This document shows positions 1 through 64,000 of a stretch of DNA of 64,000 bases, in pieces (position 1 is the first letter of the stretch; each line of letters opens with the position of its first letter). The translations under genes were made by a program, and so were the position numbers. The stretch spans positions 18,210 through 82,209 of the forward strand of contig JBHPCX010000004.1 of NCBI GenBank assembly GCA_042573485.1, in the 5' to 3' direction. The DNA is from Thermodesulfobacteriota bacterium (lineage in GTDB: Bacteria; Desulfobacterota; DSM-4660; Desulfatiglandales; HGW-15). Under the pieces are notes generated by a model. It worked only from the letters and a program-made list of their open reading frames with translations, did not search any database and was not told where the DNA came from.

Positions 1-1
1 T

Positions 2-808
2 TTTCTCAGCAAGTTCCTGTTTGTTAATAATTCAACAGGCGATAAAGAAATATACATCTGTGATTTTGACGGACAAAATGTGAAGAAACTGACATCAGAT
101 AAGAGTATCGCCCTGATGCCCCGATGGTCGCCCGACGGTGAAAACTTCGCGTACAATTCTATTAAAGAAGGAGGCTGGATGCTCTATTTAATGGGCATTT
201 CTTCGGGAAGGACGAGGAAAATCTCCGGCAGGAAGGGTCTCAACATGGGTGCCCGCTGGTTGAATAACGGTAAAAACCTTGATCTTACTTTGAGCTATGA
301 CAGGGGAAACCAGGACATCTATACCATTGACCTTGATGGTAAAATCCTGAAGAGAAATACAAATCACTGGGGCAGTGATTTATCACCGACCCGGTCTCCC
401 GACGGCTCAAAAATAGCCTTTGTGTCAAACAGGTCAGGTTCTCCCCAGATATATATCAAGGATCTAAAGGCCGGGTATGAGGAGAGGATCACTTTTGATT
501 TTAAGGAGGCTACAAATCCTGTGTGGTCCAGTCTTAACAGAATAATTTTCTCGGCAGTGTCAGATGAAAGCCAGGGTAAATTTGATATATATAATATTAA
601 TCCCGATGGAACCGGTTTAAAACAATTGACAGAAAACAATGGGAATAATGAAGACCCGTGCTGGTCACCTGACGGAAGATTTATTGTCTTCAGCTCAAAC
701 AGGTCGGGAGGTTATCACCTGTATATAATGAACGCGAATGGATATAACCAGAGGAGGATCACATATTTTAAAGGAGAAGAGGAAGCTCCGTCCTGGTCGC
801 CATTTTAA
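2..808 (+). CDS. tolB: TolB periplasmic beta-propeller protein, C-terminal part (5' end lies outside the window)
   Basis: The frame is open from base 2 (FLSKFLFVNNSTGDKEIYICDFDG...), so the listed GTG at 80 is internal. Repeated blade motifs are present (RWSPDGENFAY, RSPDGSKIAFVSNRSG, CWSPDGRFIVFSSNRSG). pal and ybgF follow. Confidence 0.9.
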   Translation, partial: FLSKFLFVNNSTGDKEIYICDFDGQNVKKLTSDKSIALMPRWSPDGENFAYNSIKEGGWMLYLMGISSGRTRKISGRKGLNMGARWLNNGKNLDLTLSYDRGNQDIYTIDLDGKILKRNTNHWGSDLSPTRSPDGSKIAFVSNRSGSPQIYIKDLKAGYEERITFDFKEATNPVWSSLNRIIFSAVSDESQGKFDIYNINPDGTGLKQLTENNGNNEDPCWSPDGRFIVFSSNRSGGYHLYIMNANGYNQRRITYFKGEEEAPSWSPF

Positions 809-813
809 ATTTG

Positions 814-940
814 CCCTGGACACCAGCAAAATGTCATCTGCTGTGTTGTCTTCGGTCGCTTCTCCTTGCGGCGTATTGATTATACGCCTCAGTCGGCGCT
901 CCTCGACGCCTTGCATCTAACACCTTGCTGGTGTCCAGGG
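814..940 (+). repeat. 16-bp perfect inverted repeat (814-829 ccctggacaccagcaa / 925-940 ttgctggtgtccaggg) enclosing 95 nt that contain a 7-bp hairpin (870-876/882-888)
   Basis: Read directly from the sequence. It starts 6 nt after the tolB stop, inside an unusually long (about 310 bp) tolB-pal spacer. Confidence 0.7.
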
Positions 941-1121
941 ATTATCTAAGATTCATTGATATCATTGCTTATAAATAAATTTGATGGTGGATTATAAATT
1001 TATATTGTTATTTTTTAATTAGAAGTTAATAATATAAAAATATCTATAGCCTTGAAATATTTCTTTCAAGATGGTAAATATAACAGGTTTTCCTATATTA
1101 AACATAATTCAGGGGGTTAAA

Positions 1122-1727
1122 ATGCTTAAAAAAACCATGATTGGTCTGTTAATTTTTGGATTTGTTCTTTCATCACTTTTTCTCGTTTCATGTGGTCCCA
1201 GTAAGAGAGAGATCATGAAAAGAGAGGCCGCTGAAGCGAAAGTAAAAGCTGATGCAGATGCACAAGCAAGAGCAGATGCACAAGCAAGGGCAGATGCACA
1301 AGCAAGGGCAGATGCACAAGCAAGAGCAGATGCACAAGCAAGAGCAGATGCACAAGCAAGAGCAGATGACTCAGCGAGGCAAGCTCTCATGGAAATGGAA
1401 TCAGAAAAGATCTTTTTTGACTATGACAGGTCAGAGCTTAAACCTGAGGCAAGGGCTGTATTGACAAAGAAGGCCGCGTGGCTGAGGGAAAACACCGGGT
1501 ACAGTATCAAAATAGAAGGTCATTGTGATGAGAGAGGAAGTACTGAATATAACCTGGCGCTGGGTGAGAAAAGAGCGGACGCCGCTGCTAAATTTTTAAT
1601 TGCCCTGGGTGTGTCCGCGAGCAGGATCAATACGGTAAGCCTTGGTGAAGAAAAACCTGCGGATTCCCGCAGCAATGAAACAGCCTGGGCAAAAAACAGG
1701 CGGGACGAATTCATACTTGTTAAATAG
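1122..1727 (+). CDS. pal: Peptidoglycan-associated lipoprotein Pal (OmpA-like C-terminal domain) with a repetitive ADAQAR linker
   Basis: ATG at 1122 follows an AGGGGG RBS. The signal peptide ends in the lipobox LVSC. The OmpA-like core reads FFDYDRSEL...IEGHCDERGSTEYNLALGEKRA...NRRDEF. Sits in tolB-pal-ybgF synteny. The track start at 1071 is probably too far upstream. Confidence 0.9.
   Translation: MLKKTMIGLLIFGFVLSSLFLVSCGPSKREIMKREAAEAKVKADADAQARADAQARADAQARADAQARADAQARADAQARADDSARQALMEMESEKIFFDYDRSELKPEARAVLTKKAAWLRENTGYSIKIEGHCDERGSTEYNLALGEKRADAAAKFLIALGVSASRINTVSLGEEKPADSRSNETAWAKNRRDEFILVK
1254..1367 (+). repeat. 18-bp tandem repeat gcagatgcacaagcaag(a/g), six full copies plus a partial one, in frame within pal (ADAQAR x6)
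   Basis: Copies differ only at the last base of the unit (a/g). The out-of-frame ORFs 1252-1464(+) and 1109-1390(-) are artefacts of this repeat. Confidence 0.95.
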
Positions 1728-1816
1728 AATGCAGGAATATTAATAAAAGCTCTGCAGAAAAAGTTTTTATAAAGCTTTTTCCGGCAGTTAATCGGTCAAG
1801 ACTGGCAAAATACGGC

Positions 1817-2689
1817 ATGAACTGCAATAAAGGGAAATATAAATATATATTAGGGTGGGCCGCAGTTTTAATAGCAACCCTTTGCAGTTCATGCGTATCT
1901 GATGAAGAGTTTCGATATACTTATGACCAGGTAAACGCACTTAAGCGCACTACCTCTGATATGCAGAGTACGTTTGATTCCAAACTGGAAACTGTACATG
2001 ATAGCCAGGCAGCTACCAGCGTGGAAATAGAAGGTCTGAAAAAGGATTTAAGAGAGTTAGCCGGTCGCGTGGAGGATAATGAACACCTCGTACAGCATAG
2101 TATTGAAAAAGACCTTAATGAACAGGATGAACTTCGAAACGAAATCTCAAAACTCCTGGAATTAACTGAAAAGATAGAACGACTTGAAAAGTTGTTAAAC
2201 TATCATCATGAATACCTCAACCTGGAAACAATTAATCCAGAGGGGGATACTGAAAAGGTATCTGATCAAGGTGCAGAATTTGCGGCAGTTACATCCGGTG
2301 GATCAACGCAAAAACCAGAGGATGAAGTTCTTTATGAAGCAAACCGTACCTTTTATAATGATGAAAAATACGATCAGGCATTAAAGGGCTTTAAATCTTT
2401 TTTGGAAGCATTCCCTGATTCAGAACTCGCGGACAACGCGCATTTCTGGATTGGTGAATGCTTCATGTCTTTAAAAGAATATGAGCATGCTATTCGGGCT
2501 TACCAGGAAGTTATTGAAAAATACCCAAAGGGAAATAAAGTGCCGAATGCCATGCTCCGTCAGGCGGTCGCATGGCTGGAGATTGGTGAAAAGATCAGCT
2601 CGAAATTATTGTTAAATAAGGTTTTAAAGAATTATCCCGACTCCCCTGAAGCAAAAATTGCTGAAAAACAGTTATCCTCTATTAAATGA
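1817..2689 (+). CDS. ybgF: Tol-Pal system protein YbgF/CpoB (coiled coil plus C-terminal TPR)
   Basis: Has an N-terminal signal/lipobox-like CSSC, a long coiled-coil region and TPR-like repeats (YDQALKGFKSFLEAFPDSELADNAHFWIGECF...YPKGNKVPNAMLRQA). Lies immediately after pal. Confidence 0.85.
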   Translation: MNCNKGKYKYILGWAAVLIATLCSSCVSDEEFRYTYDQVNALKRTTSDMQSTFDSKLETVHDSQAATSVEIEGLKKDLRELAGRVEDNEHLVQHSIEKDLNEQDELRNEISKLLELTEKIERLEKLLNYHHEYLNLETINPEGDTEKVSDQGAEFAAVTSGGSTQKPEDEVLYEANRTFYNDEKYDQALKGFKSFLEAFPDSELADNAHFWIGECFMSLKEYEHAIRAYQEVIEKYPKGNKVPNAMLRQAVAWLEIGEKISSKLLLNKVLKNYPDSPEAKIAEKQLSSIK

Positions 2690-2771
2690 CCATTCCAATA
2701 TTTTGTGATATTCGTGCCTAAACCAGTATTTAATTTTCCCGGTTACATTAATAATCATCTATCCGATAAAA

Positions 2772-4535
2772 GTGGAAAATAAAAGTATAAATAAAATAAA
2801 TATATCATTATTCGTTTCAAACGAACATACAATTATGGCCGTTCTGGCTGCGATCGTTGGCATTATAGCCGGTTTTGGTGCTATTGGATTTCGATATCTT
2901 CTGGAGTTTATTCAGACTGTCGCCTATGGAGCATCCGGCAATATGATGGAGGCGGTCGCGTCAAATCCCTGGTATATCAGGATACTGGCCCCGGCTATCG
3001 GGGGCCTGATTGTCGGCCCCCTGGTTTACTTCTTTGCCAGAGAAGCAAAGGGCCATGGTGTTCCTGAAGTTATGGAGGCAGTGGCATTAAAACAGGGGAT
3101 AATAAGGAAACGTGTTGTATTTGTAAAATCCTTTGCATCCGCTATCTCAATAAGCACCGGCGGTTCTGTAGGCCGCGAGGGTCCCATTGTCCAGATAGGT
3201 TCCGCTATCGGGTCTGTGATAGGTCAATTACTTAAAATGTCAGGTGACAGAGTAAGAACCCTTGTCGGGTGCGGAGCAGCAGCAGGCATTGCAGCTACCT
3301 TTAATGCTCCAATCGCGGGTTCAATGTTCGCACTGGAAATCATCCTTGGTGATTTCGGTCTGGCGACATTCAGCCCGATTGTTATATCATCTGTTATGGC
3401 AACCGCGATTTCAAGGCACTTTCTGGGAGATATCCCCGCTTTTGTTGTCCCTGTTTATGAGATGGTGAATGTTTTAGAACTGTCTCTCTATGTTATTATG
3501 GGCTTTTTCTGCGCTTTTATTGCTGTAACTTTTACACGGACTCTTTATATATTTGAGGACCTGTATGATAAAATAAAAATCCCCGAGTATCTCAAGGCGA
3601 TGACAGGGGGGATATTGATAGGATGCATTGGCCTTCAGTTTCCACACCTGTTAGGGGTTGGTTATCCTGCCATGGACCTCGCGCTGACCCAGCAGTTGAG
3701 CATATGGACAATGCTCCTGCTGATATTCTGTAAAATATTCGCAACATCCATAACAATCGGTTCAGGCGGGTCCGGAGGGATATTCGCTCCTTCGCTATTT
3801 ATCGGGGCTATGACCGGTGGTTTTTTTGGCTCAATCGTCCATTCCTTATTTCCGGAAATGACAGCATCTCCGGGAGCCTACAGCATTGTAGGTATGGCTG
3901 CTGTTGTAAGCGGAACGACGCACGGACCTCTAAGTGCAATGCTCATTCTTTTCGAAATGACGAGTGATTATAAAATAATACTCCCCCTTATGATTACATG
4001 TATAATAAGTAACCTTGCAAGCGGGCGGTTATTAAAAGATTCAATTTATACTCTAAAATTAGCCCGCAGGGGAATTAATTTAAAAGCCGGAAAAGAGGTT
4101 AATGTTTTAAAATCTATACCTGTTAAAAATGTGATGAATAAAAATATAGAGACCATTTCTGAAAGTATGCCCCTTGGGGAGATGACAAAAAGAATATTTA
4201 AAAGCAAGAATACCAGTTTTCCCGTTGTGGACAGTAATGGCTCACTGATAGGAATCCTTTCATATTATGATTATCAGGAAGCAATTTTTGATGAAGATCT
4301 GAAAGACCTGATTGTCGCAAAGGACCTTGCCACGTCAAAAATTGTAACTGTTACGCAGGATGATAACCTGTATGATGCCTTTGAAAAGATCAGCCGTAAA
4401 GATTATTCAACTCTTCCGGTAGTATCCTCTGATGATCCCACGAAATTATGGGGTATACTCTCAAGGCGTGATATTATCAGTGCTTATAATAAGGCTGTTA
4501 TAAAGAAGTCTGTTTTTGAAGAGAAAAAGGTATAG
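2772..4535 (+). CDS. ClC-family voltage-gated chloride channel / H+-Cl- antiporter with two C-terminal CBS domains
   Basis: Shows the ClC signatures GHGVPEV, GGSVGREGP and GGIFAPSLFIGA, about 10 or more hydrophobic helices and a CBS pair in the last ~140 aa. The start (GTG 2772 versus ATG 2835) is uncertain. Confidence 0.9.
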   Translation: MENKSINKINISLFVSNEHTIMAVLAAIVGIIAGFGAIGFRYLLEFIQTVAYGASGNMMEAVASNPWYIRILAPAIGGLIVGPLVYFFAREAKGHGVPEVMEAVALKQGIIRKRVVFVKSFASAISISTGGSVGREGPIVQIGSAIGSVIGQLLKMSGDRVRTLVGCGAAAGIAATFNAPIAGSMFALEIILGDFGLATFSPIVISSVMATAISRHFLGDIPAFVVPVYEMVNVLELSLYVIMGFFCAFIAVTFTRTLYIFEDLYDKIKIPEYLKAMTGGILIGCIGLQFPHLLGVGYPAMDLALTQQLSIWTMLLLIFCKIFATSITIGSGGSGGIFAPSLFIGAMTGGFFGSIVHSLFPEMTASPGAYSIVGMAAVVSGTTHGPLSAMLILFEMTSDYKIILPLMITCIISNLASGRLLKDSIYTLKLARRGINLKAGKEVNVLKSIPVKNVMNKNIETISESMPLGEMTKRIFKSKNTSFPVVDSNGSLIGILSYYDYQEAIFDEDLKDLIVAKDLATSKIVTVTQDDNLYDAFEKISRKDYSTLPVVSSDDPTKLWGILSRRDIISAYNKAVIKKSVFEEKKV

Positions 4536-4724
4536 TTCCTGAATTTTGTACCAGATATCTATATTATCCTCACAGTATTCAGACCTTAATAAAGTAATAT
4601 ATCCCTTGTATTATTTAATATGTATAATTATACTTAATTAATCAAAATAAAACATGTAAAGATGAATTCCAAAATAAACTATTTAATATAAGATAATTTT
4701 ATCTACTGTTGACTATTTATTAGA

Positions 4725-4753
4725 TTGACTTTAAGCTTTTGAAGTATTATAAA
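4725..4753 (+). promoter_or_regulatory. Candidate sigma-70 promoter TTGACT-17 bp-TATAAA upstream of the small HTH gene
   Basis: Hexamers and 17-bp spacing were read directly. The region is AT-rich. A palindrome gatca-N6-tgatc lies just downstream (4771-4786). Confidence 0.4.
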
Positions 4754-4813
4754 TAACATTAAAGATTTTTCGATCAGTTCATTGATCTATTAAAAACAAA
4801 TAGGGAGTTTACC

Positions 4814-4987
4814 ATGCCACAGATAATGACAACAAAAGAACTAGCAAAATACCTTAAATTGCACGAGATTACTATATGTAAATATGCCGCGGAAGATAAA
4901 ATTCCAGCTATCAGAATTGGGCGTGTTTGGCGTTTTGATAAAAATGCCATAGATGAGTGGATAGCCAGCGGCGGTAAAAAGAAATAA
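4814..4987 (+). CDS. Helix-turn-helix DNA-binding protein, excisionase/MerR-like family (57 aa; absent from the ORF track because it is under 60 aa)
   Basis: A GGGAG RBS sits 7 nt upstream of the ATG. The translation is MPQIMTTKELAKYLKLHEITICKYAAEDKIPAIRIGRVWRFDKNAIDEWIASGGKKK. The TxxExAxxL...xxxIPxxxxGxxWRFxxxxIxxW pattern is characteristic of the excisionase-type HTH_17 family. The antisense ORFs 4774-5034 and 4911-5108 are shadows. Confidence 0.75.
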   Translation: MPQIMTTKELAKYLKLHEITICKYAAEDKIPAIRIGRVWRFDKNAIDEWIASGGKKK

Positions 4988-4998
4988 TTTCTAGTAAA

Positions 4999-5205
4999 AT
5001 GAATGATAAAAAGGACATTGATCTTGCCATACACGATAGTACGGGTGCGTTTTTGATGCTTGACAAGAAAGAACGAAAGTTACTCAAGGAACTGATATAT
5101 GTGACCATGAGTTCAAAAAACGCCCGTAAATATATTGCTGATAAACTTGGCAGCGAATATATAGAAATTGGGAATAATCTGTATAAGGTAATGGGTGGGA
5201 AATAA
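4999..5205 (+). CDS. Hypothetical small protein (68 aa) co-oriented with the HTH gene
   Basis: The ORF starts 12 nt after the HTH stop. I recognise no motif in it. Confidence 0.4.
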   Translation: MNDKKDIDLAIHDSTGAFLMLDKKERKLLKELIYVTMSSKNARKYIADKLGSEYIEIGNNLYKVMGGK

Positions 5206-5263
5206 TACTTATCACCCTCTTGATCAGAAGTTATAAGAAAACAATATTAAAATTTGGAATATA

Positions 5264-6457
5264 TCATTTATAAAGTAGATATTGTTCGCGCAACTCAATA
5301 AAATCTTTCCTTTCTAAAAGCCATATATCTTTTATCCTGTTTATATGCTCTCCTTTTTCAATGGCTTTTCTCAGGCCAGTGTTTCCAATTATCAAGTCGA
5401 TTGGTAATTTATCGTACACGTATTCATATGGCGGATCTTTCCATGTAAATTCATCTTGATGGATTTCCACAATAGTTCTCAAAAGAGCTATGGCTGTTTC
5501 GTATGACCTGAAAATTTTCCTGTCAAGGATATGAATCATAAACCCTTTGCAGATTTGATCATGCCATTTATTGAAGGTAGGCTTAAATGAGATTTCCCTG
5601 AGAGTGCAACCCTTCAAAAAATGAGGCGGAACTTTTCTTTTAATCAGATGTGTATCTAAAAATGGTGCCCCGAATATTTCAAAGGGCCGGCATGTCCCTC
5701 TGCCTTCAGAGATATTTGTGCCTTCCCATATGACCTGTCCGGGATAAACATATGCAGTTTCAGGTAAAGGCATATTAGGGGAAGGCACTGCCCATATCAA
5801 AGCCGTATCTTCCCATAACATTGTACGGTCCCAACCTTTCATTTTTATTATTTCAAGATCGCAACCTATGGAAAATTCCCGGTTGAATAGAAGGGCAAGT
5901 TCCCCCATAGTCATTCCATGCCGCATTGGCATACTGAATGGCCCGACAAAAGAGAACAATTCAGGAGAAAGCAGGTTCCCTTCAATAACGTCACCACCCA
6001 GCGGGTTGGGCCTGTCCAGTATGACTACCCTTTTAGAGTATTTTTTTGCAGCCTTAAGGCAATTCAGCATTGTTGAAGTAAAGGTGTAGACCCTTGTTCC
6101 AACATCCTGCATATCTATTACCAGGACATCTATCAAATCCAGCATTTCAGAAGTGGGTTCTCTGGACTCACTGTAGAGGCTGAATACAGGTATTTTCAAC
6201 TCCTTATCATAGGAATGACCTGTTTCTATCATATTGTCCTGGTCTTCTCCGGCATATCCATGCTGAGGACCATAGAGCGCTTTGAGGTTGTCAGGAAACA
6301 GGCTGTATAGGGTTTCCCTCGCGTGAGTCAGGTCTTTACTGACAGAGGCTTGATTTGAAAGGAGACCGAGCCTTTGCCCCTTTAAGATTTTATAGTATTC
6401 TGATTTAAATTCATCGAGGCCTGTTAATACGGTCATTAGTCCTGATGCCTTACCCAT
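5264..6457 (-). CDS. DUF1343 family protein (NamZ-like exo-beta-N-acetylmuramidase family)
   Basis: 397 aa with LGLLSNQASV near the N-terminus and overall DUF1343-like architecture. Lies next to a lytic transglycosylase. The family assignment is from memory of conserved blocks. Confidence 0.7.
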   Translation of the reverse strand: MGKASGLMTVLTGLDEFKSEYYKILKGQRLGLLSNQASVSKDLTHARETLYSLFPDNLKALYGPQHGYAGEDQDNMIETGHSYDKELKIPVFSLYSESREPTSEMLDLIDVLVIDMQDVGTRVYTFTSTMLNCLKAAKKYSKRVVILDRPNPLGGDVIEGNLLSPELFSFVGPFSMPMRHGMTMGELALLFNREFSIGCDLEIIKMKGWDRTMLWEDTALIWAVPSPNMPLPETAYVYPGQVIWEGTNISEGRGTCRPFEIFGAPFLDTHLIKRKVPPHFLKGCTLREISFKPTFNKWHDQICKGFMIHILDRKIFRSYETAIALLRTIVEIHQDEFTWKDPPYEYVYDKLPIDLIIGNTGLRKAIEKGEHINRIKDIWLLERKDFIELREQYLLYK

Positions 6458-6479
6458 AGAGTTTTTAACAGGTTGAGTA

Positions 6480-8309
6480 TTATCGTGGAATGATTTTAAC
6501 TTCCTGCCCGGGATAGATTGTGCTTTTGGCTGTTAAATTATTAATTTTCAGAAAATCATAGAGGTTCATACTGTGTCTTTTTGCAATCAGGTATGGAGAA
6601 TCACCGCTCCGGACTATATAACTCTGGCTTACTCCCGGTTTAGAATCAGTCGATCCCTTGGATACCGTCAGTACCTGGCCTATTTGAAGAGTTGAACTGC
6701 TCAGGCCGTTAACCGCTTTAATTGAATTAACCGTGGTACCGAATCGCTTAGCTATTTTCCATAATGAATCACCTTTTTGAACAATATATTTTGTAGGTGT
6801 TCCTGATGAATCGGCATATGTCACTGGAGTGTATTTTCCTGTTGGTATTTTCAGCTTCCAGCCGACCCTGAGATAATCCTTCTTCTTAAGGTTGTTCATA
6901 TTCATGATTGACTTGATGGAGGTTTTGTATCTAACAGCTATGACCGACAGGGATTCCCCGCTCCTCACTCTGTGAGTGACATAGGCGGGAGTGGGAGGAT
7001 TATAAACAGGGATATCATCCAGTTTCGCTGTTAGGACAGCACCCTTTCCTTTCGGAACCTTTAGTTCATATGTTGTCTTTGGTGTTACATTCTGAAATAG
7101 GGAGGGGTTCAGTTCCTTCAGTTGATCATATTTTATATCCATTGTTTTCGCCAGGGTATTCAAACTCATCATCTTCTTTACGGTAATCTTTTCATATCCC
7201 AGCTCTTTTTCCAGGGGCGGAAGTTCAAATCCGTAGGTTTCAGGGTCTTTAAGAATATGAAGTACTGCGTAGAACCTGGGGACATAACGGGCTGTTTCAT
7301 TAGGCAGTTTTTGAAAAAGGTCCCAGAAATCATCCATATAGCTGATTTTCTGAGATTTTATCGCCCGTATTACCCTTGCTTCACCGCAATTATAACCGGC
7401 TAGAGCTGTTTTCCATTCCCCAAAGATCTGGTGCAGCTCAGTTAAGTATGCAATAGCAGCTTTGGTGGATTTTTCCGGGTCCATCCTTTCATCAATCCAT
7501 GTATTCCTTTTCAGACCGTATTTATAACCTGTCGATGCAATGAATTGCCACATCCCCATCGCACTTTTATTGGAAAGGGCCTTTGTGCTATACCCGCTTT
7601 CTATTAAAGGGAGCCATGATAACTCCTCAGGAAGTCCCGCCTTCCTGAGTTCTCTTAAAATCGCAGGCCGGTATTTGCCGGATCTGGCATATACCTTCAG
7701 AAACCATTTTTTCTCTCTCCCCTTGAATGAATCAATCTCTTTCTGCACATAGCCGTTCATATCCAGGGGGATTTCCTTGTGAGTACCGTTTGCAACCGTA
7801 AAACGTGATGAGTATACCTCAACCATTCTCTTGGCAATTGTTATACGAAGGTCATCCTTTTCCTGGAGTATTTCAGGATTAGTCGAATTGTTTATCTTTA
7901 ATGTAAATGATAAGGCCTTATCAAGGCAGCCAATGGCGTTTTCAAGGTCGCCCTGTTCCCAGAACTCATTGGACGCCTGACAATATTCAAGCGCGGAGTC
8001 TATCAGTTCCTGGTCTGTAAGAGGCTCAATATTTTTTTCATTGTTTAATCCTTTTTTCTCGATCTGCTCTTCATGTAACGCGGTCTGGATTTCAGATTTT
8101 TCTTCTTCTAATGCCAATGTTTCATTATTCGCAACAGGAAGCTGTTTATCAACATAACTGGAAGGGACATCCTCGGAGTTCTCGGATGTCACAGCCTGAG
8201 CTTCAACTCTTTCAGGTGATGGAGGATTTGAATTTAAGGAAGCACAACCTATATATAGAAAAAATAAAAGTGAAAAAATAAGAACAGCCAACATCCTAAA
8301 AAAATTCAT
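6480..8309 (-). CDS. Membrane-bound lytic murein transglycosylase D-like protein (SLT domain plus three C-terminal LysM domains)
   Basis: Has a signal peptide with a lipobox-like YIGCAS. The SLT catalytic block reads LPLIESGYS...MGMWQF...AGYNCGEARV. Three LysM repeats are present (HRVRSGESLSVIAVRY, YIVQKGDSLWKIAKRF, YIVRSGDSPYLIAKRH). Confidence 0.9.
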   Translation of the reverse strand: MNFFRMLAVLIFSLLFFLYIGCASLNSNPPSPERVEAQAVTSENSEDVPSSYVDKQLPVANNETLALEEEKSEIQTALHEEQIEKKGLNNEKNIEPLTDQELIDSALEYCQASNEFWEQGDLENAIGCLDKALSFTLKINNSTNPEILQEKDDLRITIAKRMVEVYSSRFTVANGTHKEIPLDMNGYVQKEIDSFKGREKKWFLKVYARSGKYRPAILRELRKAGLPEELSWLPLIESGYSTKALSNKSAMGMWQFIASTGYKYGLKRNTWIDERMDPEKSTKAAIAYLTELHQIFGEWKTALAGYNCGEARVIRAIKSQKISYMDDFWDLFQKLPNETARYVPRFYAVLHILKDPETYGFELPPLEKELGYEKITVKKMMSLNTLAKTMDIKYDQLKELNPSLFQNVTPKTTYELKVPKGKGAVLTAKLDDIPVYNPPTPAYVTHRVRSGESLSVIAVRYKTSIKSIMNMNNLKKKDYLRVGWKLKIPTGKYTPVTYADSSGTPTKYIVQKGDSLWKIAKRFGTTVNSIKAVNGLSSSTLQIGQVLTVSKGSTDSKPGVSQSYIVRSGDSPYLIAKRHSMNLYDFLKINNLTAKSTIYPGQEVKIIPR

Positions 8310-8601
8310 TTCTATTTCCTTTCATGAACATGCCCATATCCGGGAAAGCATGGTCCCAATTCTAAAGTAAAATAAGCAAGAAAAATTGATTCTTAGCAGG
8401 TTTACTCCTGATTTATCACTTCCCGGAGTAATCCCGGCGTAATGATCTTCTGTTAAACTAACATATACGGTTGAGGGAGTATAATGAAACCACAGGAAAT
8501 GGTCAAGAGTTTAAGAATTACCAGGTAATCATGGTTGATTATTCCCCTCTGAGCGTGTATTATTTTTGATTATCTATAGAAAAAGGATAAAGCCTGGATT
8601 T

Positions 8602-9333
8602 ATGATGAAGAACCTGGAACTTATCAAGCCGGAATTAACCGGTAAAAAGAAACGGAAATGCCTTGCCTGCGGCAGTGCTGAACTAGGCAGAAGAAGGCGA
8701 TACTGCTCTCCTGATTGCAGAAATCAGATTATGTGGGTACTTTCCCTTTCAAAGGGGCTGCTCAGCAGCTTTAACGCGAGGTACGCGTCTTTTTCCTTTA
8801 GCCGGAACCAGGTAACCCTTGATATTTTACCTGCATGGTCAAAAGAGATATCAAGATTTACTCATAAACGTACTTCCGGTCAAAAACCTGCCCATGACCT
8901 TAAAAAGTTGATACTGGACTCGGGAAGCGAATGGTATGCTTTGATCGATGATAATAATTCAAGGAGTTCTGCGAGTCTTTCTCTCTTAAAGAAAAACAGT
9001 AACGGATCGATTCCTTCACAATCCATTAAACCGGATAGCAGTGTAAAGCCCAGGTTTTCAAAGGATGAAAGGCAGGCGTTAAAACGTCTTCGTTTAAAAC
9101 TGGAAGAGTTAATCGCGGAAGAAAAGACTGTTAAAATAAAGTCTGCCTATAAAAAAATGGCACGAGTCCATCATCCTGATATGGGTGGTGATCCTGAAGA
9201 ATTCAGAAAAGTAAAAGATGCTCATGAGCAAATGCTTAACTGGTCGGAAAATCCTCAATTCACATCAAGAAAGGCCCTTATCGATTGCTGGTCCTATGAT
9301 GCTTATACAAACAAATGGGTCCCCCCACTTTAA
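8602..9333 (+). CDS. Zinc-finger / C-terminal J-domain protein (DnaJ-like co-chaperone of unknown specificity)
   Basis: N-terminal CLACGS...CSPDC forms a four-Cys cluster. The C-terminal block YKKMARVHHPDMGGDPEEFRKVKDAHEQM carries the HPD motif. The track start (TTG 8566) was replaced by ATG 8602. Confidence 0.7.
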   Translation: MMKNLELIKPELTGKKKRKCLACGSAELGRRRRYCSPDCRNQIMWVLSLSKGLLSSFNARYASFSFSRNQVTLDILPAWSKEISRFTHKRTSGQKPAHDLKKLILDSGSEWYALIDDNNSRSSASLSLLKKNSNGSIPSQSIKPDSSVKPRFSKDERQALKRLRLKLEELIAEEKTVKIKSAYKKMARVHHPDMGGDPEEFRKVKDAHEQMLNWSENPQFTSRKALIDCWSYDAYTNKWVPPL

Positions 9334-9346
9334 TCGATAGTTACCT

Positions 9347-10411
9347 ATGAAACAGCCAAATTATATCTCTGTAAAAAAGATCCTTGAAGAAACTCCTGTC
9401 AGCGCGAGTGCACCCTGCAGGGTGGATTCCGGCGGCACATGGGATATAAAAGCTATGGCACTCCCCTTTGAGAATCACCGGCCGGTTACAGTCAATATGG
9501 CCCTGAATTTAAGGACGACAGCTCATCTCAGCCCTTTCAGGGAGGGCAGGATAGAGGTTATTTCCGAGGGGTTTTCAAAGGCGGTGCAATGTGATTATAA
9601 GGATATACCTTTAAAAGGACCCTTTGCCATATTTTTCGCGGCTGCCAGGTTTTTTGGCTTTCATGGGATGAGGATACATATCAAGTCTGATTCCCCTGTT
9701 AAATCAGCGCTTGGCGGTTCCAGCACCGCGCTTGTGGCACTTATCAAGGCCTTATCTGAACTCAGCAGGATATGCAGGAAAAAAGGCCTTTCAAAAAGAG
9801 ATCTTCTTCACCTTGGCTATCATATTGAAGATGGTATAAGCGGGGGAAACTGCGGCATGCAGGATCAGGCAGCTGCTGTTTATGGGGGAGTTAACAGCTG
9901 GAAATGGGCTTACAGTAATAGGACATCCTGTGCAGTGAGAAAAAAACTGCTTGATGCCGAAGGGATGAGGCAACTTTCAAAAAGAATCCTGGTCGCCTAC
10001 AGCGGTAAAAGTCATGTTTCAGCTAAGATGAACAGAGAATGGATAGATAATTTTTTAAATGGAAAAACCAGAGCAGGGTGGCTTGAAGTGAATGCGATTG
10101 TATATGCCCTATCTAGTGCTATTAAGAAAAAAAGATGGCAGGAGGCTGCGGGCTTAATAAGAGAAGAAATGAAGATAAGAAAAAAAATAACCCCTGACGC
10201 GTTAATCCCTGAGACTGAAAAATTGATAAAAACAGCAGAATATCTTAAATGCGGGGCAAGGTTTACGGGTGCCGGAGCCGGGGGGTCGGTTTGGGCGCTG
10301 GGTGAGTCAGACCATATTCTCCGGTTAAGAGAGGAATGGAAAGCCGTGCTGGACAAAATAAACGGTGCATCCATACTTGAATGCGCTATTGATCCGAAAG
10401 GTGTTTTTTAA
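9347..10411 (+). CDS. GHMP-family sugar/small-molecule kinase
   Basis: Has APCRVDSGGTWD N-terminal motif I, the PVKSALGGSSTALVALIKAL phosphate-binding motif II, and GARFTGAGAGGSVWAL motif III. Confidence 0.8.
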   Translation: MKQPNYISVKKILEETPVSASAPCRVDSGGTWDIKAMALPFENHRPVTVNMALNLRTTAHLSPFREGRIEVISEGFSKAVQCDYKDIPLKGPFAIFFAAARFFGFHGMRIHIKSDSPVKSALGGSSTALVALIKALSELSRICRKKGLSKRDLLHLGYHIEDGISGGNCGMQDQAAAVYGGVNSWKWAYSNRTSCAVRKKLLDAEGMRQLSKRILVAYSGKSHVSAKMNREWIDNFLNGKTRAGWLEVNAIVYALSSAIKKKRWQEAAGLIREEMKIRKKITPDALIPETEKLIKTAEYLKCGARFTGAGAGGSVWALGESDHILRLREEWKAVLDKINGASILECAIDPKGVF

Positions 10412-10564
10412 ACTATAACTGCATACTTTATACCCACCTCATTGAATGGGATGCTTAAATAGTATCCAATTATTTTATTTCATTTTTAAAGAATTCTGCC
10501 TGGCTGCGAAAGAAGCATTGAAAAACCCTGTGAATTAAGCAGGTTATGCAAAAGTAGCCCATAT

Positions 10565-10580
10565 TGGCACAGTGTTTGCC
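10565..10580 (+). promoter_or_regulatory. Sigma-54 (RpoN) -24/-12 promoter TGGCAC-N5-TTGC
   Basis: tTGGCACagtgtTTGCc matches the -24 GG / -12 GC consensus with correct spacing. It lies 46 nt upstream of the ATG at 10626, which is preceded by an AGGAGG RBS. Confidence 0.7.
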
Positions 10581-10625
10581 TCTATAAAGATTTATAGTTA
10601 AAACCTATAAAAGCAGGAGGAAAAA

Positions 10626-11219
10626 ATGAAGAATTATCAATACATACTACTTACAGCTATTATTCTGATCTCCGTTGCTATCCCGGCAGCAGCACAGGCA
10701 CAACCCGCTGGAAATGGCAATGCACCAGGTGCCTCTGGATTTCAGGGAAGACAGGGAATGACTTCGTTTGATCCCGGGCAGATGCAAAACATGATAAGTA
10801 ACATGTTTAAGGAACAGTTAGGTATTAGTGATGATGAGTGGACAGTTATAGGCCCGAAAGTAATGAATGTCCTTACATTGTCATCTCAGTCAAGAGCGAA
10901 TCCTATGAGAATGATGAGAGCCGGCAGGCCCGGGGGGCCTGGTGGACAGGCTACCCCTGATATGCAGGGACAACGCCAGATGAGAAACAGGATGCCCGGG
11001 ATTTTCGGGCAAGGCGAGGAAGATGAAAATATGCAGGCGCTGCAAAAGCTGCTGGAAGATAAAAACGCCGATGCCAGCCAAATCAAGCAGCTGGTGACTA
11101 AAGTTAGAAAGGCGAGAGAAAAAAGTCAGCGGGAACTGGCAGCAGCCAAGAAAGAGCTCCGTGAACTTCTCACAGTAAGGCAGGAAGCCATACTTATTTC
11201 CATGGGATTGCTCGATTGA
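10626..11219 (+). CDS. Secreted Gly/Pro/Met/Gln-rich protein with a C-terminal coiled coil and an LTXXQ-like motif (CpxP/Spy/ZraP-like?)
   Basis: The signal peptide ends in AAAQA. A low-complexity MRMMRAGRPGGPGGQ...MQGQRQMRNRMPG region is present, followed by a C-terminal ELRELLTVRQEAIL. The stop overlaps the gspE start (TGATG). Confidence 0.5.
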   Translation: MKNYQYILLTAIILISVAIPAAAQAQPAGNGNAPGASGFQGRQGMTSFDPGQMQNMISNMFKEQLGISDDEWTVIGPKVMNVLTLSSQSRANPMRMMRAGRPGGPGGQATPDMQGQRQMRNRMPGIFGQGEEDENMQALQKLLEDKNADASQIKQLVTKVRKAREKSQRELAAAKKELRELLTVRQEAILISMGLLD

Positions 11220-12925
11220 TGATCAACATCATTGAAAAAATAGAGAAAGAGGGGTTACTGAACAGAAAGGAAGCTCAATTCGTAAAGAATCAAATATCGG
11301 AGGGGAGCTGTCTTGAAGAAGCGCTTCTTTCAAGCAGTTCCCTCTCTGAGGAACAGATACTTCGTTTTCTGGCCAAAGAGTTTGGTTGTCCTTTTATTGC
11401 GCTTGAGGATCACGCTCCTTCAAAAGAATTTCTATCCCAATTCCCTGCCAGACTGCTACTTAACAGACAAATATTACCCCTGGAAAATAATGGTGACCTG
11501 ATGATTGTAACCAGCAGGATATCGGAAAGTGCCGGGATCGATGAACTCCGGGTGGTAACGGGCAGGGATTTTACCCTGGGTTTAGCTCCTTCAGAGGAGA
11601 TAGCCCGTTGTATGAAAAAGTCCCTGGGTGTAGGAGCTGATACTGTACAGTCAATGTTTAACGAAGTTGGGGATAACGGGCTTCAGATCATCGACCAGGA
11701 TATGGAAGATGATATGGATTTACTGGAAGCTGCTGAAGGCGCATCCATTATCCGTTTTGTAAACCAGATTCTCTCAGAGGCAATCCAATTAAGAACAACA
11801 GACGTACATATTGAACCATTTGAGAATGAGCTGAGAATTCGCTATAGAATTGACGGTGTATTAAAGGAAGCTCCCATCCCCCATGAAATCAGGCGATTCC
11901 AGGCTGCCATTATTTCCCGTATTAAGATACTGAGCCATCTTGATATAGCAGAAAAACGTCTTCCCCAGGATGGACGGATTAAAATAAAAATTGAAGGCCG
12001 TGAAGTCGATATCCGCGTATCGGTTATTCCAATGCTACATGGAGAAGCCGTAGTACTTCGTCTTCTTGACCGTTCCTCAGTTCTTCTTGGGCTGGAACAG
12101 CTTGGCATGTGCGAAGATACCCACAAAATATTCTCACGGCTACTGGAGCTTCCCTACGGTATAATTCTTGTAACAGGCCCTACCGGAAGCGGTAAGACGA
12201 CCACTCTCTATGCGGCTTTATCCCAGATTAACGATGTGGAGAGGAAGATTATCACAATTGAAGATCCGGTAGAATACAATTTGAGGGGAATAAATCAGAT
12301 CCAGGTATCAAGAAAGGCAGGACTCACTTTCGCCAGCGGACTTAGATCGATCCTGCGCCATGACCCGGATGTTATTCTCGTTGGAGAAATCAGGGATCGC
12401 GAAACAGCCGATATTGCAGTGCAGGCATCTTTAACCGGGCATCTCGTCTTCTCTACCCTGCATACAAATGACGCTCCGGGGGCATTGACGCGGCTTGTGG
12501 ATATGGGGATAGAACCCTATCTTGTGGCGTCCACTCTCGAAACTGTTGTGGCCCAGCGCCTGGTACGTTTTGTCTGCCCCGAATGTGATGAAACCTTTTC
12601 TCCTAAAAACCGGGATCTCCTTCAGAGGGAATTCGGTGATACTCTTCCTTCAGAATTACACAGAGGCAAAGGATGCGAGAAGTGCCAGGGGATTGGTTAT
12701 CTGGGCAGGAAGGGAATATTCGAACAAATGGTAGTTACCGAAGATATTCGAATGGCAATTACCGAAGGCAAATCACACAGCAGAATACGTGAACTGGCAA
12801 TGAAAAGCGGTATGAAGACCTTAAGGGAGGACGGTTTTAGATATGTCCTGGAGGGAAAGACTACTGTGGAAGAGTTGCTGAGAGTAACAAAGGATGAACG
12901 GTTTAATGGCAATGGTTCATTATAA
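11219..12925 (+). CDS. gspE: Type II secretion / type IV pilus assembly ATPase GspE/PilB family
   Basis: Has an N-terminal T2SSE_N-like domain, Walker A GPTGSGKTTT, the Asp/His boxes (EDPVEY, TGHLVFSTLHTNDA) and a tetracysteine CPECD...CEKCQG motif. Confidence 0.9.
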   Translation: MINIIEKIEKEGLLNRKEAQFVKNQISEGSCLEEALLSSSSLSEEQILRFLAKEFGCPFIALEDHAPSKEFLSQFPARLLLNRQILPLENNGDLMIVTSRISESAGIDELRVVTGRDFTLGLAPSEEIARCMKKSLGVGADTVQSMFNEVGDNGLQIIDQDMEDDMDLLEAAEGASIIRFVNQILSEAIQLRTTDVHIEPFENELRIRYRIDGVLKEAPIPHEIRRFQAAIISRIKILSHLDIAEKRLPQDGRIKIKIEGREVDIRVSVIPMLHGEAVVLRLLDRSSVLLGLEQLGMCEDTHKIFSRLLELPYGIILVTGPTGSGKTTTLYAALSQINDVERKIITIEDPVEYNLRGINQIQVSRKAGLTFASGLRSILRHDPDVILVGEIRDRETADIAVQASLTGHLVFSTLHTNDAPGALTRLVDMGIEPYLVASTLETVVAQRLVRFVCPECDETFSPKNRDLLQREFGDTLPSELHRGKGCEKCQGIGYLGRKGIFEQMVVTEDIRMAITEGKSHSRIRELAMKSGMKTLREDGFRYVLEGKTTVEELLRVTKDERFNGNGSL

Positions 12926-12931
12926 TGGAGA

Positions 12932-14152
12932 TTGAATTTGCCGACTTTCAGTTATAAAGCCCTGGATCAGAATGGGCGCGAAATATCGGATTCTATAGAT
13001 TTAACAAGCAGAGATGCTGTTATTGATAAGATAATCTCTGATGGTCTCAGCCCTGTTTCAGTGGATGAAAACAAAGAAACAGCTTCTTCATCAAAGACTT
13101 TTTCCAGGACAGGCCGAATTTCTAAATCTGATATTGAAGCCTTTACAAGGGAGTTGGCAAACCTGTTAACCGGAGGTGTGTCCCTGAGCAGGTCATTGAG
13201 TATACTGGGCAGAGAAGCATCAAATCCAGCTGCCAAGACCCAGTGGTCGGCAATAAAGGACTGTGTCGCTGATGGAATGTCTCTGGCAGATGCTTTTGCA
13301 AAATTTCCAAAGTCATTTTCCAATGTCTATGTAGCAATGGTACGGGCAGGAGAGGCAGGCGGTTTTCTTGATATTGTGCTGGACCAGATTGCCAGCTTCC
13401 AATCACGTGAAAGAAAACTCATCGGGAAGGTGAAGGCCGCCACTATATATCCCATAATCCTGGCTGTACTCGGGATCATGATAATGATATTTCTTATGAC
13501 ATTTTTTATTCCCAGGTTTTCTTCGATCTTTGATGATTTTGGCGGTGCTCTCCCAACTCTTACCCTTTTTATAATAGGTGCCAGTGATTTTCTTGTTAAA
13601 TACTGGTTGATAATTCTTATGGCAGTTGTATCTCTTTTTGTGGTTTTTAAAAGAACTATGTCAAAGTCAGAGGGTCGTCGTGTTATTGAGGGACTTCTCC
13701 TTAAAACCCCATTGATTGGTAAAATATTAGCCAGGTTTGCCCTTGTTCGATTTTCAAGAATGCTTGGAACGCTGGCTGGAGCAGATGTTGCCCTTGTAAC
13801 CGCGTTAAATGTTGCCAGTGAGGCAATAGGCAACCAGGTACTTTCCGATGCCCTGATAGAAACAGTAAAGAAGGTAAGGAACGGTTCATCTCTCTCTGCC
13901 GGCATGTCAGGTTGTCCTCAGCTTTTTCCCTCTTCGGTCGTGGAAATGATCTCAGTGGCGGAGGCGAGCGGAAGGCTGGACAAAGAGCTTGTTCGTCTTT
14001 CAGAAACATACGAAGAAGATCTGGACCGCAGACTTGGAATGCTGGTCGCCCAGGCTGAACCCGCGCTTCTATTTCTTATGGCTATTGTTGTGGGAACAGT
14101 GATCATGGGGATGCTTCTACCGATATTTAATCTCCAGGAGTTGATACGTTAG
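12932..14152 (+). CDS. gspF: Type II secretion inner-membrane platform protein GspF/PilC family
   Basis: 406 aa, with two repeated GspF cytoplasmic domains and three TM segments (e.g. ELANLLTGGVSLSRSL...; MLGTLAGADVALVTAL...). Uses a TTG start. Confidence 0.9.
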   Translation: MNLPTFSYKALDQNGREISDSIDLTSRDAVIDKIISDGLSPVSVDENKETASSSKTFSRTGRISKSDIEAFTRELANLLTGGVSLSRSLSILGREASNPAAKTQWSAIKDCVADGMSLADAFAKFPKSFSNVYVAMVRAGEAGGFLDIVLDQIASFQSRERKLIGKVKAATIYPIILAVLGIMIMIFLMTFFIPRFSSIFDDFGGALPTLTLFIIGASDFLVKYWLIILMAVVSLFVVFKRTMSKSEGRRVIEGLLLKTPLIGKILARFALVRFSRMLGTLAGADVALVTALNVASEAIGNQVLSDALIETVKKVRNGSSLSAGMSGCPQLFPSSVVEMISVAEASGRLDKELVRLSETYEEDLDRRLGMLVAQAEPALLFLMAIVVGTVIMGMLLPIFNLQELIR

Positions 14153-14192
14153 AATTTTTAAAAAAAAATAAAAACAGAGAAGGTGCTCTATT

Positions 14193-14645
14193 ATGAAAAA
14201 AGAAAAGTCGCATGAAACAGGTAAACTTCAATCTGAAAAAGGATTTACTCTTATTGAAGTATTGCTTGTCATGGTCATCATCACAGTGCTTGCAGCAGTT
14301 GTAGTTCCCAAATTTACAGGCAGGTCCGAACAGGCCCGTATCACTGCAGCCAGTACGGACATCGCTAATATTGAGGTGGCACTGGATGCCTTTGAGGTTG
14401 ACAACGGGCGCTATCCTTCCAAGTCGGAAGGTCTTAAAGCCCTGATAGAAAACAGGTCCAATGCTGTCTCCTGGAAGGGGCCTTATCTGAAACGGGGTGT
14501 TCCTACTGATCCCTGGGGTAATCCCTATATTTATACACAACCGGGAAGATATAACGCTTATGGATATGACCTTTACAGTTATGGACCTGATAAAAAAGAA
14601 GGCGGGGATGACGATATAGATAACTGGTCCCCACGTAAATCATAA
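14193..14645 (+). CDS. gspG: Major pseudopilin GspG
   Basis: The prepilin leader ends in KG|FTLIEVLLVMVIITVLAAVVVP (G-1, F+1, E+5). The GspG core reads ALDAFEVDNGRYPS...LKRGVPTDPWGNPYIY. Confidence 0.9.
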   Translation: MKKEKSHETGKLQSEKGFTLIEVLLVMVIITVLAAVVVPKFTGRSEQARITAASTDIANIEVALDAFEVDNGRYPSKSEGLKALIENRSNAVSWKGPYLKRGVPTDPWGNPYIYTQPGRYNAYGYDLYSYGPDKKEGGDDDIDNWSPRKS

Positions 14646-14666
14646 AATTAATCGGGTACCTGCACT

Positions 14667-15191
14667 GTGCCGGATAAGTATAAAAAAATAAATTTATTAA
14701 ACTCCACGGGTTTTACACTACTGGAGCTTATTCTTGTGATGGTTATCATAAGTACGCTCCTTGCGATTGCATCACCATCGCTTCAGGGGTTTTTTACTTC
14801 AAGAAGGACAAATGATGCAGCTTCAAATATCCTTTCTTTAATGAAACTGGCCAGAACCCAGGCCATTACCGAAGGAAGAATTTACAGGCTCAACCTTGAT
14901 ACTGATAAAAGATCATACTGGCTGACAGCAGTTGAAGAGGGAATATTCAATGAACTTAAAACCGAGTTTGGCAGAACTTTTATTCTTCCGGTCGATACAT
15001 CCGTTGAGCTGGAAAAAGAAACTAAAGATGACCTGACCGAAAAATACATAGAGTTTTACCCTGAAGGTTGGGCGCAATCCGGTTTGATAAGGCTTACGGA
15101 CAGGCGTGGAGATGTAATTGAGATAATGTCCTCTTCTCCCCTGGAAAGATACAGGGTGAACATTCTTGAGGAGAATTCAGTAAATGGGTAA
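14667..15191 (+). CDS. gspH: Minor pseudopilin, GspH-like
   Basis: The prepilin motif is STG|FTLLELILVMVIIS. Assignment rests on its position after gspG. Uses a GTG start. Confidence 0.65.
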   Translation: MPDKYKKINLLNSTGFTLLELILVMVIISTLLAIASPSLQGFFTSRRTNDAASNILSLMKLARTQAITEGRIYRLNLDTDKRSYWLTAVEEGIFNELKTEFGRTFILPVDTSVELEKETKDDLTEKYIEFYPEGWAQSGLIRLTDRRGDVIEIMSSSPLERYRVNILEENSVNG

Positions 15192-15591
15192 AGTATATAA
15201 AAGAAAAAATAATCTCATAATCTTTAATAACAGGGGTTTTACACTTCTGGAAATCCTGGCCACCTTTGTTCTTGTTGCCATAATAATTCCGGTTGCGATG
15301 GAGGGGATATCACTTTCAACTAAAATGGCCAGTAACTCAAAGCACAAAATAGTAGCCGGGGCACTCGCTGAGAAAAAGCTTACTGAAATACTTATAACCA
15401 GGGATTGGGTTAATGGGGACCAGAAAGGGAATTTCGGAGTAGACTACAATGATTATGACTGGCGATTTGAAGTTCTGGATTGGGAGGGCGAAGAGTTAAT
15501 CAGGCAGATAGATTTATATGTGGAGTGGGTTTCATCAGGGAAAAATCGATCGGTTGTTATTTCAACCCTTGCATATCTTGATGGTAACTAG
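15184..15591 (+). CDS. gspI: Minor pseudopilin, GspI-like
   Basis: The prepilin motif is NRG|FTLLEILATFVLVAI. At 135 aa its size and position fit GspI. Confidence 0.65.
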   Translation: MGKVYKRKNNLIIFNNRGFTLLEILATFVLVAIIIPVAMEGISLSTKMASNSKHKIVAGALAEKKLTEILITRDWVNGDQKGNFGVDYNDYDWRFEVLDWEGEELIRQIDLYVEWVSSGKNRSVVISTLAYLDGN

Positions 15592-15592
15592 A

Positions 15593-16252
15593 ATGGCGAT
15601 CTTAAAAAATAATACACATGCCTTTACACTTCTGGAATTGCTTGTTGCCATGACCATGATGAGTATTATTGCGACTTCTCTATATGCATCCCTGAGTATC
15701 GGGTTCAAAGCAAAGGAGAATTCCGAAAGCGCAATAGAGGTGAAAAGATCCGCCCGTATTGTTATGGACCTGTTAAAGCAGGAAATAATTTCAGCTCTAC
15801 CTCCAAAAGGTCTCCTGGCAGGTAAGTTTTCAGGAATAGACAGCCATGATGAAACAGGTAATGACACAGATTCCCTTGCTTTTTTTTCTGCTGCTTACGT
15901 TCCGGGAGAAGATGAGGTTGCATGTGACATTGTCAGGGTTGAGATAGCCATCTCCACAAGGGAAGATACGGATGAACCCGTTCTCGTGCGGGGCATAACA
16001 ACAAACCTTCTTTCACCAAAAAGCCTTGAACCATATGAGGACATCCTGTGCTCAGGAATAGAATCACTTAACCTGAGATATTACGATGGTTATGACTGGC
16101 TTGATGAATGGGATTCCGGCAGTCACGATAACAGTCTTCCAGAAGCCGTGGAGATAAGTATCAGGTTCATTGACGAAGAAGAAAAGGATGATGGAAATGA
16201 TAGCAATAATACACAAAGCCTTACATGTTCTTTTACTTTGCCCTGCGGGTGA
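15593..16252 (+). CDS. gspJ: Minor pseudopilin, GspJ-like
   Basis: The prepilin motif is THA|FTLLELLVAMTMMSII. ATG 15593 lies 1 nt after the gspI stop. The track start at 15518 would overlap gspI by 74 nt and adds no pilin-like sequence. Confidence 0.65.
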   Translation: MAILKNNTHAFTLLELLVAMTMMSIIATSLYASLSIGFKAKENSESAIEVKRSARIVMDLLKQEIISALPPKGLLAGKFSGIDSHDETGNDTDSLAFFSAAYVPGEDEVACDIVRVEIAISTREDTDEPVLVRGITTNLLSPKSLEPYEDILCSGIESLNLRYYDGYDWLDEWDSGSHDNSLPEAVEISIRFIDEEEKDDGNDSNNTQSLTCSFTLPCG

Positions 16253-16336
16253 GTTTGGATTAGTCGGAGAGATTATTTGCTTTTTTGTTATTAGGAGGTT
16301 TGGTTGATATTAGAGATTTGTTAATCAAAAAACATA

Positions 16337-16413
16337 GATTCCCCGATCAAGTCGGGGAATGACATTATCGATCACTTTTATTTCTCGTCATTCTCCGGCT
16401 TGACCGGGGAATC
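16337..16413. repeat. Pair of inverted REP-like hairpin units (16337-16363 gattccccgatcaagtcggggaatgac; 16387-16413 gtcattctccggcttgaccggggaatc) in the gspJ-gspK spacer
   Basis: Each unit can form a 9-bp stem with a 5-nt loop. The two units are reverse complements of each other with 3 mismatches in 27 nt. They occupy a 228-bp non-coding gap inside an otherwise tightly packed operon. Confidence 0.8.
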
Positions 16414-16480
16414 CAGTTGTTGTTCTTTTACAAAAGGTAAATGTTAACCATGATATTGTTTTATTAAAAGACCATATGCA

Positions 16481-17857
16481 ATGAAGAGAGAAAGAAAAAT
16501 ACATTCGACTCATCCAAATGCCATTAACCACAAGACACCTGCACCCTTTTTAAAATCTGAAAAAGGGTCGGTACTCATCGTAACCATATGGATCGTGCTT
16601 GTTCTGGCAGGGCTGGTTCTTGTCTTTTCAAGGTCCATGCGTGTTGAAGCAATTACATCGGCTAATCAGCTTTCTTCACTCAAGGCCGAGGAGATTGCAA
16701 GGGGCGCTGTATCATTTGTCCGGGCAAGGTTAAATGAAGATGATATTGCTTTAAGGCTGGAGGGAGAGATACCCTATGAGGCTATAGAGACGGGCGACGG
16801 ATATTTCTGGCTGCTTCGTCCCAATTATAATGATGATGATAGCTACTATTACGGGATAAGGGATGAATCTGCCAAATTAAACCTCAATAGTGCAACCTAT
16901 GAGATGCTTCTTAAGCTCCCCAACATGACATCTGAACTTGCGGCAGCGATTATTGACTGGCGGGATTCCGACAGCGACCTTACCCAGGGAGGTGCCGAAG
17001 ATGAGTACTACCTTCTTCTTGATGAACCATATTACTGCAAAAATTCTGAACTGGAAAGTGTTGAAGAAGTACTTCTCCTGAAAGGCGCTTCCAGGGAATT
17101 GTTGTACGGTGAGGATATAAACCTTAACGGATACCTTAATTCCAATGAAAATGATGCTGATAAGGGCAACCCACCTGACAACCATAATGGCAAACTTGAC
17201 CGGGGATTTTACGAGTATGTGACTGTGTACAGTATCGAACCAAATGTGAACAGCGATGGAGAAGAAAGGATACATGTGAACGATGGCGGAAATGAATTGT
17301 CTCAACTTCTCCGTGAGGTCATTGAGGATGATTTTAAATATCAGCAGATCATTACTTCTATCCGTTTCAGTAATTTTGAGAGTGTATTGGACTTCTATAT
17401 CAGGACCGGATTAACGGAAGAGCAGTTTAAACAGATAGAAGATAAAATCACTACTTCATCACAGGAGAATAATTCAGGACTGATAAACATTAATACTGCC
17501 CCAAAGGAAGTCCTTATGTGCCTGCCGGGACTGGACGAGTCTGAAGTAGATGCCCTTATTCAAAAAAGAAATTCAGGTGACAGGGATGAAAATTCTCTGG
17601 CATGGGTAGCAGAAGTTTTACCTGAAAAGGCAGGTGCTGTCGGTGCCTATTTAACAACAAATTCATATCGCTATTCCGCTGATATTATAAGCCTTAGCGG
17701 TAATGGCAGGGCCTATCAAAGATACAGAATGATTGCCGATACAATGGACAGTGATTTCAAGGTCCTCTACTGGAAGTCTCTCAAGCATCTGGGATGGCCC
17801 CTTGATCAGGAAATTATTGTTTCACTCAGGTCCGGAAAATCACTGGAGGAAATATGA
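16481..17857 (+). CDS. gspK: Minor pseudopilin GspK-like
   Basis: Has an N-terminal hydrophobic segment lacking E+5 (GSVLIVTIWIVLVLAGLVL). The GspK blocks are ESAKLNLNSATYEMLLKLPNMTSELAAAIIDWRDSD and INTAPKEVLMCLPGLDESEVDALIQKR (helix-hairpin-helix repeats). Confidence 0.85.
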   Translation: MKRERKIHSTHPNAINHKTPAPFLKSEKGSVLIVTIWIVLVLAGLVLVFSRSMRVEAITSANQLSSLKAEEIARGAVSFVRARLNEDDIALRLEGEIPYEAIETGDGYFWLLRPNYNDDDSYYYGIRDESAKLNLNSATYEMLLKLPNMTSELAAAIIDWRDSDSDLTQGGAEDEYYLLLDEPYYCKNSELESVEEVLLLKGASRELLYGEDINLNGYLNSNENDADKGNPPDNHNGKLDRGFYEYVTVYSIEPNVNSDGEERIHVNDGGNELSQLLREVIEDDFKYQQIITSIRFSNFESVLDFYIRTGLTEEQFKQIEDKITTSSQENNSGLININTAPKEVLMCLPGLDESEVDALIQKRNSGDRDENSLAWVAEVLPEKAGAVGAYLTTNSYRYSADIISLSGNGRAYQRYRMIADTMDSDFKVLYWKSLKHLGWPLDQEIIVSLRSGKSLEEI

Positions 17858-19305
17858 TTAACGACTTGAAATCAAAATTCATTAATATCATTGAACGAAA
17901 AAAAATACTTGGATTAGTTGTTGAAGAGAAATGCCTGCTGGCAGCTGATATGCAATATGACGGGGAAATATTTCATGTAAAAAGCTCGGCAAGTCTGGTT
18001 CTCCCAGAAAATTCCTCCATCGATAAATCTGAGGAAATTGGGGCGCTGCTTAAACAATTTTTAAAGGAGAATGGTTTCAAATCAAAAAAGGTCGTTATAG
18101 GTATTCCAGCAAAGTGGTTCATGATGAAGGAAAAAACCGTGCCGCCTTCAACAATAGATTCAGTCGCCGGGATGCTTAAGATACAAGCCGAACGGGAATT
18201 TTCAACAGGTGCTGAAGAACTTTTAATTGATTACACCGGTCATGTTAGTCAGGAAAAATCAAGCAGCCTGTTTTTAGGAGCTGTAAGACGTAAGAAATTT
18301 GAAAATGTTCTTGAAATAGCACGAACAGCAGGTTTGAGAGTACTTTCAATTACTCCCGCTTCAATAGCCTTAAGGACAATGATCAAGGGACAAATAAACC
18401 AGATATTTCCATATTATTTCCTGTACATCAGGCCAGGGTTTGCAGAAATGCTTGAAGGAGAAAATGAACAGGTTACAAGCGTAAAACATATTCCAATGGA
18501 TAGCTTGTCCGAGATGGGTCAGTTTGTCTCTGATATTAAACGAATTATTTCACTTCATTCAAACCAGGGAAGAGAAGCAACAAAAAAGACTCTAATGGTC
18601 TGGGATTCATCAAACCTTGATGATCAGGAATTGTCAGAACTTAAAAACTCTCTTTTATCTCATGTTGATATCCCGGAGGGTGACGCCTTAAACATAAACA
18701 GTAAAATGAGATTTTCATCAGGGAAGAATGATGAGTTTTTAATTGCTGAAACACTTGGGCAGGCTTTTATTGAAGGTGGTTCTTATTATCTCGATTTTTG
18801 TAATTCACGCATGGATGTAAAAAACAGCATAGTGAAAAGGAAGCATATAGCATGGGCATCAGCAGTAATACTTGTGTTGATAATCTTCCTGCTAAACATG
18901 GTTTATACCTGGAATAGCGACAAAAAGGATGTGATGGCTCTCAAATCAAGGCTTGAAGAGATGAGTGAGGATATTCGTTCAGCTCAGGATGTTATTGAAA
19001 GAGTGACCCTGGCGAGAGGATGGTATTCAGATCGTCCTGAAATACTCCCTTGTCTTAGGGAGTTAACCCTTGCCTTTCCAGTTGAGGGCAGGGTGTGGGC
19101 AACCAACCTGGCAATAAATGAAAATATGAAAGGCATTGTTTCAGGAAAAGCTGTTGATGAAAAAAGTGTAATAGAGGTCCTTGATAACCTGAAAGATAAT
19201 AATATGTTTTCAAATACCCAGATGATCTATATTCGGGAAAACGGGCAGACTTCTCAGGAGGTCTCCTTTTCCATGAGTTTCTCTTTTAAAGGCAGAGGAT
19301 TATAG
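17854..19305 (+). CDS. gspL: GspL / PilM-PilN-like bitopic assembly protein
   Basis: 483 aa. Has a cytoplasmic actin-like N-terminal domain, a single TM (AWASAVILVLIIFLLNMVY) and a periplasmic C-terminal domain. Overlaps the gspK stop by 4 nt. Confidence 0.65.
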   Translation: MINDLKSKFINIIERKKILGLVVEEKCLLAADMQYDGEIFHVKSSASLVLPENSSIDKSEEIGALLKQFLKENGFKSKKVVIGIPAKWFMMKEKTVPPSTIDSVAGMLKIQAEREFSTGAEELLIDYTGHVSQEKSSSLFLGAVRRKKFENVLEIARTAGLRVLSITPASIALRTMIKGQINQIFPYYFLYIRPGFAEMLEGENEQVTSVKHIPMDSLSEMGQFVSDIKRIISLHSNQGREATKKTLMVWDSSNLDDQELSELKNSLLSHVDIPEGDALNINSKMRFSSGKNDEFLIAETLGQAFIEGGSYYLDFCNSRMDVKNSIVKRKHIAWASAVILVLIIFLLNMVYTWNSDKKDVMALKSRLEEMSEDIRSAQDVIERVTLARGWYSDRPEILPCLRELTLAFPVEGRVWATNLAINENMKGIVSGKAVDEKSVIEVLDNLKDNNMFSNTQMIYIRENGQTSQEVSFSMSFSFKGRGL

Positions 19306-19307
19306 AA

Positions 19308-19892
19308 ATGGTAATTTCAAAGCGGGAGCGTCTTTTCCTGATTGTGACATTGTCTGTCATCCTTGTATTTCTCCTTGACCGGTACGCATTGACACCCTTC
19401 ATGGAAATAAATGAACGTATACAGGTAGAAAAACAGGGTTTAGTGACCGAAATACAACAGGCTTCCAGGGTATTCAAACAAAGAAAGCGTATCAGAAATC
19501 AATGGCAGGAAATGGTAAAGGGAGGTTTGGGCAGTGACGCTTCAAATACTGAAAGTAAAGTACTGCATGTGATACGCGAATGGTCATCCGGTTACGGTCT
19601 TACGATTTCTTCAATAAAGCCTGACCGTAATGGAGGAGAAGGTGAAATCCTGAAAGAGATAATTTTTAATATTGCCTGCAAGGGAACTATGGATGCCATC
19701 AGCCGATTTCTTATAGCGCTTGAAAACAGCAGTCTCCCTGTGAGGATTACTGAGTTCCAGCTGGGTTCCCGTGAGACAGATGGTATGGATATGTCGCTTC
19801 AGTTAAGGTTGTCGGCTGTTTATCTTGCGGAGGGTGTAAACACGGATACCAGGGATAATAGTGAAGTCCCTGATGAGGAGGTGAAGATATGA
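19308..19892 (+). CDS. gspM: GspM / PilO-like bitopic protein
   Basis: 194 aa with an N-terminal TM (LFLIVTLSVILVFLL) and a periplasmic alpha/beta domain. Assignment rests on its position after gspL. Confidence 0.55.
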   Translation: MVISKRERLFLIVTLSVILVFLLDRYALTPFMEINERIQVEKQGLVTEIQQASRVFKQRKRIRNQWQEMVKGGLGSDASNTESKVLHVIREWSSGYGLTISSIKPDRNGGEGEILKEIIFNIACKGTMDAISRFLIALENSSLPVRITEFQLGSRETDGMDMSLQLRLSAVYLAEGVNTDTRDNSEVPDEEVKI

Positions 19893-20488
19893 ACCCCCGA
19901 TCATCAATTATAACAGTCTTCACTCTGTTCATGTTATTCTCCTCGGCAGCTGTCTCTGGTGATGAGAGTATAAGGGAGGCGGCTTCATGGGCGAATTACA
20001 GGGTTTTATCCGAGCGTAATATATTTTCAAGAAACCGGGTGAAAATAAATCGCTCCCAATTTATCGAACCCGTGAATATACAGAGAGAGCCGGAACGGGA
20101 AGAGGGGTATTTAATTCTCAGGGGAGTAACAAAGCAGAGTGACCGGTTTATTGCATTTATAGAAGACAGCAGGACAATGGAAATGAAAAAGGTCTTTAGG
20201 GATGGAATGATAGGTAAAGGTAAAGTCAGGGACATAACACTTGATTATATTACCTATGAGCTTGAAGGCAAATCCGCAAGAGTAAATATAGGCATGACAA
20301 TGGGCGGAGACGTCGCGCAAAAAAGTTTGGATTATGCAGGTGGTTTTGAGTCACCAAAACAGCAGGAAGTTTTCACTTTTCCATCGACAGGTCAGGCAGG
20401 TAAATCAGAAGTTAAACCATCGGCTGAAAATGTAAAGGATATTCTACAACGTCTGAAAGAAAGACGAAAAAAGGAGCTTGGGGAATGA
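19889..20488 (+). CDS. Periplasmic GspC-HR/PilP-like secretin-interacting protein (no PDZ domain)
   Basis: Has a signal/anchor sequence. A beta-rich core, YLILRGVTKQSDRFIAFIEDSRTMEMKKVFRDGMIGKGKVRDITLDYITYELEGKSARV, resembles the PilP/GspC HR fold pattern. Lies directly upstream of, and overlapping, the secretin gene. Confidence 0.5.
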   Translation: MNPRSSIITVFTLFMLFSSAAVSGDESIREAASWANYRVLSERNIFSRNRVKINRSQFIEPVNIQREPEREEGYLILRGVTKQSDRFIAFIEDSRTMEMKKVFRDGMIGKGKVRDITLDYITYELEGKSARVNIGMTMGGDVAQKSLDYAGGFESPKQQEVFTFPSTGQAGKSEVKPSAENVKDILQRLKERRKKELGE

Positions 20489-22587
20489 GCTTAAAAACTA
20501 ATAATAAAAGAGGTGCAGGTTACGGATTGTTATTGTTTGGAAAAGCTGCTGTGCGGTTATTTGTTGCTGTTCTGCTTACATTAACAATATATATTGGCTT
20601 TGATAACAGTTCATTCGCCCAGGGAAAAGGTGGGAAGATACTGTTAAATTTCAAGGATGCACCAGTTGAAACTGTCCTGGGATATCTATCTGAAACAGCC
20701 GGTATTGTGGTGGTATATGAATATGAATTAAGGGACAGGATAAGCGTTATAAGCAAACAGCCTCTTAATACTGAGGAAGCGATATCCCTTCTCAATACCA
20801 TATTAAAAGAAAAAGGTTATACAACCATATTAACTGGAAAAACGCTTAAGGTCGTTCTTTTATCTGAAGCAAAAAAGATGAACATCCCGGTTAGATCTGG
20901 AAATGACCCGTCTAAGATAATTCCCGGAGACGATGTTGTTACCTATATCATACCGGTAAAGTATGCTGATGCTGCCAGCCTGAAGGAAACCCTTGCGACA
21001 TTGATTTCAGATACTGCTGATTTTATGGCAAACAGTGATACGAATACTCTGATCATCACGGATACAACTGCAAATATAAAACGCCTTGTAGAAATCATTC
21101 AAACTATTGATACCCAGGTAGCTACTGTTGCGGTAGTAAGAGTGTTCCACCTTGAATATGCAGAAGCTGAAAGCACTGCCGAACTGATTAATGAAATATT
21201 TGAAGAGCAGAACCAGTCAAATAGATCTACCGGCGCTTCCGGGAGTATACAAAGCATTATTCAGATGAGGGGGAGGCCGCCATTTATGGAAGGAGATCAG
21301 TCATCCTCGTCCGGTGGAAGAGTGATAGCTGCTAATATATCAGCAAAGGCAGATGAGCGTACAAACAGTGTAGTGGTAAGTGCTCCCCAGGAGAGCATGG
21401 ACGTAATAGAAAGATTGATAGCAGATCTTGATTCCGATTCTTCTGAAGGTCAGTCTGTTTTTGTCTATCCTCTTAAGAATGCAAGGGCCGATAATCTCCA
21501 GGAGGTTCTTACTAACCTGTTCAATGAGATGGACTCCACGTCTTCCGGAACCGCAGGTGCAGCTGGTCAACGTACTCCGGGGCAGGGCGGAACCTCCAGG
21601 TTGCCTGCTTTGCTTGGTTTGACTCAGGGTGCCTCCGGCTCAACGGCAGGTGATCTTGTGGGAAAGGTGGAGATTGAAGCGGACGAGGATACAAACTCAT
21701 TAATTATTATGACTACACCCGCAAATTACGAAAAGGTTAAAAGAGTATTGAATGAACTGGATAAACCTGTACCCCAGGTCCTGATTAAAGTACTGCTTGC
21801 TGAAGTAACCCATGACGGTTCCGTGGACTGGGGAGCGGAATTCTCATTTATTGATACACTTGATGATGCAGATGTTACAGTTTCGACTGATGATTTCGGT
21901 GTAGGCAGCCTGACGAGCGGATATGTGGCTATCTTCGACAGGATAACGGATGAAACGATTAATTTTAAACTAAGGGCCCTTGAACAGGAGGGTAAACTGA
22001 ACATTCTGTCAAGGCCCTATATACTGGCCAGCAACAACCAGACCGCAACCATAACCGTGGGAAATGAAGTGCCGTTTATCCGGGATACAAGAACCACCGA
22101 AACCGGTCAGACAATAAACACCATCGAGTACGAGGACATAGGGATAATCCTGGAAGTGACACCATATATAAATGAAGAAGGTCTTGTCATTATGGACCTC
22201 AGCCAGGAGATATCAGCGATAAGCGGAGAGTCTGTACCAATATCAGAGTCGGTTGATGCCTCTGTCTTTGCAAAACGGTCTTCAGAGAACAGGATCATTG
22301 CAAGGAACGGGCAGACAGTTGTCATTGGAGGGTTAATGGAAGACCGTCTGACAAAAACCGTGAGTAAGGTGCCGCTTCTGGGGGACATTCCTCTTCTGGG
22401 GCTCTTATTCAGGGGGATAAAAGAGGATACCTCCAAGACAGAGCTTCTTATTTTTCTGACACCCACAGTTGCCGCCACGGACGAGGATTTAATTAGGATC
22501 TCCCAAGAAAAGAAAGAGGAGAATAGATTAATACAGGAAACCTTTGATCAGGCGGATTTAGGAAATAATCTGGGAAATGCTGACTAA
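20485..22587 (+). CDS. gspD: Secretin GspD
   Basis: N0/N1-type domains are present (LNFKDAPVETVLGYLSE..., NTLIITDTTANIKRLVEIIQ, NSVVVSAPQESMDVIERLI, NSLIIMTTPANYEKVKRVL). The secretin core reads ILSRPYILASNNQTATITVGNEVPFI...VPLLGDIPLLGLLF. Confidence 0.9.
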   Translation: MSLKTNNKRGAGYGLLLFGKAAVRLFVAVLLTLTIYIGFDNSSFAQGKGGKILLNFKDAPVETVLGYLSETAGIVVVYEYELRDRISVISKQPLNTEEAISLLNTILKEKGYTTILTGKTLKVVLLSEAKKMNIPVRSGNDPSKIIPGDDVVTYIIPVKYADAASLKETLATLISDTADFMANSDTNTLIITDTTANIKRLVEIIQTIDTQVATVAVVRVFHLEYAEAESTAELINEIFEEQNQSNRSTGASGSIQSIIQMRGRPPFMEGDQSSSSGGRVIAANISAKADERTNSVVVSAPQESMDVIERLIADLDSDSSEGQSVFVYPLKNARADNLQEVLTNLFNEMDSTSSGTAGAAGQRTPGQGGTSRLPALLGLTQGASGSTAGDLVGKVEIEADEDTNSLIIMTTPANYEKVKRVLNELDKPVPQVLIKVLLAEVTHDGSVDWGAEFSFIDTLDDADVTVSTDDFGVGSLTSGYVAIFDRITDETINFKLRALEQEGKLNILSRPYILASNNQTATITVGNEVPFIRDTRTTETGQTINTIEYEDIGIILEVTPYINEEGLVIMDLSQEISAISGESVPISESVDASVFAKRSSENRIIARNGQTVVIGGLMEDRLTKTVSKVPLLGDIPLLGLLFRGIKEDTSKTELLIFLTPTVAATDEDLIRISQEKKEENRLIQETFDQADLGNNLGNAD

Positions 22588-22626
22588 CGCAATGATTTTC
22601 AAGTTATATTTTAGCAGCAATAACAG

Positions 22627-23340
22627 CTAAATTTTACCTTCCTCTACAAGAGTATCTATATAGACTTTATAAAATTTTTCATATTCCGATATTCCCCGTT
22701 TCAGCAAACCGGATAGTTTTTCCAGGTCCTTAGTGTTTACTATCATGTTTGCACTGAGGGCATAGGCCATCATATCATCCATTGTTTTATGCTTATCACC
22801 TATCAGGACAAGAAACATTCTGCGGCGGGTGGACATGCCAAGGTGATTCAGATAGTTCATTACAGGTCCTCCGACGATCTCCTGTCCGTCAAATCCGTCT
22901 CCCAGTATTATCAGATCAAAATGATGGAATCTCATTTTTGAGAGGGCGTCTCTTGTATTAGGTGTCTCTATAGATTTATAGCCGTATTCCTCAACAGCGG
23001 ATTTGACCTTGTCACCAAGGCTTTCATCAACCATTATCAACGCCAGTTTTGCATCATCATCATAATAATCAAGTGATTCATCAGAACTGAAGTCTTCGTA
23101 ATCGGATGATTTTTGGCCTTCAGCTTCCTTTTTTTGTGATTCAATGAACTTTAAATGAAGTTTGCCGGTTTCATCAAAATTTTCTTCCTGGGAAGGGGAA
23201 GCGCCTCCAGTTTTGCCGGACGGTTCAATGCTTATTTTATTCTTACATTTAGGGCAGTTTATCCTTACCATTTGATCCTTGGGTATTTTTTCGTCAGGGA
23301 CATTTAATTTTGTATTACAGCTAGGGCAGATTATTTCCAT
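22627..23340 (-). CDS. MJ0042-type zinc-ribbon protein with a C-terminal receiver-like (CheY-fold) domain
   Basis: The N-terminus MEIICPSCNTKLNVPDEKIPKDQMVRINCPKCKNKISI has two CxxC pairs. An acidic linker follows. The C-terminal LALIMVDES...FDLIILGDGFDG...FLVLIGD...NTKD resembles a receiver, but the acceptor position is ambiguous. It is the last gene of the pilT operon. Confidence 0.65.
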   Translation of the reverse strand: MEIICPSCNTKLNVPDEKIPKDQMVRINCPKCKNKISIEPSGKTGGASPSQEENFDETGKLHLKFIESQKKEAEGQKSSDYEDFSSDESLDYYDDDAKLALIMVDESLGDKVKSAVEEYGYKSIETPNTRDALSKMRFHHFDLIILGDGFDGQEIVGGPVMNYLNHLGMSTRRRMFLVLIGDKHKTMDDMMAYALSANMIVNTKDLEKLSGLLKRGISEYEKFYKVYIDTLVEEGKI

Positions 23341-23363
23341 TTCGTCCTCCTGAAACCTTTTTA

Positions 23364-24533
23364 TTAATCATCACTTGCACCATAGGAATCATCTATGGCA
23401 AGTTCTTCTATATCTGTTGTCTTTTCACCTCTTTCGGATTTAACCGAATCGATCATTCTTCCTACTACACCCTTTCTTGAAGAATAACTCACTGCCGTAT
23501 CTTCAGATATTTTTCCCGCTTTATAATGATCAACAATGCACTGGTCAAATGTCATCATACCAAAAGGGCGGCTGCCCTCGATAATTTCATAATATGTCTT
23601 TCCTTCGGATTCTCCGTTAACGATAGTGTCTTTTACCCTAAGGTTTGATCCCATTATTTCATGAGCGGCCTGTCGGCCTCCTCCTTCTTTTGGCAGCAGC
23701 CTCTGGCAGACAATCCAGCGTACAGTTTCTGCCAGGCGCATTCTTATCTGATTTTCTTCTTCCTGTTCAAACATGCCCACTATCCTGTTAATTGTCTGAC
23801 CGGCGTCAACAGTATGGAGAGTACTAACAACCAGATGGCCTGTTTCAGCGGCAGACAGGCCGATTTCAACAGTTTCCCTGTCCCTCATCTCTCCAACCAG
23901 AATGACTTTCGGTGCCTGCCTCAGGGCCGCTCGGAGTCCGGAAGCAAAACTGTCAAAGTCCTGTCCCATTTCCCTCTGGTTAAATGTGGCCGTTTTTTGT
24001 GAATGAACAAATTCCACGGGATCTTCCAGAGTAACAACATGGACAGATTGTGATTCATTGATCTCATTAAGAACTGCCGCGAGGGATGTTGATTTACCAC
24101 TTCCGGTAGACCCTGTGACAAGGATTATTCCATTTCTTTCCTGGGTCATTTTTTTAAAGGCCTCCGGCAGGTTCAGTTCATCAATTGTGGGTATTCTTGT
24201 GGCCAGCTGTCTCATAACAATAGAATAGTAGCCCTTCTGTGAAAATATATTTACCCTGAACCTGGCCTTTCCCGCCAGCTGATATGATGAGTCACAGGAT
24301 CCCTCTCTTACCAGTGTTGTGGTCAGCCGTCTGTCTGAATTTACGAGGTTAAGAGCAAACATCTCTGCCTGGAAAGGTGTCATTGTCTCAATAGATGGCT
24401 CTAAATTGACTGGTTTTAGTTGGCCCGAGGCTTCTACCTGAAAGGGTTTGTCCACTGTCATAAGTAGATCTGATACACCGTCATGGGACTCAAGCATTGC
24501 TGTTAGTATGCTGTCAACCTGCTGTTTTTTCAT
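23364..24533 (-). CDS. PilT/PilU-family type IV pilus retraction ATPase (long form, acidic C-terminal tail)
   Basis: Has Walker A GSTGSGKST, EDPVEFVH and TGHLVVSTLHT. It lacks the T2SSE_N domain. 389 aa. Confidence 0.8.
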   Translation of the reverse strand: MKKQQVDSILTAMLESHDGVSDLLMTVDKPFQVEASGQLKPVNLEPSIETMTPFQAEMFALNLVNSDRRLTTTLVREGSCDSSYQLAGKARFRVNIFSQKGYYSIVMRQLATRIPTIDELNLPEAFKKMTQERNGIILVTGSTGSGKSTSLAAVLNEINESQSVHVVTLEDPVEFVHSQKTATFNQREMGQDFDSFASGLRAALRQAPKVILVGEMRDRETVEIGLSAAETGHLVVSTLHTVDAGQTINRIVGMFEQEEENQIRMRLAETVRWIVCQRLLPKEGGGRQAAHEIMGSNLRVKDTIVNGESEGKTYYEIIEGSRPFGMMTFDQCIVDHYKAGKISEDTAVSYSSRKGVVGRMIDSVKSERGEKTTDIEELAIDDSYGASDD

Positions 24534-24587
24534 TGTTTGACCTCCCTCTTACTTGTCTTAAAGAAAAATAAGTAAAATATTATCTCT

Positions 24588-25670
24588 TTATGCATCAGTA
24601 AAATCAACTGGCGGATTTTTCAGGAATGGTCTGAACGCTTCTTTATTGTTACACTTGGCATATGCATCATCAGGACTGATCCGTTTAGCATTGAGGTGTT
24701 CCATAATAGAGTCATCAAGAGTCTGCATTCCATATTTTTTCCCGGTCTGCATGGCTGATGGTATCTGAAACGTCTTTGCCTCTCTTATAAGGTTTCGGAT
24801 AGCAGGTATGGCGATCATTATTTCAAGAGCGGCGACCCTGCCTTTTTTATCAATACGTTTAAAGAGATTCTGGGCTATAACAGCTCTTAAACCGTCCGAA
24901 AGGGTGTTCCTTATCTGTTCCTGCTGGTTGGCCGGGAATACTTCAATAACGCGGTCAACAGTTTTGGCCGCGCTGCTTGTATGGAGAGTTCCGAATACAA
25001 GGTGGCCGGTAGCAGCAGCCTCAATGGCAAGGCTGATTGTTTCAAGGTCCCGCATTTCACCAACAAGAATAATGTCAGGATCTTCCCTCAGGGCACCTTT
25101 TAGCGCGGCTGAAAAAGACCTTGTATGAAGACCTACTTCTCTATGGTTAACCACCGCTTCCTGACTCTTGTGGACAAATTCAATCGGGTCCTCAACTGTA
25201 AGGATATGGTCTTTGCGGGTCCTGTTTGCCTCATCAACTATGGCCGCAAGTGTGGTTGATTTTCCGCTTCCTGTTGGACCTGTTACAAGGACAAGTCCTC
25301 TGGGTAGAGAGGCCAGTCTTTTAACAACAGGCGGCAGCCCCAGTTGATCACAGGTGAGTATGTCAGAGGGAATTTCCCTGAAAATACCTGCAATGCCGTA
25401 TTTTTGCTCAAAAAAGTTGGCCCTGTACCTGGCAAGCCCGGGAATTTCATAGGCGAAGTCAACATCCCCTGTCTCTTCAAACAGTTTTACCTTGTCTTCA
25501 GGAGCAATCTCGTAAAGCATTTCTTTGAGAGGATCATTTTCCAGCTCTTTATACTTTATTCTCGTCAACTCCCCTGAAATTCGTATGACCGGCTGCTGAC
25601 CCGTAACAAGGTGAAGGTCTGAGGCCCCCTGCTCATTCATAAGCTTAAAAAATGCATCTATCTGTGCCAT
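24588..25670 (-). CDS. pilT: Twitching motility ATPase PilT
   Basis: 360 aa. The N-terminus is GASDLHLVTGQQPVIRISGEL, with Walker A GPTGSGKST, EDPIEFVH and TGHLVFGTLHTSSAAKTVDRVIEVFP. Confidence 0.85.
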   Translation of the reverse strand: MAQIDAFFKLMNEQGASDLHLVTGQQPVIRISGELTRIKYKELENDPLKEMLYEIAPEDKVKLFEETGDVDFAYEIPGLARYRANFFEQKYGIAGIFREIPSDILTCDQLGLPPVVKRLASLPRGLVLVTGPTGSGKSTTLAAIVDEANRTRKDHILTVEDPIEFVHKSQEAVVNHREVGLHTRSFSAALKGALREDPDIILVGEMRDLETISLAIEAAATGHLVFGTLHTSSAAKTVDRVIEVFPANQQEQIRNTLSDGLRAVIAQNLFKRIDKKGRVAALEIMIAIPAIRNLIREAKTFQIPSAMQTGKKYGMQTLDDSIMEHLNAKRISPDDAYAKCNNKEAFRPFLKNPPVDFTDA

Positions 25671-25960
25671 AGTTTAATTCCTCCCATGGAATATGTTGCC
25701 CTTTATTATAATAAAAAAGGGATCAATTAAAAACATACGAATGGAAAAAAGATGTGTGATATTAGCCCCCTTTATGGAAAATATGTAACCGGGGATTTAC
25801 GCAATCAGTTATGGATATAAATTTGCCTATTATAAGCAAAACTGACCCTTTCATTCAACTACAAACAACATATAAAAAGGATATCAGTATAAATTTTAAA
25901 AAGAATAATTATTTGCTGGAAAGACAGGATTAAACAATTTACTGCCCGCGGCTGCATATC

Positions 25961-26443
25961 TCATTCAATTTCTTTCATCATTACGAAGGCATCCTGGCCT
26001 TTTGGATAAAATTCTTTTTTAGTCTGCCATACCCTGAAGCCTGAACTGCTGAAGAGTTTTAGGGCGTATTTATTTTCAGTGGCAGTATGTAAAAATATCA
26101 TTTTTGTCCCTGTCTCATATGCCAATTCATCGATTCTTTTTGTAAGATTTGAACCAATACCGAGTCTACTATATTCAGAAACCACAGCAATAGCAAGCAA
26201 TTCAGCGGAATTATTGGGATCATATCTATCGATTGGCTTGCTCAGCATGGCAAAGCCAGCAGGTATTTCTTTATATGTGGCAATTAAAGTCCTGCTGTAT
26301 TCTGATTCAAACCATTTCAAAACTACTTCTTCATAATCTCCGAAAGTGCTGAATGCTTTTTTGCTAAGATTACTCAAAAATAATTTATCAGAGTTACTTG
26401 CAGCACTTCGTATTTTTATTTGGGCATTATTGATTTTTATCAT
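25961..26443 (-). CDS. GNAT-family N-acetyltransferase
   Basis: The acetyl-CoA motif is LAIAVVSEYSRLGIGSNLTKRI (R/QxxGxG/A). Size about 160 aa. The internal ATG at 26443 is preferred over the track start at 26473. Confidence 0.75.
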   Translation of the reverse strand: MIKINNAQIKIRSAASNSDKLFLSNLSKKAFSTFGDYEEVVLKWFESEYSRTLIATYKEIPAGFAMLSKPIDRYDPNNSAELLAIAVVSEYSRLGIGSNLTKRIDELAYETGTKMIFLHTATENKYALKLFSSSGFRVWQTKKEFYPKGQDAFVMMKEIE

Positions 26444-26611
26444 TATATTAACAGTTATTTTGAAGCATATCATGCTTCAAAAAGGCTAATTTATCAAGAG
26501 ATAAGGCAGGCTTATTTTATATAAATTTCAGCCCGGCTCGTTGTATATTATAAATTAAGTATTTAAATGAAAATGGTGATATGAAATAATAATTTTTAAA
26601 TTATCAAATTC

Positions 26612-26971
26612 ATGGATCTAGCCATGGGATATTATGGAAAGACACCAATTCCCGTTAACCCGGATATCATAAAGGTAGCATCAAAAAGGAACAAGAATCG
26701 CAGACAAGATGGCATGATTGAAGATTGGGTTGCCAATCATCTTGAACCGGAATTAGAGAAGGCAAAAGAGAAAATAGTCGATCTGGCAAAGGATAATTTT
26801 GACCTCTTAATCTATACCCTATATCCCACAACAGGTTAGAAATATCTGAAGTGGCAATATGGTCTCGAAGAAAACCCTGATAATGTCAAGCCTGAAACAC
26901 TTGATGATATAAGAAAAGAAGACGAAGCAATGGCCGCTGTCATAGAGCAGGTATGTAAAGTATCGTTTTAA
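26612..26971 (+). pseudogene. Remnant of a pyruvate carboxylase subunit B / oxaloacetate decarboxylase alpha gene (only the 'carboxylase conserved domain' region), interrupted by an in-frame TAG at 26837
   Basis: GYYGKTPIPVNPDIIKVASKR...DLLIYTLYPTTG*KYLKWQYGLE matches the conserved region that follows the carboxyltransferase barrel in PycB/OadA. The upstream sequence is AT-rich and non-coding, no biotinyl (AMKM) domain follows, and the reading frame continues for 43 codons past the TAG. Confidence 0.6.
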
Positions 26972-27091
26972 AAATAATAATAGAAAAAATGAGAATAAGT
27001 TGAATAAGTAACGTTCGTTTAAGGTGGTATTAATGCTTTTTATTTACTTTAAAGTTTTATGATTAACACTACGGATAAAACATTGCAATGG

Positions 27092-27127
27092 TTCCCCATT
27101 CATGAATGGGGAATTACATCTTTTTCA
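27092..27127. terminator. Perfect 22-bp palindrome ttccccattca|tgaatggggaa followed by a T-rich tract; candidate bidirectional terminator between the remnant and pckA
   Basis: The palindrome was read directly. ttacatcttttt follows on the + strand. It lies about 90 nt downstream of the pckA stop on the - strand. Confidence 0.55.
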
Positions 27128-27198
27128 TTCTCAATAAAAGAGGCCAGAGCAGACTCGCCCATCATCAATAACATCATCTTCATGTTTACTGATTACTG

Positions 27199-28809
27199 CT
27201 AAATTTTAGGACCGGACATAGTCACCTCCTGAGGTGTTTTGTCTTTGAACTGTTCGAAGCTTTCATGAAACAGAACTGCAAGTTTTTTTGCCTGGGCATC
27301 ATAATCGGAAGGATTGGACCAAGTGTTTCTGGGGTCCAGTATTTCTGCAGGTACTCCTGGCGCGGAAACAGGTATCTGGAATCCGAATAATGGATCCTCC
27401 CGCATGTCAGAATCATTAAGTGACTTGTCCAAGGCGGCATTAAGAAGGCTGCGGGTATATTGAATTTTCATCCGCGATCCTTTACCGTATGGCCCTCCTG
27501 TCCACCCTGTATTCACAAGCCAGCATTTGACCTTATGCTTTTTAATCATATCCGCAAGCAATTGTGCGTACACAGAAGGATGACGCACCATAAAAGGAGC
27601 CCCAAAACATGCGCTGAATGTAGCGACAGGTTCAATAATGCCCTTTTCAGTACCGGCGACCTTCGCCGTGTAGCCGCTGATAAAGTGATACATTGCCTGA
27701 TCAGGCGTTAGTTGCGCAATGGGAGGAAGCACTCCGAAGGCATCCGCTGTGAGCATAATAATATTACTCGGATGACCGGCCATTCCTGATTCTACTATAT
27801 TAGGGAGATGTTTGATCGGATAGGATGCCCGTGTGTTTTCGGTAAGGCTGTCATCATCTAGGTCTATGCGTCGTGTCGCTGAATTCATTGTCACATTTTC
27901 CAGGATTGTGCCGAAACGCCTTGTACATTCATATATTTCCGGTTCTGCTTCCTTTGAAAGGCGTATTACCTTTGCATAACATCCCCCTTCAAAATTGAAT
28001 ACCCCGTTTTCAGACCATCCATGCTCGTCATCTCCTATGAGCATCCTGCCTGGATCAGCAGAGAGAGTTGTTTTCCCCGTGCCTGAAAGACCAAAGAAGA
28101 TTGCCACATCATCAGGATTCTTTTTATTCACATTTGCCGAACAATGCATGGAAAGGACATCCTTTCCAGGAAGTAGGAAGTTAAGGGCGGAAAATATTGA
28201 TTTTTTTATTTCACCGCCATAAGCGGTACCTCCGATGAGGATGAGTTTTTTCCCCAGATTTATGGCTACAAATGTCCCGCTGCGAGTGCCGTCTTCGTCT
28301 GGATCGGCGTTATACTTGGGACAATGCAGAACTGTAAAATCAGGCTGGAAATTTTTAATAACCTCCCTGTTACGGGGCTGCTGAATGAACATGTTTCTAG
28401 CAAACAGGTTATGCCAAGCGTGTTGATTTATAACTCTCACTGATTGTCTATATTCTTTGTCCGCTCCTGCATAGCAATCCTGCACAAAGACTGTTTTTCC
28501 CCTTAAATAGGTTGTCATGTGATTAAGGAGCCTGTTAAACTTTTCTTCCGGATATTTTACGTTGGTCTTACCCCACCATATTTCATCCGTGGTTATGGGT
28601 TCATCCACAACATACTTGTCCTTTGCGGCGCGGCCAGTATGTTGCCCCATACATACTACTAACGGCCCTAAATGAGAGACCTGTGCTTCATAACGCCGTA
28701 TGGCGTGCTCATATAAAGCGGGAGTAGAAAGATTCCAGTGGGCTTCACCCAGGTGATGAAGTCCAAGGTATTCCAAACCATAATCAGGTTTCAAATCAAG
28801 TATTTCCAT
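27199..28809 (-). CDS. pckA: Phosphoenolpyruvate carboxykinase (ATP)
   Basis: 536 aa with the kinase-1a loop FFGLSGTGKTTLS, IGDDEHGW and overall PckA-ATP architecture. Confidence 0.92.
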   Translation of the reverse strand: MEILDLKPDYGLEYLGLHHLGEAHWNLSTPALYEHAIRRYEAQVSHLGPLVVCMGQHTGRAAKDKYVVDEPITTDEIWWGKTNVKYPEEKFNRLLNHMTTYLRGKTVFVQDCYAGADKEYRQSVRVINQHAWHNLFARNMFIQQPRNREVIKNFQPDFTVLHCPKYNADPDEDGTRSGTFVAINLGKKLILIGGTAYGGEIKKSIFSALNFLLPGKDVLSMHCSANVNKKNPDDVAIFFGLSGTGKTTLSADPGRMLIGDDEHGWSENGVFNFEGGCYAKVIRLSKEAEPEIYECTRRFGTILENVTMNSATRRIDLDDDSLTENTRASYPIKHLPNIVESGMAGHPSNIIMLTADAFGVLPPIAQLTPDQAMYHFISGYTAKVAGTEKGIIEPVATFSACFGAPFMVRHPSVYAQLLADMIKKHKVKCWLVNTGWTGGPYGKGSRMKIQYTRSLLNAALDKSLNDSDMREDPLFGFQIPVSAPGVPAEILDPRNTWSNPSDYDAQAKKLAVLFHESFEQFKDKTPQEVTMSGPKI

Positions 28810-29022
28810 AATGTCTCTCCTTATCAGATAGGTTCATATGCTTTAAATTAAATTAATATAATATCAACTCTCTGGCTCAGGAACAAGAAAGAATAACATG
28901 ATTTGCCCAGATATTTTATTGCCTGAATTTTAATTGTTTGACCCGCTGTAAAAACATGATATTTTATAAATGGTATTTAAATCTGTTAATGTTTGTTGTT
29001 TTGAATAAAAAGGAGCGATTAA

Positions 29023-30237
29023 TTGGAATCAAATTTGATAAAATTTTCTGACAATAAGATATCAGTTCCGGATAACCCGGTAATCCCCTATATAGAGGGA
29101 GATGGTATTGGCGGTGACATATGGAAAGCTGCTGTCAGTGTAATAGACAGTGCTGTGGAGATATGCTGGGGAGATAAAAGAAAGATAGAATGGAAGGAAG
29201 TCTTTGCCGGAGAAAAGGCCTTTGAAAAAACAGGAGAATGGCTTCCGCAGGAAACCATTGATTTATTTAAGAAATACAGGGTCGGGATAAAGGGCCCTCT
29301 GACCACGCCTGTTGGAGGCGGGTTCAGAAGCCTTAATGTTGCACTGCGCCAGATAATGGACCTCTATGCCTGTGTCAGGCCGGTCAGGCATTTCCCAGGA
29401 GTACCGAGCCCCGTAAAGGAACCGCATAAAGTCAATATGGTCATTTTCAGGGAAAATACAGAAGATGTTTACGCGGGCTTTGAGCTTGAATCAGGAAGAG
29501 ATGAAACAGAAAGGCTTATTGACTATCTGTATAAGGAATATGGATGGAAAATTCGGCCTGACTCCGGAATCGCCATAAAGCCTATCAGCAGGACAGGCAG
29601 CCGAAGGCTGATCAAGGCCGCTATTGACTACGCGATAAAGCAGGGCGGGAAAAGTGTAACCCTTGTTCATAAGGGAAATATACAGAAATATACCGAAGGA
29701 GCATTCAGAAAATGGGGATATCAGCTTGCTGAAGAAAACTATCCTGAAGAGACTGTAACATGGGATAATTACGGCGGGGATGCCGGTGAAAGTAAAATAT
29801 TGGTAAAGGATGTCATAGCAGATATATTTTTCCAACAGGCCCTTACCAGGCCGGATGAGTTTAATGTGATAGCGACAATGAACCTTAATGGTGACTATAT
29901 ATCTGATGCTCTTGCAGCCCAGGTCGGTGGTATCGGCATGGCCCCGGGAGCGAATATAAATTATGAGAACGGGTATGCTATTTTTGAGGCGACACATGGG
30001 ACAGCACCAAAATACGCAGGGCTTGATAAGGTAAACCCTTCCTCACTCATCTTAAGTGGAACCATGCTGCTGGATTATCTCGGTTGGATGAAAGCCGCAA
30101 GAAAGATAGAATCGGGTCTGGAAAGGACATTCGCGTCGAAAAAGGTGACATATGACCTTGCCCGGTTGATGGATGGAGCTACTGAAGTCTCATGTTCCGG
30201 ATTCGCAAGGCTTGTATGTGGAAATATGAAGGATTAA
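29023..30237 (+). CDS. icd: Isocitrate dehydrogenase (NADP-dependent, homodimeric type)
   Basis: Motifs are [57 protein letters not shown] and [12 protein letters not shown]. Uses a TTG start. Confidence 0.92.
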
Positions 30238-30291
30238 CCGGCTGATTTAAAATTTTTAGTGATAACAGGGGCTCAACAAACTCTTTGACTA

Positions 30292-30702
30292 TCAGTGTTT
30301 TTTTAAACTCAGCCTCCTGTATTCATTGGCGTAAAAAATACTGTTTATCTTAGCCTCTTCCGCATCTTCCAGTATTTCAAGGCTTACAAGGTAATGGCCT
30401 TTGAGTCTTCCTCTTTCCTGGTAACTGATGTCCCTTATTTCAGTAACCAGTTCCTGGTGGGGGTAGAAAAGGTCCCTTGAATAGTATTTCATGTTATACT
30501 TGGAATCTTCTTCTATATATGACAGAAAATCAGAATCCTCTTTCACAAGGATTGCCATAAACATTGTTTCCTTCTGCCATATTTTATATTGATAAATTAT
30601 CCCGACTCTTACCGGTATTTCCACACAAAAGTATTGATCAAGGTCTCTGTTATCCTCAAATATTGGTCTTTGAAGGGTTTCCCCCAGCATATTTTCTCTC
30701 AT
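30292..30702 (-). CDS. Hypothetical protein (136 aa) co-transcribed with the XRE regulator
   Basis: The ORF lies 28 nt downstream of the XRE gene on the same strand. I recognise no confident motif in it. Confidence 0.5.
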   Translation of the reverse strand: MRENMLGETLQRPIFEDNRDLDQYFCVEIPVRVGIIYQYKIWQKETMFMAILVKEDSDFLSYIEEDSKYNMKYYSRDLFYPHQELVTEIRDISYQERGRLKGHYLVSLEILEDAEEAKINSIFYANEYRRLSLKKH

Positions 30703-30730
30703 AAGTACCTCCTTATTCTATTTTTACCAT

Positions 30731-30949
30731 CTAAAGGTCTAAACCACCTGGAAATATTTTGTCCTTATCTTTTAACTTAAATCCAAGGGCCAGTATGATT
30801 TTTCTCTTGGTTGACACCCTGCAACTCATTCCTTTTTCAATCCTGTTAATAGTCAATACTGACACATCAGCTTTTCGTGCCAGCTCAGATTTACTTATGA
30901 GTAAATCTTCCCTTCCTTTTTTTAAATTGTTTTTAATAACTCGTGGCAA
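30731..30949 (-). CDS. XRE-family helix-turn-helix transcriptional regulator (72 aa)
   Basis: LISKSELARKADVSVLTINRIEKG is a classic Cro/C1-type HTH. Confidence 0.8.
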   Translation of the reverse strand: MPRVIKNNLKKGREDLLISKSELARKADVSVLTINRIEKGMSCRVSTKRKIILALGFKLKDKDKIFPGGLDL

Positions 30950-30987
30950 TTTTCTTATCCAAATCTTGTTTTGTTAAGTTGTTAGAT

Positions 30988-31018
30988 TTAATTATGCATA
31001 ATTAAGTATATTTGTCAA
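30988..31018 (-). promoter_or_regulatory. Sigma-70 promoter (TTGACA-17 bp-ATAATT on the minus strand) overlapped by an 18-bp perfect palindrome ttaattatgcataattaa (30988-31005)
   Basis: The -35 element is complementary to 31013-31018 and the -10 element to 30990-30995. The palindrome covers the -10 element. It lies about 40 nt upstream of the XRE start, as expected for an autoregulatory operator. Confidence 0.6.
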
Positions 31019-31097
31019 CTAATTTTTAGAATATATATTATAAATAATTTAAATTAACATCATATTGTGTCTTATTAAATATATTTAGAATATATTG

Positions 31098-31106
31098 TGG
31101 TATAAT
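31098..31106 (+). promoter_or_regulatory. Extended -10 element TGgTATAAT facing glnS
   Basis: A perfect TGnTATAAT was read directly. It would give a leader of about 250 nt. Two 12-bp direct repeats tttagaatatat (31025-31036, 31084-31095) precede it. Confidence 0.4.
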
Positions 31107-31361
31107 ATAGTAAAAAGTTGTTGTGAAAGTTAATGGTTTTCTCTTTGTGTGTTATGAAAACAAGTTCAGGCTTGATTTAAAATAACGGATTATGTCATTA
31201 TTAGCACTTCTTTAGCCCTTTTATTAAGGAACGATCGGCAGGACAACAGAATTTATGTAAATACCCAAGGAGATAAAATTCAACTAACCGCTGATCATTG
31301 ACAGATAAAACTAAATCATAAAACAATTATTGCCGGATGAGAATAAGTCAGGAGTGATTTA

Positions 31362-33068
31362 ATGTCCGAAGAAATACATAAAAACCCGTCAAATTTTATT
31401 CGGGAGATTATCAAGGAAGATATCAGAAACAACAGGTTTGAAGGGCGTGTTCATACACGTTTCCCTCCTGAGCCAAACGGGTATCTGCATATTGGACACG
31501 CCAAGGGTATATGCATTAGTTATGGTCTGGCCGAGGAATTCGGAGGACTGTATAATCTGCGTTTTGATGACACAAATCCAGTAAAGGAAGAGGAAAGATA
31601 TGTAGAATCCCAGATAGAGGATATCAAGTGGCTGGGATTTGATTGGGGAGACCGATTATTTTATGCGTCTGATTATTTTGACCAATTGTATGACTGGGCC
31701 ATTCAGTTGATAAAGGCAGGCAAAGCCTATGTGGATGATCTTAATGCCGATGAAATAAGAGAATTCAGAGGGACACTTAAAGAGCCCGGTAAGAACAGTC
31801 CTCACCGGGATCGATCTGTTGAGGAGAACCTTGAATTATTCACAAGGATGAAAAGTGGTGAGTTCGAGGAGGGAGTCTGTGTACTTCGTGCCAGGATAGA
31901 TATGGCATCAGGAAATATAAATATGCGTGATCCTGTTATGTACAGGATACTTCATGCGACACACCATCGTACTTCCGATAAATGGTGTATTTATCCGATG
32001 TATGACTGGACACACGGACAGTCAGATTCCATCGAAAACATAACCCATTCAATCTGTGACCTGGGATATGAGGATCACAGACCTTTGTATGACTGGTTTC
32101 TTGATGAACTGGGCATTTATCATCCAAGACAGGTTGAGTACGCGAGGCTTAATATCACCTATACCGTATTGAGCAAAAGATGGCTTATGAAACTTGTAAA
32201 TAGCGGCCATGTAACAGGGTGGAATGATCCGAGGATGCCCACGCTGTCGGGATTAAGAAGAAGGGGATATACATCCCTTTCCATAAGAAATTTTTGTGAT
32301 CGTATCGGCGTGGCAAAAAGAGACAGCATGATCGATATTGCTCTCCTTGAACACTGCATCAGGGAAGACCTGAATAAAAAGGCCCCGCGGGTAATGGCTG
32401 TATTAAGGCCGTTAAAGGTCATAATAGACAATTACCCTGAAGACAAGGTAGAGGAGCTTGACGCAATAAATAACCCTGAAGACCAGGAAATGGGAACAAG
32501 AAAAATTCCCTTTTCAAAAGTAATATATATTGAGAGGGAAGACTTCATGGAAGATCCTCCGAAAAAGTTTTACCGCCTTGCCCCGGGCAGGGAAGTCAGG
32601 CTGCGCTATGCCTACTTTATTAAGTGCGTGGATGTTGTCAAAGATACTGATTCGGGTGAAATTATCGAACTTCATTGTACATATGATCCGGAAACAAAGG
32701 GCGGCTCCGCGCCTGACGGAAGAAAGGTAAAGGCTACATTGCACTGGGTCTCCGCGGGAGACTGCATTGATGCGAAAATAAGATTATATGATCATCTTTT
32801 TTCAAAGGAAGATCCCATGGATGTGGAGGAGGGAGATGATTTTACCTCCTTTCTCAACCCTGAATCTCTTGAAGAATTAACATCCTGCAAGCTTGAAAGA
32901 AGCTTGAAGAAAGCTGAAAGGAGTATTGGATACCAGTTTGAAAGACAGGGCTATTTTTGTGTTGATGAAGAGGATCATACACCTGACAATCCGGTCTTCA
33001 ACAGGACAGTAACCCTTCGGGATGCCTGGGCAAAAATGCAAAAAAAAAATAAAAAAATGATCCCATGA
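31362..33068 (+). CDS. glnS: Glutaminyl-tRNA synthetase
   Basis: Class I HIGH motif ([12 protein letters not shown]), KMSKS-equivalent VLSKR, and the C-terminal beta-barrel anticodon-binding region typical of GlnRS. 568 aa. Confidence 0.9.
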
Positions 33069-33502
33069 CAGGTAAAGAACATCCTGATATCTTTAAAAGT
33101 GAAGAAGTATTATTTAACAAAGTCTTAAGATTCCAGCGAGTATGGTGTTCGGTCGCCTTTATGAATATAGGGCTTATTATAATCTTGTCACTCATTCCCG
33201 GGCCGGAAGATATCCCGCGGATATTCGGCCTGGACAAGGTATTGCATATAATTGCCTATGCGTTCAGTATGTTGTGGTGTAATATGTGCTACCGGGATAA
33301 GAAATATATTATATTATTTTCCGTTGGATTAATATTGATGGGTATAGCCCTCGAAATAGTGCAGGGTGTGATTGGCTATAGAATGATGAGTATATATGAT
33401 ATGATTGCCAACAGTATCGGCGTGCTTTTTGGTTTGGTACTTGCCCGGACGCGCCTATCATTGTTGCTTTCATATGTTGAAAAGCGTTTTATTATTTCCT
33501 AA
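33065..33502 (+). CDS. VanZ-like family membrane protein
   Basis: 145 aa with four hydrophobic helices, [13 protein letters not shown] and [12 protein letters not shown] blocks. Its start overlaps the glnS stop (ATGA). Confidence 0.65.
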
Positions 33503-33518
33503 TTGCCAGGAGAAGACA

Positions 33519-34841
33519 TTGACCTTTTCAGAAATCATAAAATATTTAAAAGATGATATATGGACTGTCCGGCTTGGTGACCTGCCGAGAAAAAAATCTT
33601 TTTTGATCAAACAGATCAGGGTCGTACTGCTGGCCTTCAAGGGTTTTGATGAGGACAAATGCAGTTTAAGAGCATCGGCTTTGACTTTTTACTCCCTTCT
33701 TTCTGTAGTGCCGGCGGCTGCGCTGGCCTTTGGAATCGCAAAGGGGTTCGGCATGCAGGGGCTGCTGGAAAAGCACCTTATAAAAAGTCTAAAAGGTCAG
33801 GAAGAAGTAGTCAACTATATAATTAATTTCGCTGGGAAGATGCTTGAAGAAGCAAGAGGCGGTGTGATTGCGGGTATTGGGGTCGTGATATTAGTCTGGC
33901 TCATTATTAAACTTCTTGGAAATATAGAGAAATCATTTAATGACATATGGGGTGTCACTCATCAAAGAGCAATAGGAAGGAAACTGAGCGACTACCTTTC
34001 AATCCTTTTTGTGGCACCTTTACTTTTTGTTCTTTCAAGCAGTGCTACAGTTTTGATCACAACCCAGATTGCAAAAATAACAGAAAAAATAGATATTCTG
34101 GGCCCTGTAAGCCCATTAATTGTTTTCTCCTTAAAAATTCTGCCCTATTGCGTGGTATGGCTTCTTCTTACCTTTGTCTATATTTTTATGCCCAACACAA
34201 AGGTCAAATTTAATTCCGGGTTGCTGGGAGGGATAGTTGCAGGGACAATTTATGTGATAGTACAGTTCATATATATTAAATTCCAGGTCGGAGTCGCCAG
34301 GGCAGGCGCAATATACGGGAGTTTGGCCGGATTACCTCTTTTCATGGTCTGGCTTCAGGTAAGCTGGTATATTATCCTGTTTGGAGCCGAAGTCAGTTTT
34401 GCCCATCAGAATGTTGATACCTATGAGATGGAGAACAAGTCTCTTGATATGAGTCGCCTGGGAAGAAGGATACTCTCCTTAAGAATTGCTCAGATATGCG
34501 TAAAAAATTTCATTAAAGGAGAGATCCCATGGTCTGAGGAAAAGATCGCCGAAACACTTGAACTACCGATCAGGCTGGCAAGGAGTCTGCTGTCTGATCT
34601 TGTCGAAAGCCGTGTACTTTCAGAGACTGTCGGAGAAGTTGAAAAGACAATTTACTATCAACCCGCCAGGGATGTAAACACACTGAGCATTAATTTTGTG
34701 TTAAAAGGTCTTGAAAATCTTGGCACGGATAATTTGTCTTGCGCAAATACAAAAGAACTGGATATAATCAGGGACAGCATGAACGATCTCAATATTGCTG
34801 CTGAAAAATCAAACGGGAACTTACTTTTAAAGGATATATAG
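33519..34841 (+). CDS. YihY/BrkB ('ribonuclease BN-like') family membrane protein with a C-terminal winged-helix-like extension
   Basis: SLRASALTFYSLLSVVPAAALAFGIA, YGSLAGLPLFMVWLQVSWYIILFGAE and six TM helices are present. The TTG at 33519 follows an AGGAGAAG RBS. The track start at 33405 would overlap the VanZ gene by 98 nt. Confidence 0.8.
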   Translation: MTFSEIIKYLKDDIWTVRLGDLPRKKSFLIKQIRVVLLAFKGFDEDKCSLRASALTFYSLLSVVPAAALAFGIAKGFGMQGLLEKHLIKSLKGQEEVVNYIINFAGKMLEEARGGVIAGIGVVILVWLIIKLLGNIEKSFNDIWGVTHQRAIGRKLSDYLSILFVAPLLFVLSSSATVLITTQIAKITEKIDILGPVSPLIVFSLKILPYCVVWLLLTFVYIFMPNTKVKFNSGLLGGIVAGTIYVIVQFIYIKFQVGVARAGAIYGSLAGLPLFMVWLQVSWYIILFGAEVSFAHQNVDTYEMENKSLDMSRLGRRILSLRIAQICVKNFIKGEIPWSEEKIAETLELPIRLARSLLSDLVESRVLSETVGEVEKTIYYQPARDVNTLSINFVLKGLENLGTDNLSCANTKELDIIRDSMNDLNIAAEKSNGNLLLKDI

Positions 34842-34844
34842 ATT

Positions 34845-35651
34845 ATGAATGAAAAGACAGCTGATGGAAATGACAGTATAAATTTGAACCTAGAAAATGA
34901 CAGTGTTGTTGTGGCGGGTATTTCAGACAAGGGCCGTGTCCGGGAAAAAAATGAAGACAACATATGTCTCCATGAATCAGGAGAGATTCTCCTTCTTGCC
35001 GATGGTATGGGCGGTCACGAGCGGGGGGCTGAAGCCAGCCGTATCGCGATTGATACCTTTAGCGTTCAACTCACCCCTGAATTGATTAAATCTCAAATGA
35101 CTGAAGTTACCGCTGCTGCCGGAATACCTACTCAATACGCATCCATACATACAATAATTTCAAGAGCTGTCGGGAAAACGGCAAACACATTAAGCGAACG
35201 GAATGCGGAATTAAGTCTTGAACGTTACATGGGAACAACGATTGTAGGGCTGGTCATAGTAGATGAAGAAGTGTTCTGGTTTCATGTAGGAGACAGCCGT
35301 GTTTACAGGTTTAAGGATTCAAAACTTGAGCAACTCACTTCTGATCATTCAGCCTATGAAGACTGGAAAAAAGCAGGTTCGATCGGGACTGCTCCGGGGA
35401 AAAATTTGATAACAAAGGCAATCGGGATTAATCCCCTGGTTGAGGCTGATATTGAGTATGATGAAAAAAGATCAGGGGATATTTATCTTTTGTGCAGTGA
35501 CGGTCTTTCGGATATGATATTCGATGAAAAAATAGAAGAAATACTAAGTGGCGAAAATGATATTCCCGAAAAGACAAACCTTCTTTTTAACGCAGCACTT
35601 TCTGCAGGGGGTAAGGATAACATAAGTGTTATATTGTGTAAAATGGTTTGA
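34845..35651 (+). CDS. PP2C-family Ser/Thr protein phosphatase
   Basis: Motifs are VAGISDKGRVREKNED, LLADGMGGHERGAEAS, GTTIV, HVGDSR, LCSDGL and GGKDNISV. Confidence 0.88.
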   Translation: MNEKTADGNDSINLNLENDSVVVAGISDKGRVREKNEDNICLHESGEILLLADGMGGHERGAEASRIAIDTFSVQLTPELIKSQMTEVTAAAGIPTQYASIHTIISRAVGKTANTLSERNAELSLERYMGTTIVGLVIVDEEVFWFHVGDSRVYRFKDSKLEQLTSDHSAYEDWKKAGSIGTAPGKNLITKAIGINPLVEADIEYDEKRSGDIYLLCSDGLSDMIFDEKIEEILSGENDIPEKTNLLFNAALSAGGKDNISVILCKMV

Positions 35652-35721
35652 TGAATAAAAGAAGCTAAGACCATTTTTTACAGGATGTATTCATTACCAG
35701 TAAATAAAATAATAACCGGAC

Positions 35722-36366
35722 CTACATGTAGAGGATCATTCCCATATAAGTCACGCTGTTATTTCCGTTGTTGTATTTTACTCCCAATTCTTTGCAAAGG
35801 CGAAGAACTTCAATGCCATTTGCTTCAACCGAAGAGAAGGCCTGATCGGGAAACCGGCATGGCTCATCATCCTTACAGGCACATTCCTTACAGACCGGAC
35901 AGCCTCCTGCTCCCAAAAAAAGAAACTTTTGATCAGGATATTTCTCTTGGAGTTCTTCTCTCAATTTCTGGATAGTTTTACCAAAGTCAATTGCAGCCGC
36001 CATCAACCCCTCAAAATCAAAACTGCTTTTTTTGGGGTACGCCCTGGTAAATAATATTGCGTTTTTATAGGAATGTATTTCCATTTCACATTCAGCAAGG
36101 CTTTTAATATGTGGAGGGCACATGTAATTTCGACCATATTGCCCGCAGCTGTTCTGCTCACACATGTCTCTAACACTTTGATCGATAGAAATTTCTTTTG
36201 GATCAAGTGATTTATATTCAGTAAATTTATATTCCTTTAAGAGTAAAGAAAAATCCATTTTATTGTATCCAAATGATGATTCAATGTTATTAATGCTCTC
36301 CGGAAATGATCCGCTCAGTATGGGGTTTATTATTCTCCCGGACAAATTTAGCCCTGGTGTTTCCAA
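35722..36366 (-). CDS. DUF2284-like predicted metal-binding protein
   Basis: Has a CEQNSCGQYGRNYMCPP block and a C-terminal GGCPVCKECACKDDEPCRFP cysteine cluster. The start is uncertain (TTG 36366 without an RBS versus ATG 36258). Confidence 0.6.
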   Translation of the reverse strand: METPGLNLSGRIINPILSGSFPESINNIESSFGYNKMDFSLLLKEYKFTEYKSLDPKEISIDQSVRDMCEQNSCGQYGRNYMCPPHIKSLAECEMEIHSYKNAILFTRAYPKKSSFDFEGLMAAAIDFGKTIQKLREELQEKYPDQKFLFLGAGGCPVCKECACKDDEPCRFPDQAFSSVEANGIEVLRLCKELGVKYNNGNNSVTYMGMILYM

Positions 36367-36374
36367 GGAAAAAA

Positions 36375-36860
36375 TTATGGATTATCCGCCATCAGGATAT
36401 CTCCTCTTCCCATGAACTCTTCAAGCGTTTTCACATGTTTGTTCTCTTCTTCTATAATTTTATCTATACCGGTCATTACTTTGCTATCATCTATAAAGTC
36501 TTTAATCATTTCATAAAAAAGGATTGTATCCTTTTCAAATTCGAGGGAGAGTTCAAGGAGCGCTGTAATATTATCTATTTTATTGAAGTCAGCATCATCC
36601 ATTGAAAAAGCCTGTTTACCCAAAACACTGGCAAGTATCTCTTTTCCCATTTCCTCAAGCCTGGGATCTTCTACTTTTTCATCTATTTGCTTCTTCATGT
36701 TGATGAACCATTTTTCATGTTCCGCTTCATCATCAGCGAGCCATTTGAGCATTGAGCTGATGGGAATATCGGAGATGTCATTCTGAGCCTTTCTGTAGGA
36801 TTTTTCACCGTTTTTCTCAATTTGTATAGCCAGGTCAATTATCTCACCTAGAGTGAACAT
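36375..36860 (-). CDS. Ferritin-like / rubrerythrin-family di-iron four-helix-bundle protein
   Basis: Two E...ExxH pairs are present (IEKNGEKSY...DDEAEHEKWF and LEFEKDTILFY...EEENKHVKTLEE). 161 aa. Confidence 0.7.
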   Translation of the reverse strand: MFTLGEIIDLAIQIEKNGEKSYRKAQNDISDIPISSMLKWLADDEAEHEKWFINMKKQIDEKVEDPRLEEMGKEILASVLGKQAFSMDDADFNKIDNITALLELSLEFEKDTILFYEMIKDFIDDSKVMTGIDKIIEEENKHVKTLEEFMGRGDILMADNP

Positions 36861-37141
36861 GATATTCTCCTTTTTTAGTATTTTAAAATTACGGAATTTA
36901 TTTCAAAAAAACAGAATACGAAGTCGGCTTATGGTTTGTCAATAGTATCAGACTTTCTGCCAGGCCCTGTTTAATAATGTGAAGTATAAAACCGGTTTAA
37001 ATAAAAAATAACCGATTGGTCAAATTAAGTGAAGAGGATTTTCAATTTGACATGGAGAACATACTCCTTAATTTAATATCATAGCCGCGTGCTGTCAGTT
37101 GAGATTGTTATTCGATTAGAATATTTCCGTTACAGGAGATT

Positions 37142-37438
37142 ATGGAGGATGTAGTCATGTCTGAAGAAATATTTATGTGCCCCCATTGTGAAGAAACGTT
37201 ATCAAGCTGGACTCCTTCACCATATCACGGATGGGCGAATGATCTGTATTGCTGTAACAATAATGAGTGTCCCTATTTTACTGAAGGGAGACATAAGATA
37301 TGTGTTGAATTCGAAAAAAACTTTGCCTACAGGTATTGTTATAATCCTGAAAACGGGAAACACTTTCCACTGATAACCTGGTGCGGGGGCGATCTGTCTC
37401 TTCTTAAAGGTAGATGCGGGGAATTGCCTGGTATATAG
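37142..37438 (+). CDS. Small Cys-rich (zinc-ribbon-like) hypothetical protein
   Basis: Contains CPHCEE...CCNNNECPYF...C...C. I do not recognise a family. The start may be ATG 37157. Confidence 0.5.
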   Translation: MEDVVMSEEIFMCPHCEETLSSWTPSPYHGWANDLYCCNNNECPYFTEGRHKICVEFEKNFAYRYCYNPENGKHFPLITWCGGDLSLLKGRCGELPGI

Positions 37439-37441
37439 AAA

Positions 37442-39247
37442 TTAATTGCCTTCTATCTGCGCAGGATTATCAAAATAGAGTAATCGATCTACCTTGACAG
37501 AAAGAAAGTCTATTATCTCAGTCGGAAGGGTGATGCCGGAGATAAAATTGTTAAGGTTGTTTTTGTCCAGGAAAAAAACACCGGGGATTATAATGCTGAT
37601 ATTATTCTGTCCTCTACCGGAAAAAGCATGGAACAGATGATCCTTGTCATCATATCCCAGTCCCAGAAAACTTAAGGTCTTTGTCGCAAAACCTTTGATA
37701 GAGGCTTCTTCTGATAATTGAAGTACGGTAAATTTGTGGTCGTTTAACAGGTTTATTATCTCTGTCCCCAGTCCCTTTAAATCAATTACACAGTCACGTT
37801 TATTCCTCGTAAAAGAGTAATCAGCTTTAACAACCAGATTGAAATCCGAGCCCTCTCCCTGGTACATCGGTATATCTACACCAGTTGAATAGGTCTGGCC
37901 TTCAATTTCAAGCAATTTTTCAATAATAATATTTCTGTTCCCTGCAGTATTTATTTGTTCAGCCTTTTTCTGAGATATTACTCCCTTTACCAGGTCCGGC
38001 GGGTAATCAATCATTTTTATGCCAAGTTCTTTTAAAAAAGAATCCAGAGAAGGCGGTAAGGACTCACTTTCTGTATTAATAAGATTTATACATACATAAT
38101 TCTGTTTTTCAGGAGATAAATCCGGGGATAACTTAATTATCCAGTCAGCCATTATTTCTATTTTTAAATCTTTCTCCAGGACTAATCCTTCCTCCCTTGA
38201 ATAGATTTTATTATAACCGCATTCCGGAAATATCTTATCAAGGGCGGTATTTAATGTGTCTCTATCTTTAAGATGAACAATCCTGTAGTTATCCCAGTTT
38301 GAAATTATGAGATCGGACATTCTTTCCGGAAGGGCATCATGCAGGTCTACTATTACTTTTATACCGTTCCTGAGACTGATCATGGGGTAAGATTCTGTGT
38401 TGAGATCGATCTGTCCGCCTGTCTTAAGGGGTATAAAATGCTTTCCCTGCTGAACCCATTCTTCACCAAGAAGGCCGAATAGTTCACTCAGTTCTTTGCC
38501 GATTTCGGTTAATCTTTTCTTTTCCTGAATATCTGTCGGTGAATCTGTTTTCTGAACTTTCTTAATTGGGGCCCTGATGATTTTTGGGGAATATATAGGG
38601 AGCCTGACCCTTTGTCCCGGATAAATAGTATCAATATCCTCAATGTGAGGGTTTAGCTTTTTTAGCTGTTCAAGGTAATCGGTGTAAAGTGTTTTTCTCG
38701 GGACATCGTATTTATCATTTATTACTTTTACAAGACTGTCTCCCTGTCTGACAGTATAATATTCAAGGTTTTTAAGGTCTTCAAGAGGGATAGGCTCGGA
38801 ATCGGTTTCGAAGACTGTTTTGCCTTTGCCTGTTGGCGTAACAACTAATGGGATAATAATATTCTCACCAGGGTGTATCAGGTCAATATTTGTAAGAGAG
38901 GGGTTTAATTTTTTTAAAACTGATAGTATCTCTCCCAGGTTGCTTTTTCCCAGCAGTTTCTTTTTCCTGAGAATGTTCCATATATAATCGCCTTTTGTTA
39001 CGGTATGTGCCTCGGTTAGGACTTTTTTGTCATCGACTGTGACTATTTCCTTGTCAACCTCAGCAGTTTGTACAAGTGAAATATTATAGGTTTCTTCTTC
39101 ATTGTCGGCGGCCAGAGCAGGGTTCAGGAGAAAAAGGTAAATGACGGCCTTGGTAATAATCAGTGCGCACATTATGGTCTTTGAGCGAATTTGAGTTATC
39201 AATTTGTTCTTTCCGGGAAACATTAAATCGTAATAGTATGAAATCAA
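37442..39247 (-). CDS. Secreted protein with two LysM domains and a large uncharacterised C-terminal region
   Basis: The signal-like segment is MCALIITKAVIYLFLLNPALA. The LysM repeats are HTVTKGDYIWNILRKK...IHPGENIIIP and YTVRQGDSLVKVINDKY...IYPGQRVRLP. About 370 aa of the C-terminus carry no recognised motif. Confidence 0.7.
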   Translation of the reverse strand: MISYYYDLMFPGKNKLITQIRSKTIMCALIITKAVIYLFLLNPALAADNEEETYNISLVQTAEVDKEIVTVDDKKVLTEAHTVTKGDYIWNILRKKKLLGKSNLGEILSVLKKLNPSLTNIDLIHPGENIIIPLVVTPTGKGKTVFETDSEPIPLEDLKNLEYYTVRQGDSLVKVINDKYDVPRKTLYTDYLEQLKKLNPHIEDIDTIYPGQRVRLPIYSPKIIRAPIKKVQKTDSPTDIQEKKRLTEIGKELSELFGLLGEEWVQQGKHFIPLKTGGQIDLNTESYPMISLRNGIKVIVDLHDALPERMSDLIISNWDNYRIVHLKDRDTLNTALDKIFPECGYNKIYSREEGLVLEKDLKIEIMADWIIKLSPDLSPEKQNYVCINLINTESESLPPSLDSFLKELGIKMIDYPPDLVKGVISQKKAEQINTAGNRNIIIEKLLEIEGQTYSTGVDIPMYQGEGSDFNLVVKADYSFTRNKRDCVIDLKGLGTEIINLLNDHKFTVLQLSEEASIKGFATKTLSFLGLGYDDKDHLFHAFSGRGQNNISIIIPGVFFLDKNNLNNFISGITLPTEIIDFLSVKVDRLLYFDNPAQIEGN

Positions 39248-39481
39248 ATAATCCGGTAAATGTATAAATGAGTATAAAGTATTAAAAATTTATTTATTCT
39301 AGATAGTTAGGATAAAATATGTCAATATTTTTCTAATTGCAAGTAAAAAAATACTATATATAGATAATTAACATATTTATTGCACAGCATATTGTATTTT
39401 ATGCTTTACAATTAAACATTTTAATGCTAGCTTTTCAATAATTTCAACCAGACATATCTCAAGTCAAGACAGGAGGCCGTC

Positions 39482-42400
39482 ATGAGAATCAAAAGGCTCT
39501 CTCTCATGGGATTCAAATCCTTTAAAGATAAGATTGATATCCCTTTTCCTATTGGAATAAGTGCTGTTGTAGGACCGAATGGATGTGGTAAGAGTAACAT
39601 TGTTGATGCTATCCGATGGGTTATGGGAGAACAGAGCGCCAAGCTGTTAAGGGGCCGTAACATGGAGGATGTTATCTTCAGCGGTTCAGGAGAATCACAA
39701 GCCCTGGGTATGGCAGAAGTTTGTCTTATTCTTGAAAACGGCAACGGTTCTTTTCCTGCCGAATTTTCCAATGAGGAAGAAATCTCAGTCACAAGACGTT
39801 TATACCGATCAGGTGAGAGTGAATACCTGCTTAATAATGTTCCCTGCAGACTTAAAGACATCCATGAAATATTTATGGATACCGGTCTTGGGAATAAAAG
39901 CTATTCTATAATAGGTCAGGGTAAAATCGGTGCTATCGTCGAGCAAAAACCGGAAGAAACAAGGTTGATGATCGAGGAAGCCGCGGGAATTACGAGGTTT
40001 AAAAAGAAAGAAGCTGAAGCCCGGAGAAAGATGGAGCTTACTAAAAATAATCTTCATCGGGTTGAAGACATACTTGCTGAAGTTCAAACCCATATGAGAT
40101 CCCTTAAGCGGCAGGCAGGTAAGGCGAGAAGGTATAAGGCCATAGGAGAGGAAATAAGGAGACTGGACCTGGTGCTCAGTTCAAATCTATATAATGACCT
40201 GATTGAAGCATCAGGAGAAAATAAAAAGTCAACAGACAACCTGCAGCAAGGTGAAGCAGCCCTTTATGCGAAAATGTCAGCGGTTCAGAGTGAAGTAGAA
40301 AATATGAACCTTGAACTTGATGAAAAAGACCAGGTCATTTCAAGGCTCAATAATACCTATCAAAACCTTAAGGAAGAGTTTGCCAGAAAGGAATCAGCCC
40401 TTGAGTCAATCGCCAATGAAAAGGATATGCAGTTAAAACTCAAGGACCGCCATAAAAAGGAACAGGAGGAGATTAGACAGCGGCTGCTTTCTTTGGGAGA
40501 GGAAAAAGTATCATTGGAAGGAAGGATCGCCGAACTGAAAAAAGAGGCTGAGACATGTCAAAATGAGATTACCCTGATAGAAGACAGGATGAAGGGGCGA
40601 AAGGTACTGTTGACTGAGATAAAGGAGGAATATGAAGTTGCCCGTACCAGGTTCAATTCAGGAGTCACAAAGGAAGCTGGTCTGAACAAGGAATCCGGGT
40701 ATCTTAATGAGAGAATCGCGGAAATCACTGACCGGAAAGCCAGGCTTGAGAATGAAAAAAAGGACATTGATGTAAATATTGAATCCCTCCTGGAGACCTC
40801 GGCCAAAAGGAATGAGTTAAGAGAGGCCCTCAAAGAAAAATATAATAATATAGAAAAAGATATACAGGAAAAAGAACAGAGTTGTGAGGAACTCGATGCA
40901 ATCAAAAAGAACGCGGAGGAAAGCCTGAAATCCTTAGAAAATGAACTCAGCTCAAGCCAGACCAGGCTTTCAACATTAAAATCCTATAACGAAAATTATG
41001 AGGGCTATCAGGTAGGTGTACGTACAATAATGAAAGCCGAGGACCTGACTGCAAAGAACGAGGGAAGAATATTGGGTCTTGTTGCTGATGTTATACAGGT
41101 TGATTCAAAATATGAGCAGGCAGTGGAATCTGTTTTGTCAGACAGACTTCAGTATATAGTTGTTGAAAATCAGGAAGATGGAAAGGATGCGGTCCAGTAC
41201 CTTAAGGAAAAAGACAGGGGAAGAAGCAGTTTCATATCAATAAAAGACCTGAGCGATAACAGCAACGGCGCCGGGCATAATGGATTTCCCCTGTTGAAGG
41301 ACCTTGTCAAGGTTCCCGAATCATATAGACCTATGATCAATATGCTGTTGGGTGACGCTGCCATTGTCGAAGACCTTGAACAGGCTATAACTGCCTGGAG
41401 GAGTAATGGCAGGAATACTGCTCTTGTAACTTCCGAGGGGGATTTGATCGACAGGAACGGGATAATAAGCGGTGGTAAACTCGGGTCCCATGGTCTCCTT
41501 GCCAGAAAAAGAGAGATTAAAGAACTGGACGCAAAGGTATCCGAATATGCTAAAAAGGTGGATGAAGCGAAAGGCCGTCTTGAAGGGATTATTTCTGAAG
41601 AAGAAGAAAAAAAAGCAGCTCTTTCCCGGCTGAGTGATGAAAGATATGACTGCCAGGAAAATTTGAATGAACTTGACAAGGTGATTTTTCAGCTAAGCAA
41701 TAAACTCGATCAGTTTGAAAAATTATCAGAACGGCTTGCCAATGAGCTTGAAGAGAGAATGAATGAGCAGGCAAGGCATAATGAAGCCTTGAATAGAATT
41801 AAGAATGAATTGATTCAGTGTGAGGAAAGCAAGAAAAAAGTGCAGGAGTTTCTTCTTCAAAAGAAGATAGAACTTGAAGATTCTGAAAAAGAATTCGATG
41901 AAATCCGGGAAGAACTTGAAAAGGCGAAAACGAAATACCAGGTTTCAATGGAGGAAAGCAAGGGGATCATTCGGGAAATAGAGAGAATTGATGATTATTA
42001 TGATGAGTCCCAGGTAAAGCTGGGTAAAATCGCTGAAGATATTGCCGAATGCAGAGAAAAACAGAAGGGATGCGCGGAAAGAGAAGAAATACTGAAAGAA
42101 AACATAAACAGCTACTATGAAAAACTCCGGGAATCAAAGGATTTGGTGGATAATGCCCAGCAGGAGAGAAACCTCTTCCATTCCCGGATTCGGGAAAATG
42201 AAAAGAAGGCTGAGAGCCTGAGAGAGGAGTTAGACCTTCTGAAGGAAAAAATTAACATTACAAAGATGGAGCAATCAAAGATAGAAGTGAGGATGGAGAA
42301 TCTGGTTGAACAGGTAAGGGAAAAATCAAACCAGAACCTGTGCGACATTTACAGGGATTTTCTGGAAGAAGATTATAATGAGCTGGAGACCAGAGAAAAA

Positions 42401-43039
42401 CTGGAACATCAGAAGATACTTCGTGAAAAGCTCGGGGAGGTAAACCTGACTGCCATCCAGGAGCATGAAGCACAGAAGGAGAGATACGAATTTATACTTG
42501 GCCAGAAAGAGGATCTCCTTGCCTCAATGGAATCCATAATGTTGGCTATTAAAAAGATCAACAAAACATGTCTTGAACGATTTATGGATACCTACAATAA
42601 GGTTGATGCCCAGATAAAGAATGTTTTCCCGATACTTTTCAATGGCGGAAGCGCGAGGTTGAAACTTACCGATGAAACAAAACCGCTTGAAAGCGGTGTT
42701 CTTGTTGAAGTCAAACCTCCGGGTAAAAAGGTGAGTCATATGGGACTCCTTTCCGGTGGCGAAAAGGCACTGGTGGCAATGGCGCTGCTGTTTGCCATTT
42801 ATCTGATAAAGCCGAGTCCTTTCTGTCTGCTGGATGAAGTGGACGCGCCCCTTGATGAAGCAAACGTGGACAGATTTAATGATCTTCTCAAGGAGATAAA
42901 AAAATATTCACAGGTGCTGATGGTCACCCACAACAGGAGGTCAATGGAAATTGTAGACAGCCTGTTCGGTGTTACAATGGAAAACGCGGGTATATCGAAA
43001 ATGGTTGCCGTCAACCTGAACGGGAACATAAATAATTAA
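39482..43039 (+). CDS. smc: Chromosome partition protein Smc
   Basis: 1185 aa with Walker A GPNGCGKSN, long coiled coils, a central hinge (GRILGLVADVIQVD...), signature LSGGEKALVAMALLFA and Walker B FCLLDEVDAPLD. Confidence 0.95.
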   Translation: MRIKRLSLMGFKSFKDKIDIPFPIGISAVVGPNGCGKSNIVDAIRWVMGEQSAKLLRGRNMEDVIFSGSGESQALGMAEVCLILENGNGSFPAEFSNEEEISVTRRLYRSGESEYLLNNVPCRLKDIHEIFMDTGLGNKSYSIIGQGKIGAIVEQKPEETRLMIEEAAGITRFKKKEAEARRKMELTKNNLHRVEDILAEVQTHMRSLKRQAGKARRYKAIGEEIRRLDLVLSSNLYNDLIEASGENKKSTDNLQQGEAALYAKMSAVQSEVENMNLELDEKDQVISRLNNTYQNLKEEFARKESALESIANEKDMQLKLKDRHKKEQEEIRQRLLSLGEEKVSLEGRIAELKKEAETCQNEITLIEDRMKGRKVLLTEIKEEYEVARTRFNSGVTKEAGLNKESGYLNERIAEITDRKARLENEKKDIDVNIESLLETSAKRNELREALKEKYNNIEKDIQEKEQSCEELDAIKKNAEESLKSLENELSSSQTRLSTLKSYNENYEGYQVGVRTIMKAEDLTAKNEGRILGLVADVIQVDSKYEQAVESVLSDRLQYIVVENQEDGKDAVQYLKEKDRGRSSFISIKDLSDNSNGAGHNGFPLLKDLVKVPESYRPMINMLLGDAAIVEDLEQAITAWRSNGRNTALVTSEGDLIDRNGIISGGKLGSHGLLARKREIKELDAKVSEYAKKVDEAKGRLEGIISEEEEKKAALSRLSDERYDCQENLNELDKVIFQLSNKLDQFEKLSERLANELEERMNEQARHNEALNRIKNELIQCEESKKKVQEFLLQKKIELEDSEKEFDEIREELEKAKTKYQVSMEESKGIIREIERIDDYYDESQVKLGKIAEDIAECREKQKGCAEREEILKENINSYYEKLRESKDLVDNAQQERNLFHSRIRENEKKAESLREELDLLKEKINITKMEQSKIEVRMENLVEQVREKSNQNLCDIYRDFLEEDYNELETREKLEHQKILREKLGEVNLTAIQEHEAQKERYEFILGQKEDLLASMESIMLAIKKINKTCLERFMDTYNKVDAQIKNVFPILFNGGSARLKLTDETKPLESGVLVEVKPPGKKVSHMGLLSGGEKALVAMALLFAIYLIKPSPFCLLDEVDAPLDEANVDRFNDLLKEIKKYSQVLMVTHNRRSMEIVDSLFGVTMENAGISKMVAVNLNGNINN

Positions 43040-43045
43040 TTACGA

Positions 43046-43087
43046 CCAAACAGTCATGTGAAAGCATGGCTGTTTGGATCTACTTTT
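43046..43087 (+). terminator. Rho-independent terminator of smc
   Basis: A 13-bp stem ccaaacagtcatg / catggctgtttgg (one G-U pair) with a 6-nt loop, followed by atctactttt. Confidence 0.7.
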
Positions 43088-43295
43088 AATTTTCATGAAG
43101 TAATCCATTATACAAACCATAACGCAAATGATCCCTTCCTGAGATTTGCATTAATTCACTGCCTGATTTACCTATACATACCATGAAAAAATATGTTATC
43201 TCATAACGGTTGATTAACATGTTCCTGTATAATTTAAGATCCAGAAAAAAATATTCGTTAGTAAGACAGCAACATGACATATTTGGGAAAAGCAG

Positions 43296-44261
43296 ATGTT
43301 TGGATTTAAATCAAAGAAGAATAAAAACAATGAAGAAGAAAGAGCAGGTTTTTTTAAACGGCTTAAAAATGGACTTTCTAAAACCCGAAATGGTCTAACA
43401 GGAAGGCTTGACAGAGTATTTTTAGGAAAGAGAGAGATAGACGAAGAACTTCTCGAGGAGCTTGAAGAGATTCTATTTACATCGGATCTTGGTGTAAACG
43501 CATCACAGGAATTGATTGATCTTGTAAGGGAGGGAGTGGCAAGAAAGAGTCTTGGAAATCCCGAACAGCTGAAGGCGGCGCTTAAAGAGAAGATTATTGA
43601 GTTCCTGTCTATAGAAGAACCTGAACCGGAAGAACCTCAGTCGGATGAACCCCTTGTTATTATGTTGATCGGGGTCAATGGTGTCGGAAAAACCACAACA
43701 ATCGGGAAACTGGCCAGCCTGTTTAAAGAGGAGGGCAAGGATGTTGTGCTCGCGGCTGCAGATACATTCAGGGCGGCAGCGGTTGAACAATTGACTATAT
43801 GGGGAGATCGTGTCGGTGTTGATGTAGTAAGGCAGAATGAGGGCGCGGATCCTTCAGCTGTGGTTTTTGATGCTGTCAGCGCGGCTGTCAGCAGGAAAAC
43901 GGATGTTCTTTTAGTCGATACAGCAGGTCGTTTGCATACAAAAGTAAACCTCATGGACGAATTGAGAAAAATACACCGTGTGGCCGGCAAAAAGCTGCCC
44001 GGCGCTCCTCACCAGGTGTGGCTGGTACTGGATGCAACAACAGGCCAGAATGCGATTTCACAGGCCGAGATGTTTCATGAAGCCCTGGGACTGGACGGCA
44101 TAATCCTTACAAAACTTGATGGTACAGCTAAAGGCGGTATTGTCGTAGGTATATCGAAACAGCTTGGTATACCAATAAAGTTTATAGGTATAGGTGAAAA
44201 AATAGATGATTTAAGGCCCTTTGATGCAACGGAATTTGTAGAGGCCATTTTTTCGGAATAA
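43296..44261 (+). CDS. ftsY: Signal recognition particle receptor FtsY
   Basis: The NG domain carries GVNGVGKTTTIGK, DTAGR and TKLDGTAKGG. The smc-ftsY adjacency is common. Confidence 0.93.
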   Translation: MFGFKSKKNKNNEEERAGFFKRLKNGLSKTRNGLTGRLDRVFLGKREIDEELLEELEEILFTSDLGVNASQELIDLVREGVARKSLGNPEQLKAALKEKIIEFLSIEEPEPEEPQSDEPLVIMLIGVNGVGKTTTIGKLASLFKEEGKDVVLAAADTFRAAAVEQLTIWGDRVGVDVVRQNEGADPSAVVFDAVSAAVSRKTDVLLVDTAGRLHTKVNLMDELRKIHRVAGKKLPGAPHQVWLVLDATTGQNAISQAEMFHEALGLDGIILTKLDGTAKGGIVVGISKQLGIPIKFIGIGEKIDDLRPFDATEFVEAIFSE

Positions 44262-44362
44262 TTGACGGCAACTATACTGATGAGGTGTTTTTTAGTTTCT
44301 ACCTATACTTCCGGTGTCCTCATTATTTTAACTGATTAAAAATTGGTTTTATTGGAGAATAT

Positions 44363-45394
44363 TTGAATATAAAAAATAAGTCACATTTCCCGGTATCATT
44401 TTGCTTAACTGTATTAATTGCATCTTTTTTGTTGTGTGCCATTGTTCCGGCCTATGGAAAAGGCCCTGTGGTTTTAAGGCTGGTAGTGCCGACTCCAGCG
44501 GGTGACATGCTGACTGTAAAAGACCAGGAACTGGCGCAAAATTTTAACAAACGGGCAAATGGCGAATACAAGATTCAAGTTTTTCCCGGGGAATCAATTG
44601 TGAGAGTGCCCGAATACTTGGATGCCGTGAGAGTAGGCGCCATTGAAATGGCCGACACAGCCTGGGGTATTTACTCCGGGCATGATAAAAGGTTGGGGGT
44701 AACAGAAATGCCTTTCCTTTTTAATAATTTAAATGCCTGTGTTGATGCCGTTGAAAGACTCCTGACTCTATATGATGATCTGCTGCAGAAAAAATTTAAC
44801 CAGAAGGCCCTTTCTCTTTTTGCAATAGGAGGCATGGAGCTTATATCCACGAGACCGGTCAAAACACTCAAAGACTGGAAAGGGCTGATGACCGGGGCAA
44901 TCAATCCTCAGATATCAGCTTTGACACAGATGCTGGGAGGTGCTCCTGTCGTTGTGACCTGGACGGATCTTTACACGTCGCTTCAAAAGAAAATCATAGA
45001 TGCAGGTTTGTGTAATACTCATCAGATACTTACTTTCTCCCTTACTGATGTATGTAAGAATGTAACGGTATTTTATGGTGCTTCGGGATGGCAGGGATAC
45101 TCGATTAATTTGAATGTATGGAACAAAATGCCAGAACATATTAAAGAGATACTGCTTGATGAAGCGGATAAGGCAGCAAAAAAAATGCATAGGGAGTTTA
45201 TGAGGCTGCATGATGAAGATATTGAAATTCTCAGGACAAAAGGCATAAAAGTCCATGTAATACCTCCTGAAGAGAGAAAAATATGGGCCCGGAAATTACG
45301 TCCATATTTCAAAAAAGAGATCTCTTTTATGGGTGATTTTGGAGATAAGGTGATGAGAATAGCTGATGATGTGAATAGCAGGAATCCATATTAG
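44363..45394 (+). CDS. TRAP transporter solute-binding protein (DctP family), orphan copy
   Basis: Has a signal peptide. It is about 70% identical, by a hand alignment of 85 residues, to the DctP at 54049 (RLVVP..AGD.LT.KD.ELA..FN.R....YKIQVFPGES..R.PEY.DAVRVGAIEMAD.AWGIY.GHD.RL...E.PFLFNN). No Q/M genes are adjacent. Confidence 0.85.
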   Translation: MNIKNKSHFPVSFCLTVLIASFLLCAIVPAYGKGPVVLRLVVPTPAGDMLTVKDQELAQNFNKRANGEYKIQVFPGESIVRVPEYLDAVRVGAIEMADTAWGIYSGHDKRLGVTEMPFLFNNLNACVDAVERLLTLYDDLLQKKFNQKALSLFAIGGMELISTRPVKTLKDWKGLMTGAINPQISALTQMLGGAPVVVTWTDLYTSLQKKIIDAGLCNTHQILTFSLTDVCKNVTVFYGASGWQGYSINLNVWNKMPEHIKEILLDEADKAAKKMHREFMRLHDEDIEILRTKGIKVHVIPPEERKIWARKLRPYFKKEISFMGDFGDKVMRIADDVNSRNPY

Positions 45395-45777
45395 TTTCCA
45401 GTGTGCTTTGGGTTCTGTTAATATATGATTATGAAAAAGCGGCCCGCAGGATTAAAAAGACAGTCGCTACTGGAATAAAAGATCGGATTTATCAGAAAAG
45501 GCACAATCTGTAGACGGATATTATTGATTTTTATAAAATAATAGTATATAATACACGCTTTACTGCCATAATTTTACCTTAGTGGTAGGGTGGGTAAAAC
45601 CGGGGACCGCCCGGAAAATCAGTATAATATGCAGAATAAAATATAAAATCCCCGGGGGAATGATATTAAATTAAATGATATGAGGAGGGGGATGTCAGAT
45701 AGCTCCAGTTCATTTCAACGCTGTATGTGTTCATGGATCATCTGATAAACCATATGGAAATACTATAGGGGGAAGGC

Positions 45778-46929
45778 TTGAAAAAGATAAAAATATTCTT
45801 AATAACATTGCTCGCATCATTGGTTTTGCTTGGAGTCCCCGGGGCGAGTTCAGCCTATGATCCTTTGGATATTAGCGGTCTGAATGAATCTAATTTAACA
45901 CTTTCCATAGGTAGCAGGCCGGGTTACTCAGACTTTTCCTATGGCACCTCAATTGATTCCCTGTTACTGGAAAAGGAATACAATACCTACCTGCCCTGGA
46001 TGGATGAGACACAGTTTAAGGTGAGATTCGTTATTGATCCAAACCTGTGGTCACGTCCGGGACGTGAAATCAGCAGAGTAGACTCTCAAGTGTCGGGGCT
46101 GAGACACTCCCTTTTAGCGGACGCGAATTTTCTGAATTTAAATCCTGCATCTTTTGATGCGTCTTTTAATCCGGATGATTTCGGATATGGCCTTCAGATA
46201 AGCACTCTTTTTTTCGATTCCTCAGTAGACCTGTATTTCTGGACAGGAAGTGAAAACAGTCTTTTTACATCATTATCCGCTTCCAGAATAACTTCACCTT
46301 CTCAATTATGGGGAAGGACATCGGCATTATTTCACCTCGATAATTCCGAATATTATTTCAGAAATAAAAATGTAGCAGCCACGTGGTCGAAAGATTTGAG
46401 CTTTCTTGGCTTTATTCATCAGGGGACTGCTCCGACAATCAGGTTGGAAACATCCTACAGATCTGATGAAGTAAAGGCTGTGTACGCGGCTCCGGGCGTT
46501 ATCAATCGCTTAGGAGGATATGATGAATTGAGTTTCGGTATTGCATATGAAGGCAAAAATAATTTTGAATTGCTCAACTCTTCATATGGTATCAACTGGG
46601 GTTTCGGCTATAGTTACAGCAGGGCCCTTAATGTTCCTGAAATAATTGCTGACACAAGTCTTGAAAATTTTGATACAAGGCTCGGGACTCACAGTGGAAA
46701 TATTAATGCCAGTACGTCCTGGAAGAATATGAAATTAATGACGATGGTAATGTACCTTTATGATATTCAATCAAAGGGCGGTATAACCATGATGCAGGCT
46801 AATTTCAGTCCGGACTTGAGATGGACCTACGGAGTCAGGGCTAATTTTTACGATGGAGCTGAAAGCGCCTTATGGCCGTGGATTGAAGAGTCAGAACATA
46901 TATCCCTTTCAGTGACATATAAATGGTAA
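45778..46929 (+). CDS. Secreted protein of unknown function, possibly an outer-membrane beta-barrel
   Basis: Has a signal peptide MKKIKIFLITLLASLVLLGVPGASSA, a Ser/Tyr/Gly/Asn-rich alternating sequence and a C-terminal aromatic residue (..SVTYKW). Uses a TTG start. Confidence 0.55.
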   Translation: MKKIKIFLITLLASLVLLGVPGASSAYDPLDISGLNESNLTLSIGSRPGYSDFSYGTSIDSLLLEKEYNTYLPWMDETQFKVRFVIDPNLWSRPGREISRVDSQVSGLRHSLLADANFLNLNPASFDASFNPDDFGYGLQISTLFFDSSVDLYFWTGSENSLFTSLSASRITSPSQLWGRTSALFHLDNSEYYFRNKNVAATWSKDLSFLGFIHQGTAPTIRLETSYRSDEVKAVYAAPGVINRLGGYDELSFGIAYEGKNNFELLNSSYGINWGFGYSYSRALNVPEIIADTSLENFDTRLGTHSGNINASTSWKNMKLMTMVMYLYDIQSKGGITMMQANFSPDLRWTYGVRANFYDGAESALWPWIEESEHISLSVTYKW

Positions 46930-46983
46930 TAATCGCTGTTATACCAGCTTTGAATTACATGGGATAACGATATTTAGTAAAAG

Positions 46984-47030
46984 AAAGCCCCTGGTTGCAT
47001 CTTAAAACAATCAGGGGCCTTTCTATTTTT
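46984..47030. terminator. Bidirectional intrinsic terminator between the convergent 45778 gene and AOR1
   Basis: The stem gcccctggtt / aatcaggggc (one G-U pair) is flanked by an A-tract on one side and ctttctattttt on the other. Confidence 0.65.
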
Positions 47031-47050
47031 AGTGAATGAATCGTTAAATA

Positions 47051-48919
47051 TTAGTCGCCGAAAAGGTCCTCAACTACATTCTCCAGTCCCCCAAGGCTTT
47101 CAAGTGATTCGCGGGTTGGCCTGAGAGTTGACCTGTCCCAGTCAACAGCTTCACAGAACTGGTCTATAAGATCTTTTATGTTTATGGTTACACCTTTGAG
47201 AGGACCTTCAGTCAATGGTGGTTCACCGGTAGCCCTTTTAGTCAGGATGTCTTCTGCAGGGTCCTGGCCTGCCTTTAAATTAAAAGCATGCCTGAGGTTA
47301 AATATCCTTTTCCCTGTTTCAGACACGTCCTTTTCTGAAAAATCCCAGCCTGTTGCGGCTGCAATATATCTGGGCATGGTACCCGGCGGCATCGCAAAAC
47401 CGCTGAAGGCGCAAAGTCCGGCGCAATTCTGGAGTTCGGTCTCATAGGTCGCCTGAGCATCTCTCGAACCCCTGTTCTCAGTATTATATTTAACATCAGG
47501 AGGGGCATTCATTTCCATCATGCCTGTGCTTCCTTTGACATGACGACCGGGAGTGGGATCATACCTGTACGTCCTGGCAAAACCCGGTGCGAATCGGGGA
47601 TCATGCATTGGTAGCTCAATTCCCCTGGCATTTTGCAGATATTCAGCTCCTTTGCCAAGTTGCTTGGCCGCAGCTTCGGATCCAAGGGCAAGCACTTTGC
47701 CAAAACCTTCCTGGTCAGCTATTGCCTGGGTCATGTCAACTATGGCATCGGCATTTCCCCATGTAAGCTCAGCACCGCCGGTGTCATCCCTGGTGATTAT
47801 GCCGTTTTCAAAACATTCCATCGCCCAGGCTATAGTTGCGCCGACTGATATAGTATCTAAACCGTATTTATTACAGATATCATTGCATTTTATTACAGAT
47901 TCTGCATTGCTGTTAAGCATCATAGCTCCAAATGCCCCAATTGTTTCGTATTCCGGTCTGTCAGTATCTTCTACCGGCCATTTGCCGTCCTTTACACTGT
48001 AGTGAGCCCCACAACCCATTGGGCAGTTGGAACATGCATATTTGCCTGTATTATACTTTGAGTCATAGGACAGGGTCGCAAGTTTATCAGCTTCTTCTTT
48101 TCCCATATCTGTTTCACCTGCACCACCCCAGTTTTTAATGGGAGAGTCACCTGACATTATCATCCCGCCTGTTCCTCCGCCGGTACCAAAGTTGCTAAAA
48201 CCTTCTATCATACCAGCCATAGGTCCTTCTTTCATGGCGCCCGGTATTTCCTTGGTTATTGCTTTAAAATCATCGGGCTTGGCAACGGTAAATTTGCCTG
48301 TTCCCCGTACAGCCACAGCTTTAAGCTTTTTTGATCCCATAACCGCGCCGCAGCCGCCCCTGCCGGCCGCGCGATGCGTGTCATTTATTACACATGCCAT
48401 CAGGGAAAGCATCTCACCGGCCTGACCGATGACTGCGGCTCTCAGTTTCTTCTCTCCTGTTTCCTCTATTAAACCTTCCAGGGTTTCAACACTGTTTTTG
48501 CCCCAGAGTTTTGATGCATCTCTTATTTCAGCTTTTCCATCTTCGACATAAATATATACAGGTTTGTCAGAAGCACCCGAGACTATTACACCATCAAATC
48601 CAGCCCTTTTTAACTCCGGGCCGAAAAATCCACCTGAATTTGCATCGTTCCAGCCATTTGTAACAGGTGATTTACAGACTACTGTGTAACGCCCTCCGAA
48701 TAACGCGCCTGTTCCGTTTAACAGTCCCGGCATAAATCCGATGACATTTCCGGGCCCAAGGGGATCAGCATCCGGTTCAATCATATCATATAGTAGTTTA
48801 GCCCCTATGCCATATCCGCCGATAAATTTTTTCATGAAATCCTCGGATAATTCCTTCTCTTCCAGTTTACCTGAGGATAGGTCGACTAAAAGTAGTTTGC
48901 CTGCGTAAACACCCGCCAT
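47051..48919 (-). CDS. Aldehyde:ferredoxin oxidoreductase (tungstopterin AOR family), copy 1
   Basis: 622 aa. The N-terminal AFOR_N block is GKLLLVDLSSGKLEEKELSEDFMKKFIGGYGIGAKLLYD. The 4Fe-4S ligand motif is CSNCPMGC, with GLDTISVGATIAWAMECFE. Confidence 0.9.
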   Translation of the reverse strand: MAGVYAGKLLLVDLSSGKLEEKELSEDFMKKFIGGYGIGAKLLYDMIEPDADPLGPGNVIGFMPGLLNGTGALFGGRYTVVCKSPVTNGWNDANSGGFFGPELKRAGFDGVIVSGASDKPVYIYVEDGKAEIRDASKLWGKNSVETLEGLIEETGEKKLRAAVIGQAGEMLSLMACVINDTHRAAGRGGCGAVMGSKKLKAVAVRGTGKFTVAKPDDFKAITKEIPGAMKEGPMAGMIEGFSNFGTGGGTGGMIMSGDSPIKNWGGAGETDMGKEEADKLATLSYDSKYNTGKYACSNCPMGCGAHYSVKDGKWPVEDTDRPEYETIGAFGAMMLNSNAESVIKCNDICNKYGLDTISVGATIAWAMECFENGIITRDDTGGAELTWGNADAIVDMTQAIADQEGFGKVLALGSEAAAKQLGKGAEYLQNARGIELPMHDPRFAPGFARTYRYDPTPGRHVKGSTGMMEMNAPPDVKYNTENRGSRDAQATYETELQNCAGLCAFSGFAMPPGTMPRYIAAATGWDFSEKDVSETGKRIFNLRHAFNLKAGQDPAEDILTKRATGEPPLTEGPLKGVTINIKDLIDQFCEAVDWDRSTLRPTRESLESLGGLENVVEDLFGD

Positions 48920-49204
48920 TTAATTCCTCCTTTTTAAATAATGTATCTACAGTGTTGTAAATGTGGTGGAAAATAGACTTTTAAATTATTCCGGTCTCTA
49001 AAGGATAATAAAACTTATGAAGCCAAGATTGAAATCCTAATGAAATACTGGTGGTTTGTCAATATTATTGGGTAGTTATATTATTGTGTGGGATAATGAA
49101 TTCAGGATTATTGAAAAGCTTTTTTCCGCACTTTCAAGTGTCTTTTATAGGGATTCTGAGGGCTTTCCAGTAAGCGATTTCACACTTTCAAATAAAAATT
49201 ACCC

Positions 49205-49233
49205 TTGACATCTAATAAGCTTCTGGCTAGATT
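49205..49233 (+). promoter_or_regulatory. Candidate sigma-70 promoter TTGACA-17 bp-TAGATT for the IclR gene
   Basis: Hexamers and spacing were read directly. It lies 38 nt upstream of the ATG at 49271. Confidence 0.45.
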
Positions 49234-49270
49234 TGAAATACAAAACAAAGGTTCTGGAGGGTAAACTAAA

Positions 49271-50056
49271 ATGGATAAAAAAGATCCAAAAAATAAATAT
49301 ATTGTTCCAGCAGTAGAACAGGCTATTCGTGTGTTGTTATGTCTTGCAGGATCTAAATCCTCCCATATGAGTCTTACGGAAATCTGTGAACAGGTTGGAA
49401 TACACAAAAGCAAGGCCTTTGGCATTCTTCATACTCTTCAGCGCTTTGGTCTGGTTCAGAGCCGTGGGCGGAAGAAGGGATATTCACTGGGGACCGGTTT
49501 AATCACTCTTTCAAGAAAAGTGCTTGATGGTATAAATGTGATTGCCTTTGCAGACCCGATGCTCAGAGACCTTTCCGATAAAGTAAAGGGCACTGCTGCT
49601 CTGGGTATAATCGATGGTGATACTGTGGTTGTAGTATCTCGATATGAAAGTATCAAGAATGTTGGTGTAACAATTCGGGTTGGCAATCATGTCCCCATTT
49701 CCTATGGAGCACACGGCAAGGCAATTGCGGCCTTTATGCCTGAAGGTGATCTGGATGCCCTTCTGCAAAAAGAAAAACTTCATTTTCATGGGAAACCTGA
49801 AAATTTTGACAAAGATCGTCTTATGATGGAACTTGAACAATGCAGAAAGACAGGTTACGCAACTGATATCGGAGAAATAACTCCCGGATTGAATGCTGCT
49901 TCAGCGCCTGTTATAGATATTAATGGAAAACCCATCGGATATCTTCTTGTTATTGGTCTATTCACGCCCGAAGCCACCAGAAAGCATGGTACATTAGTCG
50001 CAGAAGCCGGAAGAGACCTTTCAAGGCAGCTCGGGGCAAATCTGGACAATCTCTAA
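49271..50056 (+). CDS. IclR-family transcriptional regulator
   Basis: The N-terminal winged HTH is VEQAIRVLLCLAGSKSSHMSLTEICEQVGIHKSKAFGILHTL, followed by a C-terminal effector-binding domain. Lies divergent from AOR1. Confidence 0.88.
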   Translation: MDKKDPKNKYIVPAVEQAIRVLLCLAGSKSSHMSLTEICEQVGIHKSKAFGILHTLQRFGLVQSRGRKKGYSLGTGLITLSRKVLDGINVIAFADPMLRDLSDKVKGTAALGIIDGDTVVVVSRYESIKNVGVTIRVGNHVPISYGAHGKAIAAFMPEGDLDALLQKEKLHFHGKPENFDKDRLMMELEQCRKTGYATDIGEITPGLNAASAPVIDINGKPIGYLLVIGLFTPEATRKHGTLVAEAGRDLSRQLGANLDNL

Positions 50057-50151
50057 AATATTCTTAATCAGGTAATCCCAGCCGCGTGTTACTATCCGCT
50101 ATATAAGCAGGAAAAGGATAATGGTTTCTATTCGCCTGAACAGCAGAATAA

Positions 50152-50484
50152 TTATTTGCTGAATATTGAAAGAAATGATTTCCTTATCCCCTGGATAGCC
50201 TTTTCATCCTTCAGAAGGTTTTCAAGCTCACCCGAATCAAGGTGGACCGCGCCGCAGTTTTCATTGGCACATATATCAATTTTTATGTCTCCCCTGTCTA
50301 CTTCAACCAGGCTTTTAGTCCCGCATCTAAAACAATGGTATGAATGATTAACCCGGTATTCCTGATCGGATTCTTTTTTGTTTCTATCTCTCAAATCACG
50401 GATAAGTTTTGCATCCTCTTCCTTGAAAAAAATCTCTTCATCACTCATCTCAGCTTGAATGCACACTTTTACTATTTCACTCAT
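50152..50484 (-). CDS. Zinc-ribbon protein (TFIIB-type zinc-finger-like)
   Basis: Four Cys in CFRCGTKSLVEVDRGDIKIDICANENCGAVHLDSGELENL. 110 aa. Confidence 0.5.
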   Translation of the reverse strand: MSEIVKVCIQAEMSDEEIFFKEEDAKLIRDLRDRNKKESDQEYRVNHSYHCFRCGTKSLVEVDRGDIKIDICANENCGAVHLDSGELENLLKDEKAIQGIRKSFLSIFSK

Positions 50485-50687
50485 TTATATTCTCCTTTTA
50501 CAAATTTTTTAGCCAAAAATTACTTTTTTAGGTGGGTATTGTCAATAATGATGTAAATAGAAAATTGTAAAAATATTTAGAGTTTTCATTTGTTGTATTT
50601 AATAACAATCACTGATATTAAACAATTTCTCAAAAGGGTAAATATCTCTTTCACATTAATACTGAACTGGAAATAAGAAAAAGAATA

Positions 50688-52118
50688 ATGGAGAAATCAT
50701 CTAACATAATCTATTCACCTGAAGAAAAATGGGGCGCCATGCTGGCGATTACAACCGGTATGTTTATGAGCGCCCTTGATATGAGCATTATCAATATCTC
50801 ACTGCCAACCCTCATGGTTCAACTGAATACTAAATTTCTGGCAGTGCAATGGGTCATGATCTCATATAACCTTGTAATGACCTCGGTAATGATGGGTGCC
50901 GCAAGAATGGGTGATATGCATGATAAGAAAAAACTCAATAGCTGGGGGCTGCTGCTGTTTACCATTGGCTCCCTGCTATGCGGATTTTCCCCGAATGTCG
51001 GCTGGATGATCGCTTTCAGGGTATTGCAAGGCCTGGGAGCTGTTATTATTCACGCGCTGGGTATGGCGCTGGTTGCGGAATCCTTTCCTCCGGGAGAAAG
51101 AGGACGTGTAATGGGAATAATTGGGGCCGTATCCTCAGTCGCCTTTGCTCTCGGGCCCGCGATCGGTGGACTTATAATAGCCGCGGGCGGCTGGCGATGG
51201 ATATTCCTTTTTAAAGTGCCACTGGGGGTTTTAGCCCTCTGGGCCTGCGCCAAGTTTTTACCGAAGATATCGCCTCATCAAACAAATCAGAGGTTTGATA
51301 TTCTTGGTGCAGTTACCTTGTTTATTGCACTTGGCTGCTTCGCACTTGGAATGACTTTTGGCCAGGACCGGGGTTTCGGGGAAGTAATTGTGCAGTTAAT
51401 GCTGGCAATAGCATTCGCAGGTGTAATTGTTTTTTTATTCATTGAGAATAAAATTGAATTTCCGATGGTTGACCTGTCATTATTTAAGAATATACCCTTT
51501 TGCCTAAATCTTATGATGGGCTTTGTATCTTTTGTTACCATCAGCGGATTTTTCCTGATGCCCTTTTTCCTGCAGTTCGTGAGGCACTATACGCCAAAGG
51601 AAATAGGTTTTATAATGATGGTTACTCCTGTTTGTGTTGGAATTTTTTCCTATATATCAGGTAACCTGTCAGATCGTGTGGGAACACAAGGCCTGAGTAT
51701 AATTGGTATGTTTCTTCTTGCCGCGGGCTGCCTGTCTGTAAGTACTTTGACTCCAGAGACAGGAGTGGCGGGGTATTTACTGAGGCTTGTGCCTCTGGGT
51801 ATCGGGCTAGGGACTTTTTCTACACCTAATAACAGTGCAATTATGGGGGCTGCTCCTCCTGAAAGGTTCGGTGTTGCATCCGGGCTTCTTTCATTGACCA
51901 GGAGTCTTGCTCAGACTGCGGGAGTGCCTATAATGGGGACAATTTTCAGCGCTACATTAATATCCTATACAAAAATGGAAACTTTACCGGATATATCCGA
52001 AGTAACTCCCGATGCACTGGTAAGAGGGATTAACATGACATATCTTTTCGGGGGACTTTTTATAATCGCATTAACCATTTTCGCGATGTTCTTATTCAGG
52101 TTGAGAGGAAAACCTTAA
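50688..52118 (+). CDS. MFS transporter, DHA2 (EmrB/QacA-like, 14-TMS) drug/metabolite:H+ antiporter
   Basis: 476 aa with about 14 hydrophobic segments, motif A-like GDMHDKKK and motif C-like GPAIGGLIIAAGGWRWIF. Confidence 0.85.
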   Translation: MEKSSNIIYSPEEKWGAMLAITTGMFMSALDMSIINISLPTLMVQLNTKFLAVQWVMISYNLVMTSVMMGAARMGDMHDKKKLNSWGLLLFTIGSLLCGFSPNVGWMIAFRVLQGLGAVIIHALGMALVAESFPPGERGRVMGIIGAVSSVAFALGPAIGGLIIAAGGWRWIFLFKVPLGVLALWACAKFLPKISPHQTNQRFDILGAVTLFIALGCFALGMTFGQDRGFGEVIVQLMLAIAFAGVIVFLFIENKIEFPMVDLSLFKNIPFCLNLMMGFVSFVTISGFFLMPFFLQFVRHYTPKEIGFIMMVTPVCVGIFSYISGNLSDRVGTQGLSIIGMFLLAAGCLSVSTLTPETGVAGYLLRLVPLGIGLGTFSTPNNSAIMGAAPPERFGVASGLLSLTRSLAQTAGVPIMGTIFSATLISYTKMETLPDISEVTPDALVRGINMTYLFGGLFIIALTIFAMFLFRLRGKP

Positions 52119-52217
52119 ACAGGTGGAGAAACTCCTTATATTCAGATTCTATTTTAAAATGTTATAAGAAAAAAATTAAGACCTTAGAAGGTTGTTTTGT
52201 AAATAAGAAGGATTGTT

Positions 52218-53258
52218 ATGAAAAAAATGACAATTGGAAGTACCGGAATCGAGGCCGCAAGGCTTGCCATGGGCGGGATACCTTTACAGCGCGTGAGTGA
52301 AGAAGACGCGATAGAAGCAGTAAGGTACGCGGTTGAGAAGGGTATCGATTTTATTGATACTGCCAGAATGTACTCCACCAGTGAAAGCAGGATTGGTAAG
52401 GCTCTGAAAATGACAAATAAAAAAGTCACAGTATCGAGCAAGTCTATTTTACGAACCGCTGACGGTATCAGAAAAGAAATAGAAGAGAGCCTTAAAGAAC
52501 TTCAGCTGGATTATATTGATTTTTATCATTGTCACTCTGTTGCCTCTGATGAAGATTACAAGCGTGTTACAGCATCTGATGGAGCCCTTGAAGGACTTCG
52601 CAGGGCAAAGGAAGAAGGTATTATTGGACACATCGGTATATCAAGCTACAATATTGATGTTGCTGAAAAAGCTGTTGATGACAATATTTTTGAAACAATT
52701 ATGGTTTGCCTGAGTATAATTGAACCAATTGCATTAAAAACGGTTATTCCGAAGGCAATGGAAAAGAAGACAGGCATTTTTACAGTGAAACCCCTTTCGG
52801 GTGGAGTTATAGGCATTCCTGAGCTTGCACTCAGGTGGGTGTTTTCTTTTCCAAGCGTGATGGTTATAGCTGGAATGGAAGAAAAAGAATATATAGACAA
52901 AAACTGGGATGTTTTTCAAGGTGACTACAGTTTTACTGATGAAGAAAAACAACAGATTATTTCCCTGAATAAGGGATTCGAGGAAAAATTCTGCCACAGG
53001 TGTGGATATTGTGAACCCTGTACCGTTGAAATTCCCATTCACAAGATACTCAGCATTAAAAACATGGTGAAGGTAAAGGGGCAGGAGATGTTAACAAGCC
53101 CCGATTTCGAGAGTGCGCTTGAGAGGGCAAAAAATTGCATTCAATGCGGAGATTGTTTAATAAGGTGTCCTTTTAACCTCCCTATACCCTTTATGATGAA
53201 GGAATATGTGAAGTGGGCGGATTATGAAATCGGTAAAATGAAGGACCACACGTATTAA
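52218..53258 (+). CDS. Aldo/keto reductase with a C-terminal 4Fe-4S binding extension
   Basis: The AKR N-terminal block is GIDFIDTARMYSTSESRIGKAL...LQLDYIDFYHCH. The C-terminal cysteine motifs are CHRCGYCEPC and CIQCGDCLIRCP. Confidence 0.85.
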   Translation: MKKMTIGSTGIEAARLAMGGIPLQRVSEEDAIEAVRYAVEKGIDFIDTARMYSTSESRIGKALKMTNKKVTVSSKSILRTADGIRKEIEESLKELQLDYIDFYHCHSVASDEDYKRVTASDGALEGLRRAKEEGIIGHIGISSYNIDVAEKAVDDNIFETIMVCLSIIEPIALKTVIPKAMEKKTGIFTVKPLSGGVIGIPELALRWVFSFPSVMVIAGMEEKEYIDKNWDVFQGDYSFTDEEKQQIISLNKGFEEKFCHRCGYCEPCTVEIPIHKILSIKNMVKVKGQEMLTSPDFESALERAKNCIQCGDCLIRCPFNLPIPFMMKEYVKWADYEIGKMKDHTY

Positions 53259-53350
53259 TTTCCTTTGCTGCTGAGAATTCAACCAGCCTTGTCTAACAAT
53301 AAGGCAGACCAACTGGTGCAAGGCGCACGGTTCAGGGTACAAGGAAAAGC

Positions 53351-53388
53351 AAAACCGGACAATAAGTGAGTACCTGTGTCCGGTTTTT
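53351..53388. terminator. Bidirectional intrinsic terminator (11-bp perfect stem aaaaccggaca / tgtccggtttt)
   Basis: The stem is perfect, with a 15-nt loop and A/T tracts on both sides. It lies between the convergent AKR and PNPOx genes. Confidence 0.75.
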
Positions 53389-53395
53389 AAGTTTT

Positions 53396-53430
53396 AAGCT
53401 GAAAGCTGAATGCTGATAGCTGACAGCTAA
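53396..53430 (-). repeat. Period-7 degenerate tandem array, 5 units (minus-strand reading: ttagctg tcagcta tcagcat tcagctt tcagctt)
   Basis: Read directly. It lies between the stop of the minus-strand gene at 53434 and the terminator hairpin, which is a 3'-UTR position. Confidence 0.85.
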
Positions 53431-53433
53431 TAA

Positions 53434-53859
53434 TTAAAATTTTTCTCTGGGGATATCGGCTTCCTTCATGCTGTCAGCCATTGTCCAGAAGTATGCTTCA
53501 CCGGTGTAAAGATGAAATACCGCCAGGAGAGGATCATCAGGTTCTGTAATTCCCATACGGCTAAGGTTCAGCCTTTCAGCTATACATTTTTTCTTTACTT
53601 CTGTATCTTCCACAATCTTCATTTTGCCGTAAACTCTCATTACTTTGCTAAATTTTGGTGTGCAAAAATATACTTCAACTTTTTCATTTGCCTGGATCTG
53701 CTTATAGACAGCCTTTACTGACTGTGACTGAAACCAGAAACCTGTTTCATCAGCATACCACATTCCCATTGCCCTGACTCTTGGCTGATCGCCTTCCACA
53801 GTTGCCAGGTAACACATGTTATTTTCATTGGCGAAATCTGTATATTCTTTGAAACTCAT
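53434..53859 (-). CDS. Pyridoxamine 5'-phosphate oxidase-family (split-barrel flavin-binding) protein
   Basis: 141 aa. MCYLATVEGDQPRVRAMGMWY...KVEVYF....KVMRVYGK resembles the general PNPOx-like fold pattern. Confidence 0.65.
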   Translation of the reverse strand: MSFKEYTDFANENNMCYLATVEGDQPRVRAMGMWYADETGFWFQSQSVKAVYKQIQANEKVEVYFCTPKFSKVMRVYGKMKIVEDTEVKKKCIAERLNLSRMGITEPDDPLLAVFHLYTGEAYFWTMADSMKEADIPREKF

Positions 53860-53891
53860 TTTACCCCCTTTTATATTTCGAAATTTAAACG

Positions 53892-53911
53892 CCTGTGTTT
53901 TAAATATATTT
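53892..53911 (+). promoter_or_regulatory. 20-bp motif cctgtgttttaaatatattt, copy 1 (an identical copy is at 61651-61670)
   Basis: The 20/20 match was read directly, and both copies are on the + strand. It lies about 20 bp upstream of a candidate promoter (TTGTCA ... TGaTATAGT, 53930-53956) for the TRAP-cupin operon. Confidence 0.6.
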
Positions 53912-54048
53912 ATGTTTTCATTTTATGCCTTGTCAAGATTTTCCTGGTGATATAGTTTAACCTTACAACAAGCAAATAAGTTTTATCTGTGGCTCTCGTT
54001 ATTATTTTAATAACTATTATCTCTGCTTTCTGCTTAATGGAGTAAGTT

Positions 54049-55095
54049 ATGATCAGAAGAAAAGTCTTCTCCCATAAAGGTTTTATGCTTTCTACTTTGC
54101 TTTTCTGCCTTTTTGTCCTGAACACATCTTCAGTCCTGGCAAAAAGACCCAGAATCATCAGGCTGGTTGTCCCTGCTGCTGCCGGTGATCCACTGACATA
54201 TAAAGATGAAGAACTGGCAAGGAGATTTAATAATAGAGTGGGTGACCAGTACAAAATTCAGGTCTTTCCGGGAGAATCTCTTGCTCGTATTCCGGAATAT
54301 TTTGATGCGGTCAGAGTTGGAGCCATTGAAATGGCGGATATAGCATGGGGTATTTACGCCGGACATGATCCCAGGCTGTCTCTTATTGAAACACCATTTT
54401 TGTTTAATAATATCGAGGCAGGGACAGCTGCGGCAAAACGGCTACTCCCTCTTCATGATGAGATACTGCAGAAAAAATTTAACGCGAAAGCACTGGGGCT
54501 GATTCATTTCAGCGGAATAGAATTTTTATCCCTGAAACCGGTTAATAAACTTGAAGATCTGAAGGGCATGATGATTGGCGCGATCAGCCCAGCTATGGCA
54601 AAAATGATTCAGGAGCTTGGCGCGTCACCTGTAACCGTAATGTGGACGGATCTCTATACAAGCCTGCAAAAGGGTGTAATAGACGGGACGGCAAACGGCA
54701 CACACGGCAGTATTGAAAACGGTCTCCTGGACGTCTGTTCTGATGTCACCTATTTTTTTGGTGCCGCGGCCTGGAACGGTTATACAATTAACCTGGACCT
54801 CTGGAAAAGCATGCCTGAAAATGTCCGGAAAATTCTCCTTGAAGAAACAGAAAAGGCAGTCGACTGGATGCATAATAAACTGGCAGAGTATGAAATATCG
54901 GATATGCAGACATTTATAAAAAAAGGTAAAAATATCCATATTATTTCAAAAGAAGAACGGGAAAGGTGGGAAAAAAAGCTGATTCAATATCAGAAGAAAC
55001 AATTGTCAAGCATGGGGGAGTTCGGATTAAAGGTTAAAGAAATTGCGGATGATGTAAACAGCAAACATCCCTATAAGGTAAAGAGCATTAAATAA
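54049..55095 (+). CDS. dctP: TRAP transporter solute-binding protein DctP family
   Basis: Has a signal peptide and is followed directly by Q and M subunit genes. It is a paralog of 44363. Confidence 0.9.
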   Translation: MIRRKVFSHKGFMLSTLLFCLFVLNTSSVLAKRPRIIRLVVPAAAGDPLTYKDEELARRFNNRVGDQYKIQVFPGESLARIPEYFDAVRVGAIEMADIAWGIYAGHDPRLSLIETPFLFNNIEAGTAAAKRLLPLHDEILQKKFNAKALGLIHFSGIEFLSLKPVNKLEDLKGMMIGAISPAMAKMIQELGASPVTVMWTDLYTSLQKGVIDGTANGTHGSIENGLLDVCSDVTYFFGAAAWNGYTINLDLWKSMPENVRKILLEETEKAVDWMHNKLAEYEISDMQTFIKKGKNIHIISKEERERWEKKLIQYQKKQLSSMGEFGLKVKEIADDVNSKHPYKVKSIK

Positions 55096-55613
55096 TGTCA
55101 CACTCCTTTTTAAAAAAAGCAGACCTTATAATAGAACGCGTAAGTAATTTTTTTGCCCTTCTGAGCGGCATATTGATAGTACTTATGGCATTTACCGCTT
55201 CATATGGTGTTATAAGGCGATATTTCTTTAAAAGTCCCGAGCCCTATTCATATGAGTTGAGCACCATGTTCCTTTTGTGGACATTTGTTCTTGCCCTGGC
55301 CTATCTTGAAAAACTTGATGGGCACCTGAGGGTTGATTTTTTTGTGGTTCTGCTTCCTGAAAAAATCAGGAGATTTTTATTGAATGTGTTTGGCCCCTTG
55401 ATGGGCCTGGTTTTTTGTTCTGTTTTAACCTGGGAAGGCTGGAAGGTGGCAATGTATTCTCTTGAAATAGGCGAGAAAAGCATGTCCGTCTGGGCTGTTC
55501 CTCTTTTTCCCGTGAAGATAATTATTCCTATTGGGTATGGGTTGGTCAGTGTTGTTCTCGTATTGAAGATTATCAGGGGTTTTATTGAACTGGGAAATGA
55601 TCAATCATCCTGA
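55095..55613 (+). CDS. dctQ: TRAP transporter small permease DctQ family
   Basis: 172 aa with four TM helices. Its start abuts the dctP stop. Confidence 0.85.
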   Translation: MSHSFLKKADLIIERVSNFFALLSGILIVLMAFTASYGVIRRYFFKSPEPYSYELSTMFLLWTFVLALAYLEKLDGHLRVDFFVVLLPEKIRRFLLNVFGPLMGLVFCSVLTWEGWKVAMYSLEIGEKSMSVWAVPLFPVKIIIPIGYGLVSVVLVLKIIRGFIELGNDQSS

Positions 55614-55694
55614 ACTGATTCCTGTGAAATAATACCTGAGTTCATCTGGCTGGATAGACCGGTATTTGAGTGAAGTTCTGTTTTCGGAGGTTTA

Positions 55695-56996
55695 GTGGAT
55701 TATAACACCGCGTCCATATTATGCGCCGGCTTAATGTTCTTTCTACTCCTGCTGGGTGTGCCTATAGCCTATTCACTGGGATTCAGCTCAATAGTAGTGG
55801 GATATTTTGCCTTTGGAAGCTTTGCTCTCCAGAAGGCCGGCTGGACCACATTTCAGCTGCTTTATAATCTTACATGGACGCCTCTCCCCCTCTTTACACT
55901 CATGTCCTACCTTATTGCCGAGACAAAGATGGGCGAACACCTTTTCCGAACAGCAAGAAACTGGATGTCACGTCTGCCGGGCGGACTGTTTGTAGCAGGT
56001 ATCCTCGGGGAGGCAGGAATGGCCGCCGCCCTTGGCGCGAGCGGTCCGACAATTATAGCTGTTGGAAATGTCGCAGTCCCTGAATTTAAGAGATATTCAT
56101 ATAATAAACCCCTTGGCCTGGGCGCTTTGACCTGCGGTGGAGTCCTTGGCCCTTTGATACCTCCCAGTGCTACGATGATCATTTTTGCAATCCTGGCCAA
56201 TGTTCCCCTTGGCCGCCTGTTTATCGCCGGGGTGATCCCCGGGATACTGCTGGCCGTGATGCTGTCTCTCGTTCCCATAATAATGTGCGCGAGGAATCCC
56301 GAACTCGGCAGGGCAGCGGGGAAAATAAGCTGGGGTGAAAGAATCTCTTCACTCAAACTTATCTGGCCCATTGTCCTTGTAATGTTCGGCATACTGGGGT
56401 CAATATATTTTGGTATAGCTACTCCTACTGAGGCGGGTGGCGTCGGGTGTTTTATCGTACTTGTTATAGCTGTGCTTTTTTTTAATTTAAGACTAAAAGG
56501 TCTTCACAGGGCAATGGTTAAAACCGCGGTACTCAATGCCACAATTATGATTATACTTGTGGGGTCATCTTTTTTTACATATGTTTTTGGAAGTTCATCA
56601 ATCGCACAGAAACTGTCTGTATTCATAGCATCAATGAATTTGCCTCCATTGGCTGTAGTTGTGGCAATAATGATTTTTCTGTTGTTCCTGGGGTGCTTTA
56701 TTGATGGAATAACCATAATGATGCTTACGGTACCTATTTTTATACCGATAATTACCGAGCTTGGCTTTGATCCATTGTGGTTTGGAATATTGTTTGTCGT
56801 AAATATGGAAATTGCCCTGATTACACCTCCAATGGGGATCAATTTTTTTCTTGTCAGGAATAGTTTTAATATTTCGAGTATTGACTTGATAAAAGGTATA
56901 TGGCCTTTTTTAATAGTCCTTGTACTGTTTCTTGCCTTAACGGTTGCATTTCCTCAACTGAGTCTCTGGCTGCCGGGATTGATGATTGGAAAGTAG
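55695..56996 (+). CDS. dctM: TRAP transporter large permease DctM family
   Basis: 433 aa and highly hydrophobic (about 12 TM). Blocks such as GGVLGPLIPPSATMIIFA and NMEIALITPPMGINFF are typical of DctM. Uses a GTG start. Confidence 0.9.
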   Translation: MDYNTASILCAGLMFFLLLLGVPIAYSLGFSSIVVGYFAFGSFALQKAGWTTFQLLYNLTWTPLPLFTLMSYLIAETKMGEHLFRTARNWMSRLPGGLFVAGILGEAGMAAALGASGPTIIAVGNVAVPEFKRYSYNKPLGLGALTCGGVLGPLIPPSATMIIFAILANVPLGRLFIAGVIPGILLAVMLSLVPIIMCARNPELGRAAGKISWGERISSLKLIWPIVLVMFGILGSIYFGIATPTEAGGVGCFIVLVIAVLFFNLRLKGLHRAMVKTAVLNATIMIILVGSSFFTYVFGSSSIAQKLSVFIASMNLPPLAVVVAIMIFLLFLGCFIDGITIMMLTVPIFIPIITELGFDPLWFGILFVVNMEIALITPPMGINFFLVRNSFNISSIDLIKGIWPFLIVLVLFLALTVAFPQLSLWLPGLMIGK

Positions 56997-57051
56997 AACA
57001 TATTATAGTAATATCGGGTGATAGGCCTGTTAATACTTTCGGGAGTTTAAA

Positions 57052-57498
57052 ATGAGTAAAGTGAAATATGATAAATTTATTGTCCAGGGCATAACCCCTG
57101 AAATGAAGAAGATGTCCTATCCGGGAAAACCTCAGGACATCCCTCCTGAAAACGCGAAAAGAATAGCCTGGATGGATGATCATGTTGTAGAGGGATCATT
57201 TTATACAGAGGCTGTCTGGATATGGAAGGGTGATGAAGGGTCTGTGGAAAAGCCCCACATCCATGATTTCGATGAAGTAATCACCTTCTTTGGTTCTGAT
57301 TTTGAAAATCCCGATGAACTGAACGGGGAAATTGAATTCTGGTATGAAGATGAAAAGCATATTTTTACCAAAAGCGTTATGCTCTTTATCCCGAAGGGGC
57401 TGAAACACTGTCCTCTTATCATCAGGAGGGTGGACAGGCCCATTTTCCATTACACCGCGGGAACCGGAAGAAGCCATGTCCAGGATATAGCAGGTTGA
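57052..57498 (+). CDS. Uncharacterised cupin-like protein, single module (paralog A, HCP subtype)
   Basis: Cupin motif 1 is PHIHDFDEVITFFG and motif 2 is IPKGLKHCP. Shares the AVWIWKG strand and the RVDRPIFHY tail with paralogs B and E. Confidence 0.8.
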   Translation: MSKVKYDKFIVQGITPEMKKMSYPGKPQDIPPENAKRIAWMDDHVVEGSFYTEAVWIWKGDEGSVEKPHIHDFDEVITFFGSDFENPDELNGEIEFWYEDEKHIFTKSVMLFIPKGLKHCPLIIRRVDRPIFHYTAGTGRSHVQDIAG

Positions 57499-57501
57499 AA
57501 A

Positions 57502-57975
57502 ATGTCTGAATCAAAATTTGCTAAAAATATAGTAACCGAAGATTTAATGCCGCCTTTTCCCGAACCGGTTTTAAAAATGCTGGATAAACAGGAGAAGGAG
57601 GGTAAATATCTGGACAGGACATTAATGTTCGGCATTAATGATTCAATTGTTAAAGGGTCCTTTTTTTCAGGTTGTGAGTGGCTCTGGGAATTGAAGGACG
57701 GGAAACCCTTCCAGATTGAAGCAGCCCACTCCCATGATTTTGATGAGGTTATTGGTTTGATAGGGTCCCGGAGAGAAAACCCCAGGGAACTTGGAGGGGA
57801 AGTGGAATTCTGGATTGAGGATGAGAAACATATCCTAACAAAGAGCTGCCTGATGTATATCCCGAAAGGTACCATGCACTGTCCCCTTATTATCAACAGG
57901 ATTGACAGCCCGATTTTTCTATACGAGGCAGGGAATGACACTTTCTACAAAAGAAATATATCAGAACAGGAATAA
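57502..57975 (+). CDS. Uncharacterised cupin-like protein, single module (paralog B, HCP subtype)
   Basis: Blocks are AHSHDFDEVIGLIG, NPRELGGEVEFWIEDEKHILTKS, IPKGTMHCP and RIDSPIFLY. Starts 4 nt after paralog A. Confidence 0.8.
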   Translation: MSESKFAKNIVTEDLMPPFPEPVLKMLDKQEKEGKYLDRTLMFGINDSIVKGSFFSGCEWLWELKDGKPFQIEAAHSHDFDEVIGLIGSRRENPRELGGEVEFWIEDEKHILTKSCLMYIPKGTMHCPLIINRIDSPIFLYEAGNDTFYKRNISEQE

Positions 57976-57984
57976 AGGGGAGTC

Positions 57985-58890
57985 ATGAATATGATTGAAC
58001 AGGATGTTTCAAGTTATTTGATTGACAGGCCAATTAAAAGGGACCTGAAGGGCAGGAACCATGGACAGCTTTTAACATATGCCAGTGACTCCCAGATTCC
58101 CGGTCTTCAGTACTATACTCAGATCCGCTGGATAACAGGAATGCCTGAATCGATTCCTGGAGACAGGGCGTTAGTATGTGACAGTGATAAGGTGGTTTTA
58201 TTCTGGGGCAATGACTATAAAGATCCGGAGAACCTTGGCGCGGACATTGAATTTCAGCTTGATGGAACCGTATTGCAATTTAACAGCTCAAGCTCGATCT
58301 TTGTACCAGCTGGTGTAAGTCATGGTCCTGCGATCTGGAGAAACCATGAAACTCCTCATGTGGAGATGACAATACTCATTAACAGGGGTAACCTTAAGGG
58401 TGTAACCTCAACTGATAAAGTATCTGAGTTGAGACATGTATCTGACCCCGGGAAATATATTGTCCGAAAACCTGCATACGAGGTTGTGGCTCCTACCCCC
58501 ACGAAAAACAGGATGCATCCTTCAATGACCTTTATGAGTAATAATCTTGTTCCCGATTCGAATACCTATCTCGAATTCAGCTGGATATGGGGTATGCCTG
58601 ATCCTGATCCGCATATTATGGAACATGTACATGAAGACAGTAACGAGCTTGTGTTTCATATAGGGGCCAATCCTGATGACCCTGAAGAACTGGGAGCGGA
58701 AATAGAAATATTTCTTGACGGCAAACCTCTTATGATCAAAAAGACTTCCGCCCTTTATGCACCTAAAAAGATAAGTCATGGACCTCTTAAATGGAAGAAC
58801 TACACAAAACCCCATATTGAGATGGCCATTATTTTTGATGCCGGTGTTCTCGCCCAGTCAGATCCTGGCGGGCACCAGAAGAATCTTTAA
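57985..58890 (+). CDS. Uncharacterised two-module (bicupin-like) protein (paralog C, HGP subtype)
   Basis: The N-module has a degenerate site (LVCDSDKVVLFWG ... VPAGVSHGP). The C-module is intact (EHVHEDSNELVFHIG ... APKKISHGP). Both have the ...W-I-x-G-M-P strand. Confidence 0.8.
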   Translation: MNMIEQDVSSYLIDRPIKRDLKGRNHGQLLTYASDSQIPGLQYYTQIRWITGMPESIPGDRALVCDSDKVVLFWGNDYKDPENLGADIEFQLDGTVLQFNSSSSIFVPAGVSHGPAIWRNHETPHVEMTILINRGNLKGVTSTDKVSELRHVSDPGKYIVRKPAYEVVAPTPTKNRMHPSMTFMSNNLVPDSNTYLEFSWIWGMPDPDPHIMEHVHEDSNELVFHIGANPDDPEELGAEIEIFLDGKPLMIKKTSALYAPKKISHGPLKWKNYTKPHIEMAIIFDAGVLAQSDPGGHQKNL

Positions 58891-58917
58891 TGCAGCCCGT
58901 TCCTTAAGGAAAGAAAA

Positions 58918-59826
58918 ATGAATCAAACAAACTATGAAAAGTATATGGTAAGGAGCCCTCTCAGGGAAATTGGTAAAGATGTCAAAGGACGAAGTGCTCC
59001 CGCAATGACTTACATGAGCAATGACCTTGTTGAAGGTTGTAACAAGTATATCGATATAAGCTGGATATATGGAATACCGGAGCCCAATCCCCATGTCTTT
59101 GAACACGCTCATGAATATGACAAGATAGTCTTCTTTGTTGGAGGAGATCCATATAATTTAGAGAGCCTCGGCGGTGAGATAGAATATTACCTCGGCGGAC
59201 AGCCGATAAGCCTGAACACAACATCGGCTCTGTACATTAAGAAGGGTGTTAGGCATGGTCCGGTGACATGGAAGGACTTTCCAAGGCCCCATCTGGAGAT
59301 TTCTATTATTCTTGGACCTGAAAAGAATAAAGCAGGCTGGTCAGCTGAAGAAGTCACCGGTCAAAAACAGCCTGAAAAATCGGATGATGTGGATTATGAA
59401 AAGTATGTTGTAAGAAAACCTGCCATTCTTCAGGGAACCGATGTAACAGAGGCGATGAAAAGTCCCGCCCGGATATATATGAGCAGTGATCTTGTTCCGG
59501 AAAGCAGTGTGTATGTGGATTTCGGCTGGATACCAGGTATGCCCGGACAAAATCCGCCCATACCTGATCACTCCCATGATTATGAAGAGGTAGTATTGCT
59601 TGTTGGAAATGATCCTGAGAATCCTGAAATACTCGGGGCTGAAATCGAGTTCTGCATAGATGATCAGCCCCTGACATTTGATACAACCACGGCAATATAT
59701 GCCCCAAGGTCTCTCAAGCACGGTCCCCTTACATGGAAGAAATTCGAAAGGCCCCATTTGCTGATGCCAATAGTAATCGGAACAGGATCTCTGGCTGAAG
59801 CAGCGCCGGCAGGGTATAAGGAATAA
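58918..59826 (+). CDS. Uncharacterised two-module (bicupin-like) protein (paralog D, HGP subtype)
   Basis: The N-module reads EHAHEYDKIVFFVG ... IKKGVRHGP (Glu position replaced by Lys). The C-module reads DHSHDYEEVVLLVG ... APRSLKHGP. Each half opens with YEKY[MV]VR[SK]P. Confidence 0.8.
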   Translation: MNQTNYEKYMVRSPLREIGKDVKGRSAPAMTYMSNDLVEGCNKYIDISWIYGIPEPNPHVFEHAHEYDKIVFFVGGDPYNLESLGGEIEYYLGGQPISLNTTSALYIKKGVRHGPVTWKDFPRPHLEISIILGPEKNKAGWSAEEVTGQKQPEKSDDVDYEKYVVRKPAILQGTDVTEAMKSPARIYMSSDLVPESSVYVDFGWIPGMPGQNPPIPDHSHDYEEVVLLVGNDPENPEILGAEIEFCIDDQPLTFDTTTAIYAPRSLKHGPLTWKKFERPHLLMPIVIGTGSLAEAAPAGYKE

Positions 59827-59952
59827 TAAAAGCGGTTTATCCGTCGACACCAAAAGGATAAGGCGGGTTAAAAAATTTAAAAAATGGCTAGTTGTAGAAT
59901 ATAATACGGTGTCAGAACTTTTTCATAATCATATCTGATCCCCTTTTTCCCA

Positions 59953-60030
59953 GTGTTTTGATTTTTTAAAGATTAACAGCTCTACCCGGTATCAAGAAAT
60001 TAAATCCATAATCTTTTAAAATCAAAACAC
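59953..60030. repeat. Imperfect 21-22-bp inverted repeat gtgttttgattttttaaagatt / aatcttttaaaatcaaaacac, 35 bp apart, in the spacer before the fifth cupin gene
   Basis: Read directly. The outer 13 bp are perfect, followed by a 1-nt length difference in the T/A run. The GTGTTTT core also begins the 20-bp motif at 53892 and 61651. Confidence 0.7.
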
Positions 60031-60126
60031 GCGGTTTATTCAGGAGGCTATCTGCAGATATAATTATGAAAAAATCTGACAACTCCTTAAAAAAAATAAA
60101 CGCTTTTATTAATTTGGAGAAAATAA

Positions 60127-60567
60127 ATGGGAAAAATGGACAGCAGGTATTTTGCGACAAAGCCCAGGAATAACATACCTTCTACTCCATGGGACCCTGT
60201 TTTTAAACCTGATGAAGCAACACGTATGATGTATCTTGATAAGACCATCCTTGAAGGGGCTTTTTATCTGGAATGCGCCTGGTTCTGGCCGGGAGAATGG
60301 CCAAAGGGTAAAAACTGGAGTGAACATGGTGTAAAGTCTCATGTACATGATTATGACGAAGTAATAGCATTTTATGGCACTAATCCCGAAGATCCTGAAG
60401 ATCTTTGCGGTGAAGTAGAATTGTGGATAGGCGGAGAACAGAATATAGCGGATAAAAGTTTTGTGGCCTTTATCCCAGCAGGAATTGAACACTGTCCGCT
60501 AAACATCCTGAGAGTGGACAGGCCGATTTTTCATTTTTCAACCGGTCCCGGGAAAAGTTATTTTTAA
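60127..60567 (+). CDS. Uncharacterised cupin-like protein, single module (paralog E, HCP subtype)
   Basis: Blocks are SHVHDYDEVIAFYG, NPEDPEDLCGEVELWIGGEQ, IPAGIEHCP and RVDRPIFHF. Confidence 0.8.
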   Translation: MGKMDSRYFATKPRNNIPSTPWDPVFKPDEATRMMYLDKTILEGAFYLECAWFWPGEWPKGKNWSEHGVKSHVHDYDEVIAFYGTNPEDPEDLCGEVELWIGGEQNIADKSFVAFIPAGIEHCPLNILRVDRPIFHFSTGPGKSYF

Positions 60568-60578
60568 AGGAGGAAGGT

Positions 60579-60890
60579 ATGATACGTGCATCTGTGTATT
60601 ACCCGTCAGGAGAAGGAAAAATTGATATGGATTATTATCTTAATACCCATATCCCTCTTGTTGAAAAATTAATGGAACCCTACGGTCTTGTGAAAGTTGA
60701 AGTTGATAAAGGTATAGGGGGCGGAAAACCAGGGGAAGCGGCACCCTTTGTTACTATAGCTCAAATGGTGTTCAATTCCATGGAAGAATTTCAAAAGGGG
60801 TCTGAAGTCCATGAAGGCGAGTTTGCCGCTGACGTGAAAAATTTTACTGATATAAAGCCGTTCTTTCAGGTCAGTGAAATAGTAAAATAG
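60579..60890 (+). CDS. EthD-family (dimeric alpha/beta-barrel, TIGR02118-like) protein
   Basis: 103 aa. MIRASVYYPSGEGKIDMDYYLNTHIPLV...APFVTIAQMVFNSMEEFQKG...DVKNFTD fits the EthD pattern. An AGGAGG RBS sits upstream. Confidence 0.7.
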   Translation: MIRASVYYPSGEGKIDMDYYLNTHIPLVEKLMEPYGLVKVEVDKGIGGGKPGEAAPFVTIAQMVFNSMEEFQKGSEVHEGEFAADVKNFTDIKPFFQVSEIVK

Positions 60891-61059
60891 TGTCCATTCA
60901 GCACGCCAGTTCGAAATGATTAATTATGTCACCTTGCTGGCCATTATGATTAAAAAGAACCTTGTTCCTTGTTAAAATACCCTTTATTATGTATATTATC
61001 GGATAATTTGAGTAGGATTTTAATGCAAAGAATCAGGTCAACCCGGATGGAGGTGGGGT

Positions 61060-61497
61060 ATGTTACTGGATGATATAGATCGAGCATTAATAAAAGAACT
61101 TGAAAAGGATGCAAGAGTTAGCAGTGATGTTTTGGCCAGGAACCTGAACATCAGCTCGACAACAATAAGGCGGAGAACCAGGAGGCTTATTCAGGAAGGC
61201 ATTATTAAGATTGTAGCTATCCCTGATCTGAAAAAACTGGGCTTTTCGGTAATCGTTGGGATACGGATGGAACTGGATCAGAAAAAGATCGACAATGTTA
61301 CCAAAGAATTGATAAAACACCCGAATGTCAGGGGTGTGTGGACAATAACAGGCAGGTATAATCTTTCTTCAATGGCGGTTTTTCGATCCACGGAGGAATT
61401 TTCAGAATTTATGCGTAATGTTGTCGGGGATCTGGATGGTTTGAAATCGGTTGAAACACACATTTATCTCGAACTTATCGGTTCTCAGGCCGAATAA
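61060..61497 (+). CDS. AsnC/Lrp-family transcriptional regulator
   Basis: The HTH is LDDIDRALIKELEKDARVSSDVLARNLNISSTTIRRRTRRLIQEGII, followed by a C-terminal RAM/ACT-like domain. Confidence 0.88.
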   Translation: MLLDDIDRALIKELEKDARVSSDVLARNLNISSTTIRRRTRRLIQEGIIKIVAIPDLKKLGFSVIVGIRMELDQKKIDNVTKELIKHPNVRGVWTITGRYNLSSMAVFRSTEEFSEFMRNVVGDLDGLKSVETHIYLELIGSQAE

Positions 61498-61650
61498 TAT
61501 ATAAGTATGTTAGGGATTATTTGCTCTTTTCATATTCTTGTTTTTTATTTAACTAACCAGACACAATCCATAAAAATTCCCCGGAGATAATAATTTGATT
61601 TTTAGTGTGCATGTCCGGGAAATATTCATTCATATTTTTTTATTAATCAA

Positions 61651-61670
61651 CCTGTGTTTTAAATATATTT
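61651..61670 (+). promoter_or_regulatory. 20-bp motif cctgtgttttaaatatattt, copy 2
   Basis: Identical to 53892-53911. It lies 42 nt upstream of the AOR2 start and overlaps the expected -35 region of a cataat -10 element at 61688-61693. Confidence 0.6.
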
Positions 61671-61711
61671 TCTAAATTATTCCTGATCATAATCTTTAAA
61701 GGAGGGGAGAT

Positions 61712-63574
61712 ATGTATAAAGGAGGATATACCGGGAAAATACTGAGAATCAATCTGTCTGATCAGTCGGTTAAAACTGAGAGTCTGCCGGAAGACCTGGC
61801 CAGGATGTTTATCGGTGGAGCGGGATTCGGTATTAAATTATTGTTTGATGAGGTCGGGAAGGGCACTGACCCCCTGGGGCCTGAAAACAAATTGATCTTC
61901 GCGTCCGGCCCATTCTCGGGCACATCGGTACCCTGCGCGAGCCGTATGGCGATCACAGGTAAATCCCCCCTTACTGGCGGGGTTGGCGTATCTCTTACAG
62001 GCGGATATTTCCCTGTTGAGTTGAAATTCGCGGGCTATGATATCATGATTATCGAAGGAAGATCTGAGGAGCCTGTGTACATATCCATCAAGGACGGGAA
62101 TGTAAAATTCAGGAGTGCCAAAAAAGTATGGGGGATGAAGACAACCGATACCCAGCAGATAATAAAAAATGAATTGAATGATCAGAACACAAGAATAGCA
62201 TGTATAGGCCCTGCCGGTGAAAATCTAAGTAAACTGGCCTGCATTATAAATGAACTGAGGGCGGCAGGCAGAAAAGGGCTGGGAGCTGTAATGGGTTCTA
62301 AGAACCTGAAGGCAATAGCTGTAAGGGGTACCGGAGAAGTAGATATCGCGTCAAAGGAAAAACTGAAAACAGCAAGAGATTTTATGGCAAAGCAAATGAA
62401 TGACAGTGAAGTCCTTTATCCACATTTTGCAAAACTCGGAACTCCCATGGTTGTCGATGCCTTGAGCGGTCTTGGAATATTCCCCGGAAAAAACTTTGAA
62501 GAAACGGGGGTATTCGTTCCCGTAGAAGAAATTGGTGTTGAGACCCAGGTTACCAGGAACATGGGCAGTGAACACTGTTACGGATGCCCGGTCGGGTGCA
62601 GCCAGCTGAAGCTTGCGAAAACAGGAGAATATTCAGGTATTATGGCTGAAGGCCCTGAATTTGAAACAATGTATTCCTTTGGCGGGACAACAGGTGTGGA
62701 TAATATTGATGCCATTATCGCGGCCGACAGGCTGTCTGACGAACTGGGGCTGGATACGATTTCAGCGGGAGCAACAATAGCCTTTGCCATGGAGCTCTTT
62801 GAAAAAGGGATCATAACCCTGGAAGATACGGGCGGAATAGATCTGAAATTCGGAAACCACAGGGTAATGGTGGATATGCTCAGGCTGATGGCCTACAGGG
62901 AAGGTTTCGGTGATGTTTTGTCAGATGGCACCAGGATCGCGGCTGAAAGAATAGGCAAAGGATCAGAAAAATATGCCATGCATGTAAAGGGTCTTGAACT
63001 GCCCGGTTATGATGTCAGGGGGGCAAAGGCCCATGGACTTAATTATGCCACATCATACACTGGTGCTGATCATAACAGGGGTTACGCGTTCCAGGAAATA
63101 TTCGGCATACCTGTACCTGAAGCAGTTGACAGGTTTGCCGCGGAAGGAAAGGGGAAACTCACTAAATGGAACCAGGATGTAAGGTCTGCCACATGTGATA
63201 CCCCTACCATGTGTGCCTTTTTACTCGATATGGCTGTACCGGGAGTTGCCACCCAGAATACGGCGAGTTTGATGGAGGCTGTTACGGGCCTTGAATTTAC
63301 ACCGGAAGAGGTTGAAAGAGTAGGAGAGAGGATAAACAACCTCGCGAGGTTATTTAACGCCCGGGAAGGCATGACAAGGGATGATGATAACCTCCCGGAA
63401 AGAATAATGACCGAACCTATAAAGGATGGTGTTTCAAAGGGAAATTTTATCAGCAAGGATGATCTGAACCTTATGCTGGATGAATATTATACTGCCAGGG
63501 GATGGGACCTCAAGACAGGTACGCCTACCAAGGAGAAACTCGAGGAACTGGGATTGGGGGATGCGGTCGAATAG
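61712..63574 (+). CDS. Aldehyde:ferredoxin oxidoreductase (tungstopterin AOR family), copy 2
   Basis: 620 aa with GKILRINLSDQSVKTESLPEDLARMFIGGAGFGIKLLFD, the cluster motif CYGCPVGC and GLDTISAGATIAFAMELFE. Confidence 0.9.
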   Translation: MYKGGYTGKILRINLSDQSVKTESLPEDLARMFIGGAGFGIKLLFDEVGKGTDPLGPENKLIFASGPFSGTSVPCASRMAITGKSPLTGGVGVSLTGGYFPVELKFAGYDIMIIEGRSEEPVYISIKDGNVKFRSAKKVWGMKTTDTQQIIKNELNDQNTRIACIGPAGENLSKLACIINELRAAGRKGLGAVMGSKNLKAIAVRGTGEVDIASKEKLKTARDFMAKQMNDSEVLYPHFAKLGTPMVVDALSGLGIFPGKNFEETGVFVPVEEIGVETQVTRNMGSEHCYGCPVGCSQLKLAKTGEYSGIMAEGPEFETMYSFGGTTGVDNIDAIIAADRLSDELGLDTISAGATIAFAMELFEKGIITLEDTGGIDLKFGNHRVMVDMLRLMAYREGFGDVLSDGTRIAAERIGKGSEKYAMHVKGLELPGYDVRGAKAHGLNYATSYTGADHNRGYAFQEIFGIPVPEAVDRFAAEGKGKLTKWNQDVRSATCDTPTMCAFLLDMAVPGVATQNTASLMEAVTGLEFTPEEVERVGERINNLARLFNAREGMTRDDDNLPERIMTEPIKDGVSKGNFISKDDLNLMLDEYYTARGWDLKTGTPTKEKLEELGLGDAVE

Positions 63575-63582
63575 TGCACATT

Positions 63583-63873
63583 ATGATTAGAGTAAATTTA
63601 TACACCATACTGGGAATAAAAGATATCATCGGAGAGAGAGAAGTTGGAATTGAAGTCCCTGATAATTCCAGTCTTTCAGGTTTAATAACGGAGATTGTTA
63701 ATCGATGGGGAAATGGTATATCGGAAGTGCTTTTCGAGCCGGAAAGCAAAAAGATAAAGGCACATTTACGCCTTATGGTAAACGGCCAGGACATCAGCTT
63801 TCTGGACGGACTGGATACAAGGCTCAAGGATGGTGATGAGGTGATGATATTTCCGCCGGTGTCGGGGGGGTAA
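63583..63873 (+). CDS. MoaD/ThiS-family ubiquitin-like sulfur-carrier protein (C-terminal Gly-Gly)
   Basis: 96 aa ending in ...DGDEVMIFPPVSGG*. ATG 63583 lies 9 nt after the AOR2 stop. The track start at 63502 overlaps AOR2 and is unlikely. Confidence 0.8.
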   Translation: MIRVNLYTILGIKDIIGEREVGIEVPDNSSLSGLITEIVNRWGNGISEVLFEPESKKIKAHLRLMVNGQDISFLDGLDTRLKDGDEVMIFPPVSGG

Positions 63874-63883
63874 ATCTAAAATA

Positions 63884-63925
63884 TGAACTTCGAACGTTGA
63901 ACTTCGAACTTCCAACTTTGAATGA
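63884..63925 (+). repeat. Period-7 degenerate tandem array, run A (tgaactt cgaacgt tgaactt cgaactt ccaactt tgaatga)
   Basis: Read directly. It begins 11 nt after the MoaD-like stop. Confidence 0.85.
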
Positions 63926-63940
63926 AATACATTACTTTTA

Positions 63941-63980
63941 TTGGACGTTGAATGTTGAACGTTGAGAGTTCAATGTTCAG
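63941..63980 (+). repeat. Period-7 degenerate tandem array, run B (ttggacg ttgaatg ttgaacg ttgagag ttcaatg ttcag)
   Basis: Read directly. Its 3' part forms the terminator stem. Confidence 0.85.
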
Positions 63981-63987
63981 TTTTTTT
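63957..63987 (+). terminator. Rho-independent terminator of the AOR2/MoaD-like operon
   Basis: A 9-bp stem gaacgttga / tcaatgttc (one G-U pair) with a 4-nt loop, then ag + ttttttt. Confidence 0.65.
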
Positions 63988-64000
63988 CTTTCCTACATCC

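Follow-up and report, generated by a model that had tools for sequence, protein, structure and literature searches.

The bicupins BacB and AerE are non-redox isomerases of prephenate-derived 2-oxoacids. MoaD-like genes that lie beside aldehyde oxidoreductase (AOR) genes are taken to serve in cofactor maturation, not to encode subunits of the enzyme (PMC6365974; PMC11725836). Among the solute-binding proteins (SBPs) of TRAP transporters, just about 3% of the DctP type lack Arg147, and the known cases take atypical ligands: Csal_0678 binds ethanolamine and Tp0957 a hydrophobic ligand. Binding of an acid by an SBP without Arg147 is possible in principle, though weak (PMC4646407).

Proteins of these kinds are encoded within 20 kb of a 64,000-nucleotide window of a Thermodesulfobacteriota genome. 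This genome is called G000 here, and its relatives, G001 and so on; the genus belongs to the order Desulfatiglandales. A first-pass annotation of the window described the stretch as one island built from two parallel SBP/AOR/regulator modules. Its gene calls are all correct, in coordinates as well as in family assignment (Table 1), but its reading as an island of parallel modules is only partly right. The stretch is composed of two independently inherited loci lying side by side, not of a recently acquired island of duplicated modules. Block A (44.3–53.3 kb) consists of unk383, AOR1 and the divergent IclR gene, followed by AKR-FeS. Block B (53.4–63.9 kb) consists of the PNPOx-like gene, divergent from DctP2QM, then the cupins, EthD, AsnC and AOR2, and extends past the window into LUD and Fe-ADH genes.

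Table 1. Features of the 20-kb stretch and its anchor gene (positions in the window).
Feature	Position	Strand	Remarks
ftsY	43296..44261	+	Block A anchor; synteny break point vs other genera
DctP1, orphan TRAP solute-binding protein	44363..45394	+	PF03480, NF037995
unk383, fast-evolving secreted 383-aa protein	45778..46929	+	signal peptide; family matches none
AOR1, tungsten-type aldehyde oxidoreductase	47051..48919	-	AFOR_N + AFOR_C
AOR1-iclR divergent control region	48920..49270	.	conserved non-coding block
IclR-family regulator	49271..50056	+	IclR_C, HTH_IclR
Zn-ribbon protein, variable segment	50152..50484	-	PF13453
DHA2-family MFS efflux permease	50688..52118	+	TIGR00711, 270 bits vs cut-off 230
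Aldo/keto reductase fused to 2x[4Fe-4S] domain (AKR-FeS)	52218..53258	+	Aldo_ket_red and Fer4 dicluster models
PNPOx-like FMN-binding protein	53434..53859	-	PF01243
20-bp repeat copy 1, CCTGTGTTTTAAATATATTT	53892..53911	+	upstream of dctP2
DctP2-DctQ-DctM TRAP transporter	54049..56996	+	Pfam DctP, DctQ, DctM
Five cupin-family genes, seven modules	57052..60567	+	cupA (148 aa), cupB (157), cupC (301), cupD (302), cupE (146)
EthD-family protein	60579..60890	+	PF07110, TIGR02118
AsnC/Lrp-family regulator	61060..61497	+	Pfam
20-bp repeat copy 2	61651..61670	+	42 bp upstream of AOR2
AOR2, AOR-family enzyme	61712..63574	+	AFOR_N + AFOR_C
MoaD-like Gly-Gly protein	63583..63873	+	TIGR01687, 64.6 bits vs cut-off 49.5; C-terminus GG

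Block A is tied to its position. The pair smc-ftsY is followed by Block A in all 10 same-genus genomes, but not in any of the 7 genera compared from elsewhere in the family; these seven retain smc-ftsY but carry different genes downstream each time, so that the synteny break anticipated at ftsY is real. The AOR1 orthologue lies 1.4–2.8 kb from ftsY in 10/10 genus genomes, and the order unk383, AOR1, IclR, and further on AKR-FeS, is held in all six relatives from which Block A was fetched. IclR is divergent from AOR1 in every genus genome inspected and keeps its position with 70–83% identity in relatives. The AOR1-iclR intergenic region contains a conserved block, TTTATTAAAAATAA...GGAATCCTAATGGAACA...TTGTCAAT..., in the seven genus genomes aligned. 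AKR-FeS forms the distal end of the block (69–76% identity in all relatives inspected). The first-pass annotation placed the exporter, AKR-FeS, the PNPOx-like flavoprotein and the Zn-ribbon protein between its two modules. They are present as called, but do not form a conserved bridge: where G000 has the Zn-ribbon gene, relatives encode an HDOD protein and a GAF-PAS hybrid histidine kinase, and among the relatives inspected only G006 and G009 have a counterpart of the DHA2 exporter. The protein unk383 has a signal peptide (...GASSA before YDP) and the C-terminus ...VTYKW; it matches no family, has just 9 homologues among 5.8e9 proteins, and its positional orthologues in the genus share only 33–39% identity. 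It is possibly an outer-membrane beta-barrel, a fold that stays unconfirmed because the AF2 model reaches a pLDDT of only 32 and is unusable. Block A is read as a genus-level core locus inserted downstream of smc-ftsY, and comprises this fast-evolving secreted protein, AOR1 with its divergent IclR, a variable middle, the MFS exporter and the AKR-FeS reductase.

Block B is a separate and widely conserved anaerobic cluster, and is probably the real functional unit. A cupD orthologue (73–82% identity) is found in 10/10 genus genomes, with an AOR2-type gene beside it in eight. The full gene order is kept in the clusters fetched from G004 and G008 and in one independent MAG, and is partial in G006, G010, G001 and G003. 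The PNPOx-like gene marks the start of the block and is divergent from the predicted TRAP operon (dctP2QM-cupin-ethD), a position kept in the genus, in G019 and in L001–L003. The placement of EthD after cupD is conserved across the genus; AsnC (84–86% identity in relatives) always lies between EthD and AOR2, which itself is 84–89% identical in relatives. The MoaD-like gene begins 9 nt past the AOR2 stop. In G010 and the L002 MAG no such gene follows AOR2, and 117–174 nt separate AOR2 from LUD there; AOR-ThiS pairs recur in L004 and L030. The two exact copies of the 20-bp repeat upstream of dctP2 and AOR2 compare with 0.01 expected by chance; the repeat is conserved in no relative. Block B also decays. 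G003 is without AOR2, AOR2 and a cupin of G009 each have a stop (in frame in AOR2), the TRAP genes are deleted in G010, and DctP2 is broken in G006. Block B is thus dispensable in several relatives, with the proviso that some of these differences may be MAG artefacts.

The two blocks adjoin each other only in G000 and G010. A 19-kb insertion separates them in G003, and G006 has them on two separate large contigs, of 572 kb and 326 kb. Each block is conserved gene for gene across the genus, an outcome that by the first-pass annotation's own standard counts in part against the island.

The two AORs are homologous but much more diverged than the DctP proteins, as the first reading had it, with 37% identity. 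Both keep the four [4Fe-4S] cysteines, Glu313, His448, Arg76 and Asp343. In trees they fall into two separate, well-supported clades, each of which contains cupin-linked AORs. AOR1 clusters with the cupin/TRAP-linked AOR of Bacillota (100/100 support), outside the clade of characterised AORs, and AOR2 with the cupin-linked AOR of L030 (99/98). Neither belongs to a clade whose role is well defined and unrelated. AOR1 and AOR2 are thus not duplicates but members of two distinct uncharacterised clades. The regulators, IclR and AsnC, likewise belong to unrelated families, and DctP1 is present in only two of the seven genus genomes in which the ftsY-AOR1 interval was inspected. Two parallel modules do not exist in this sense; the proposed duplication survives for the SBPs alone, which are genuine specific paralogs.

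DctP1 and DctP2 share 54% identity over 331 aa; the 70% or so reported over 85 residues holds locally, the best 85-column window reaching 72%. Each is the sole close paralog of the other, the next in the genome having at most 25% identity. DctP1 is indeed an orphan with no permease of its own. Of the genus genomes inspected, G000 and G006 alone have it, at one and the same site and 76% conserved. In G006 the DctP2 gene is fragmented into four short ORFs, with DctQ, DctM and DctP1 left intact, which suggests that the orphan uses the Block B permease. DctM is 84–93% identical within the genus and 85–86% in two other genera, and its tree fits vertical descent without signs of transfer. The residue equivalent to Arg147 is Gly in every member of the SBP subfamily, that of Bacillota included, and the first Arg site, the second of the carboxylate clamp, is Glu or Asp throughout (Glu in DctP1). 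For comparison, the Arg147 site is occupied by Arg in all four solved SBPs aligned, and the first site in three of these. This Arg-less state of the whole subfamily is a new point of the present analysis. Since the carboxylate-clamping arginine is missing, the substrate is unlikely to be an ordinary organic acid. In agreement with the catabolic reading of the first-pass annotation, the region abounds in genes for anaerobic aldehyde and redox catabolism, but the organic-acid substrate that it proposed is doubtful on this account.

The five cupin genes hold seven modules of two subtypes, and none scores above the cut-off of a Pfam or NCBIfam model. AF2 models cupD as a bicupin (pLDDT 92), with BacB and AerE as the nearest PDB folds. 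The metal ligands HxH..E..H are complete in five modules and degenerate in two. Across the genus cupA, cupC and cupD are retained, whereas no counterpart of cupB or cupE was detected in the clusters of the relatives.

The combination of transporter, cupin and AOR genes recurs in further Desulfatiglandales genera and in Bacillota, Dehalococcoidales, Chloroflexi and one unassigned lineage. For instance, the G019 cluster contains AOR, SDR, cupin and ALDH genes and a PNPOx gene that is divergent from DctP2QM, and that of G021 has a similar set. The Bacillota cluster runs cupins, SDR, DctPQM, ThiS, Fe-ADH, AOR and ThiS; that of L030 contains AOR, ThiS and cupins, and in Dehalococcoidales a cupin is followed by an AOR. 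An AOR-family gene lies within about 10 kb in 7 of the 11 independent lineages of the cupD type, against a rough chance expectation of about 9% per locus taken from the AOR density in G000. In Dehalococcoidia and Acidobacteriota the bicupin is present with no AOR nearby. It is the AOR1 superclade that supplies the AOR partner of these TRAP and cupin genes for G019, G021, Bacillota and Dehalococcoidales, and Blocks A and B may for this reason be metabolically related, though they are not duplicates.

A route can be proposed from these genes. Because neither arginine is present in the SBP and Glu stands at one of the two sites, the TRAP transporter would import a solute other than a classical carboxylate, probably a neutral or cationic hydroxylated compound. 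Heteromeric metal-binding cupins, with single and double domains and some degenerate sites, would then carry out a non-oxidative conversion, either an isomerisation or a reaction of the lyase or decarboxylase type. Together with alcohol-level dehydrogenases (Fe-ADH in G000, SDRs and ALDH in other genera), this step would lead to an aldehyde, which the AOR could oxidise to the acid with reduction of ferredoxin. The MoaD-like protein after AOR2 would act as a cofactor helper. DctP1 would be a second, diverged binding protein that most likely feeds a related ligand to the same DctQM. Two juxtaposed loci with this uptake, cupin and AOR route make the best explanation overall, one that we regard as probable rather than secure. 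Gene content, synteny, phylogeny and the loss of the arginines are observed; flux direction, cupin chemistry and substrate class are inferred. Weighing against the explanation are the decay of Block B in several relatives, the lack of AOR enrichment beside cupin loci across G000, the weak acid binding that an SBP without Arg147 may still show, and the 20-bp repeat that no relative keeps.

Alternatively, the whole 20 kb could have been acquired horizontally as one catabolic or detoxification island, its two modules serving two related organic acids or aldehydes. The paralogy of the SBPs, the two AORs that appear catalytically intact by their residues, the break at ftsY against other genera, and the ties that the AOR1 superclade has in other lineages to these TRAP and cupin genes would all fit. 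However, both blocks are kept across the genus, with Block A fixed beside ftsY, which argues against one island, and they are unlinked in most relatives. GC stays at 0.39–0.45 throughout the window, without anomaly; no tRNA gene was found within the window, and the family-model search of the region's genes turned up neither a transposase nor an integrase. With the AORs in different deep clades, the regulators unrelated and DctP1 missing from five of seven genomes, synteny largely refutes this explanation and leaves it quite improbable. A better, though still modest, chance is given to the idea that the blocks are unrelated neighbours, in which AOR1 and IclR serve general aldehyde detoxification, the MFS and AKR-FeS proteins form a stress or efflux pair, and DctP1 is a decaying or neofunctionalised duplicate without a role in Block B. 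In its favour are the lack of linkage in most genus genomes, the unrelated signalling genes in the middle of Block A in relatives and the lack of a shared motif in the promoters of the two blocks; WOR/AOR enzymes are, moreover, often assigned broad detoxification roles (PMC11725836). Nevertheless, DctP1 is intact and conserved between G000 and G006, it is the sole intact SBP of its type in G006, where DctQM is intact too, and the AOR1 superclade keeps company with the same TRAP and cupin genes in four other lineages.

Other alternatives concern the chemistry. Block B might run reductively, as an electron sink in which an imported carboxylic acid, modified by the cupins, is reduced to the aldehyde by AOR2 and to the alcohol by Fe-ADH. 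Reduction of non-activated acids is within the reach of AORs, AOR-ADH routes have been described (PMC6365974; PMC10816221; PMC12727526), and an Fe-ADH gene is found within or next to Block B of G000, G001 and G010, as well as in the Bacillota cluster. Yet the SBPs are without carboxylate-binding arginines, Fe-ADH is outside the cluster in G004, G008 and the L002 MAG, an NAD-type, oxidative ALDH is paired with the cluster in other genera, and a lineage that on taxonomy alone would be sulfate-reducing has no obvious need of an organic electron sink; we consider the reductive direction very unlikely. Least probable of all is that the cupins, instead of being pathway enzymes, serve these AOR clades as accessory proteins, assembly factors or additional subunits. 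AOR, MoaD-like and cupin genes are repeatedly close in unrelated lineages, and the two degenerate metal sites would suit such a role, but G003 retains its TRAP, cupin and EthD genes though AOR2 is lost, and the bicupin occurs without a nearby AOR in Dehalococcoidia and Acidobacteriota. In the whole cupin family of G000, an AOR lies within 6 kb at only 4 of 35 loci, where about 2 are expected, which is no enrichment, and the five complete metal sites point to catalysis.

Compared with described systems, AOR2 and AOR1 find their best PDB sequence matches (473 and 395 bits, respectively) in the homodimeric 'archaeal-type' enzymes, Pyrococcus furiosus AOR (1aor) and the bacterial AORs 9g7j and 9mqx. 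They share with these the domain pair, the cysteines, the four further residues named above and the absence of adjacent aorA- or aorC-like subunit genes, but are placed by the trees apart from the clade of all four characterised AORs and have a TRAP/cupin gene context not described for characterised enzymes. With AorABCDE of Aromatoleum aromaticum (8c0z; PMC6365974) they share the AOR-family catalytic subunit, and the MoaD-like gene after AOR2 resembles aorD and aorE, which are presumed to act in W-cofactor maturation (PMC6365974). The match is weaker, however (376 and 320 bits), no genes for the polyferredoxin AorA or the FAD subunit AorC lie next to AOR1 or AOR2, and the MoaD-like gene is missing from the same cluster in close relatives. 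The transporter has the tripartite P, Q, M make-up of SiaPQM, DctPQM and IsePQM, with Pfam/NCBIfam membership for all three, but in place of their arginine filter both acid-clamping arginines are replaced (by Gly and Glu), which puts the SBP subfamily in the Arg-less minority (PMC4646407), and a permease-less second SBP lies 8.7 kb upstream of dctP2. Like BacB, AerE, quercetinase and oxalate decarboxylase, the double-domain cupins have a predicted two barrels per chain and the HxH..E..H motif; they differ in low identity (at most 15%) and fold similarity (TMq at most 0.56), in the absence of a Pfam model past the cut-off, in an extra conserved 'PH' motif after each barrel, and in being accompanied by single-domain paralogs. 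Oxygenase chemistry is unlikely for them since the host lineage, to judge by taxonomy and gene content, is presumably a strict anaerobe. Finally, DctP1 recalls the orphan SBPs of TTT systems, such as the Bordetella Bug proteins and AdpC, which have no adjacent membrane component and presumably share a permease (PMC5812351). The system here is TRAP and not TTT, and its orphan is a single one with one obvious partner, the DctQM of its sole close paralog.

Every gene that the first-pass annotation had placed in the region was recovered at its position by an ORF map and family scans, and the MFS protein scores above the cut-off of the DHA2 model. [quoted passage not shown] As judged from gene order in relatives, the stretch combines a genus-core locus (Block A, downstream of smc-ftsY) with a separate conserved, putatively catabolic cluster (Block B), and is not an island of duplicated modules. 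In 10 of 10 same-genus genomes, ftsY has an AOR1 orthologue (79-86% identical) at a distance of 1.4-2.8 kb. The order ftsY, unk383 (a 383-aa protein), AOR1 on the minus strand, iclR on the plus strand, a variable segment and AKR-FeS is found in the six relatives from which Block A was fetched. The variable segment holds an HDOD protein and a GAF-PAS hybrid kinase in relatives, and a zinc-ribbon gene and the MFS gene in the source genome; the relative G003 has an additional three-gene set there (175, 763 and 325 aa), Mo-hydroxylase-like by size alone. A paralog of the AKR-FeS fusion protein, 52% identical to it, is encoded on another contig of the source genome.

Coordinates of the blocks, elements and loci under discussion
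Feature	Genome, contig (locus)	Position	Strand
Block A	source genome, window	44.3-53.3 kb	
Block B	source genome, window	53.4-63.9 kb	
AOR1-iclR spacer (alignment A3)	source genome, window	48920-49270	
20-bp repeat, upstream of dctP2	source genome, window	53892	
20-bp repeat, upstream of AOR2	source genome, window	61651	
dctQ and dctM	source genome, window	55095-56996	
Paralog of the AKR-FeS fusion protein	source genome, C152	36613-37653	
Cupin locus (example)	source genome, C170	1021-4421	
Cupin locus (example)	source genome, C212	13741-16031	
Cupin locus (example)	source genome, C34	887-1783	
Cupin locus (example)	source genome, C207	10078-10965	
Insertion between AKR-FeS and PNPOx	G003, C2 (L018-L020/L001)	~198-217 kb	
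Replacement of PNPOx and TRAP 5' part	G010, C4 (L032)	5323-7814	
Broken DctP2 orthologue	G006, C5 (L022)	14880-15820	-
MutL-family protein	G019, C35 (L044)	4124-5569	
AOR-type gene near ftsY and adjoining 248-aa gene	G021, C105 (L053)	5027-7894	

Block B runs from PNPOx, on the minus strand, to DctP2QM, cupA, cupC, cupD, EthD, AsnC and AOR2. Compared with the window, its genes in the fetched clusters show 72-93% identity (EthD, 64-73%), all ten genus genomes have a cupD orthologue, and the same cluster also occurs in an independent Desulfatiglans MAG. Partial decay is seen in several relatives. For instance, AOR2 is cleanly missing from G003, and stops interrupt AOR2 and one cupin gene in G009. 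In G010, PNPOx and the 5' end of the TRAP operon have given way to a 131-aa ORF and a gene for an AAA_14/DUF4143 (NERD-like) ATPase, and the TRAP genes survive only as remnants of 113 aa (DctP) and 86 aa (DctM). The source genome has its own peculiarities: cupB and cupE are additional, the MoaD-like gene after AOR2 is missing from G010 and the Desulfatiglans MAG, and the Fe-ADH gene lies downstream of the cluster rather than within it. Some of these differences between genomes may be MAG artefacts.

A break in synteny at ftsY had been proposed as a check on the single island, and this break is real when distant relatives are compared: seven other genera from the same family retain smc-ftsY, but the genes downstream of ftsY are different in each. 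Block A is present in all ten genus genomes while those seven genera differ after ftsY, and gene order thus fits an old genus-level insertion that is now genus core. The other marks of a genomic island were not found. GC content (0.39-0.45 across the region) is the same as in the remainder of the window, the window has no tRNA genes, and family scans detected no integrase or transposase among the genes of the region. Neither block is patchy in close relatives: all ten genus genomes have Block A, and all ten have Block B in whole or in part; only DctP1, cupB, cupE and the MoaD-like gene are patchy. The two blocks are adjacent only in the source genome and G010. In G003 an insertion of about 19 kb separates AKR-FeS from PNPOx, and in G006 the blocks lie on separate contigs of 572 kb and 326 kb. 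Conservation as core genome, which had been named beforehand as evidence against an island, is thus largely what is seen, because both blocks are conserved across the genus and are not reliably linked. The break at ftsY stands, but the single island does not, as the blocks are separately conserved and mostly unlinked. Neighbouring redox genes that resemble one island can be two loci joined by rearrangement in a single sub-lineage.

Two side observations concern these junctions. The insertion in G003 carries SLFN/AlbA_2, HATPase_c_4 and RhuM domain genes, and has a defence- or mobile-element-like look. In G021, a member of another genus, a 699-aa putative AOR-family protein is encoded about 3 kb downstream of ftsY; it is just 27-34% identical to AOR1 and AOR2, and is therefore a different AOR-type gene in the same variable spot. 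The adjoining 248-aa protein has an N-terminus (...RRDFLVVGG...) that looks like a twin-arginine signal.

The two blocks had also been described as parallel modules, each with a solute-binding protein (SBP), an AOR and a regulator. This holds for the SBPs, which are the sole close paralogs of each other in the genome (the next is at most 25% identical), but not for the AORs, which fall in distinct clades, nor for the regulators, IclR and AsnC being unrelated families. Over 331 residues, DctP1 and DctP2 share 54% identity; the earlier hand estimate of about 70% over 85 residues is a local maximum, since the most similar 85-column window reaches 72%. Family models class both as DctP-type TRAP SBPs, with 136 and 146 bits for PF03480 and 115 and 119 bits for NF037995 (cut-off 50), and TIGR00787 stays under its cut-off. 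The AORs, as had been noted, are homologous but far more diverged, with 37% identity. AFOR_N and AFOR_C score above the Pfam cut-offs in AOR1 (258 and 329 bits) and AOR2 (274 and 435 bits). The four [4Fe-4S] cysteines, Glu313, His448, Arg76 and Asp343 (P. furiosus numbering) are kept in both, and the same cluster and active-site residues are kept in cupin-linked AORs of other lineages. AOR1 and AOR2 are classed as members of the tungsten-type aldehyde:ferredoxin oxidoreductase family, with the activity predicted.

Maximum-likelihood AOR trees were built with a small reference set and the genome's own distant paralogs, without GAPOR, WOR4, WOR5 and BamB. Four structurally characterised AORs (1aor, 9g7j, 9mqx and 8c0z) form their own clade (99/97, then 100/100), and AOR1 and AOR2 lie outside it in two other clades, with the backbone of the tree unresolved. 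AOR2 groups with the cupin-linked AOR of an unassigned contig, L030 (99/98). The third and larger clade (100/99) includes AOR1, a Bacillota AOR beside cupin and TRAP genes, the AORs found in two other genera (G019 and G021) with the same divergent PNPOx and DctP2QM genes and with cupin genes, cupin-adjacent Dehalococcoidales AORs, and AOR3, a third paralog of the source genome. A tree had been proposed as a check on the two copies. It places both outside the characterised clade and so gives neither a known role, but it does not bear out a module duplication; because AOR1 and AOR2 fall in separate clades, the phylogeny marks them as ancient paralogs. By gene context, both of their clades recur next to the cupin family of the Block B type.

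DctP1 had been called an orphan without a permease of its own, and its neighbours are indeed ftsY and the 383-aa gene, while DctQ and DctM adjoin DctP2. For the 383-aa protein, which carries a signal peptide and whose C-terminus is aromatic, the AF2 model, built on only 9 homologues, has a pLDDT of 32. Among the inspected genus genomes, DctP1 is present in the source genome and G006 only, at the same site and 76% identical. The DctP2 orthologue of G006 is broken into four short overlapping ORFs, and DctQ, DctM and DctP1 (beside ftsY) are intact despite this break, a pattern that fits DctP1 working with the Block B permease. The split itself could be a natural binding-protein swap or an assembly error. 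Lateral transfer of TRAP genes between genera was considered for DctM, which is 85-86% identical between them. The DctM tree puts the other genera outside the genus group, and strong conservation of DctM is therefore preferred.

An organic acid or aldehyde had been proposed as substrate, and the binding-site residues of the SBPs speak against a simple acid. When DctP2 is aligned by HMMER with five solved SBPs (4pfr, 4nhb, 4p47, 4n6d and 9dsy), the canonical arginine of each falls on a glycine in DctP2. In a multiple alignment, the equivalent of SiaP Arg147 is glycine in DctP1, DctP2 and every orthologue examined, and also in a Bacillota SBP that is 41% identical. The first arginine site is occupied by glutamate in DctP1, DctP2 and their orthologues and by aspartate in the Bacillota protein. 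The carboxylate-clamping arginine of DctP-type SBPs is thus absent from DctP1 and DctP2. This arginine confers carboxylate selectivity (Fischer et al., PMC4646407); just about 3% of family members are without it, and the known ones bind atypical ligands (PMC4646407). Given this role of the arginine, the imported compound is more likely neutral or cationic. The missing arginines narrow the ligand search, away from simple organic acids, and make DctP1 and DctP2 good targets for ligand screening and structure determination.

The five cupin genes of Block B encode seven modules of two subtypes. None of the five passes a curated family cut-off, and Pfam Cupin_2 stays below its gathering threshold. 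The AF2 model of the bicupin (pLDDT 92) matches bicupins by fold; the nearest are BacB and AerE at no more than 15% identity, without a close structural relative, and a PDB sequence search with the bicupin gave nothing significant. The motifs G(X)5HXH(X)3-4E(X)6G and PXG(X)2H are complete in five of the seven modules. By modelled fold, these proteins are assigned to the cupin superfamily. Among 1.84 billion representatives worldwide, the family accounts for 1,034 clusters at 50% identity. It has 35 loci (42 segments) in the source genome and 28-42 matches in every same-genus genome; in other genera of the family, counts are mostly 0-1, with three at 23-35 and one at 11. Across the source genome, an AOR lies beside 4 of 35 cupin loci versus about 2 expected, which is not significant; the cupin-AOR link is, by this survey of gene contexts, confined to the Block-B-type subfamily. 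The literature yielded no paper connecting Desulfatiglans with these cupins or with AOR. One representative-library protein of 5,647 aa (P0154) has 58 separate matches to the cupin profile along its length, and may be a giant repetitive protein of cupin-like units or a low-complexity artefact.

Neighbourhoods were compared through the contexts of bicupin homologues. A TRAP transporter with the Block-B SBP type lies near the bicupin in the genus (g1), G019, G021 and Bacillota. Cupins of the single- and double-domain types co-occur. Of 11 independent lineages, 7 have an AOR-family gene within about 10 kb of the bicupin, where roughly 9% per locus would be expected by chance. A ThiS/MoaD-like gene often lies 3' of the AOR. 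The one that follows AOR2 (TIGR01687, 64.6 bits against a cut-off of 49.5; C-terminus ...PPVSGG) is classed by family model in the MoaD/ThiS sulfur-carrier family. Alcohol- and aldehyde-level dehydrogenases are frequent: Fe-ADH in the source genome, G001, G010 and Bacillota, and several SDRs with an NAD-type ALDH in G019 and G021. The Bacillota neighbourhood has enoate-reductase-like flavoproteins. Beyond the window, the source contig (C181) carries a LUD-domain gene (syntenic in relatives), Fe-ADH, a flavoprotein and a GlcD/FeS-like oxidase. In the TRAP/cupin/AOR cluster of G019, a MutL-family protein (PF13941) is encoded directly upstream of the AOR; this family is associated with B12-dependent mutases.

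Candidate regulatory elements were sought in the spacers. The non-coding block TTTATTAAAAATAA..GGAATCCTAATGGAACA..TTGTCAAT..TATTAAG is kept between AOR1 and iclR in all genus genomes aligned, and is a candidate IclR operator and promoter. The same spacer of the source genome has a private insert of about 100 bp holding CACTTTCAA boxes, which were set aside as an element since they are confined to this insert. Upstream of dctP2, five loci of relatives (L024, L027, L019, L022 and L002) have a TTGTCAAG box (TTGACA, promoter-like) followed by the palindrome AAAACCGAACACTCGGTAAAGT. The source genome is without both and has instead a private, exact and non-random 20-bp repeat, with a further copy upstream of AOR2. 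The repeat is absent from the equivalent regions of all relatives; it was rejected as a shared operator and is therefore not counted as evidence of co-regulation. An Rfam scan gave zero matches, with no Moco/Tuco riboswitch upstream of AOR1 or AOR2, and promoter and terminator counts at 44-64 kb were no greater than chance.

Both Desulfatiglandales and Dehalococcoidia abound in anoxic sediments, and their genomes leave much of their carbon metabolism unreadable. Block B brings together a TRAP transporter of an atypical kind, an unstudied metal-cupin family that is expanded in this lineage and two AOR clades without a characterised member. We tentatively suggest, as a possibility that is rather doubtful at present, that an undescribed catabolic route, independent of oxygen and made up of three parts, is encoded by Block B and by related clusters in Desulfatiglandales, Bacillota, Dehalococcoidales and Chloroflexi. 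The Arg-less SBP subfamily would import a non-acid solute, such as a polyol, sugar, amino alcohol, phenolic alcohol or aldehyde, and the orphan DctP1 would widen the substrate range of one permease. A heteromeric enzyme of the previously unassigned metal-cupin family would then convert the solute, and the dedicated AOR clades would oxidise the resulting aldehyde. Import of a neutral or cationic compound agrees with a route that leads from an alcohol or ketone to an acid by way of an aldehyde, in which Fe-ADH, SDR, ALDH and AOR could supply the oxidation steps and the cupins could perform an isomerase- or lyase-type step.

The cross-phylum association of TRAP, cupin and AOR genes, the Arg-less SBP subfamily with its orphan paralog, and the expanded cupin family are the points of interest, and a cluster of the Block B type offers a concrete, testable handle on one such unread sediment pathway. 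The arrangement differs from the multi-subunit AorABC type: AOR1 and AOR2 are flanked by neither aorA (polyferredoxin) nor aorC (FAD subunit) genes, and it is the MoaD-like gene alone that follows AOR2.

Follow-up and report, generated by a model that had tools for sequence, protein, structure and literature searches.

An exact 20-nucleotide repeat in two spacers of a Desulfatiglans transporter–cupin–oxidoreductase locus, possibly a recent local copy

When the same 20 nucleotides stand in front of two neighbouring transcription units, do they mark an operator through which one regulator couples the two, or have they some other origin? The question is raised by a metagenome-assembled genome of a Thermodesulfobacteriota bacterium (GenBank assembly GCA_042573485.1; 4,024,655 bp in 236 contigs, 84% complete; labelled G000 in the alignments below), of which a stretch of 64,000 nucleotides was analysed (the window; positions 18210 to 82209 of its contig). 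The sequence CCTGTGTTTTAAATATATTT is found there at 53892–53911 (copy 1) and again at 61651–61670 (copy 2), on the plus strand in both cases, identical at 20/20 positions and 7.7 kb apart. The first-pass annotation had reported this co-oriented pair, and its existence is confirmed at both coordinates.

Gene order and sequence around the two copies

The gene order at the locus begins with AOR1 (47051–48919, minus strand) and an IclR regulator (49271–50056), followed by a zinc-ribbon protein, an MFS transporter and an aldo-keto reductase with a 4Fe-4S domain, which lie between IclR and a PNPOx-like flavoprotein gene (53434–53859, minus strand; Pfam PF01243, 5.3e-15). Divergent from the PNPOx-like gene are the TRAP transporter genes dctP, dctQ and dctM (54049–56996, plus strand, with dctP itself at 54049–55095; Pfam DctP, 2e-42, and synteny), and then come five cupin genes (57052–60567), EthD (60579–60890), a regulator gene of the Lrp/AsnC (FFRP) family (61060–61497, plus strand; Pfam HTH_24, HTH_AsnC-type and AsnC_trans_reg), AOR2 of the aldehyde:ferredoxin oxidoreductase family (61712–63574, plus strand; AFOR_N and AFOR_C found on an ortholog, 84–89% amino acid identity to orthologs) and, after it, a ThiS/MoaD-like gene.

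The order from PNPOx and dctPQM through the cupins, EthD and AsnC to AOR2 is kept in all 10 other Desulfatiglans species genomes, wholly or as far as their contigs reach, and AsnC is 84–87% identical in them. A JGI contig (Ga0255982_101035, here L083) carries the whole locus with five cupins; cupins 2 and 5 were found only in the window's own sub-lineage. In two relatives (G003 and L073) AOR2 and MoaD are missing after asnC, so that AOR2–MoaD behaves as a separately exchangeable module. L083 has an iron-containing alcohol dehydrogenase gene (5589–6803) between dctM and the first cupin gene, and a gene of the same kind lies 3′ of MoaD in L068, a contig of a conspecific assembly (GCA_042565105.1), a hint that the cupin array goes together with aldehyde/alcohol chemistry.

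Genome-wide, the 20-mer matches only these two sites at 0, 1 or 2 mismatches, and at 3 mismatches two further, unrelated sites appear in the whole assembly. The dozens of copies that would mark a dispersed repeat, a possibility raised in the first-pass annotation together with the proposal of this search, are thus not what the genome holds. The identity is sharply edged: downstream the flanks have no similarity, and upstream there is a weak in-register similarity of 12/22 (53870–53891 against 61629–61650, plus strand; recorded as repeat family D8, 42 nt, 76% identity). A run of 20/20 beside 12/22 and then nothing argues against an old duplication. Two-copy local exact repeats of at least 18 nt with unrelated flanks number only 11 in the genome.

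Both copies lie, as had been claimed, in non-coding DNA, co-oriented and close to promoters, at distances slightly different from those first given. Copy 1 is in the divergent spacer between PNPOx and dctP, 32 nt from the PNPOx start codon (33 bp had been reported), and its last 4 nt overlap a conserved ATTTATG box. Copy 2 is in the AsnC–AOR2 spacer, 41 nt 5′ of the AOR2 ATG (42 bp had been reported) and 153 nt past the AsnC stop, not immediately downstream of that gene.

The conserved element of the PNPOx–dctP spacer is the promoter region beside copy 1. ATTTATG and TTGTCAA, about 14 nt apart, are invariant in seven Desulfatiglans genomes and are also present in L083 and in a further metagenomic lineage, L080. 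On the minus strand, TTGACA (reverse complement of 53930–53935), a spacing of 17 nt and ATAAAT (reverse complement of 53908–53913) form a good candidate sigma-70 promoter for PNPOx (53908–53935), from which we infer the start site. On the plus strand, TTGTCA, 15 nt and TATAGT with a TG extension form a putative dctP promoter (53930–53956), and the divergent PNPOx promoter seems to use the same −35 region. Relative to these predicted start sites, copy 1 would extend from about −10 to +10 for PNPOx and from about −71 to −52 for dctP.

The window's short spacer architecture is common to two metagenomic lineages, L080 (PNPOx 91% identical) and L083. In the three-way alignment of G000, L080 and L083 the block ATTTATG(t/a)TTTCATTTTAT(g/a)CCTTGTCAAGATTTTCC...TGATATAGTTTAAC is about 95% conserved, and the TRAP promoter proposed at first pass (TTGTCA...TGaTATAGT) holds up, being conserved in both lineages. 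The columns of the 20-mer are the variable part of this alignment, beside the conserved block; at the position of copy 1 L080 reads CATAAATTTTAATTAAATTT (13/20) and L083 has an indel. A scan of the species genomes for the conserved promoter block found none. More distant relatives (G002, G004, G008, G003, L081 and L082) have a separate, downstream dctP promoter, GTTGACA, 17 nt and TA(C/G)AAA, followed by a conserved palindrome, ACCGAAC(A/G)(C/T)TCGGT (ACCGAACGTTCGGT or a near variant); this segment is absent from the window, L080 and L083. The palindrome is a better operator candidate than the 20-mer.

The 20-mer itself contains TATATT, for which TTTAAA and TTAATC are weak −35 candidates in register, and a promoter scan called neither; by eye, it does not match the sigma-54 or IHF consensus. 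A second block of similarity, TTCCTGnTnATA (17/27, with an offset of about 20 nt), had been considered for an activator-site geometry at roughly −61 and −40, and was dropped as evidence because 17/27 is expected by chance at that length in A+T-rich DNA. Directly 3′ of copy 1 is a 12-codon open reading frame, MFSFYALSRFSW (53912–53950), which stays open in L080 and L083; the substitutions read in it are all non-synonymous, and because it also runs into the promoter block it was rejected as probably non-coding.

The AsnC–AOR2 spacer that holds copy 2 is 214 nt long (61498–61711, plus strand), and its length varies among relatives: 22–27 nt in L068, L069, L077, G009 and G001, about 120 nt with a terminator hairpin in the G002 group, and 180–214 nt in G006, G010 and the window. 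The window's own spacer contains no predicted terminator, which makes read-through from asnC likely; asnC and aor2 lie 22–27 nt apart in several lineages (L068 6233–6254, for example), which implies an asnC–aor2–moaD operon. The 127-nt spacer of L083 aligns with both ends of the window's spacer and lacks 86 nt between them, including most of copy 2, which lies at the 3′ edge of that stretch; by our own reading of the sequences, L083 agrees with the 20-mer there at about 11/20 positions. Just upstream, window positions 61579–61650 hold two similar tandem units, CCCCGGAGATAATAATTTGATTTTT and TCCGGGAAATATTCATTCATATTTTTTT, both resembling a single CCCCGGGAAATATTC unit of G006 and G010; the arrangement suggests a local tandem duplication.

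Operator or coincidence

The two spacers might share an operator at which a single local regulator acts (AsnC at 61060 or IclR at 49271), and by which TRAP import and the cupins would be co-regulated with AOR2 and MoaD; the first-pass annotation had put this forward, with AsnC as the obvious candidate. The idea is reasonable in kind. A regulator gene of the FFRP family lies between the two sites and is conserved in all genomes of the genus, and both sites are promoter-proximal and co-oriented. The closest solved structures to AsnC are archaeal-type FFRPs (7fby, PH0140, FL11 (PH1519) and LrpA), of which 7fby bears from its depositor only the name "Transcriptional regulatory protein"; among the solved homologs whose function is described PH0140/DARP is the closest, and it binds the promoter of a transporter gene next to its own (PMC13628549). 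The 3′ half of the 20-mer, AAATATATTT, is a 10-bp palindrome.

Operators of Lrp/AsnC regulators are dyad-symmetric and A+T-rich, about 13–15 bp long and usually present in several copies, and A+T-rich dyads are typical of the family; here only AAATATATTT is palindromic, the 5′ half, CCTGTGTTTT, has no dyad partner, and each spacer has a single box. Binding by a transcription factor does not demand 20/20 identity between its sites.

Comparison with the relatives weighs further against an operator. The AsnC recognition helix, SSTTIRRRTRRL, is identical in 11/11 Desulfatiglans genomes, but the 20-mer was not found at up to 5 mismatches in the locus of the 10 other genomes, and it is absent from the L080 and L083 spacers and from the AsnC–AOR2 spacer of L068. 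In no relative did spacer 1 and spacer 2 share a motif above the level of shuffled sequences. The claim that one regulator, AsnC first of all, couples both units is therefore not supported, since relatives have the same helix with neither the 20-mer nor any shared motif. Nor does the 20-mer define a regulon, as had been suggested: at up to 2 mismatches the genome has no further site, whether in front of functionally linked genes or elsewhere, and its sub-motifs occur in the genome at background rates only. Near-matches (at most 3 mismatches, in 61 family genomes) do exceed a reversed-pattern control within the genus; since the 20 sites inspected are mostly inside long open reading frames or in unrelated spacers, the excess is put down to composition and not to a motif.

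AsnC may have sites of another kind. The promoter of asnC (about 60940–60990 in the window, and the EthD–asnC spacers of relatives) has a conserved box, AATCTTAAT(T/C)CTTGCTAAA, followed by a TATTAT-like −10. Palindromes abut the asnC −35, TTAAGAT-AAAA-ATCTTAA in G004 and G006 and AATAAGAATCTTATT in L083, and are degenerate in the window; in some genomes the box comes with a TAAGA-n-TCTTA palindrome, and these are candidate autoregulatory boxes. The box is unrelated to the 20-mer and was found in neither the PNPOx–dctP nor the AsnC–AOR2 spacer. The literature yielded nothing usable on AOR regulation in Desulfatiglans or on TunR. Nothing found links the AsnC protein to the 20-mer, and we regard an operator shared by the two units as quite unlikely.

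The first-pass annotation had also pointed out that the GTGTTTT core of the 20-mer recurs in both arms of an inverted repeat in front of the fifth cupin gene. The inverted repeat is indeed present in the cup4–cup5 spacer (59953–60030, plus strand), with arms that begin GTGTTTT and a predicted fold of −19.8 kcal/mol (z −3.7), and the spacer that carries it is matched at 100% identity by L068 and lacking in L083. The link to the 20-mer is weak: the window has 17 occurrences of GTGTTTT where 9.9 ± 3.2 are expected, a count reached by 3/100 shuffles. Between the left arm and the first 10 nt of the 20-mer, 9/10 positions agree, for which we estimate a probability of about 6% over the spacers of the locus, and this likeness is suggestive at most.

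Pure coincidence, by which two A+T-rich spacers would simply share 20 bases, draws on the composition of the 20-mer (80% A+T), on the absence of conservation anywhere, and on the exact copies that exist in unrelated sequences. Among public genome contigs (596 billion bases) there is one, in an unrelated organism and context: L034 2939–2958, from a Magnetobacteriaceae genome assembled from a metagenome, where the reverse complement forms the leader and ribosome-binding site of an EAL-domain gene. By our estimate one such match is about the chance expectation for that collection. Public metagenome contigs hold 13 more, in unrelated contexts (low-GC repeat contigs). Moreover, when the window is shuffled so as to keep the composition of its 100-nt blocks, 1.7% of the shuffles have an exact 20-mer repeat somewhere, and very many windows were scanned, so some chance cases must surface.

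For this particular pair the figures are much smaller. The best ungapped match between spacer 1 and spacer 2 scores 20, against a shuffle maximum of 12. A 20-mer shared by any two spacers within 20 kb is expected 2.6e-4 times per window and 0.009 times per genome (zero-order, composition-based), and our own estimate from base composition for these two spacers is of the order of 1e-6 to 1e-5. These figures bear out the earlier judgement that chance is unlikely, for a window taken singly; across a scan of very many windows chance is not negligible. The relatives add a separate difficulty, as their homologous positions are only about 50–65% identical, and about 7–9 independent substitutions would have to converge. 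Altogether, coincidence seems to us a distinctly unlikely account.

Mosaic boundary, assembly and minor readings

The contig L068 ends in dctQ, and its comparison with the window covers dctQ to MoaD. Over most of this range the two are 99–100% identical, with patches of 94–97% at about 58000–58600, 59000–59800 and 60200–61000. The AsnC–AOR2 spacer of L068 is 22 nt long, which means that copy 2 and the entire 214-nt spacer are absent. Copy 2 falls within a divergent tract of about 0.8 kb (61212–62021, against L068 5946–6560) in which identity to L068 is 76–91% between flanks of 99–100%; it begins and ends abruptly, and most of the differences fall at third codon positions. Every relative shows about 79% identity to the window over the 3′ half of asnC, whereas L068 reaches 88% with L069 and L077, its next relatives; the window is thus the odd one out, which indicates that it acquired foreign sequence, with copy 2 inside it. 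Judged by these patterns of identity, the locus is a recombination mosaic.

Such a tract could also arise in assembly, if 61212–62021 had been threaded in from a co-occurring related population, and the two copies would then not belong to one genome. The abrupt fall in identity to the conspecific, from 100% to 76–91% at 61212 with recovery at 62021, has that appearance, and a metagenome-derived assembly in 236 contigs, 84% complete, is fragmented enough to allow it. Against this, the flanks of copy 1 are confirmed by the homologous spacers of L080 and L083, which are independent assemblies, and those of copy 2 by L083 and, on our own reading, by G006; with both sides of each copy found in independent assemblies, the repeat is not a threading artefact. 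The differences in the tract, mostly at third positions of an intact gene, are such as real homologous exchange would produce, and the 94–97% patches elsewhere point to recombination as common at the locus. We hold a chimeric origin of 61212–62021 to be very unlikely.

An element acting at the RNA level has also been considered, either a small-RNA target or a PNPOx leader, antisense to copy 1, that would pair with asnC–aor2 intercistronic RNA carrying copy 2 in the sense orientation. Copy 2 is probably transcribed, given the lack of a predicted terminator and the 22–27 nt spacing in relatives, and about 10 nt of the predicted PNPOx transcript would be complementary to it. However, the predicted folds of the two contexts are no better than those of shuffled sequence (z +0.56, −0.07 and +1.0), an Rfam search returned nothing better than E = 0.79, the genome has no complementary third copy, and conservation is lacking; an RNA element is hardly credible on this evidence.

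Mobile DNA was rejected in two forms. A dispersed repeat, MITE or REP element is at odds with two copies only, no related sequences at up to 2 mismatches, unrelated flanks and no terminal inverted repeats. An attachment-site core or target-site duplication is at odds with the bracketed 7.7 kb, which is ancestral, syntenic across the genus and free of any recombinase; L068, without copy 2, retains this segment as far as its contig covers it (from dctQ onward). Dispersed short intergenic families, for example GGAACCTGAAACCTGGAA-type and CAATTAACAATTAACAAT-type units (contigs C55, C170, C164, C97 and C29), dominate the exact repeats of at least 18 nt in this genome.

Origin of the repeat and its likeness to known systems

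The reading that we tentatively favour is that the 20-mer pair is a recent, lineage-private copy of a short tract, of uncertain function, and not an ancestral operator. The homologous positions of relatives are about 50–65% identical, and the window has 20/20 within unrelated flanks, which suggests to us that the identity arose recently by short-patch copying and was not maintained by long-term selection; as the 20-mer is private to one assembled genome and absent in relatives, it is better understood as a recent local copy than as a conserved regulatory switch. Most likely, short-patch gene conversion or templated repair copied the tract from one spacer to the other, in a locus visibly mosaic from recombination. 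The mechanism is putative, and a conversion patch of 20 nt lying 7.7 kb from its template would be unusual.

Whether the copy has been kept for a purpose is a separate matter, as promoter-proximal, co-oriented copies fit a selected function and neutrality equally. If functional, the 20-mer would be a shared protein-binding site or an A+T-rich upstream element, and would form an additional link between PNPOx/dctP and aor2 expression in this strain. A stronger version holds that a 20-bp segment of the PNPOx–dctP spacer was copied into the newly expanded asnC–aor2 spacer and now serves as a shared site that ties aor2 to control of the transporter, while the sister strain would run aor2 by read-through from asnC; we consider this unlikely.

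If the repeat is functional, it would offer a small, datable case in which strains of an uncultured sulfate reducer that degrades aromatics differ by rewired regulation. For now its main value is negative, in that the 20-mer is unfit to define a regulon or to assign a binding motif to AsnC. The useful by-products are a conserved divergent promoter block, the mosaic at the asnC–aor2 boundary, and better operator candidates in the relatives.

Several known systems resemble parts of this arrangement. REP- and MITE-like dispersed intergenic repeats, abundant in this genome, are likewise short exact repeats in non-coding DNA. Divergent back-to-back sigma-70 promoters that share one palindromic −35 offer a closer parallel for the PNPOx–dctP spacer: CTTGTCAAG would supply both strands, as TTGACA (minus) and TTGTCA (plus), it is flanked on either side by conserved −10-like hexamers, and the −10 and start region of the minus strand overlap with copy 1. 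This likeness belongs to the conserved context, whereas the columns of the 20-mer vary.

Duplicated operators of a local Lrp/AsnC (feast/famine) regulator, for example PH0140/DARP of P. horikoshii acting on the promoter of the neighbouring PH0137 transporter gene, are a further parallel, in that the locus likewise has an FFRP gene inside a cluster of transporter and enzyme genes and a short A+T-rich box, here with a 10-bp palindrome, in the promoter regions of the neighbouring units. The difference is that here no dyad spans the whole 20 bp, orthologous loci do not conserve the box although the recognition helix is the same in them, and a conspecific strain lacks one copy. Mosaic loci shaped by homologous recombination and gene conversion form the last comparison. 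The putative ectopic patch of 20 nt, between spacers 7.7 kb apart, would be shorter than typical conversion tracts; in other respects the likeness extends to the sharply bounded, mostly synonymous divergent tracts in a locus otherwise 99–100% identical, and to a spacer of variable length at the boundary of a module, AOR2–MoaD, that is present in some relatives and absent in others.

Follow-up and report, generated by a model that had tools for sequence, protein, structure and literature searches.

A discrete clade of clustered mono- and bicupins beside a TRAP transporter as a lead to an enzyme system not yet described

The DNA analysed here, referred to as the window, is a stretch of 64,000 nucleotides from a Thermodesulfobacteriota bacterium. 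It contains five tandem genes, here called A to E, which follow the genes of a TRAP transporter. The question is what these five proteins do. The original prediction was that they carry seven copies of one cupin-like module that fits no named cupin enzyme family. All five open reading frames are present exactly as predicted:

57052-57498, plus strand, gene A, single-module cupin of 148 aa, HCP subtype (open reading frame; monocupin in the AlphaFold2 model; metal-site tetrad HHEH)
57502-57975, plus strand, gene B, single-module cupin of 157 aa, HCP subtype (open reading frame; tetrad HHEH)
57985-58890, plus strand, gene C, two-module cupin of 301 aa, HGP subtype (open reading frame)
58918-59826, plus strand, gene D, two-module cupin of 302 aa, HGP subtype (open reading frame)
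60127-60567, plus strand, gene E, single-module cupin of 146 aa, HCP subtype (open reading frame; tetrad HHEH)

Gene A starts 55 bp after the end of dctM (56996), and the following gaps are 3 bp (A-B), 9 bp (B-C), 27 bp (C-D), 300 bp (D-E) and 11 bp (from E to the gene for an EthD-like protein). This matches the spacing described earlier, including the 55 bp after dctM and the 300-bp spacer before E, and every motif string quoted at that stage is found in the translations. With C and D halved, all 21 module pairs are significant in BLASTP (E 8.7e-9 to 7.6e-45, 21-52 % identity), so the seven modules are truly homologous and chance is excluded. Matches to an HMM of the module are confined to A-E in the whole window, the next-best having an E-value of 0.03. 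The two subtypes also stand: the single-module proteins A, B and E are HCP, and the double-module proteins C and D are HGP. They have Cys and Gly, respectively, after the His of motif 2, and their invariant residues differ too.

It is uncertain whether A-E form a single transcription unit, because the D-E spacer has a strong hairpin and a promoter-like site:

59827-60126, plus strand, 300-bp D-E spacer with nested hairpin and promoter-like site (RNA fold, inverted repeats)

The hairpin is nested and imperfect, about 170 nt long, with arms at approximately 59910-59937/60055-60081 and 59953-59975/60009-60030. The RNA fold has a z-score of -4.3, and none of 200 shuffles was as strong. The promoter-like match is at 59876-59905, such matches being overall not above chance. 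No similarity to the spacer was found in any of the fetched loci.

The structural predictions bear out the assignment as cupins. AlphaFold2 models D as a bicupin (pLDDT 91.2, pTM 0.91) and A as a monocupin (pLDDT 86), and Foldseek matches both models to many cupins with a probability of 1.0. The top matches of D are the O2-independent isomerases BacB and AerE, and those of A are the generic monocupins KdgF, TM1459 and MarH. The nearest of these neighbours (BacB/AerE and KdgF/TM1459) have TM scores of only 0.45-0.57 and 10-20 % identity. In sequence searches, Pfam gave only Cupin_2, below threshold, and neither an NCBIfam family nor a PDB sequence matched the module; the prediction that it belongs to no named cupin enzyme family therefore holds, and no confident match to a characterised family was found. 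No further Pfam domain, and no DNA-binding or anti-sigma domain, was found in A-E, which are bare barrels. A literature search found nothing on the family and no characterised member. A-E are thus a discrete, uncharacterised clade of the cupin superfamily, and we regard them as a solid lead to an enzyme system not yet described.

The metal site was analysed by aligning the modules to the HMM. The original claim that C and D have lost ligands in their N-terminal halves and kept them in their C-terminal halves is borne out, the other five modules all having the tetrad HHEH:

57985-58434, plus strand, C N-terminal barrel, residues ~1-150, tetrad LCKH (HMM-aligned)
58435-58890, plus strand, C C-terminal barrel, residues ~151-301, tetrad HHEH with HxH-x4-E spacing (HMM-aligned)
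58918-59367, plus strand, D N-terminal barrel, tetrad HHKH, Glu replaced by Lys (HMM-aligned)
59368-59826, plus strand, D C-terminal barrel, intact tetrad H218/H220/E224/H268 (HMM-aligned)

In gene A the tetrad is H69/H71/E75/H119, which is invariant in 47 small homologues, and H220, E224 and H268 of D are invariant in 50 bicupin homologues. Judged from its residues, the N-terminal barrel of C probably does not bind metal. Its counterparts in C orthologues have TCKH, VSRH, LSKH or ISKH, and are 57-71 % conserved, versus 83-87 % for the C-terminal barrel; for bicupin orthologues overall, the figures are 57-80 % and 81-90 %. The N-terminal tetrads of D orthologues (HHKH, HYKH, HLRH and CHRY) have decayed in different ways, which indicates relaxed constraint.

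This degeneracy is not general across the family, in which 77 of 94 N-barrels keep the full tetrad. It is clustered in loci with several paralogues: a partner is present for 15 of the 17 bicupins with a degenerate N-barrel and for 35 of the 77 with an intact one (Fisher p = 0.0013, ignoring kinship, with 8 of the 17 coming from one orthologue group). All 17 retain HHEH in the C-barrel. In about half of the C-barrels (44/94) the first His is replaced by Met (MHEH), and metal chemistry may therefore differ between subgroups. Further acidic residues are invariant, namely E93, E95, E101 and D128 in the small proteins and E87/E89 and E242/E244 in the bicupins. From their conservation, these are candidate general bases.

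Of 1.84 billion representatives searched, those of 841 clusters match the family at E<=1e-10. The hosts are uncultured bacteria from anaerobic lineages, chiefly Dehalococcoidales, in which the family has undergone strong expansion (several loci to a MAG), plus Desulfatiglandales and MAGs of Bacillota. The paralogues co-occur in many genomes from three phyla, and are thus not peculiar to this genome. One relative is labelled 'ChrR-like cupin domain-containing protein' in UniRef.

Individual gene types can be followed between loci (numbered L001 upwards). The order of a C_C-type, a D-type and an E-type protein is repeated in L012, L013 and L087; here C_C refers to the C-terminal barrel of C, which is 57-62 % identical to stand-alone proteins of ~150 aa located 5' of the D-type bicupins. 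L089 has all three types in a different order, its stand-alone relative of this barrel (57-62 %) coming after two bicupins. In all four of these loci the cupin cluster ends downstream with a small gene that matches E at 57-67 % identity, and E represents the conserved downstream partner type of D-type bicupins. Among 79 fetched bicupin loci, a small cupin is present in 29, directly following the bicupin in 13 and directly preceding it in 9, and eight loci have tandem bicupins. The conserved adjacency of bicupin and monocupin favours a functional unit.

Such a unit could be physical. A-E may all belong to a single cupin metalloenzyme, an obligate hetero-oligomer built for instance on D and E and completed by C and A/B, in which monocupins dock onto bicupins to give one multi-barrel catalytic particle. 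The very short gaps between A, B, C and D are consistent with this, as are the typed order kept across phyla, the 13 loci with a small cupin directly after the bicupin, and L089, which independently has seven modules as two bicupins and three singles. Degenerate barrels are enriched where paralogues are several, as non-catalytic subunits would be. However, 50 of the 79 loci lack a small cupin at any distance up to 10 kb from the bicupin. A has orthologues of 85-88 % identity in L001 and L010, but is truncated in L008, and in L009 it is missing together with most of the TRAP genes, while C, D and the EthD gene remain in both. No orthologue of B was found in syntenic Desulfatiglandales loci, its closest relatives (56-59 % identical) being in the Dehalococcoidales loci L012 and L027, and in the nearest syntenic relatives E likewise lacks a counterpart. 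Monocupins, moreover, usually homodimerise, and bicupins are self-contained. We consider an obligate complex possible but doubtful.

Alternatively, the paralogues could be parallel stand-alone isoenzymes, with the same type of reaction on different but related substrates. The window also holds a second DctP, sharing 54 % identity with the first, and a second AOR; lone bicupins are common, genomic contexts are very diverse, and the expansion in Dehalococcoidales would fit. Interchangeable enzymes would not be expected to keep a typed gene order, though, and degenerate barrels cannot qualify as isoenzymes. The Cys/Gly difference beside the metal site and the differing invariant residues suggest chemistry that differs in more than specificity. 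This explanation is unlikely.

More can be learned from the surrounding genes:

52218-53258, plus strand, aldo/keto reductase (AKR) fused to a 4Fe-4S dicluster domain (domain match; 76 % orthologue in L009)
53434-53859, minus strand, PNPOx-like split-barrel flavoprotein, divergent from dctP (PF01243, E 5e-15)
54049-55095, plus strand, dctP (Pfam, NCBIfam)
55095-55613, plus strand, dctQ (73-93 % identity to Pfam-annotated orthologues)
55695-56996, plus strand, dctM (73-93 % identity to Pfam-annotated orthologues)
60579-60890, plus strand, EthD-like dimeric alpha/beta-barrel protein of 103 aa (PF07110, E 5e-9; TIGR02118, E 2e-20; PDB 3bf4, E 2e-13)
61060-61497, plus strand, AsnC/Lrp-family regulator between EthD and AOR1 (Pfam, NCBIfam)
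61712-63574, plus strand, AOR1, tungsten-type aldehyde:ferredoxin oxidoreductase (AFOR_N, AFOR_C; NCBIfam)
63592-63873, plus strand, MoaD/ThiS-like protein (ThiS, PF02597)

The TRAP genes dctPQM (54049-56996, plus strand) are immediately 5' of A. The EthD assignment is upheld by both family matches, and EthD is also found 3' of the bicupins in L001, L008, L009 and L010, which largely share the order PNPOx / DctPQM / A / C / D / EthD / AsnC / AOR. The proposed linkage of the cupins to TRAP, EthD and AOR is thus conserved in relatives. The closest solved relative of AOR1 is P. furiosus AOR (1aor, E 1e-140).

Across the family, TRAP genes lie beside members in L001, L008, L010, L002/L025, L029, L013, L050, L081 and L087, in total only ~10 of 86 surveyed loci, and the losses in L008 and L009 described above show that the link is dispensable. 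AOR adjoins the family in 12 of the 86 loci (Desulfobacterota, Bacillota and Chloroflexota MAGs), and in L087 too, where an AKR adjoins the cupin triad; the AKR-4Fe-4S fusion of the window is a possible pathway partner. The share of loci with TRAP, and likewise with AOR, is only about 12-14 %. Bacillota and Chloroflexota-type loci combine cupins with TRAP, AOR, SDR, OYE, Fe-ADH and AKR. Operon-level partners include SDR (11 loci) and OYE (7 loci), and a bbs-like thiolase/DUF35/crotonase/CoA-transferase block occurs in 5-6 loci. Beta-oxidation genes and Mo enzymes are further neighbours, and so are ribosomal operons, some cupin clusters lying amid ribosomal or housekeeping genes with no catabolic partner.

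On this basis we propose, at roughly even odds, that A-E are cooperating, O2-independent metallo-cupin enzymes of isomerase or lyase type, which would catabolise an imported organic acid in a clade confined to strict anaerobes. The core set would be a D-type bicupin, an HCP-type monocupin (E and/or A and B) and a C-type partner. One divalent metal would be bound, through the classical His-x-His-x3/4-Glu ... His, in every barrel with a complete tetrad, namely A, B, E and the C-terminal halves of C and D, whose N-terminal halves, having lost the site, would be structural scaffolds. The metal would assist oxygen-independent proton transfer on the acid brought in by the adjacent TRAP transporter, and the step could be an isomerisation/tautomerisation, a ring opening, or else a step of lyase or decarboxylase type via an enolate/enediolate. 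This reaction class is suggested by analogy with the distant structural neighbours noted above. Carbonyl or aldehyde products may then be passed to redox enzymes, here AOR1 and the AKR-ferredoxin fusion, and elsewhere SDRs, OYE-type ene-reductases and beta-oxidation enzymes.

Several dioxygenases, too, typically have a cupin site of three His and one Glu, and the Foldseek matches of D include the quercetinase YxaG and salicylate/gentisate dioxygenases. A-E could on these grounds be O2-dependent dioxygenases or oxidases, resembling quercetinase, gentisate dioxygenase or oxalate oxidase, that cleave aromatic rings under micro-oxic conditions or scavenge O2. However, Dehalococcoidales, Desulfatiglandales and the Bacillota host lineages are generally regarded as strictly anaerobic. 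W-AOR, Fe-S enoate reductases and ferredoxin-domain proteins are oxygen-sensitive, and the cupin genes adjoin, or appear co-transcribed with, genes for them. Hosts and neighbours together argue against dioxygenase chemistry. No sequence-level kinship with any dioxygenase family was found, and the best structural neighbours are O2-independent isomerases. We consider this the least probable explanation, and barely credible.

Many cupins are binding proteins, and A-E might be non-catalytic binders of small molecules or metals that serve the neighbouring redox enzymes as sensors, metallochaperones or stores. The ChrR-like name of one relative and the clusters in housekeeping surroundings, where a pathway is not obvious, could be read in this way. 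Bare barrels argue against it, however, as do the acidic residues and histidines strictly conserved outside the tetrad, which are more typical of catalysis, and the repeated location of the cupin genes within catabolic operons. We therefore hold this to be very unlikely, and prefer metallo-cupin enzymes acting on an imported acid.

Two further genes flanking the array are well conserved: the AsnC/Lrp regulator is 84-86 % conserved in L001, L008, L009 and L010, and the PNPOx-like gene keeps its position in L001, L008 and L010, with 83-89 % identity.

Genes A to E of the window belong to a distinct, unmodelled and uncharacterised subfamily of the well-known cupin superfamily. A, B and E each carry a single module (the HCP subtype) and C and D are bicupins of two modules (the HGP subtype), whose N- and C-terminal barrels are here called C_N, C_C, D_N and D_C. 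An ORF check found all five genes exactly at the coordinates of the original prediction, with an EthD-like gene after E, and the motif strings quoted there all occur in the translations.

57052–57498: gene A, single-module cupin, 148 aa
57502–57975: gene B, single-module cupin, 157 aa
57985–58890: gene C, bicupin, 301 aa
58918–59826: gene D, bicupin, 302 aa
60127–60567: gene E, single-module cupin, 146 aa
60579–60890: EthD-like gene, 3' of E

Gene A starts 55 bp after dctM, and the intergenic gaps are 3 bp (A–B), 9 bp (B–C), 27 bp (C–D), 300 bp (D–E) and 11 bp (E–EthD). When C and D were halved and the seven modules compared by BLASTP, all 21 pairs were significant (E 8.7e-9 to 7.6e-45, 21–52 % identity), and an HMM built from the seven modules matched no gene of the whole 64-kb window but these five. 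The repetition of the module is thus genuine and not due to chance. The D protein is a 100 % match to a "hypothetical protein" of a Thermodesulfobacteriota MAG.

Structures for A and D were predicted by AlphaFold2 using the family alignment. The model of D has two barrels (pLDDT 91.2, pTM 0.91) and that of A one barrel with an N-terminal arm (pLDDT 86.2). The barrels are jelly rolls (double-stranded β-helices), and Foldseek comparison of both models with the PDB gave a probability of 1.00 to hundreds of cupin structures, confirming the proposal that the module is a cupin. The two cupin motifs, G(X)5HXH(X)3-4E(X)6G and G(X)5PXG(X)2H, are the source of the His/His/Glu/His ligands; the full set is present in A, B, E, C_C and D_C, and not in C_N and D_N.

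Placement within the superfamily is a different matter. The leading Foldseek matches for D were BacB and AerE (E 4e-13 to 4e-12; TMq 0.55–0.56; TMt 0.71–0.77; 13–16 % identity), with quercetinases and oxalate decarboxylase (OxdC) scoring almost as well. For A they were KdgF, TM1459, MarH-type epimerases and similar generic monocupins, at E about 1e-5, TM 0.43–0.57 and 10–20 % identity. The Pfam Cupin_2 profile (PF07883) scores 15.5 bits against A, 19.2 against B, 12.8 against C, 23.2 against D and 16.5 against E, so that none reaches its gathering threshold of 27.2 bits, and the matches of the window proteins are limited to the motif-2 region (profile positions ~25–58). PF07883 is given for some homologues in the precomputed Pfam annotation, and a Pfam scan of 97 aligned family members returned Cupin_2 in 46 of 50 bicupins and in all 47 small proteins, with a few Cupin_3 matches; among these 97 members there was no match to KduI, DMSP_lyase, Cupin_1, EctC or ARD. 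A scan of A to E against NCBIfam gave no match, and no cupin was returned from the PDB sequences, either by phmmer with D or by hmmsearch with a 50-sequence profile. The Pfam, NCBIfam, PDB sequence and Foldseek comparisons thus agree with the original prediction that the module cannot be placed in a named cupin enzyme family, and full-text literature searches found no published description of a family containing A to E.

A word-indexed search gave 217 relatives of D and 204 of A, nearly all of them unnamed. Among 1.84 billion cluster representatives, the single-module HMM matched 1393 at E ≤ 1e-3, 841 at E ≤ 1e-10 and 172 at E ≤ 1e-30, giving a family of about 840–1400 clusters at the 50 % identity level, depending on the E cut-off. 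The family is discrete and of modest size, and stays separate from the vast number of generic cupins. When species-representative genomes were scanned, 183 loci were confirmed. Of the best 79, the overwhelming majority are in Dehalococcoidales/Chloroflexota MAGs, often several to a MAG, and the others are in MAGs labelled Desulfatiglandales or "delta proteobacterium" and in a few from Bacillota; there were no cultured isolates among the loci listed.

The metal site was analysed using the four ligand positions, whose intact form is His-His-Glu-His (HHEH). In the small (HCP) subfamily, H69, H71, E75 and H119 are invariant in 47 sequences, as are E93, E95, E101, D128 and W56, and C120 is nearly so. 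In a 50-sequence sample of bicupins, H220, E224 and H268 of the C-barrel are invariant, whereas position 218 varies, with His in 82 % and Met in 18 %; in the same sample the N-barrel ligands occur in 74–96 % of the sequences. On HMM alignment the four positions read LCKH in C_N and HHKH in D_N, and HHEH in the other five barrels of the window, which bears out the claim that the N-terminal halves of C and D have lost ligands that the C-terminal halves retain. Family-wide the N-barrel site is intact in 77/94 bicupins, so that degeneracy is no general rule. Where the N-barrel is degenerate, the C-barrel is full HHEH in every case (17/17). The N-site decays differently from genome to genome, reading HHKH, HHKH, HYKH, HLRH and CHRY in D orthologues, and LCKH, TCKH, VSRH, LSKH and ISKH in C orthologues, and conservation between orthologues is 57–80 % for the N-barrels versus 81–90 % for the C-barrels. 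Taken together, the divergent decay, the intact C-barrels and the lower conservation of the N-barrels support the prediction that C and D each have one catalytic and one structural barrel. In 44 of the 94 C-barrels, mainly those of lone Dehalococcoidales bicupins, the first metal-binding His is replaced by Met (MHEH), which suggests a subgroup with a putatively different metal or ligand set.

It had been left open whether the paralogues co-occur outside this genome, as an amplification limited to it would be of little meaning. They do so in many other loci, in ordered sets, which contradicts such a limited amplification. In 80 non-redundant cupin loci, a bicupin is present in 79, and 29 of these 79 also have a single-module gene. 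In 13 loci the small gene immediately follows the bicupin on the same strand, in nine it immediately precedes it, and eight loci have tandem bicupins. Genes in other loci were typed by their best counterpart in the window; lower-case letters denote small genes, and c_c is a separately encoded protein of about 150 aa with 57–62 % identity to C_C. The order a-[C]-[D] is found in two Desulfatiglandales relatives (L001, L010), c_c-[D]-e in L012, L013 and L087, and [D]-small in about ten further loci. Locus L089 has [D]-[D]-c_c-c_c-e, again seven modules in five genes. The array of the window corresponds to the a-[C]-[D] and [D]-e arrangements together, plus B, and is the fullest version of the cassette among the loci examined. 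Gene C itself looks like a c_c-type protein to which a degenerate N-barrel would have been added. Ordered arrays of mono- and bicupins are an unusual habit of the A–E subfamily.

Some proteins of about 290–330 aa found in the profile search (P0241–P0256) match the small-type (HCP) profile twice. Duplication or fusion of the small subtype has therefore given rise to bicupins as well, separately from the HGP bicupins C and D. The neighbours of the lone small cupin of L004 that carry no annotation, and a 112-aa gene of L002, were tested and are not divergent cupins.

The genes flanking the array in the window are as follows.

52218–53258: AKR–ferredoxin fusion
53434–53859, minus strand: PNPOx-like protein
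54049–56996: DctPQM (TRAP transporter, with binding protein DctP1)
61060–61497: AsnC/Lrp regulator
61712–63574: AOR1
63592–63873: MoaD/ThiS-like protein

AOR1 is a canonical aldehyde:ferredoxin oxidoreductase and not BamB-like, its closest solved relative being P. furiosus AOR (E 1e-140). Among solved TRAP binding proteins, the best match of DctP1 (E 2e-24) has an uninformative name and gives no clue to the ligand. The order PNPOx/DctPQM/small/bicupin/bicupin/EthD/AsnC(/AOR) is largely kept in four other genomes, at 64–93 % amino-acid identity, the exceptions being L001, which lacks AOR, L008, where the small gene is a fragment, and L009, which lacks the small gene and most TRAP genes. In L008 only a fragment of the A orthologue is present (~8909–9049), and in L009 (~7167–7793) the A orthologue is absent and the TRAP genes are truncated or mostly missing; C-D-EthD-AsnC-AOR is intact in both. 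These loci are from long-read Desulfatiglandales-type MAGs, and the losses are either real gene decay or an artefact of assembly or frameshift.

Elsewhere the partners vary. In Bacillota loci, small and double cupins occur together with four OYE-type flavoenzymes, two SDRs, DctPQM, Fe-ADH, AOR and ThiS; L006 has, on one strand, AOR, ThiS, two small cupins, a polyferredoxin, a bicupin and a further small cupin; and in L087 the cupin triad is found with AOR, AKR, SDR, OYE, an FAD dehydrogenase, TRAP and Fe-ADH. Counting only closely spaced neighbours on the same strand in 82 loci, the operon partners are SDR (11), OYE-type reductase (7), a bbs-like block of thiolase, DUF35, crotonase and type III CoA-transferase (5–6), URO-D-like, IMPDH-like and nitroreductase proteins (5 each), a Mo-bisPGD enzyme set (4), AOR (4) and TRAP (3–4). 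The original interpretation is partly supported. It stands as regards the cupin fold, the lack of a named family and the pairing of an intact with a degenerate barrel in C and D, but its TRAP link holds for a minority only: linkage to TRAP and AOR is real and crosses phyla, but is found in about 12–14 % of the 86 loci surveyed.

In six Dehalococcoidales loci (L012, L019, L022, L024, L028 and L080) the bicupin lies in an apparent operon with a block resembling benzylsuccinate β-oxidation, assigned by eye from the sequence as thiolase, DUF35 Zn-ribbon/OB protein, enoyl-CoA hydratase, type III CoA-transferase and SDR. Some cupin clusters have no catabolic neighbour and lie beside genes for ribosomal or other housekeeping functions. 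On two Chloroflexota-type contigs (L088, 8371–10386; L089, 7973–12183) the cluster directly adjoins the L11-L1-L10-L12 ribosomal protein operon and is preceded by a conserved, lipoprotein-like protein of ~170 aa with no Pfam match; no catabolic genes are adjacent.

Several known cupin systems were compared with the family. BacB (bacilysin) and AerE (aeruginosin) are O2-independent, metal-assisted double-bond isomerases that act on a 2-oxo-acid and work beside SDR reductases. They share the two-barrel architecture of D, but there is no sequence-level match even with the family profile, and identity in the Foldseek alignments is 13–16 %. They are also shorter, at about 210–235 aa versus 300 aa for the bicupins of the A–E family. 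Their bac- or aer-type biosynthetic neighbours are absent from the array of the window, which has TRAP, EthD, AsnC, AOR, AKR and PNPOx instead, and the hosts and contexts of the A–E family are, unlike theirs, catabolic and anaerobic. The family may work like BacB and AerE, the structural similarity being generic, but the tests for sequence membership failed.

The route for unsaturated uronates employs KdgF (a monocupin), KduI (a bicupin) and KduD (an SDR) on an imported acid. SDRs are also the commonest operon partner of the A–E family, and since the route unites monocupin, bicupin and SDR, it would appear to be the best 'works-like' analogue of a multi-step pathway using mono- and bicupins. 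KdgF is the top Foldseek match for A (E 9e-6, TM about 0.45, 17–20 % identity), level with TM1459 and other generic cupins. Membership of KduI failed on sequence, as the KduI profile (PF04962) has no match at E ≤ 0.1 in 50 bicupins and is untouched by either subfamily; the top 50 Foldseek matches for D include no KduI structure; and no polysaccharide-lyase, kdgK or kdgA is present among the annotated recurrent neighbour clusters. The OYE, AOR and CoA-transferase partners of the A–E family are foreign to uronate catabolism.

Generic Cupin_2 proteins (TM1459, MarH-type epimerases) have the fold and the HxH...E...H tetrad in common with the family, whose module differs in being longer (about 140 aa), with an N-terminal arm, a W-x-W strand and its own invariant residues. 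Membership of KduI, Cupin_1/OxdC, EctC or ARD was rejected for lack of profile matches, and for oxalate decarboxylase/germin (Cupin_1, PF00190) the Foldseek identity to OxdC is moreover 8–10 %. The SDR neighbours prompted a comparison with dihydrophloroglucinol cyclohydrolase and the phloroglucinol pathway, which was rejected as there is no cupin in the describing paper (PMC10470551). Six of the nine known Ddd DMSP-cleaving enzymes are cupins (PMC13360808). Cupin DMSP lyases (DddK/L/Q/W/Y/U) resemble the A–E proteins in being cupin metalloenzymes, with an O2-independent lyase reaction on a carboxylate, and the A–E family is also found in marine-sediment metagenomes, an overlap in habitat. The catalytic Tyr of DddK is at ligand Glu+2, where A, B and E have I and C_C and D_C have V. 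This, and the lack of a Pfam DMSP_lyase match in the 97 members, led us to reject DMSP lyase membership; TRAP transporters are not known as a usual route of DMSP uptake.

The observations to be explained are a cupin fold, seven barrels of which five have conserved 3-His-1-Glu sites and two are degenerate, recurrent ordered sets of bicupins and monocupins, and recurrent linkage to organic-acid transport and to carbonyl and ene redox enzymes in strict anaerobes. Oxygen-dependent chemistry is unlikely for A to E, because the hosts are anaerobic and the neighbouring enzymes oxygen-sensitive. We hypothesise that each intact barrel binds a divalent metal, to which the carboxylate or α-oxo/hydroxy group of the substrate would coordinate. 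A conserved Glu could then act as a base to give a metal-stabilised enolate or enediolate, and the outcome would be isomerisation or tautomerisation, ring opening, or a lyase or decarboxylase step. A carbonyl or aldehyde product would pass to AOR or AKR in the window, and to SDR and OYE enzymes elsewhere. We regard this general mechanism, of cooperating O2-independent metallo-cupins acting on an organic acid, as evenly poised between right and wrong.

Degenerate N-barrels are commoner in loci with partner cupins (15/17 versus 35/77; Fisher p = 0.0013, a value that ignores phylogeny, with 8 of the 17 from one orthologue group). The degenerate barrels and the conserved gene order would fit the assembly of A to E into one hetero-oligomer, to our knowledge an unusual quaternary arrangement for cupin enzymes. 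We find this doubtful; the proteins may instead act as separate consecutive enzymes. The frequent lone bicupins and the loss of A in L008 and L009 argue against an obligate complex. A fuller scheme, which we consider improbable, would have a D-type bicupin, a C-type partner and HCP monocupins form the hetero-oligomer of a new O2-independent cupin system, with an undescribed step such as the anaerobic isomerisation or ring opening of an alicyclic or aromatic-derived acid to an aldehyde; this would feed tungsten AOR and ene-reductases, as a signature catabolic module of Dehalococcoidia and Desulfatiglandales in the subsurface.

In many anoxic sediments the dominant bacteria are Dehalococcoidia and Desulfatiglans types, whose carbon metabolism is mostly inferred from "hypothetical" genes. 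What is delimited here is a discrete cupin family with no model or characterised member and with a clear catalytic-site signature, predicted from sequence. It recurs as ordered mono- and bicupin sets, with repeated genomic ties to organic-acid transporters, tungsten aldehyde oxidoreductases, ene-reductases, SDRs and β-oxidation genes. Should its members prove to be O2-independent isomerases or lyases, they would close a gap in how some abundant class of organic acids is degraded anaerobically, and would be a new family for annotation pipelines to name. The A–E family is well delimited and open to experiment, and so offers a way into the metabolism of anaerobes about which little is understood. 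The window is a good experimental entry point, having the fullest cassette together with DctP1 and its paralogue DctP2, whose ligands can be screened directly.

Further features of the window are worth adding. The 20-mer CCTGTGTTTTAAATATATTT occurs exactly twice on the plus strand, at 53892–53911 (138 bp 5' of dctP) and 61651–61670 (42 bp 5' of AOR1), with no other match at ≤3 mismatches and a chance expectation of 0.01. It is not kept in syntenic loci, so that a conserved operator was rejected; the two operons that flank the AsnC regulator may share it as a genome-specific piece of operator or promoter. The D–E spacer (59827–60126) folds far better than shuffled controls (z = -4.3), because of a nested imperfect hairpin of ~170 nt. 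A 17-nt segment of a hairpin arm recurs on the minus strand at 45423–45439, about 30 bp 3' of DctP2. The spacer was rejected as a gene remnant, having no blastx or blastn similarity, and none of the fetched loci contains a sequence similar to the element. A MITE/REP-like element, an attenuator and an operator are all candidates for its nature. Promoter and terminator scans did not exceed the shuffle expectation, and an Rfam scan of 53–64 kb gave only one sub-threshold, spurious snoRNA match. Upstream of the cassette lie the following genes.

44363–45394, plus strand: DctP2, an orphan TRAP binding protein, 54 % identical to DctP1
45778–46929, plus strand: 383-aa protein 3' of DctP2, no Pfam match even at E ≤ 0.1
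47051–48919, minus strand: second AOR, 37 % identical to AOR1
49271–50056, plus strand: IclR-family regulator
50152–50484, minus strand: Zn-ribbon protein of 110 aa (PF13453, E 4e-8), in the 631-bp gap between IclR and MFS
50688–52118, plus strand: MFS transporter

The 383-aa protein may be an outer-membrane β-barrel or porin, judging by eye from its signal-peptide-like N-terminus and C-terminal aromatic residue (...TYKW). The second AOR, IclR, Zn-ribbon and MFS genes form, with the cupin cassette, a ~20-kb island rich in genes of acid and aldehyde metabolism.
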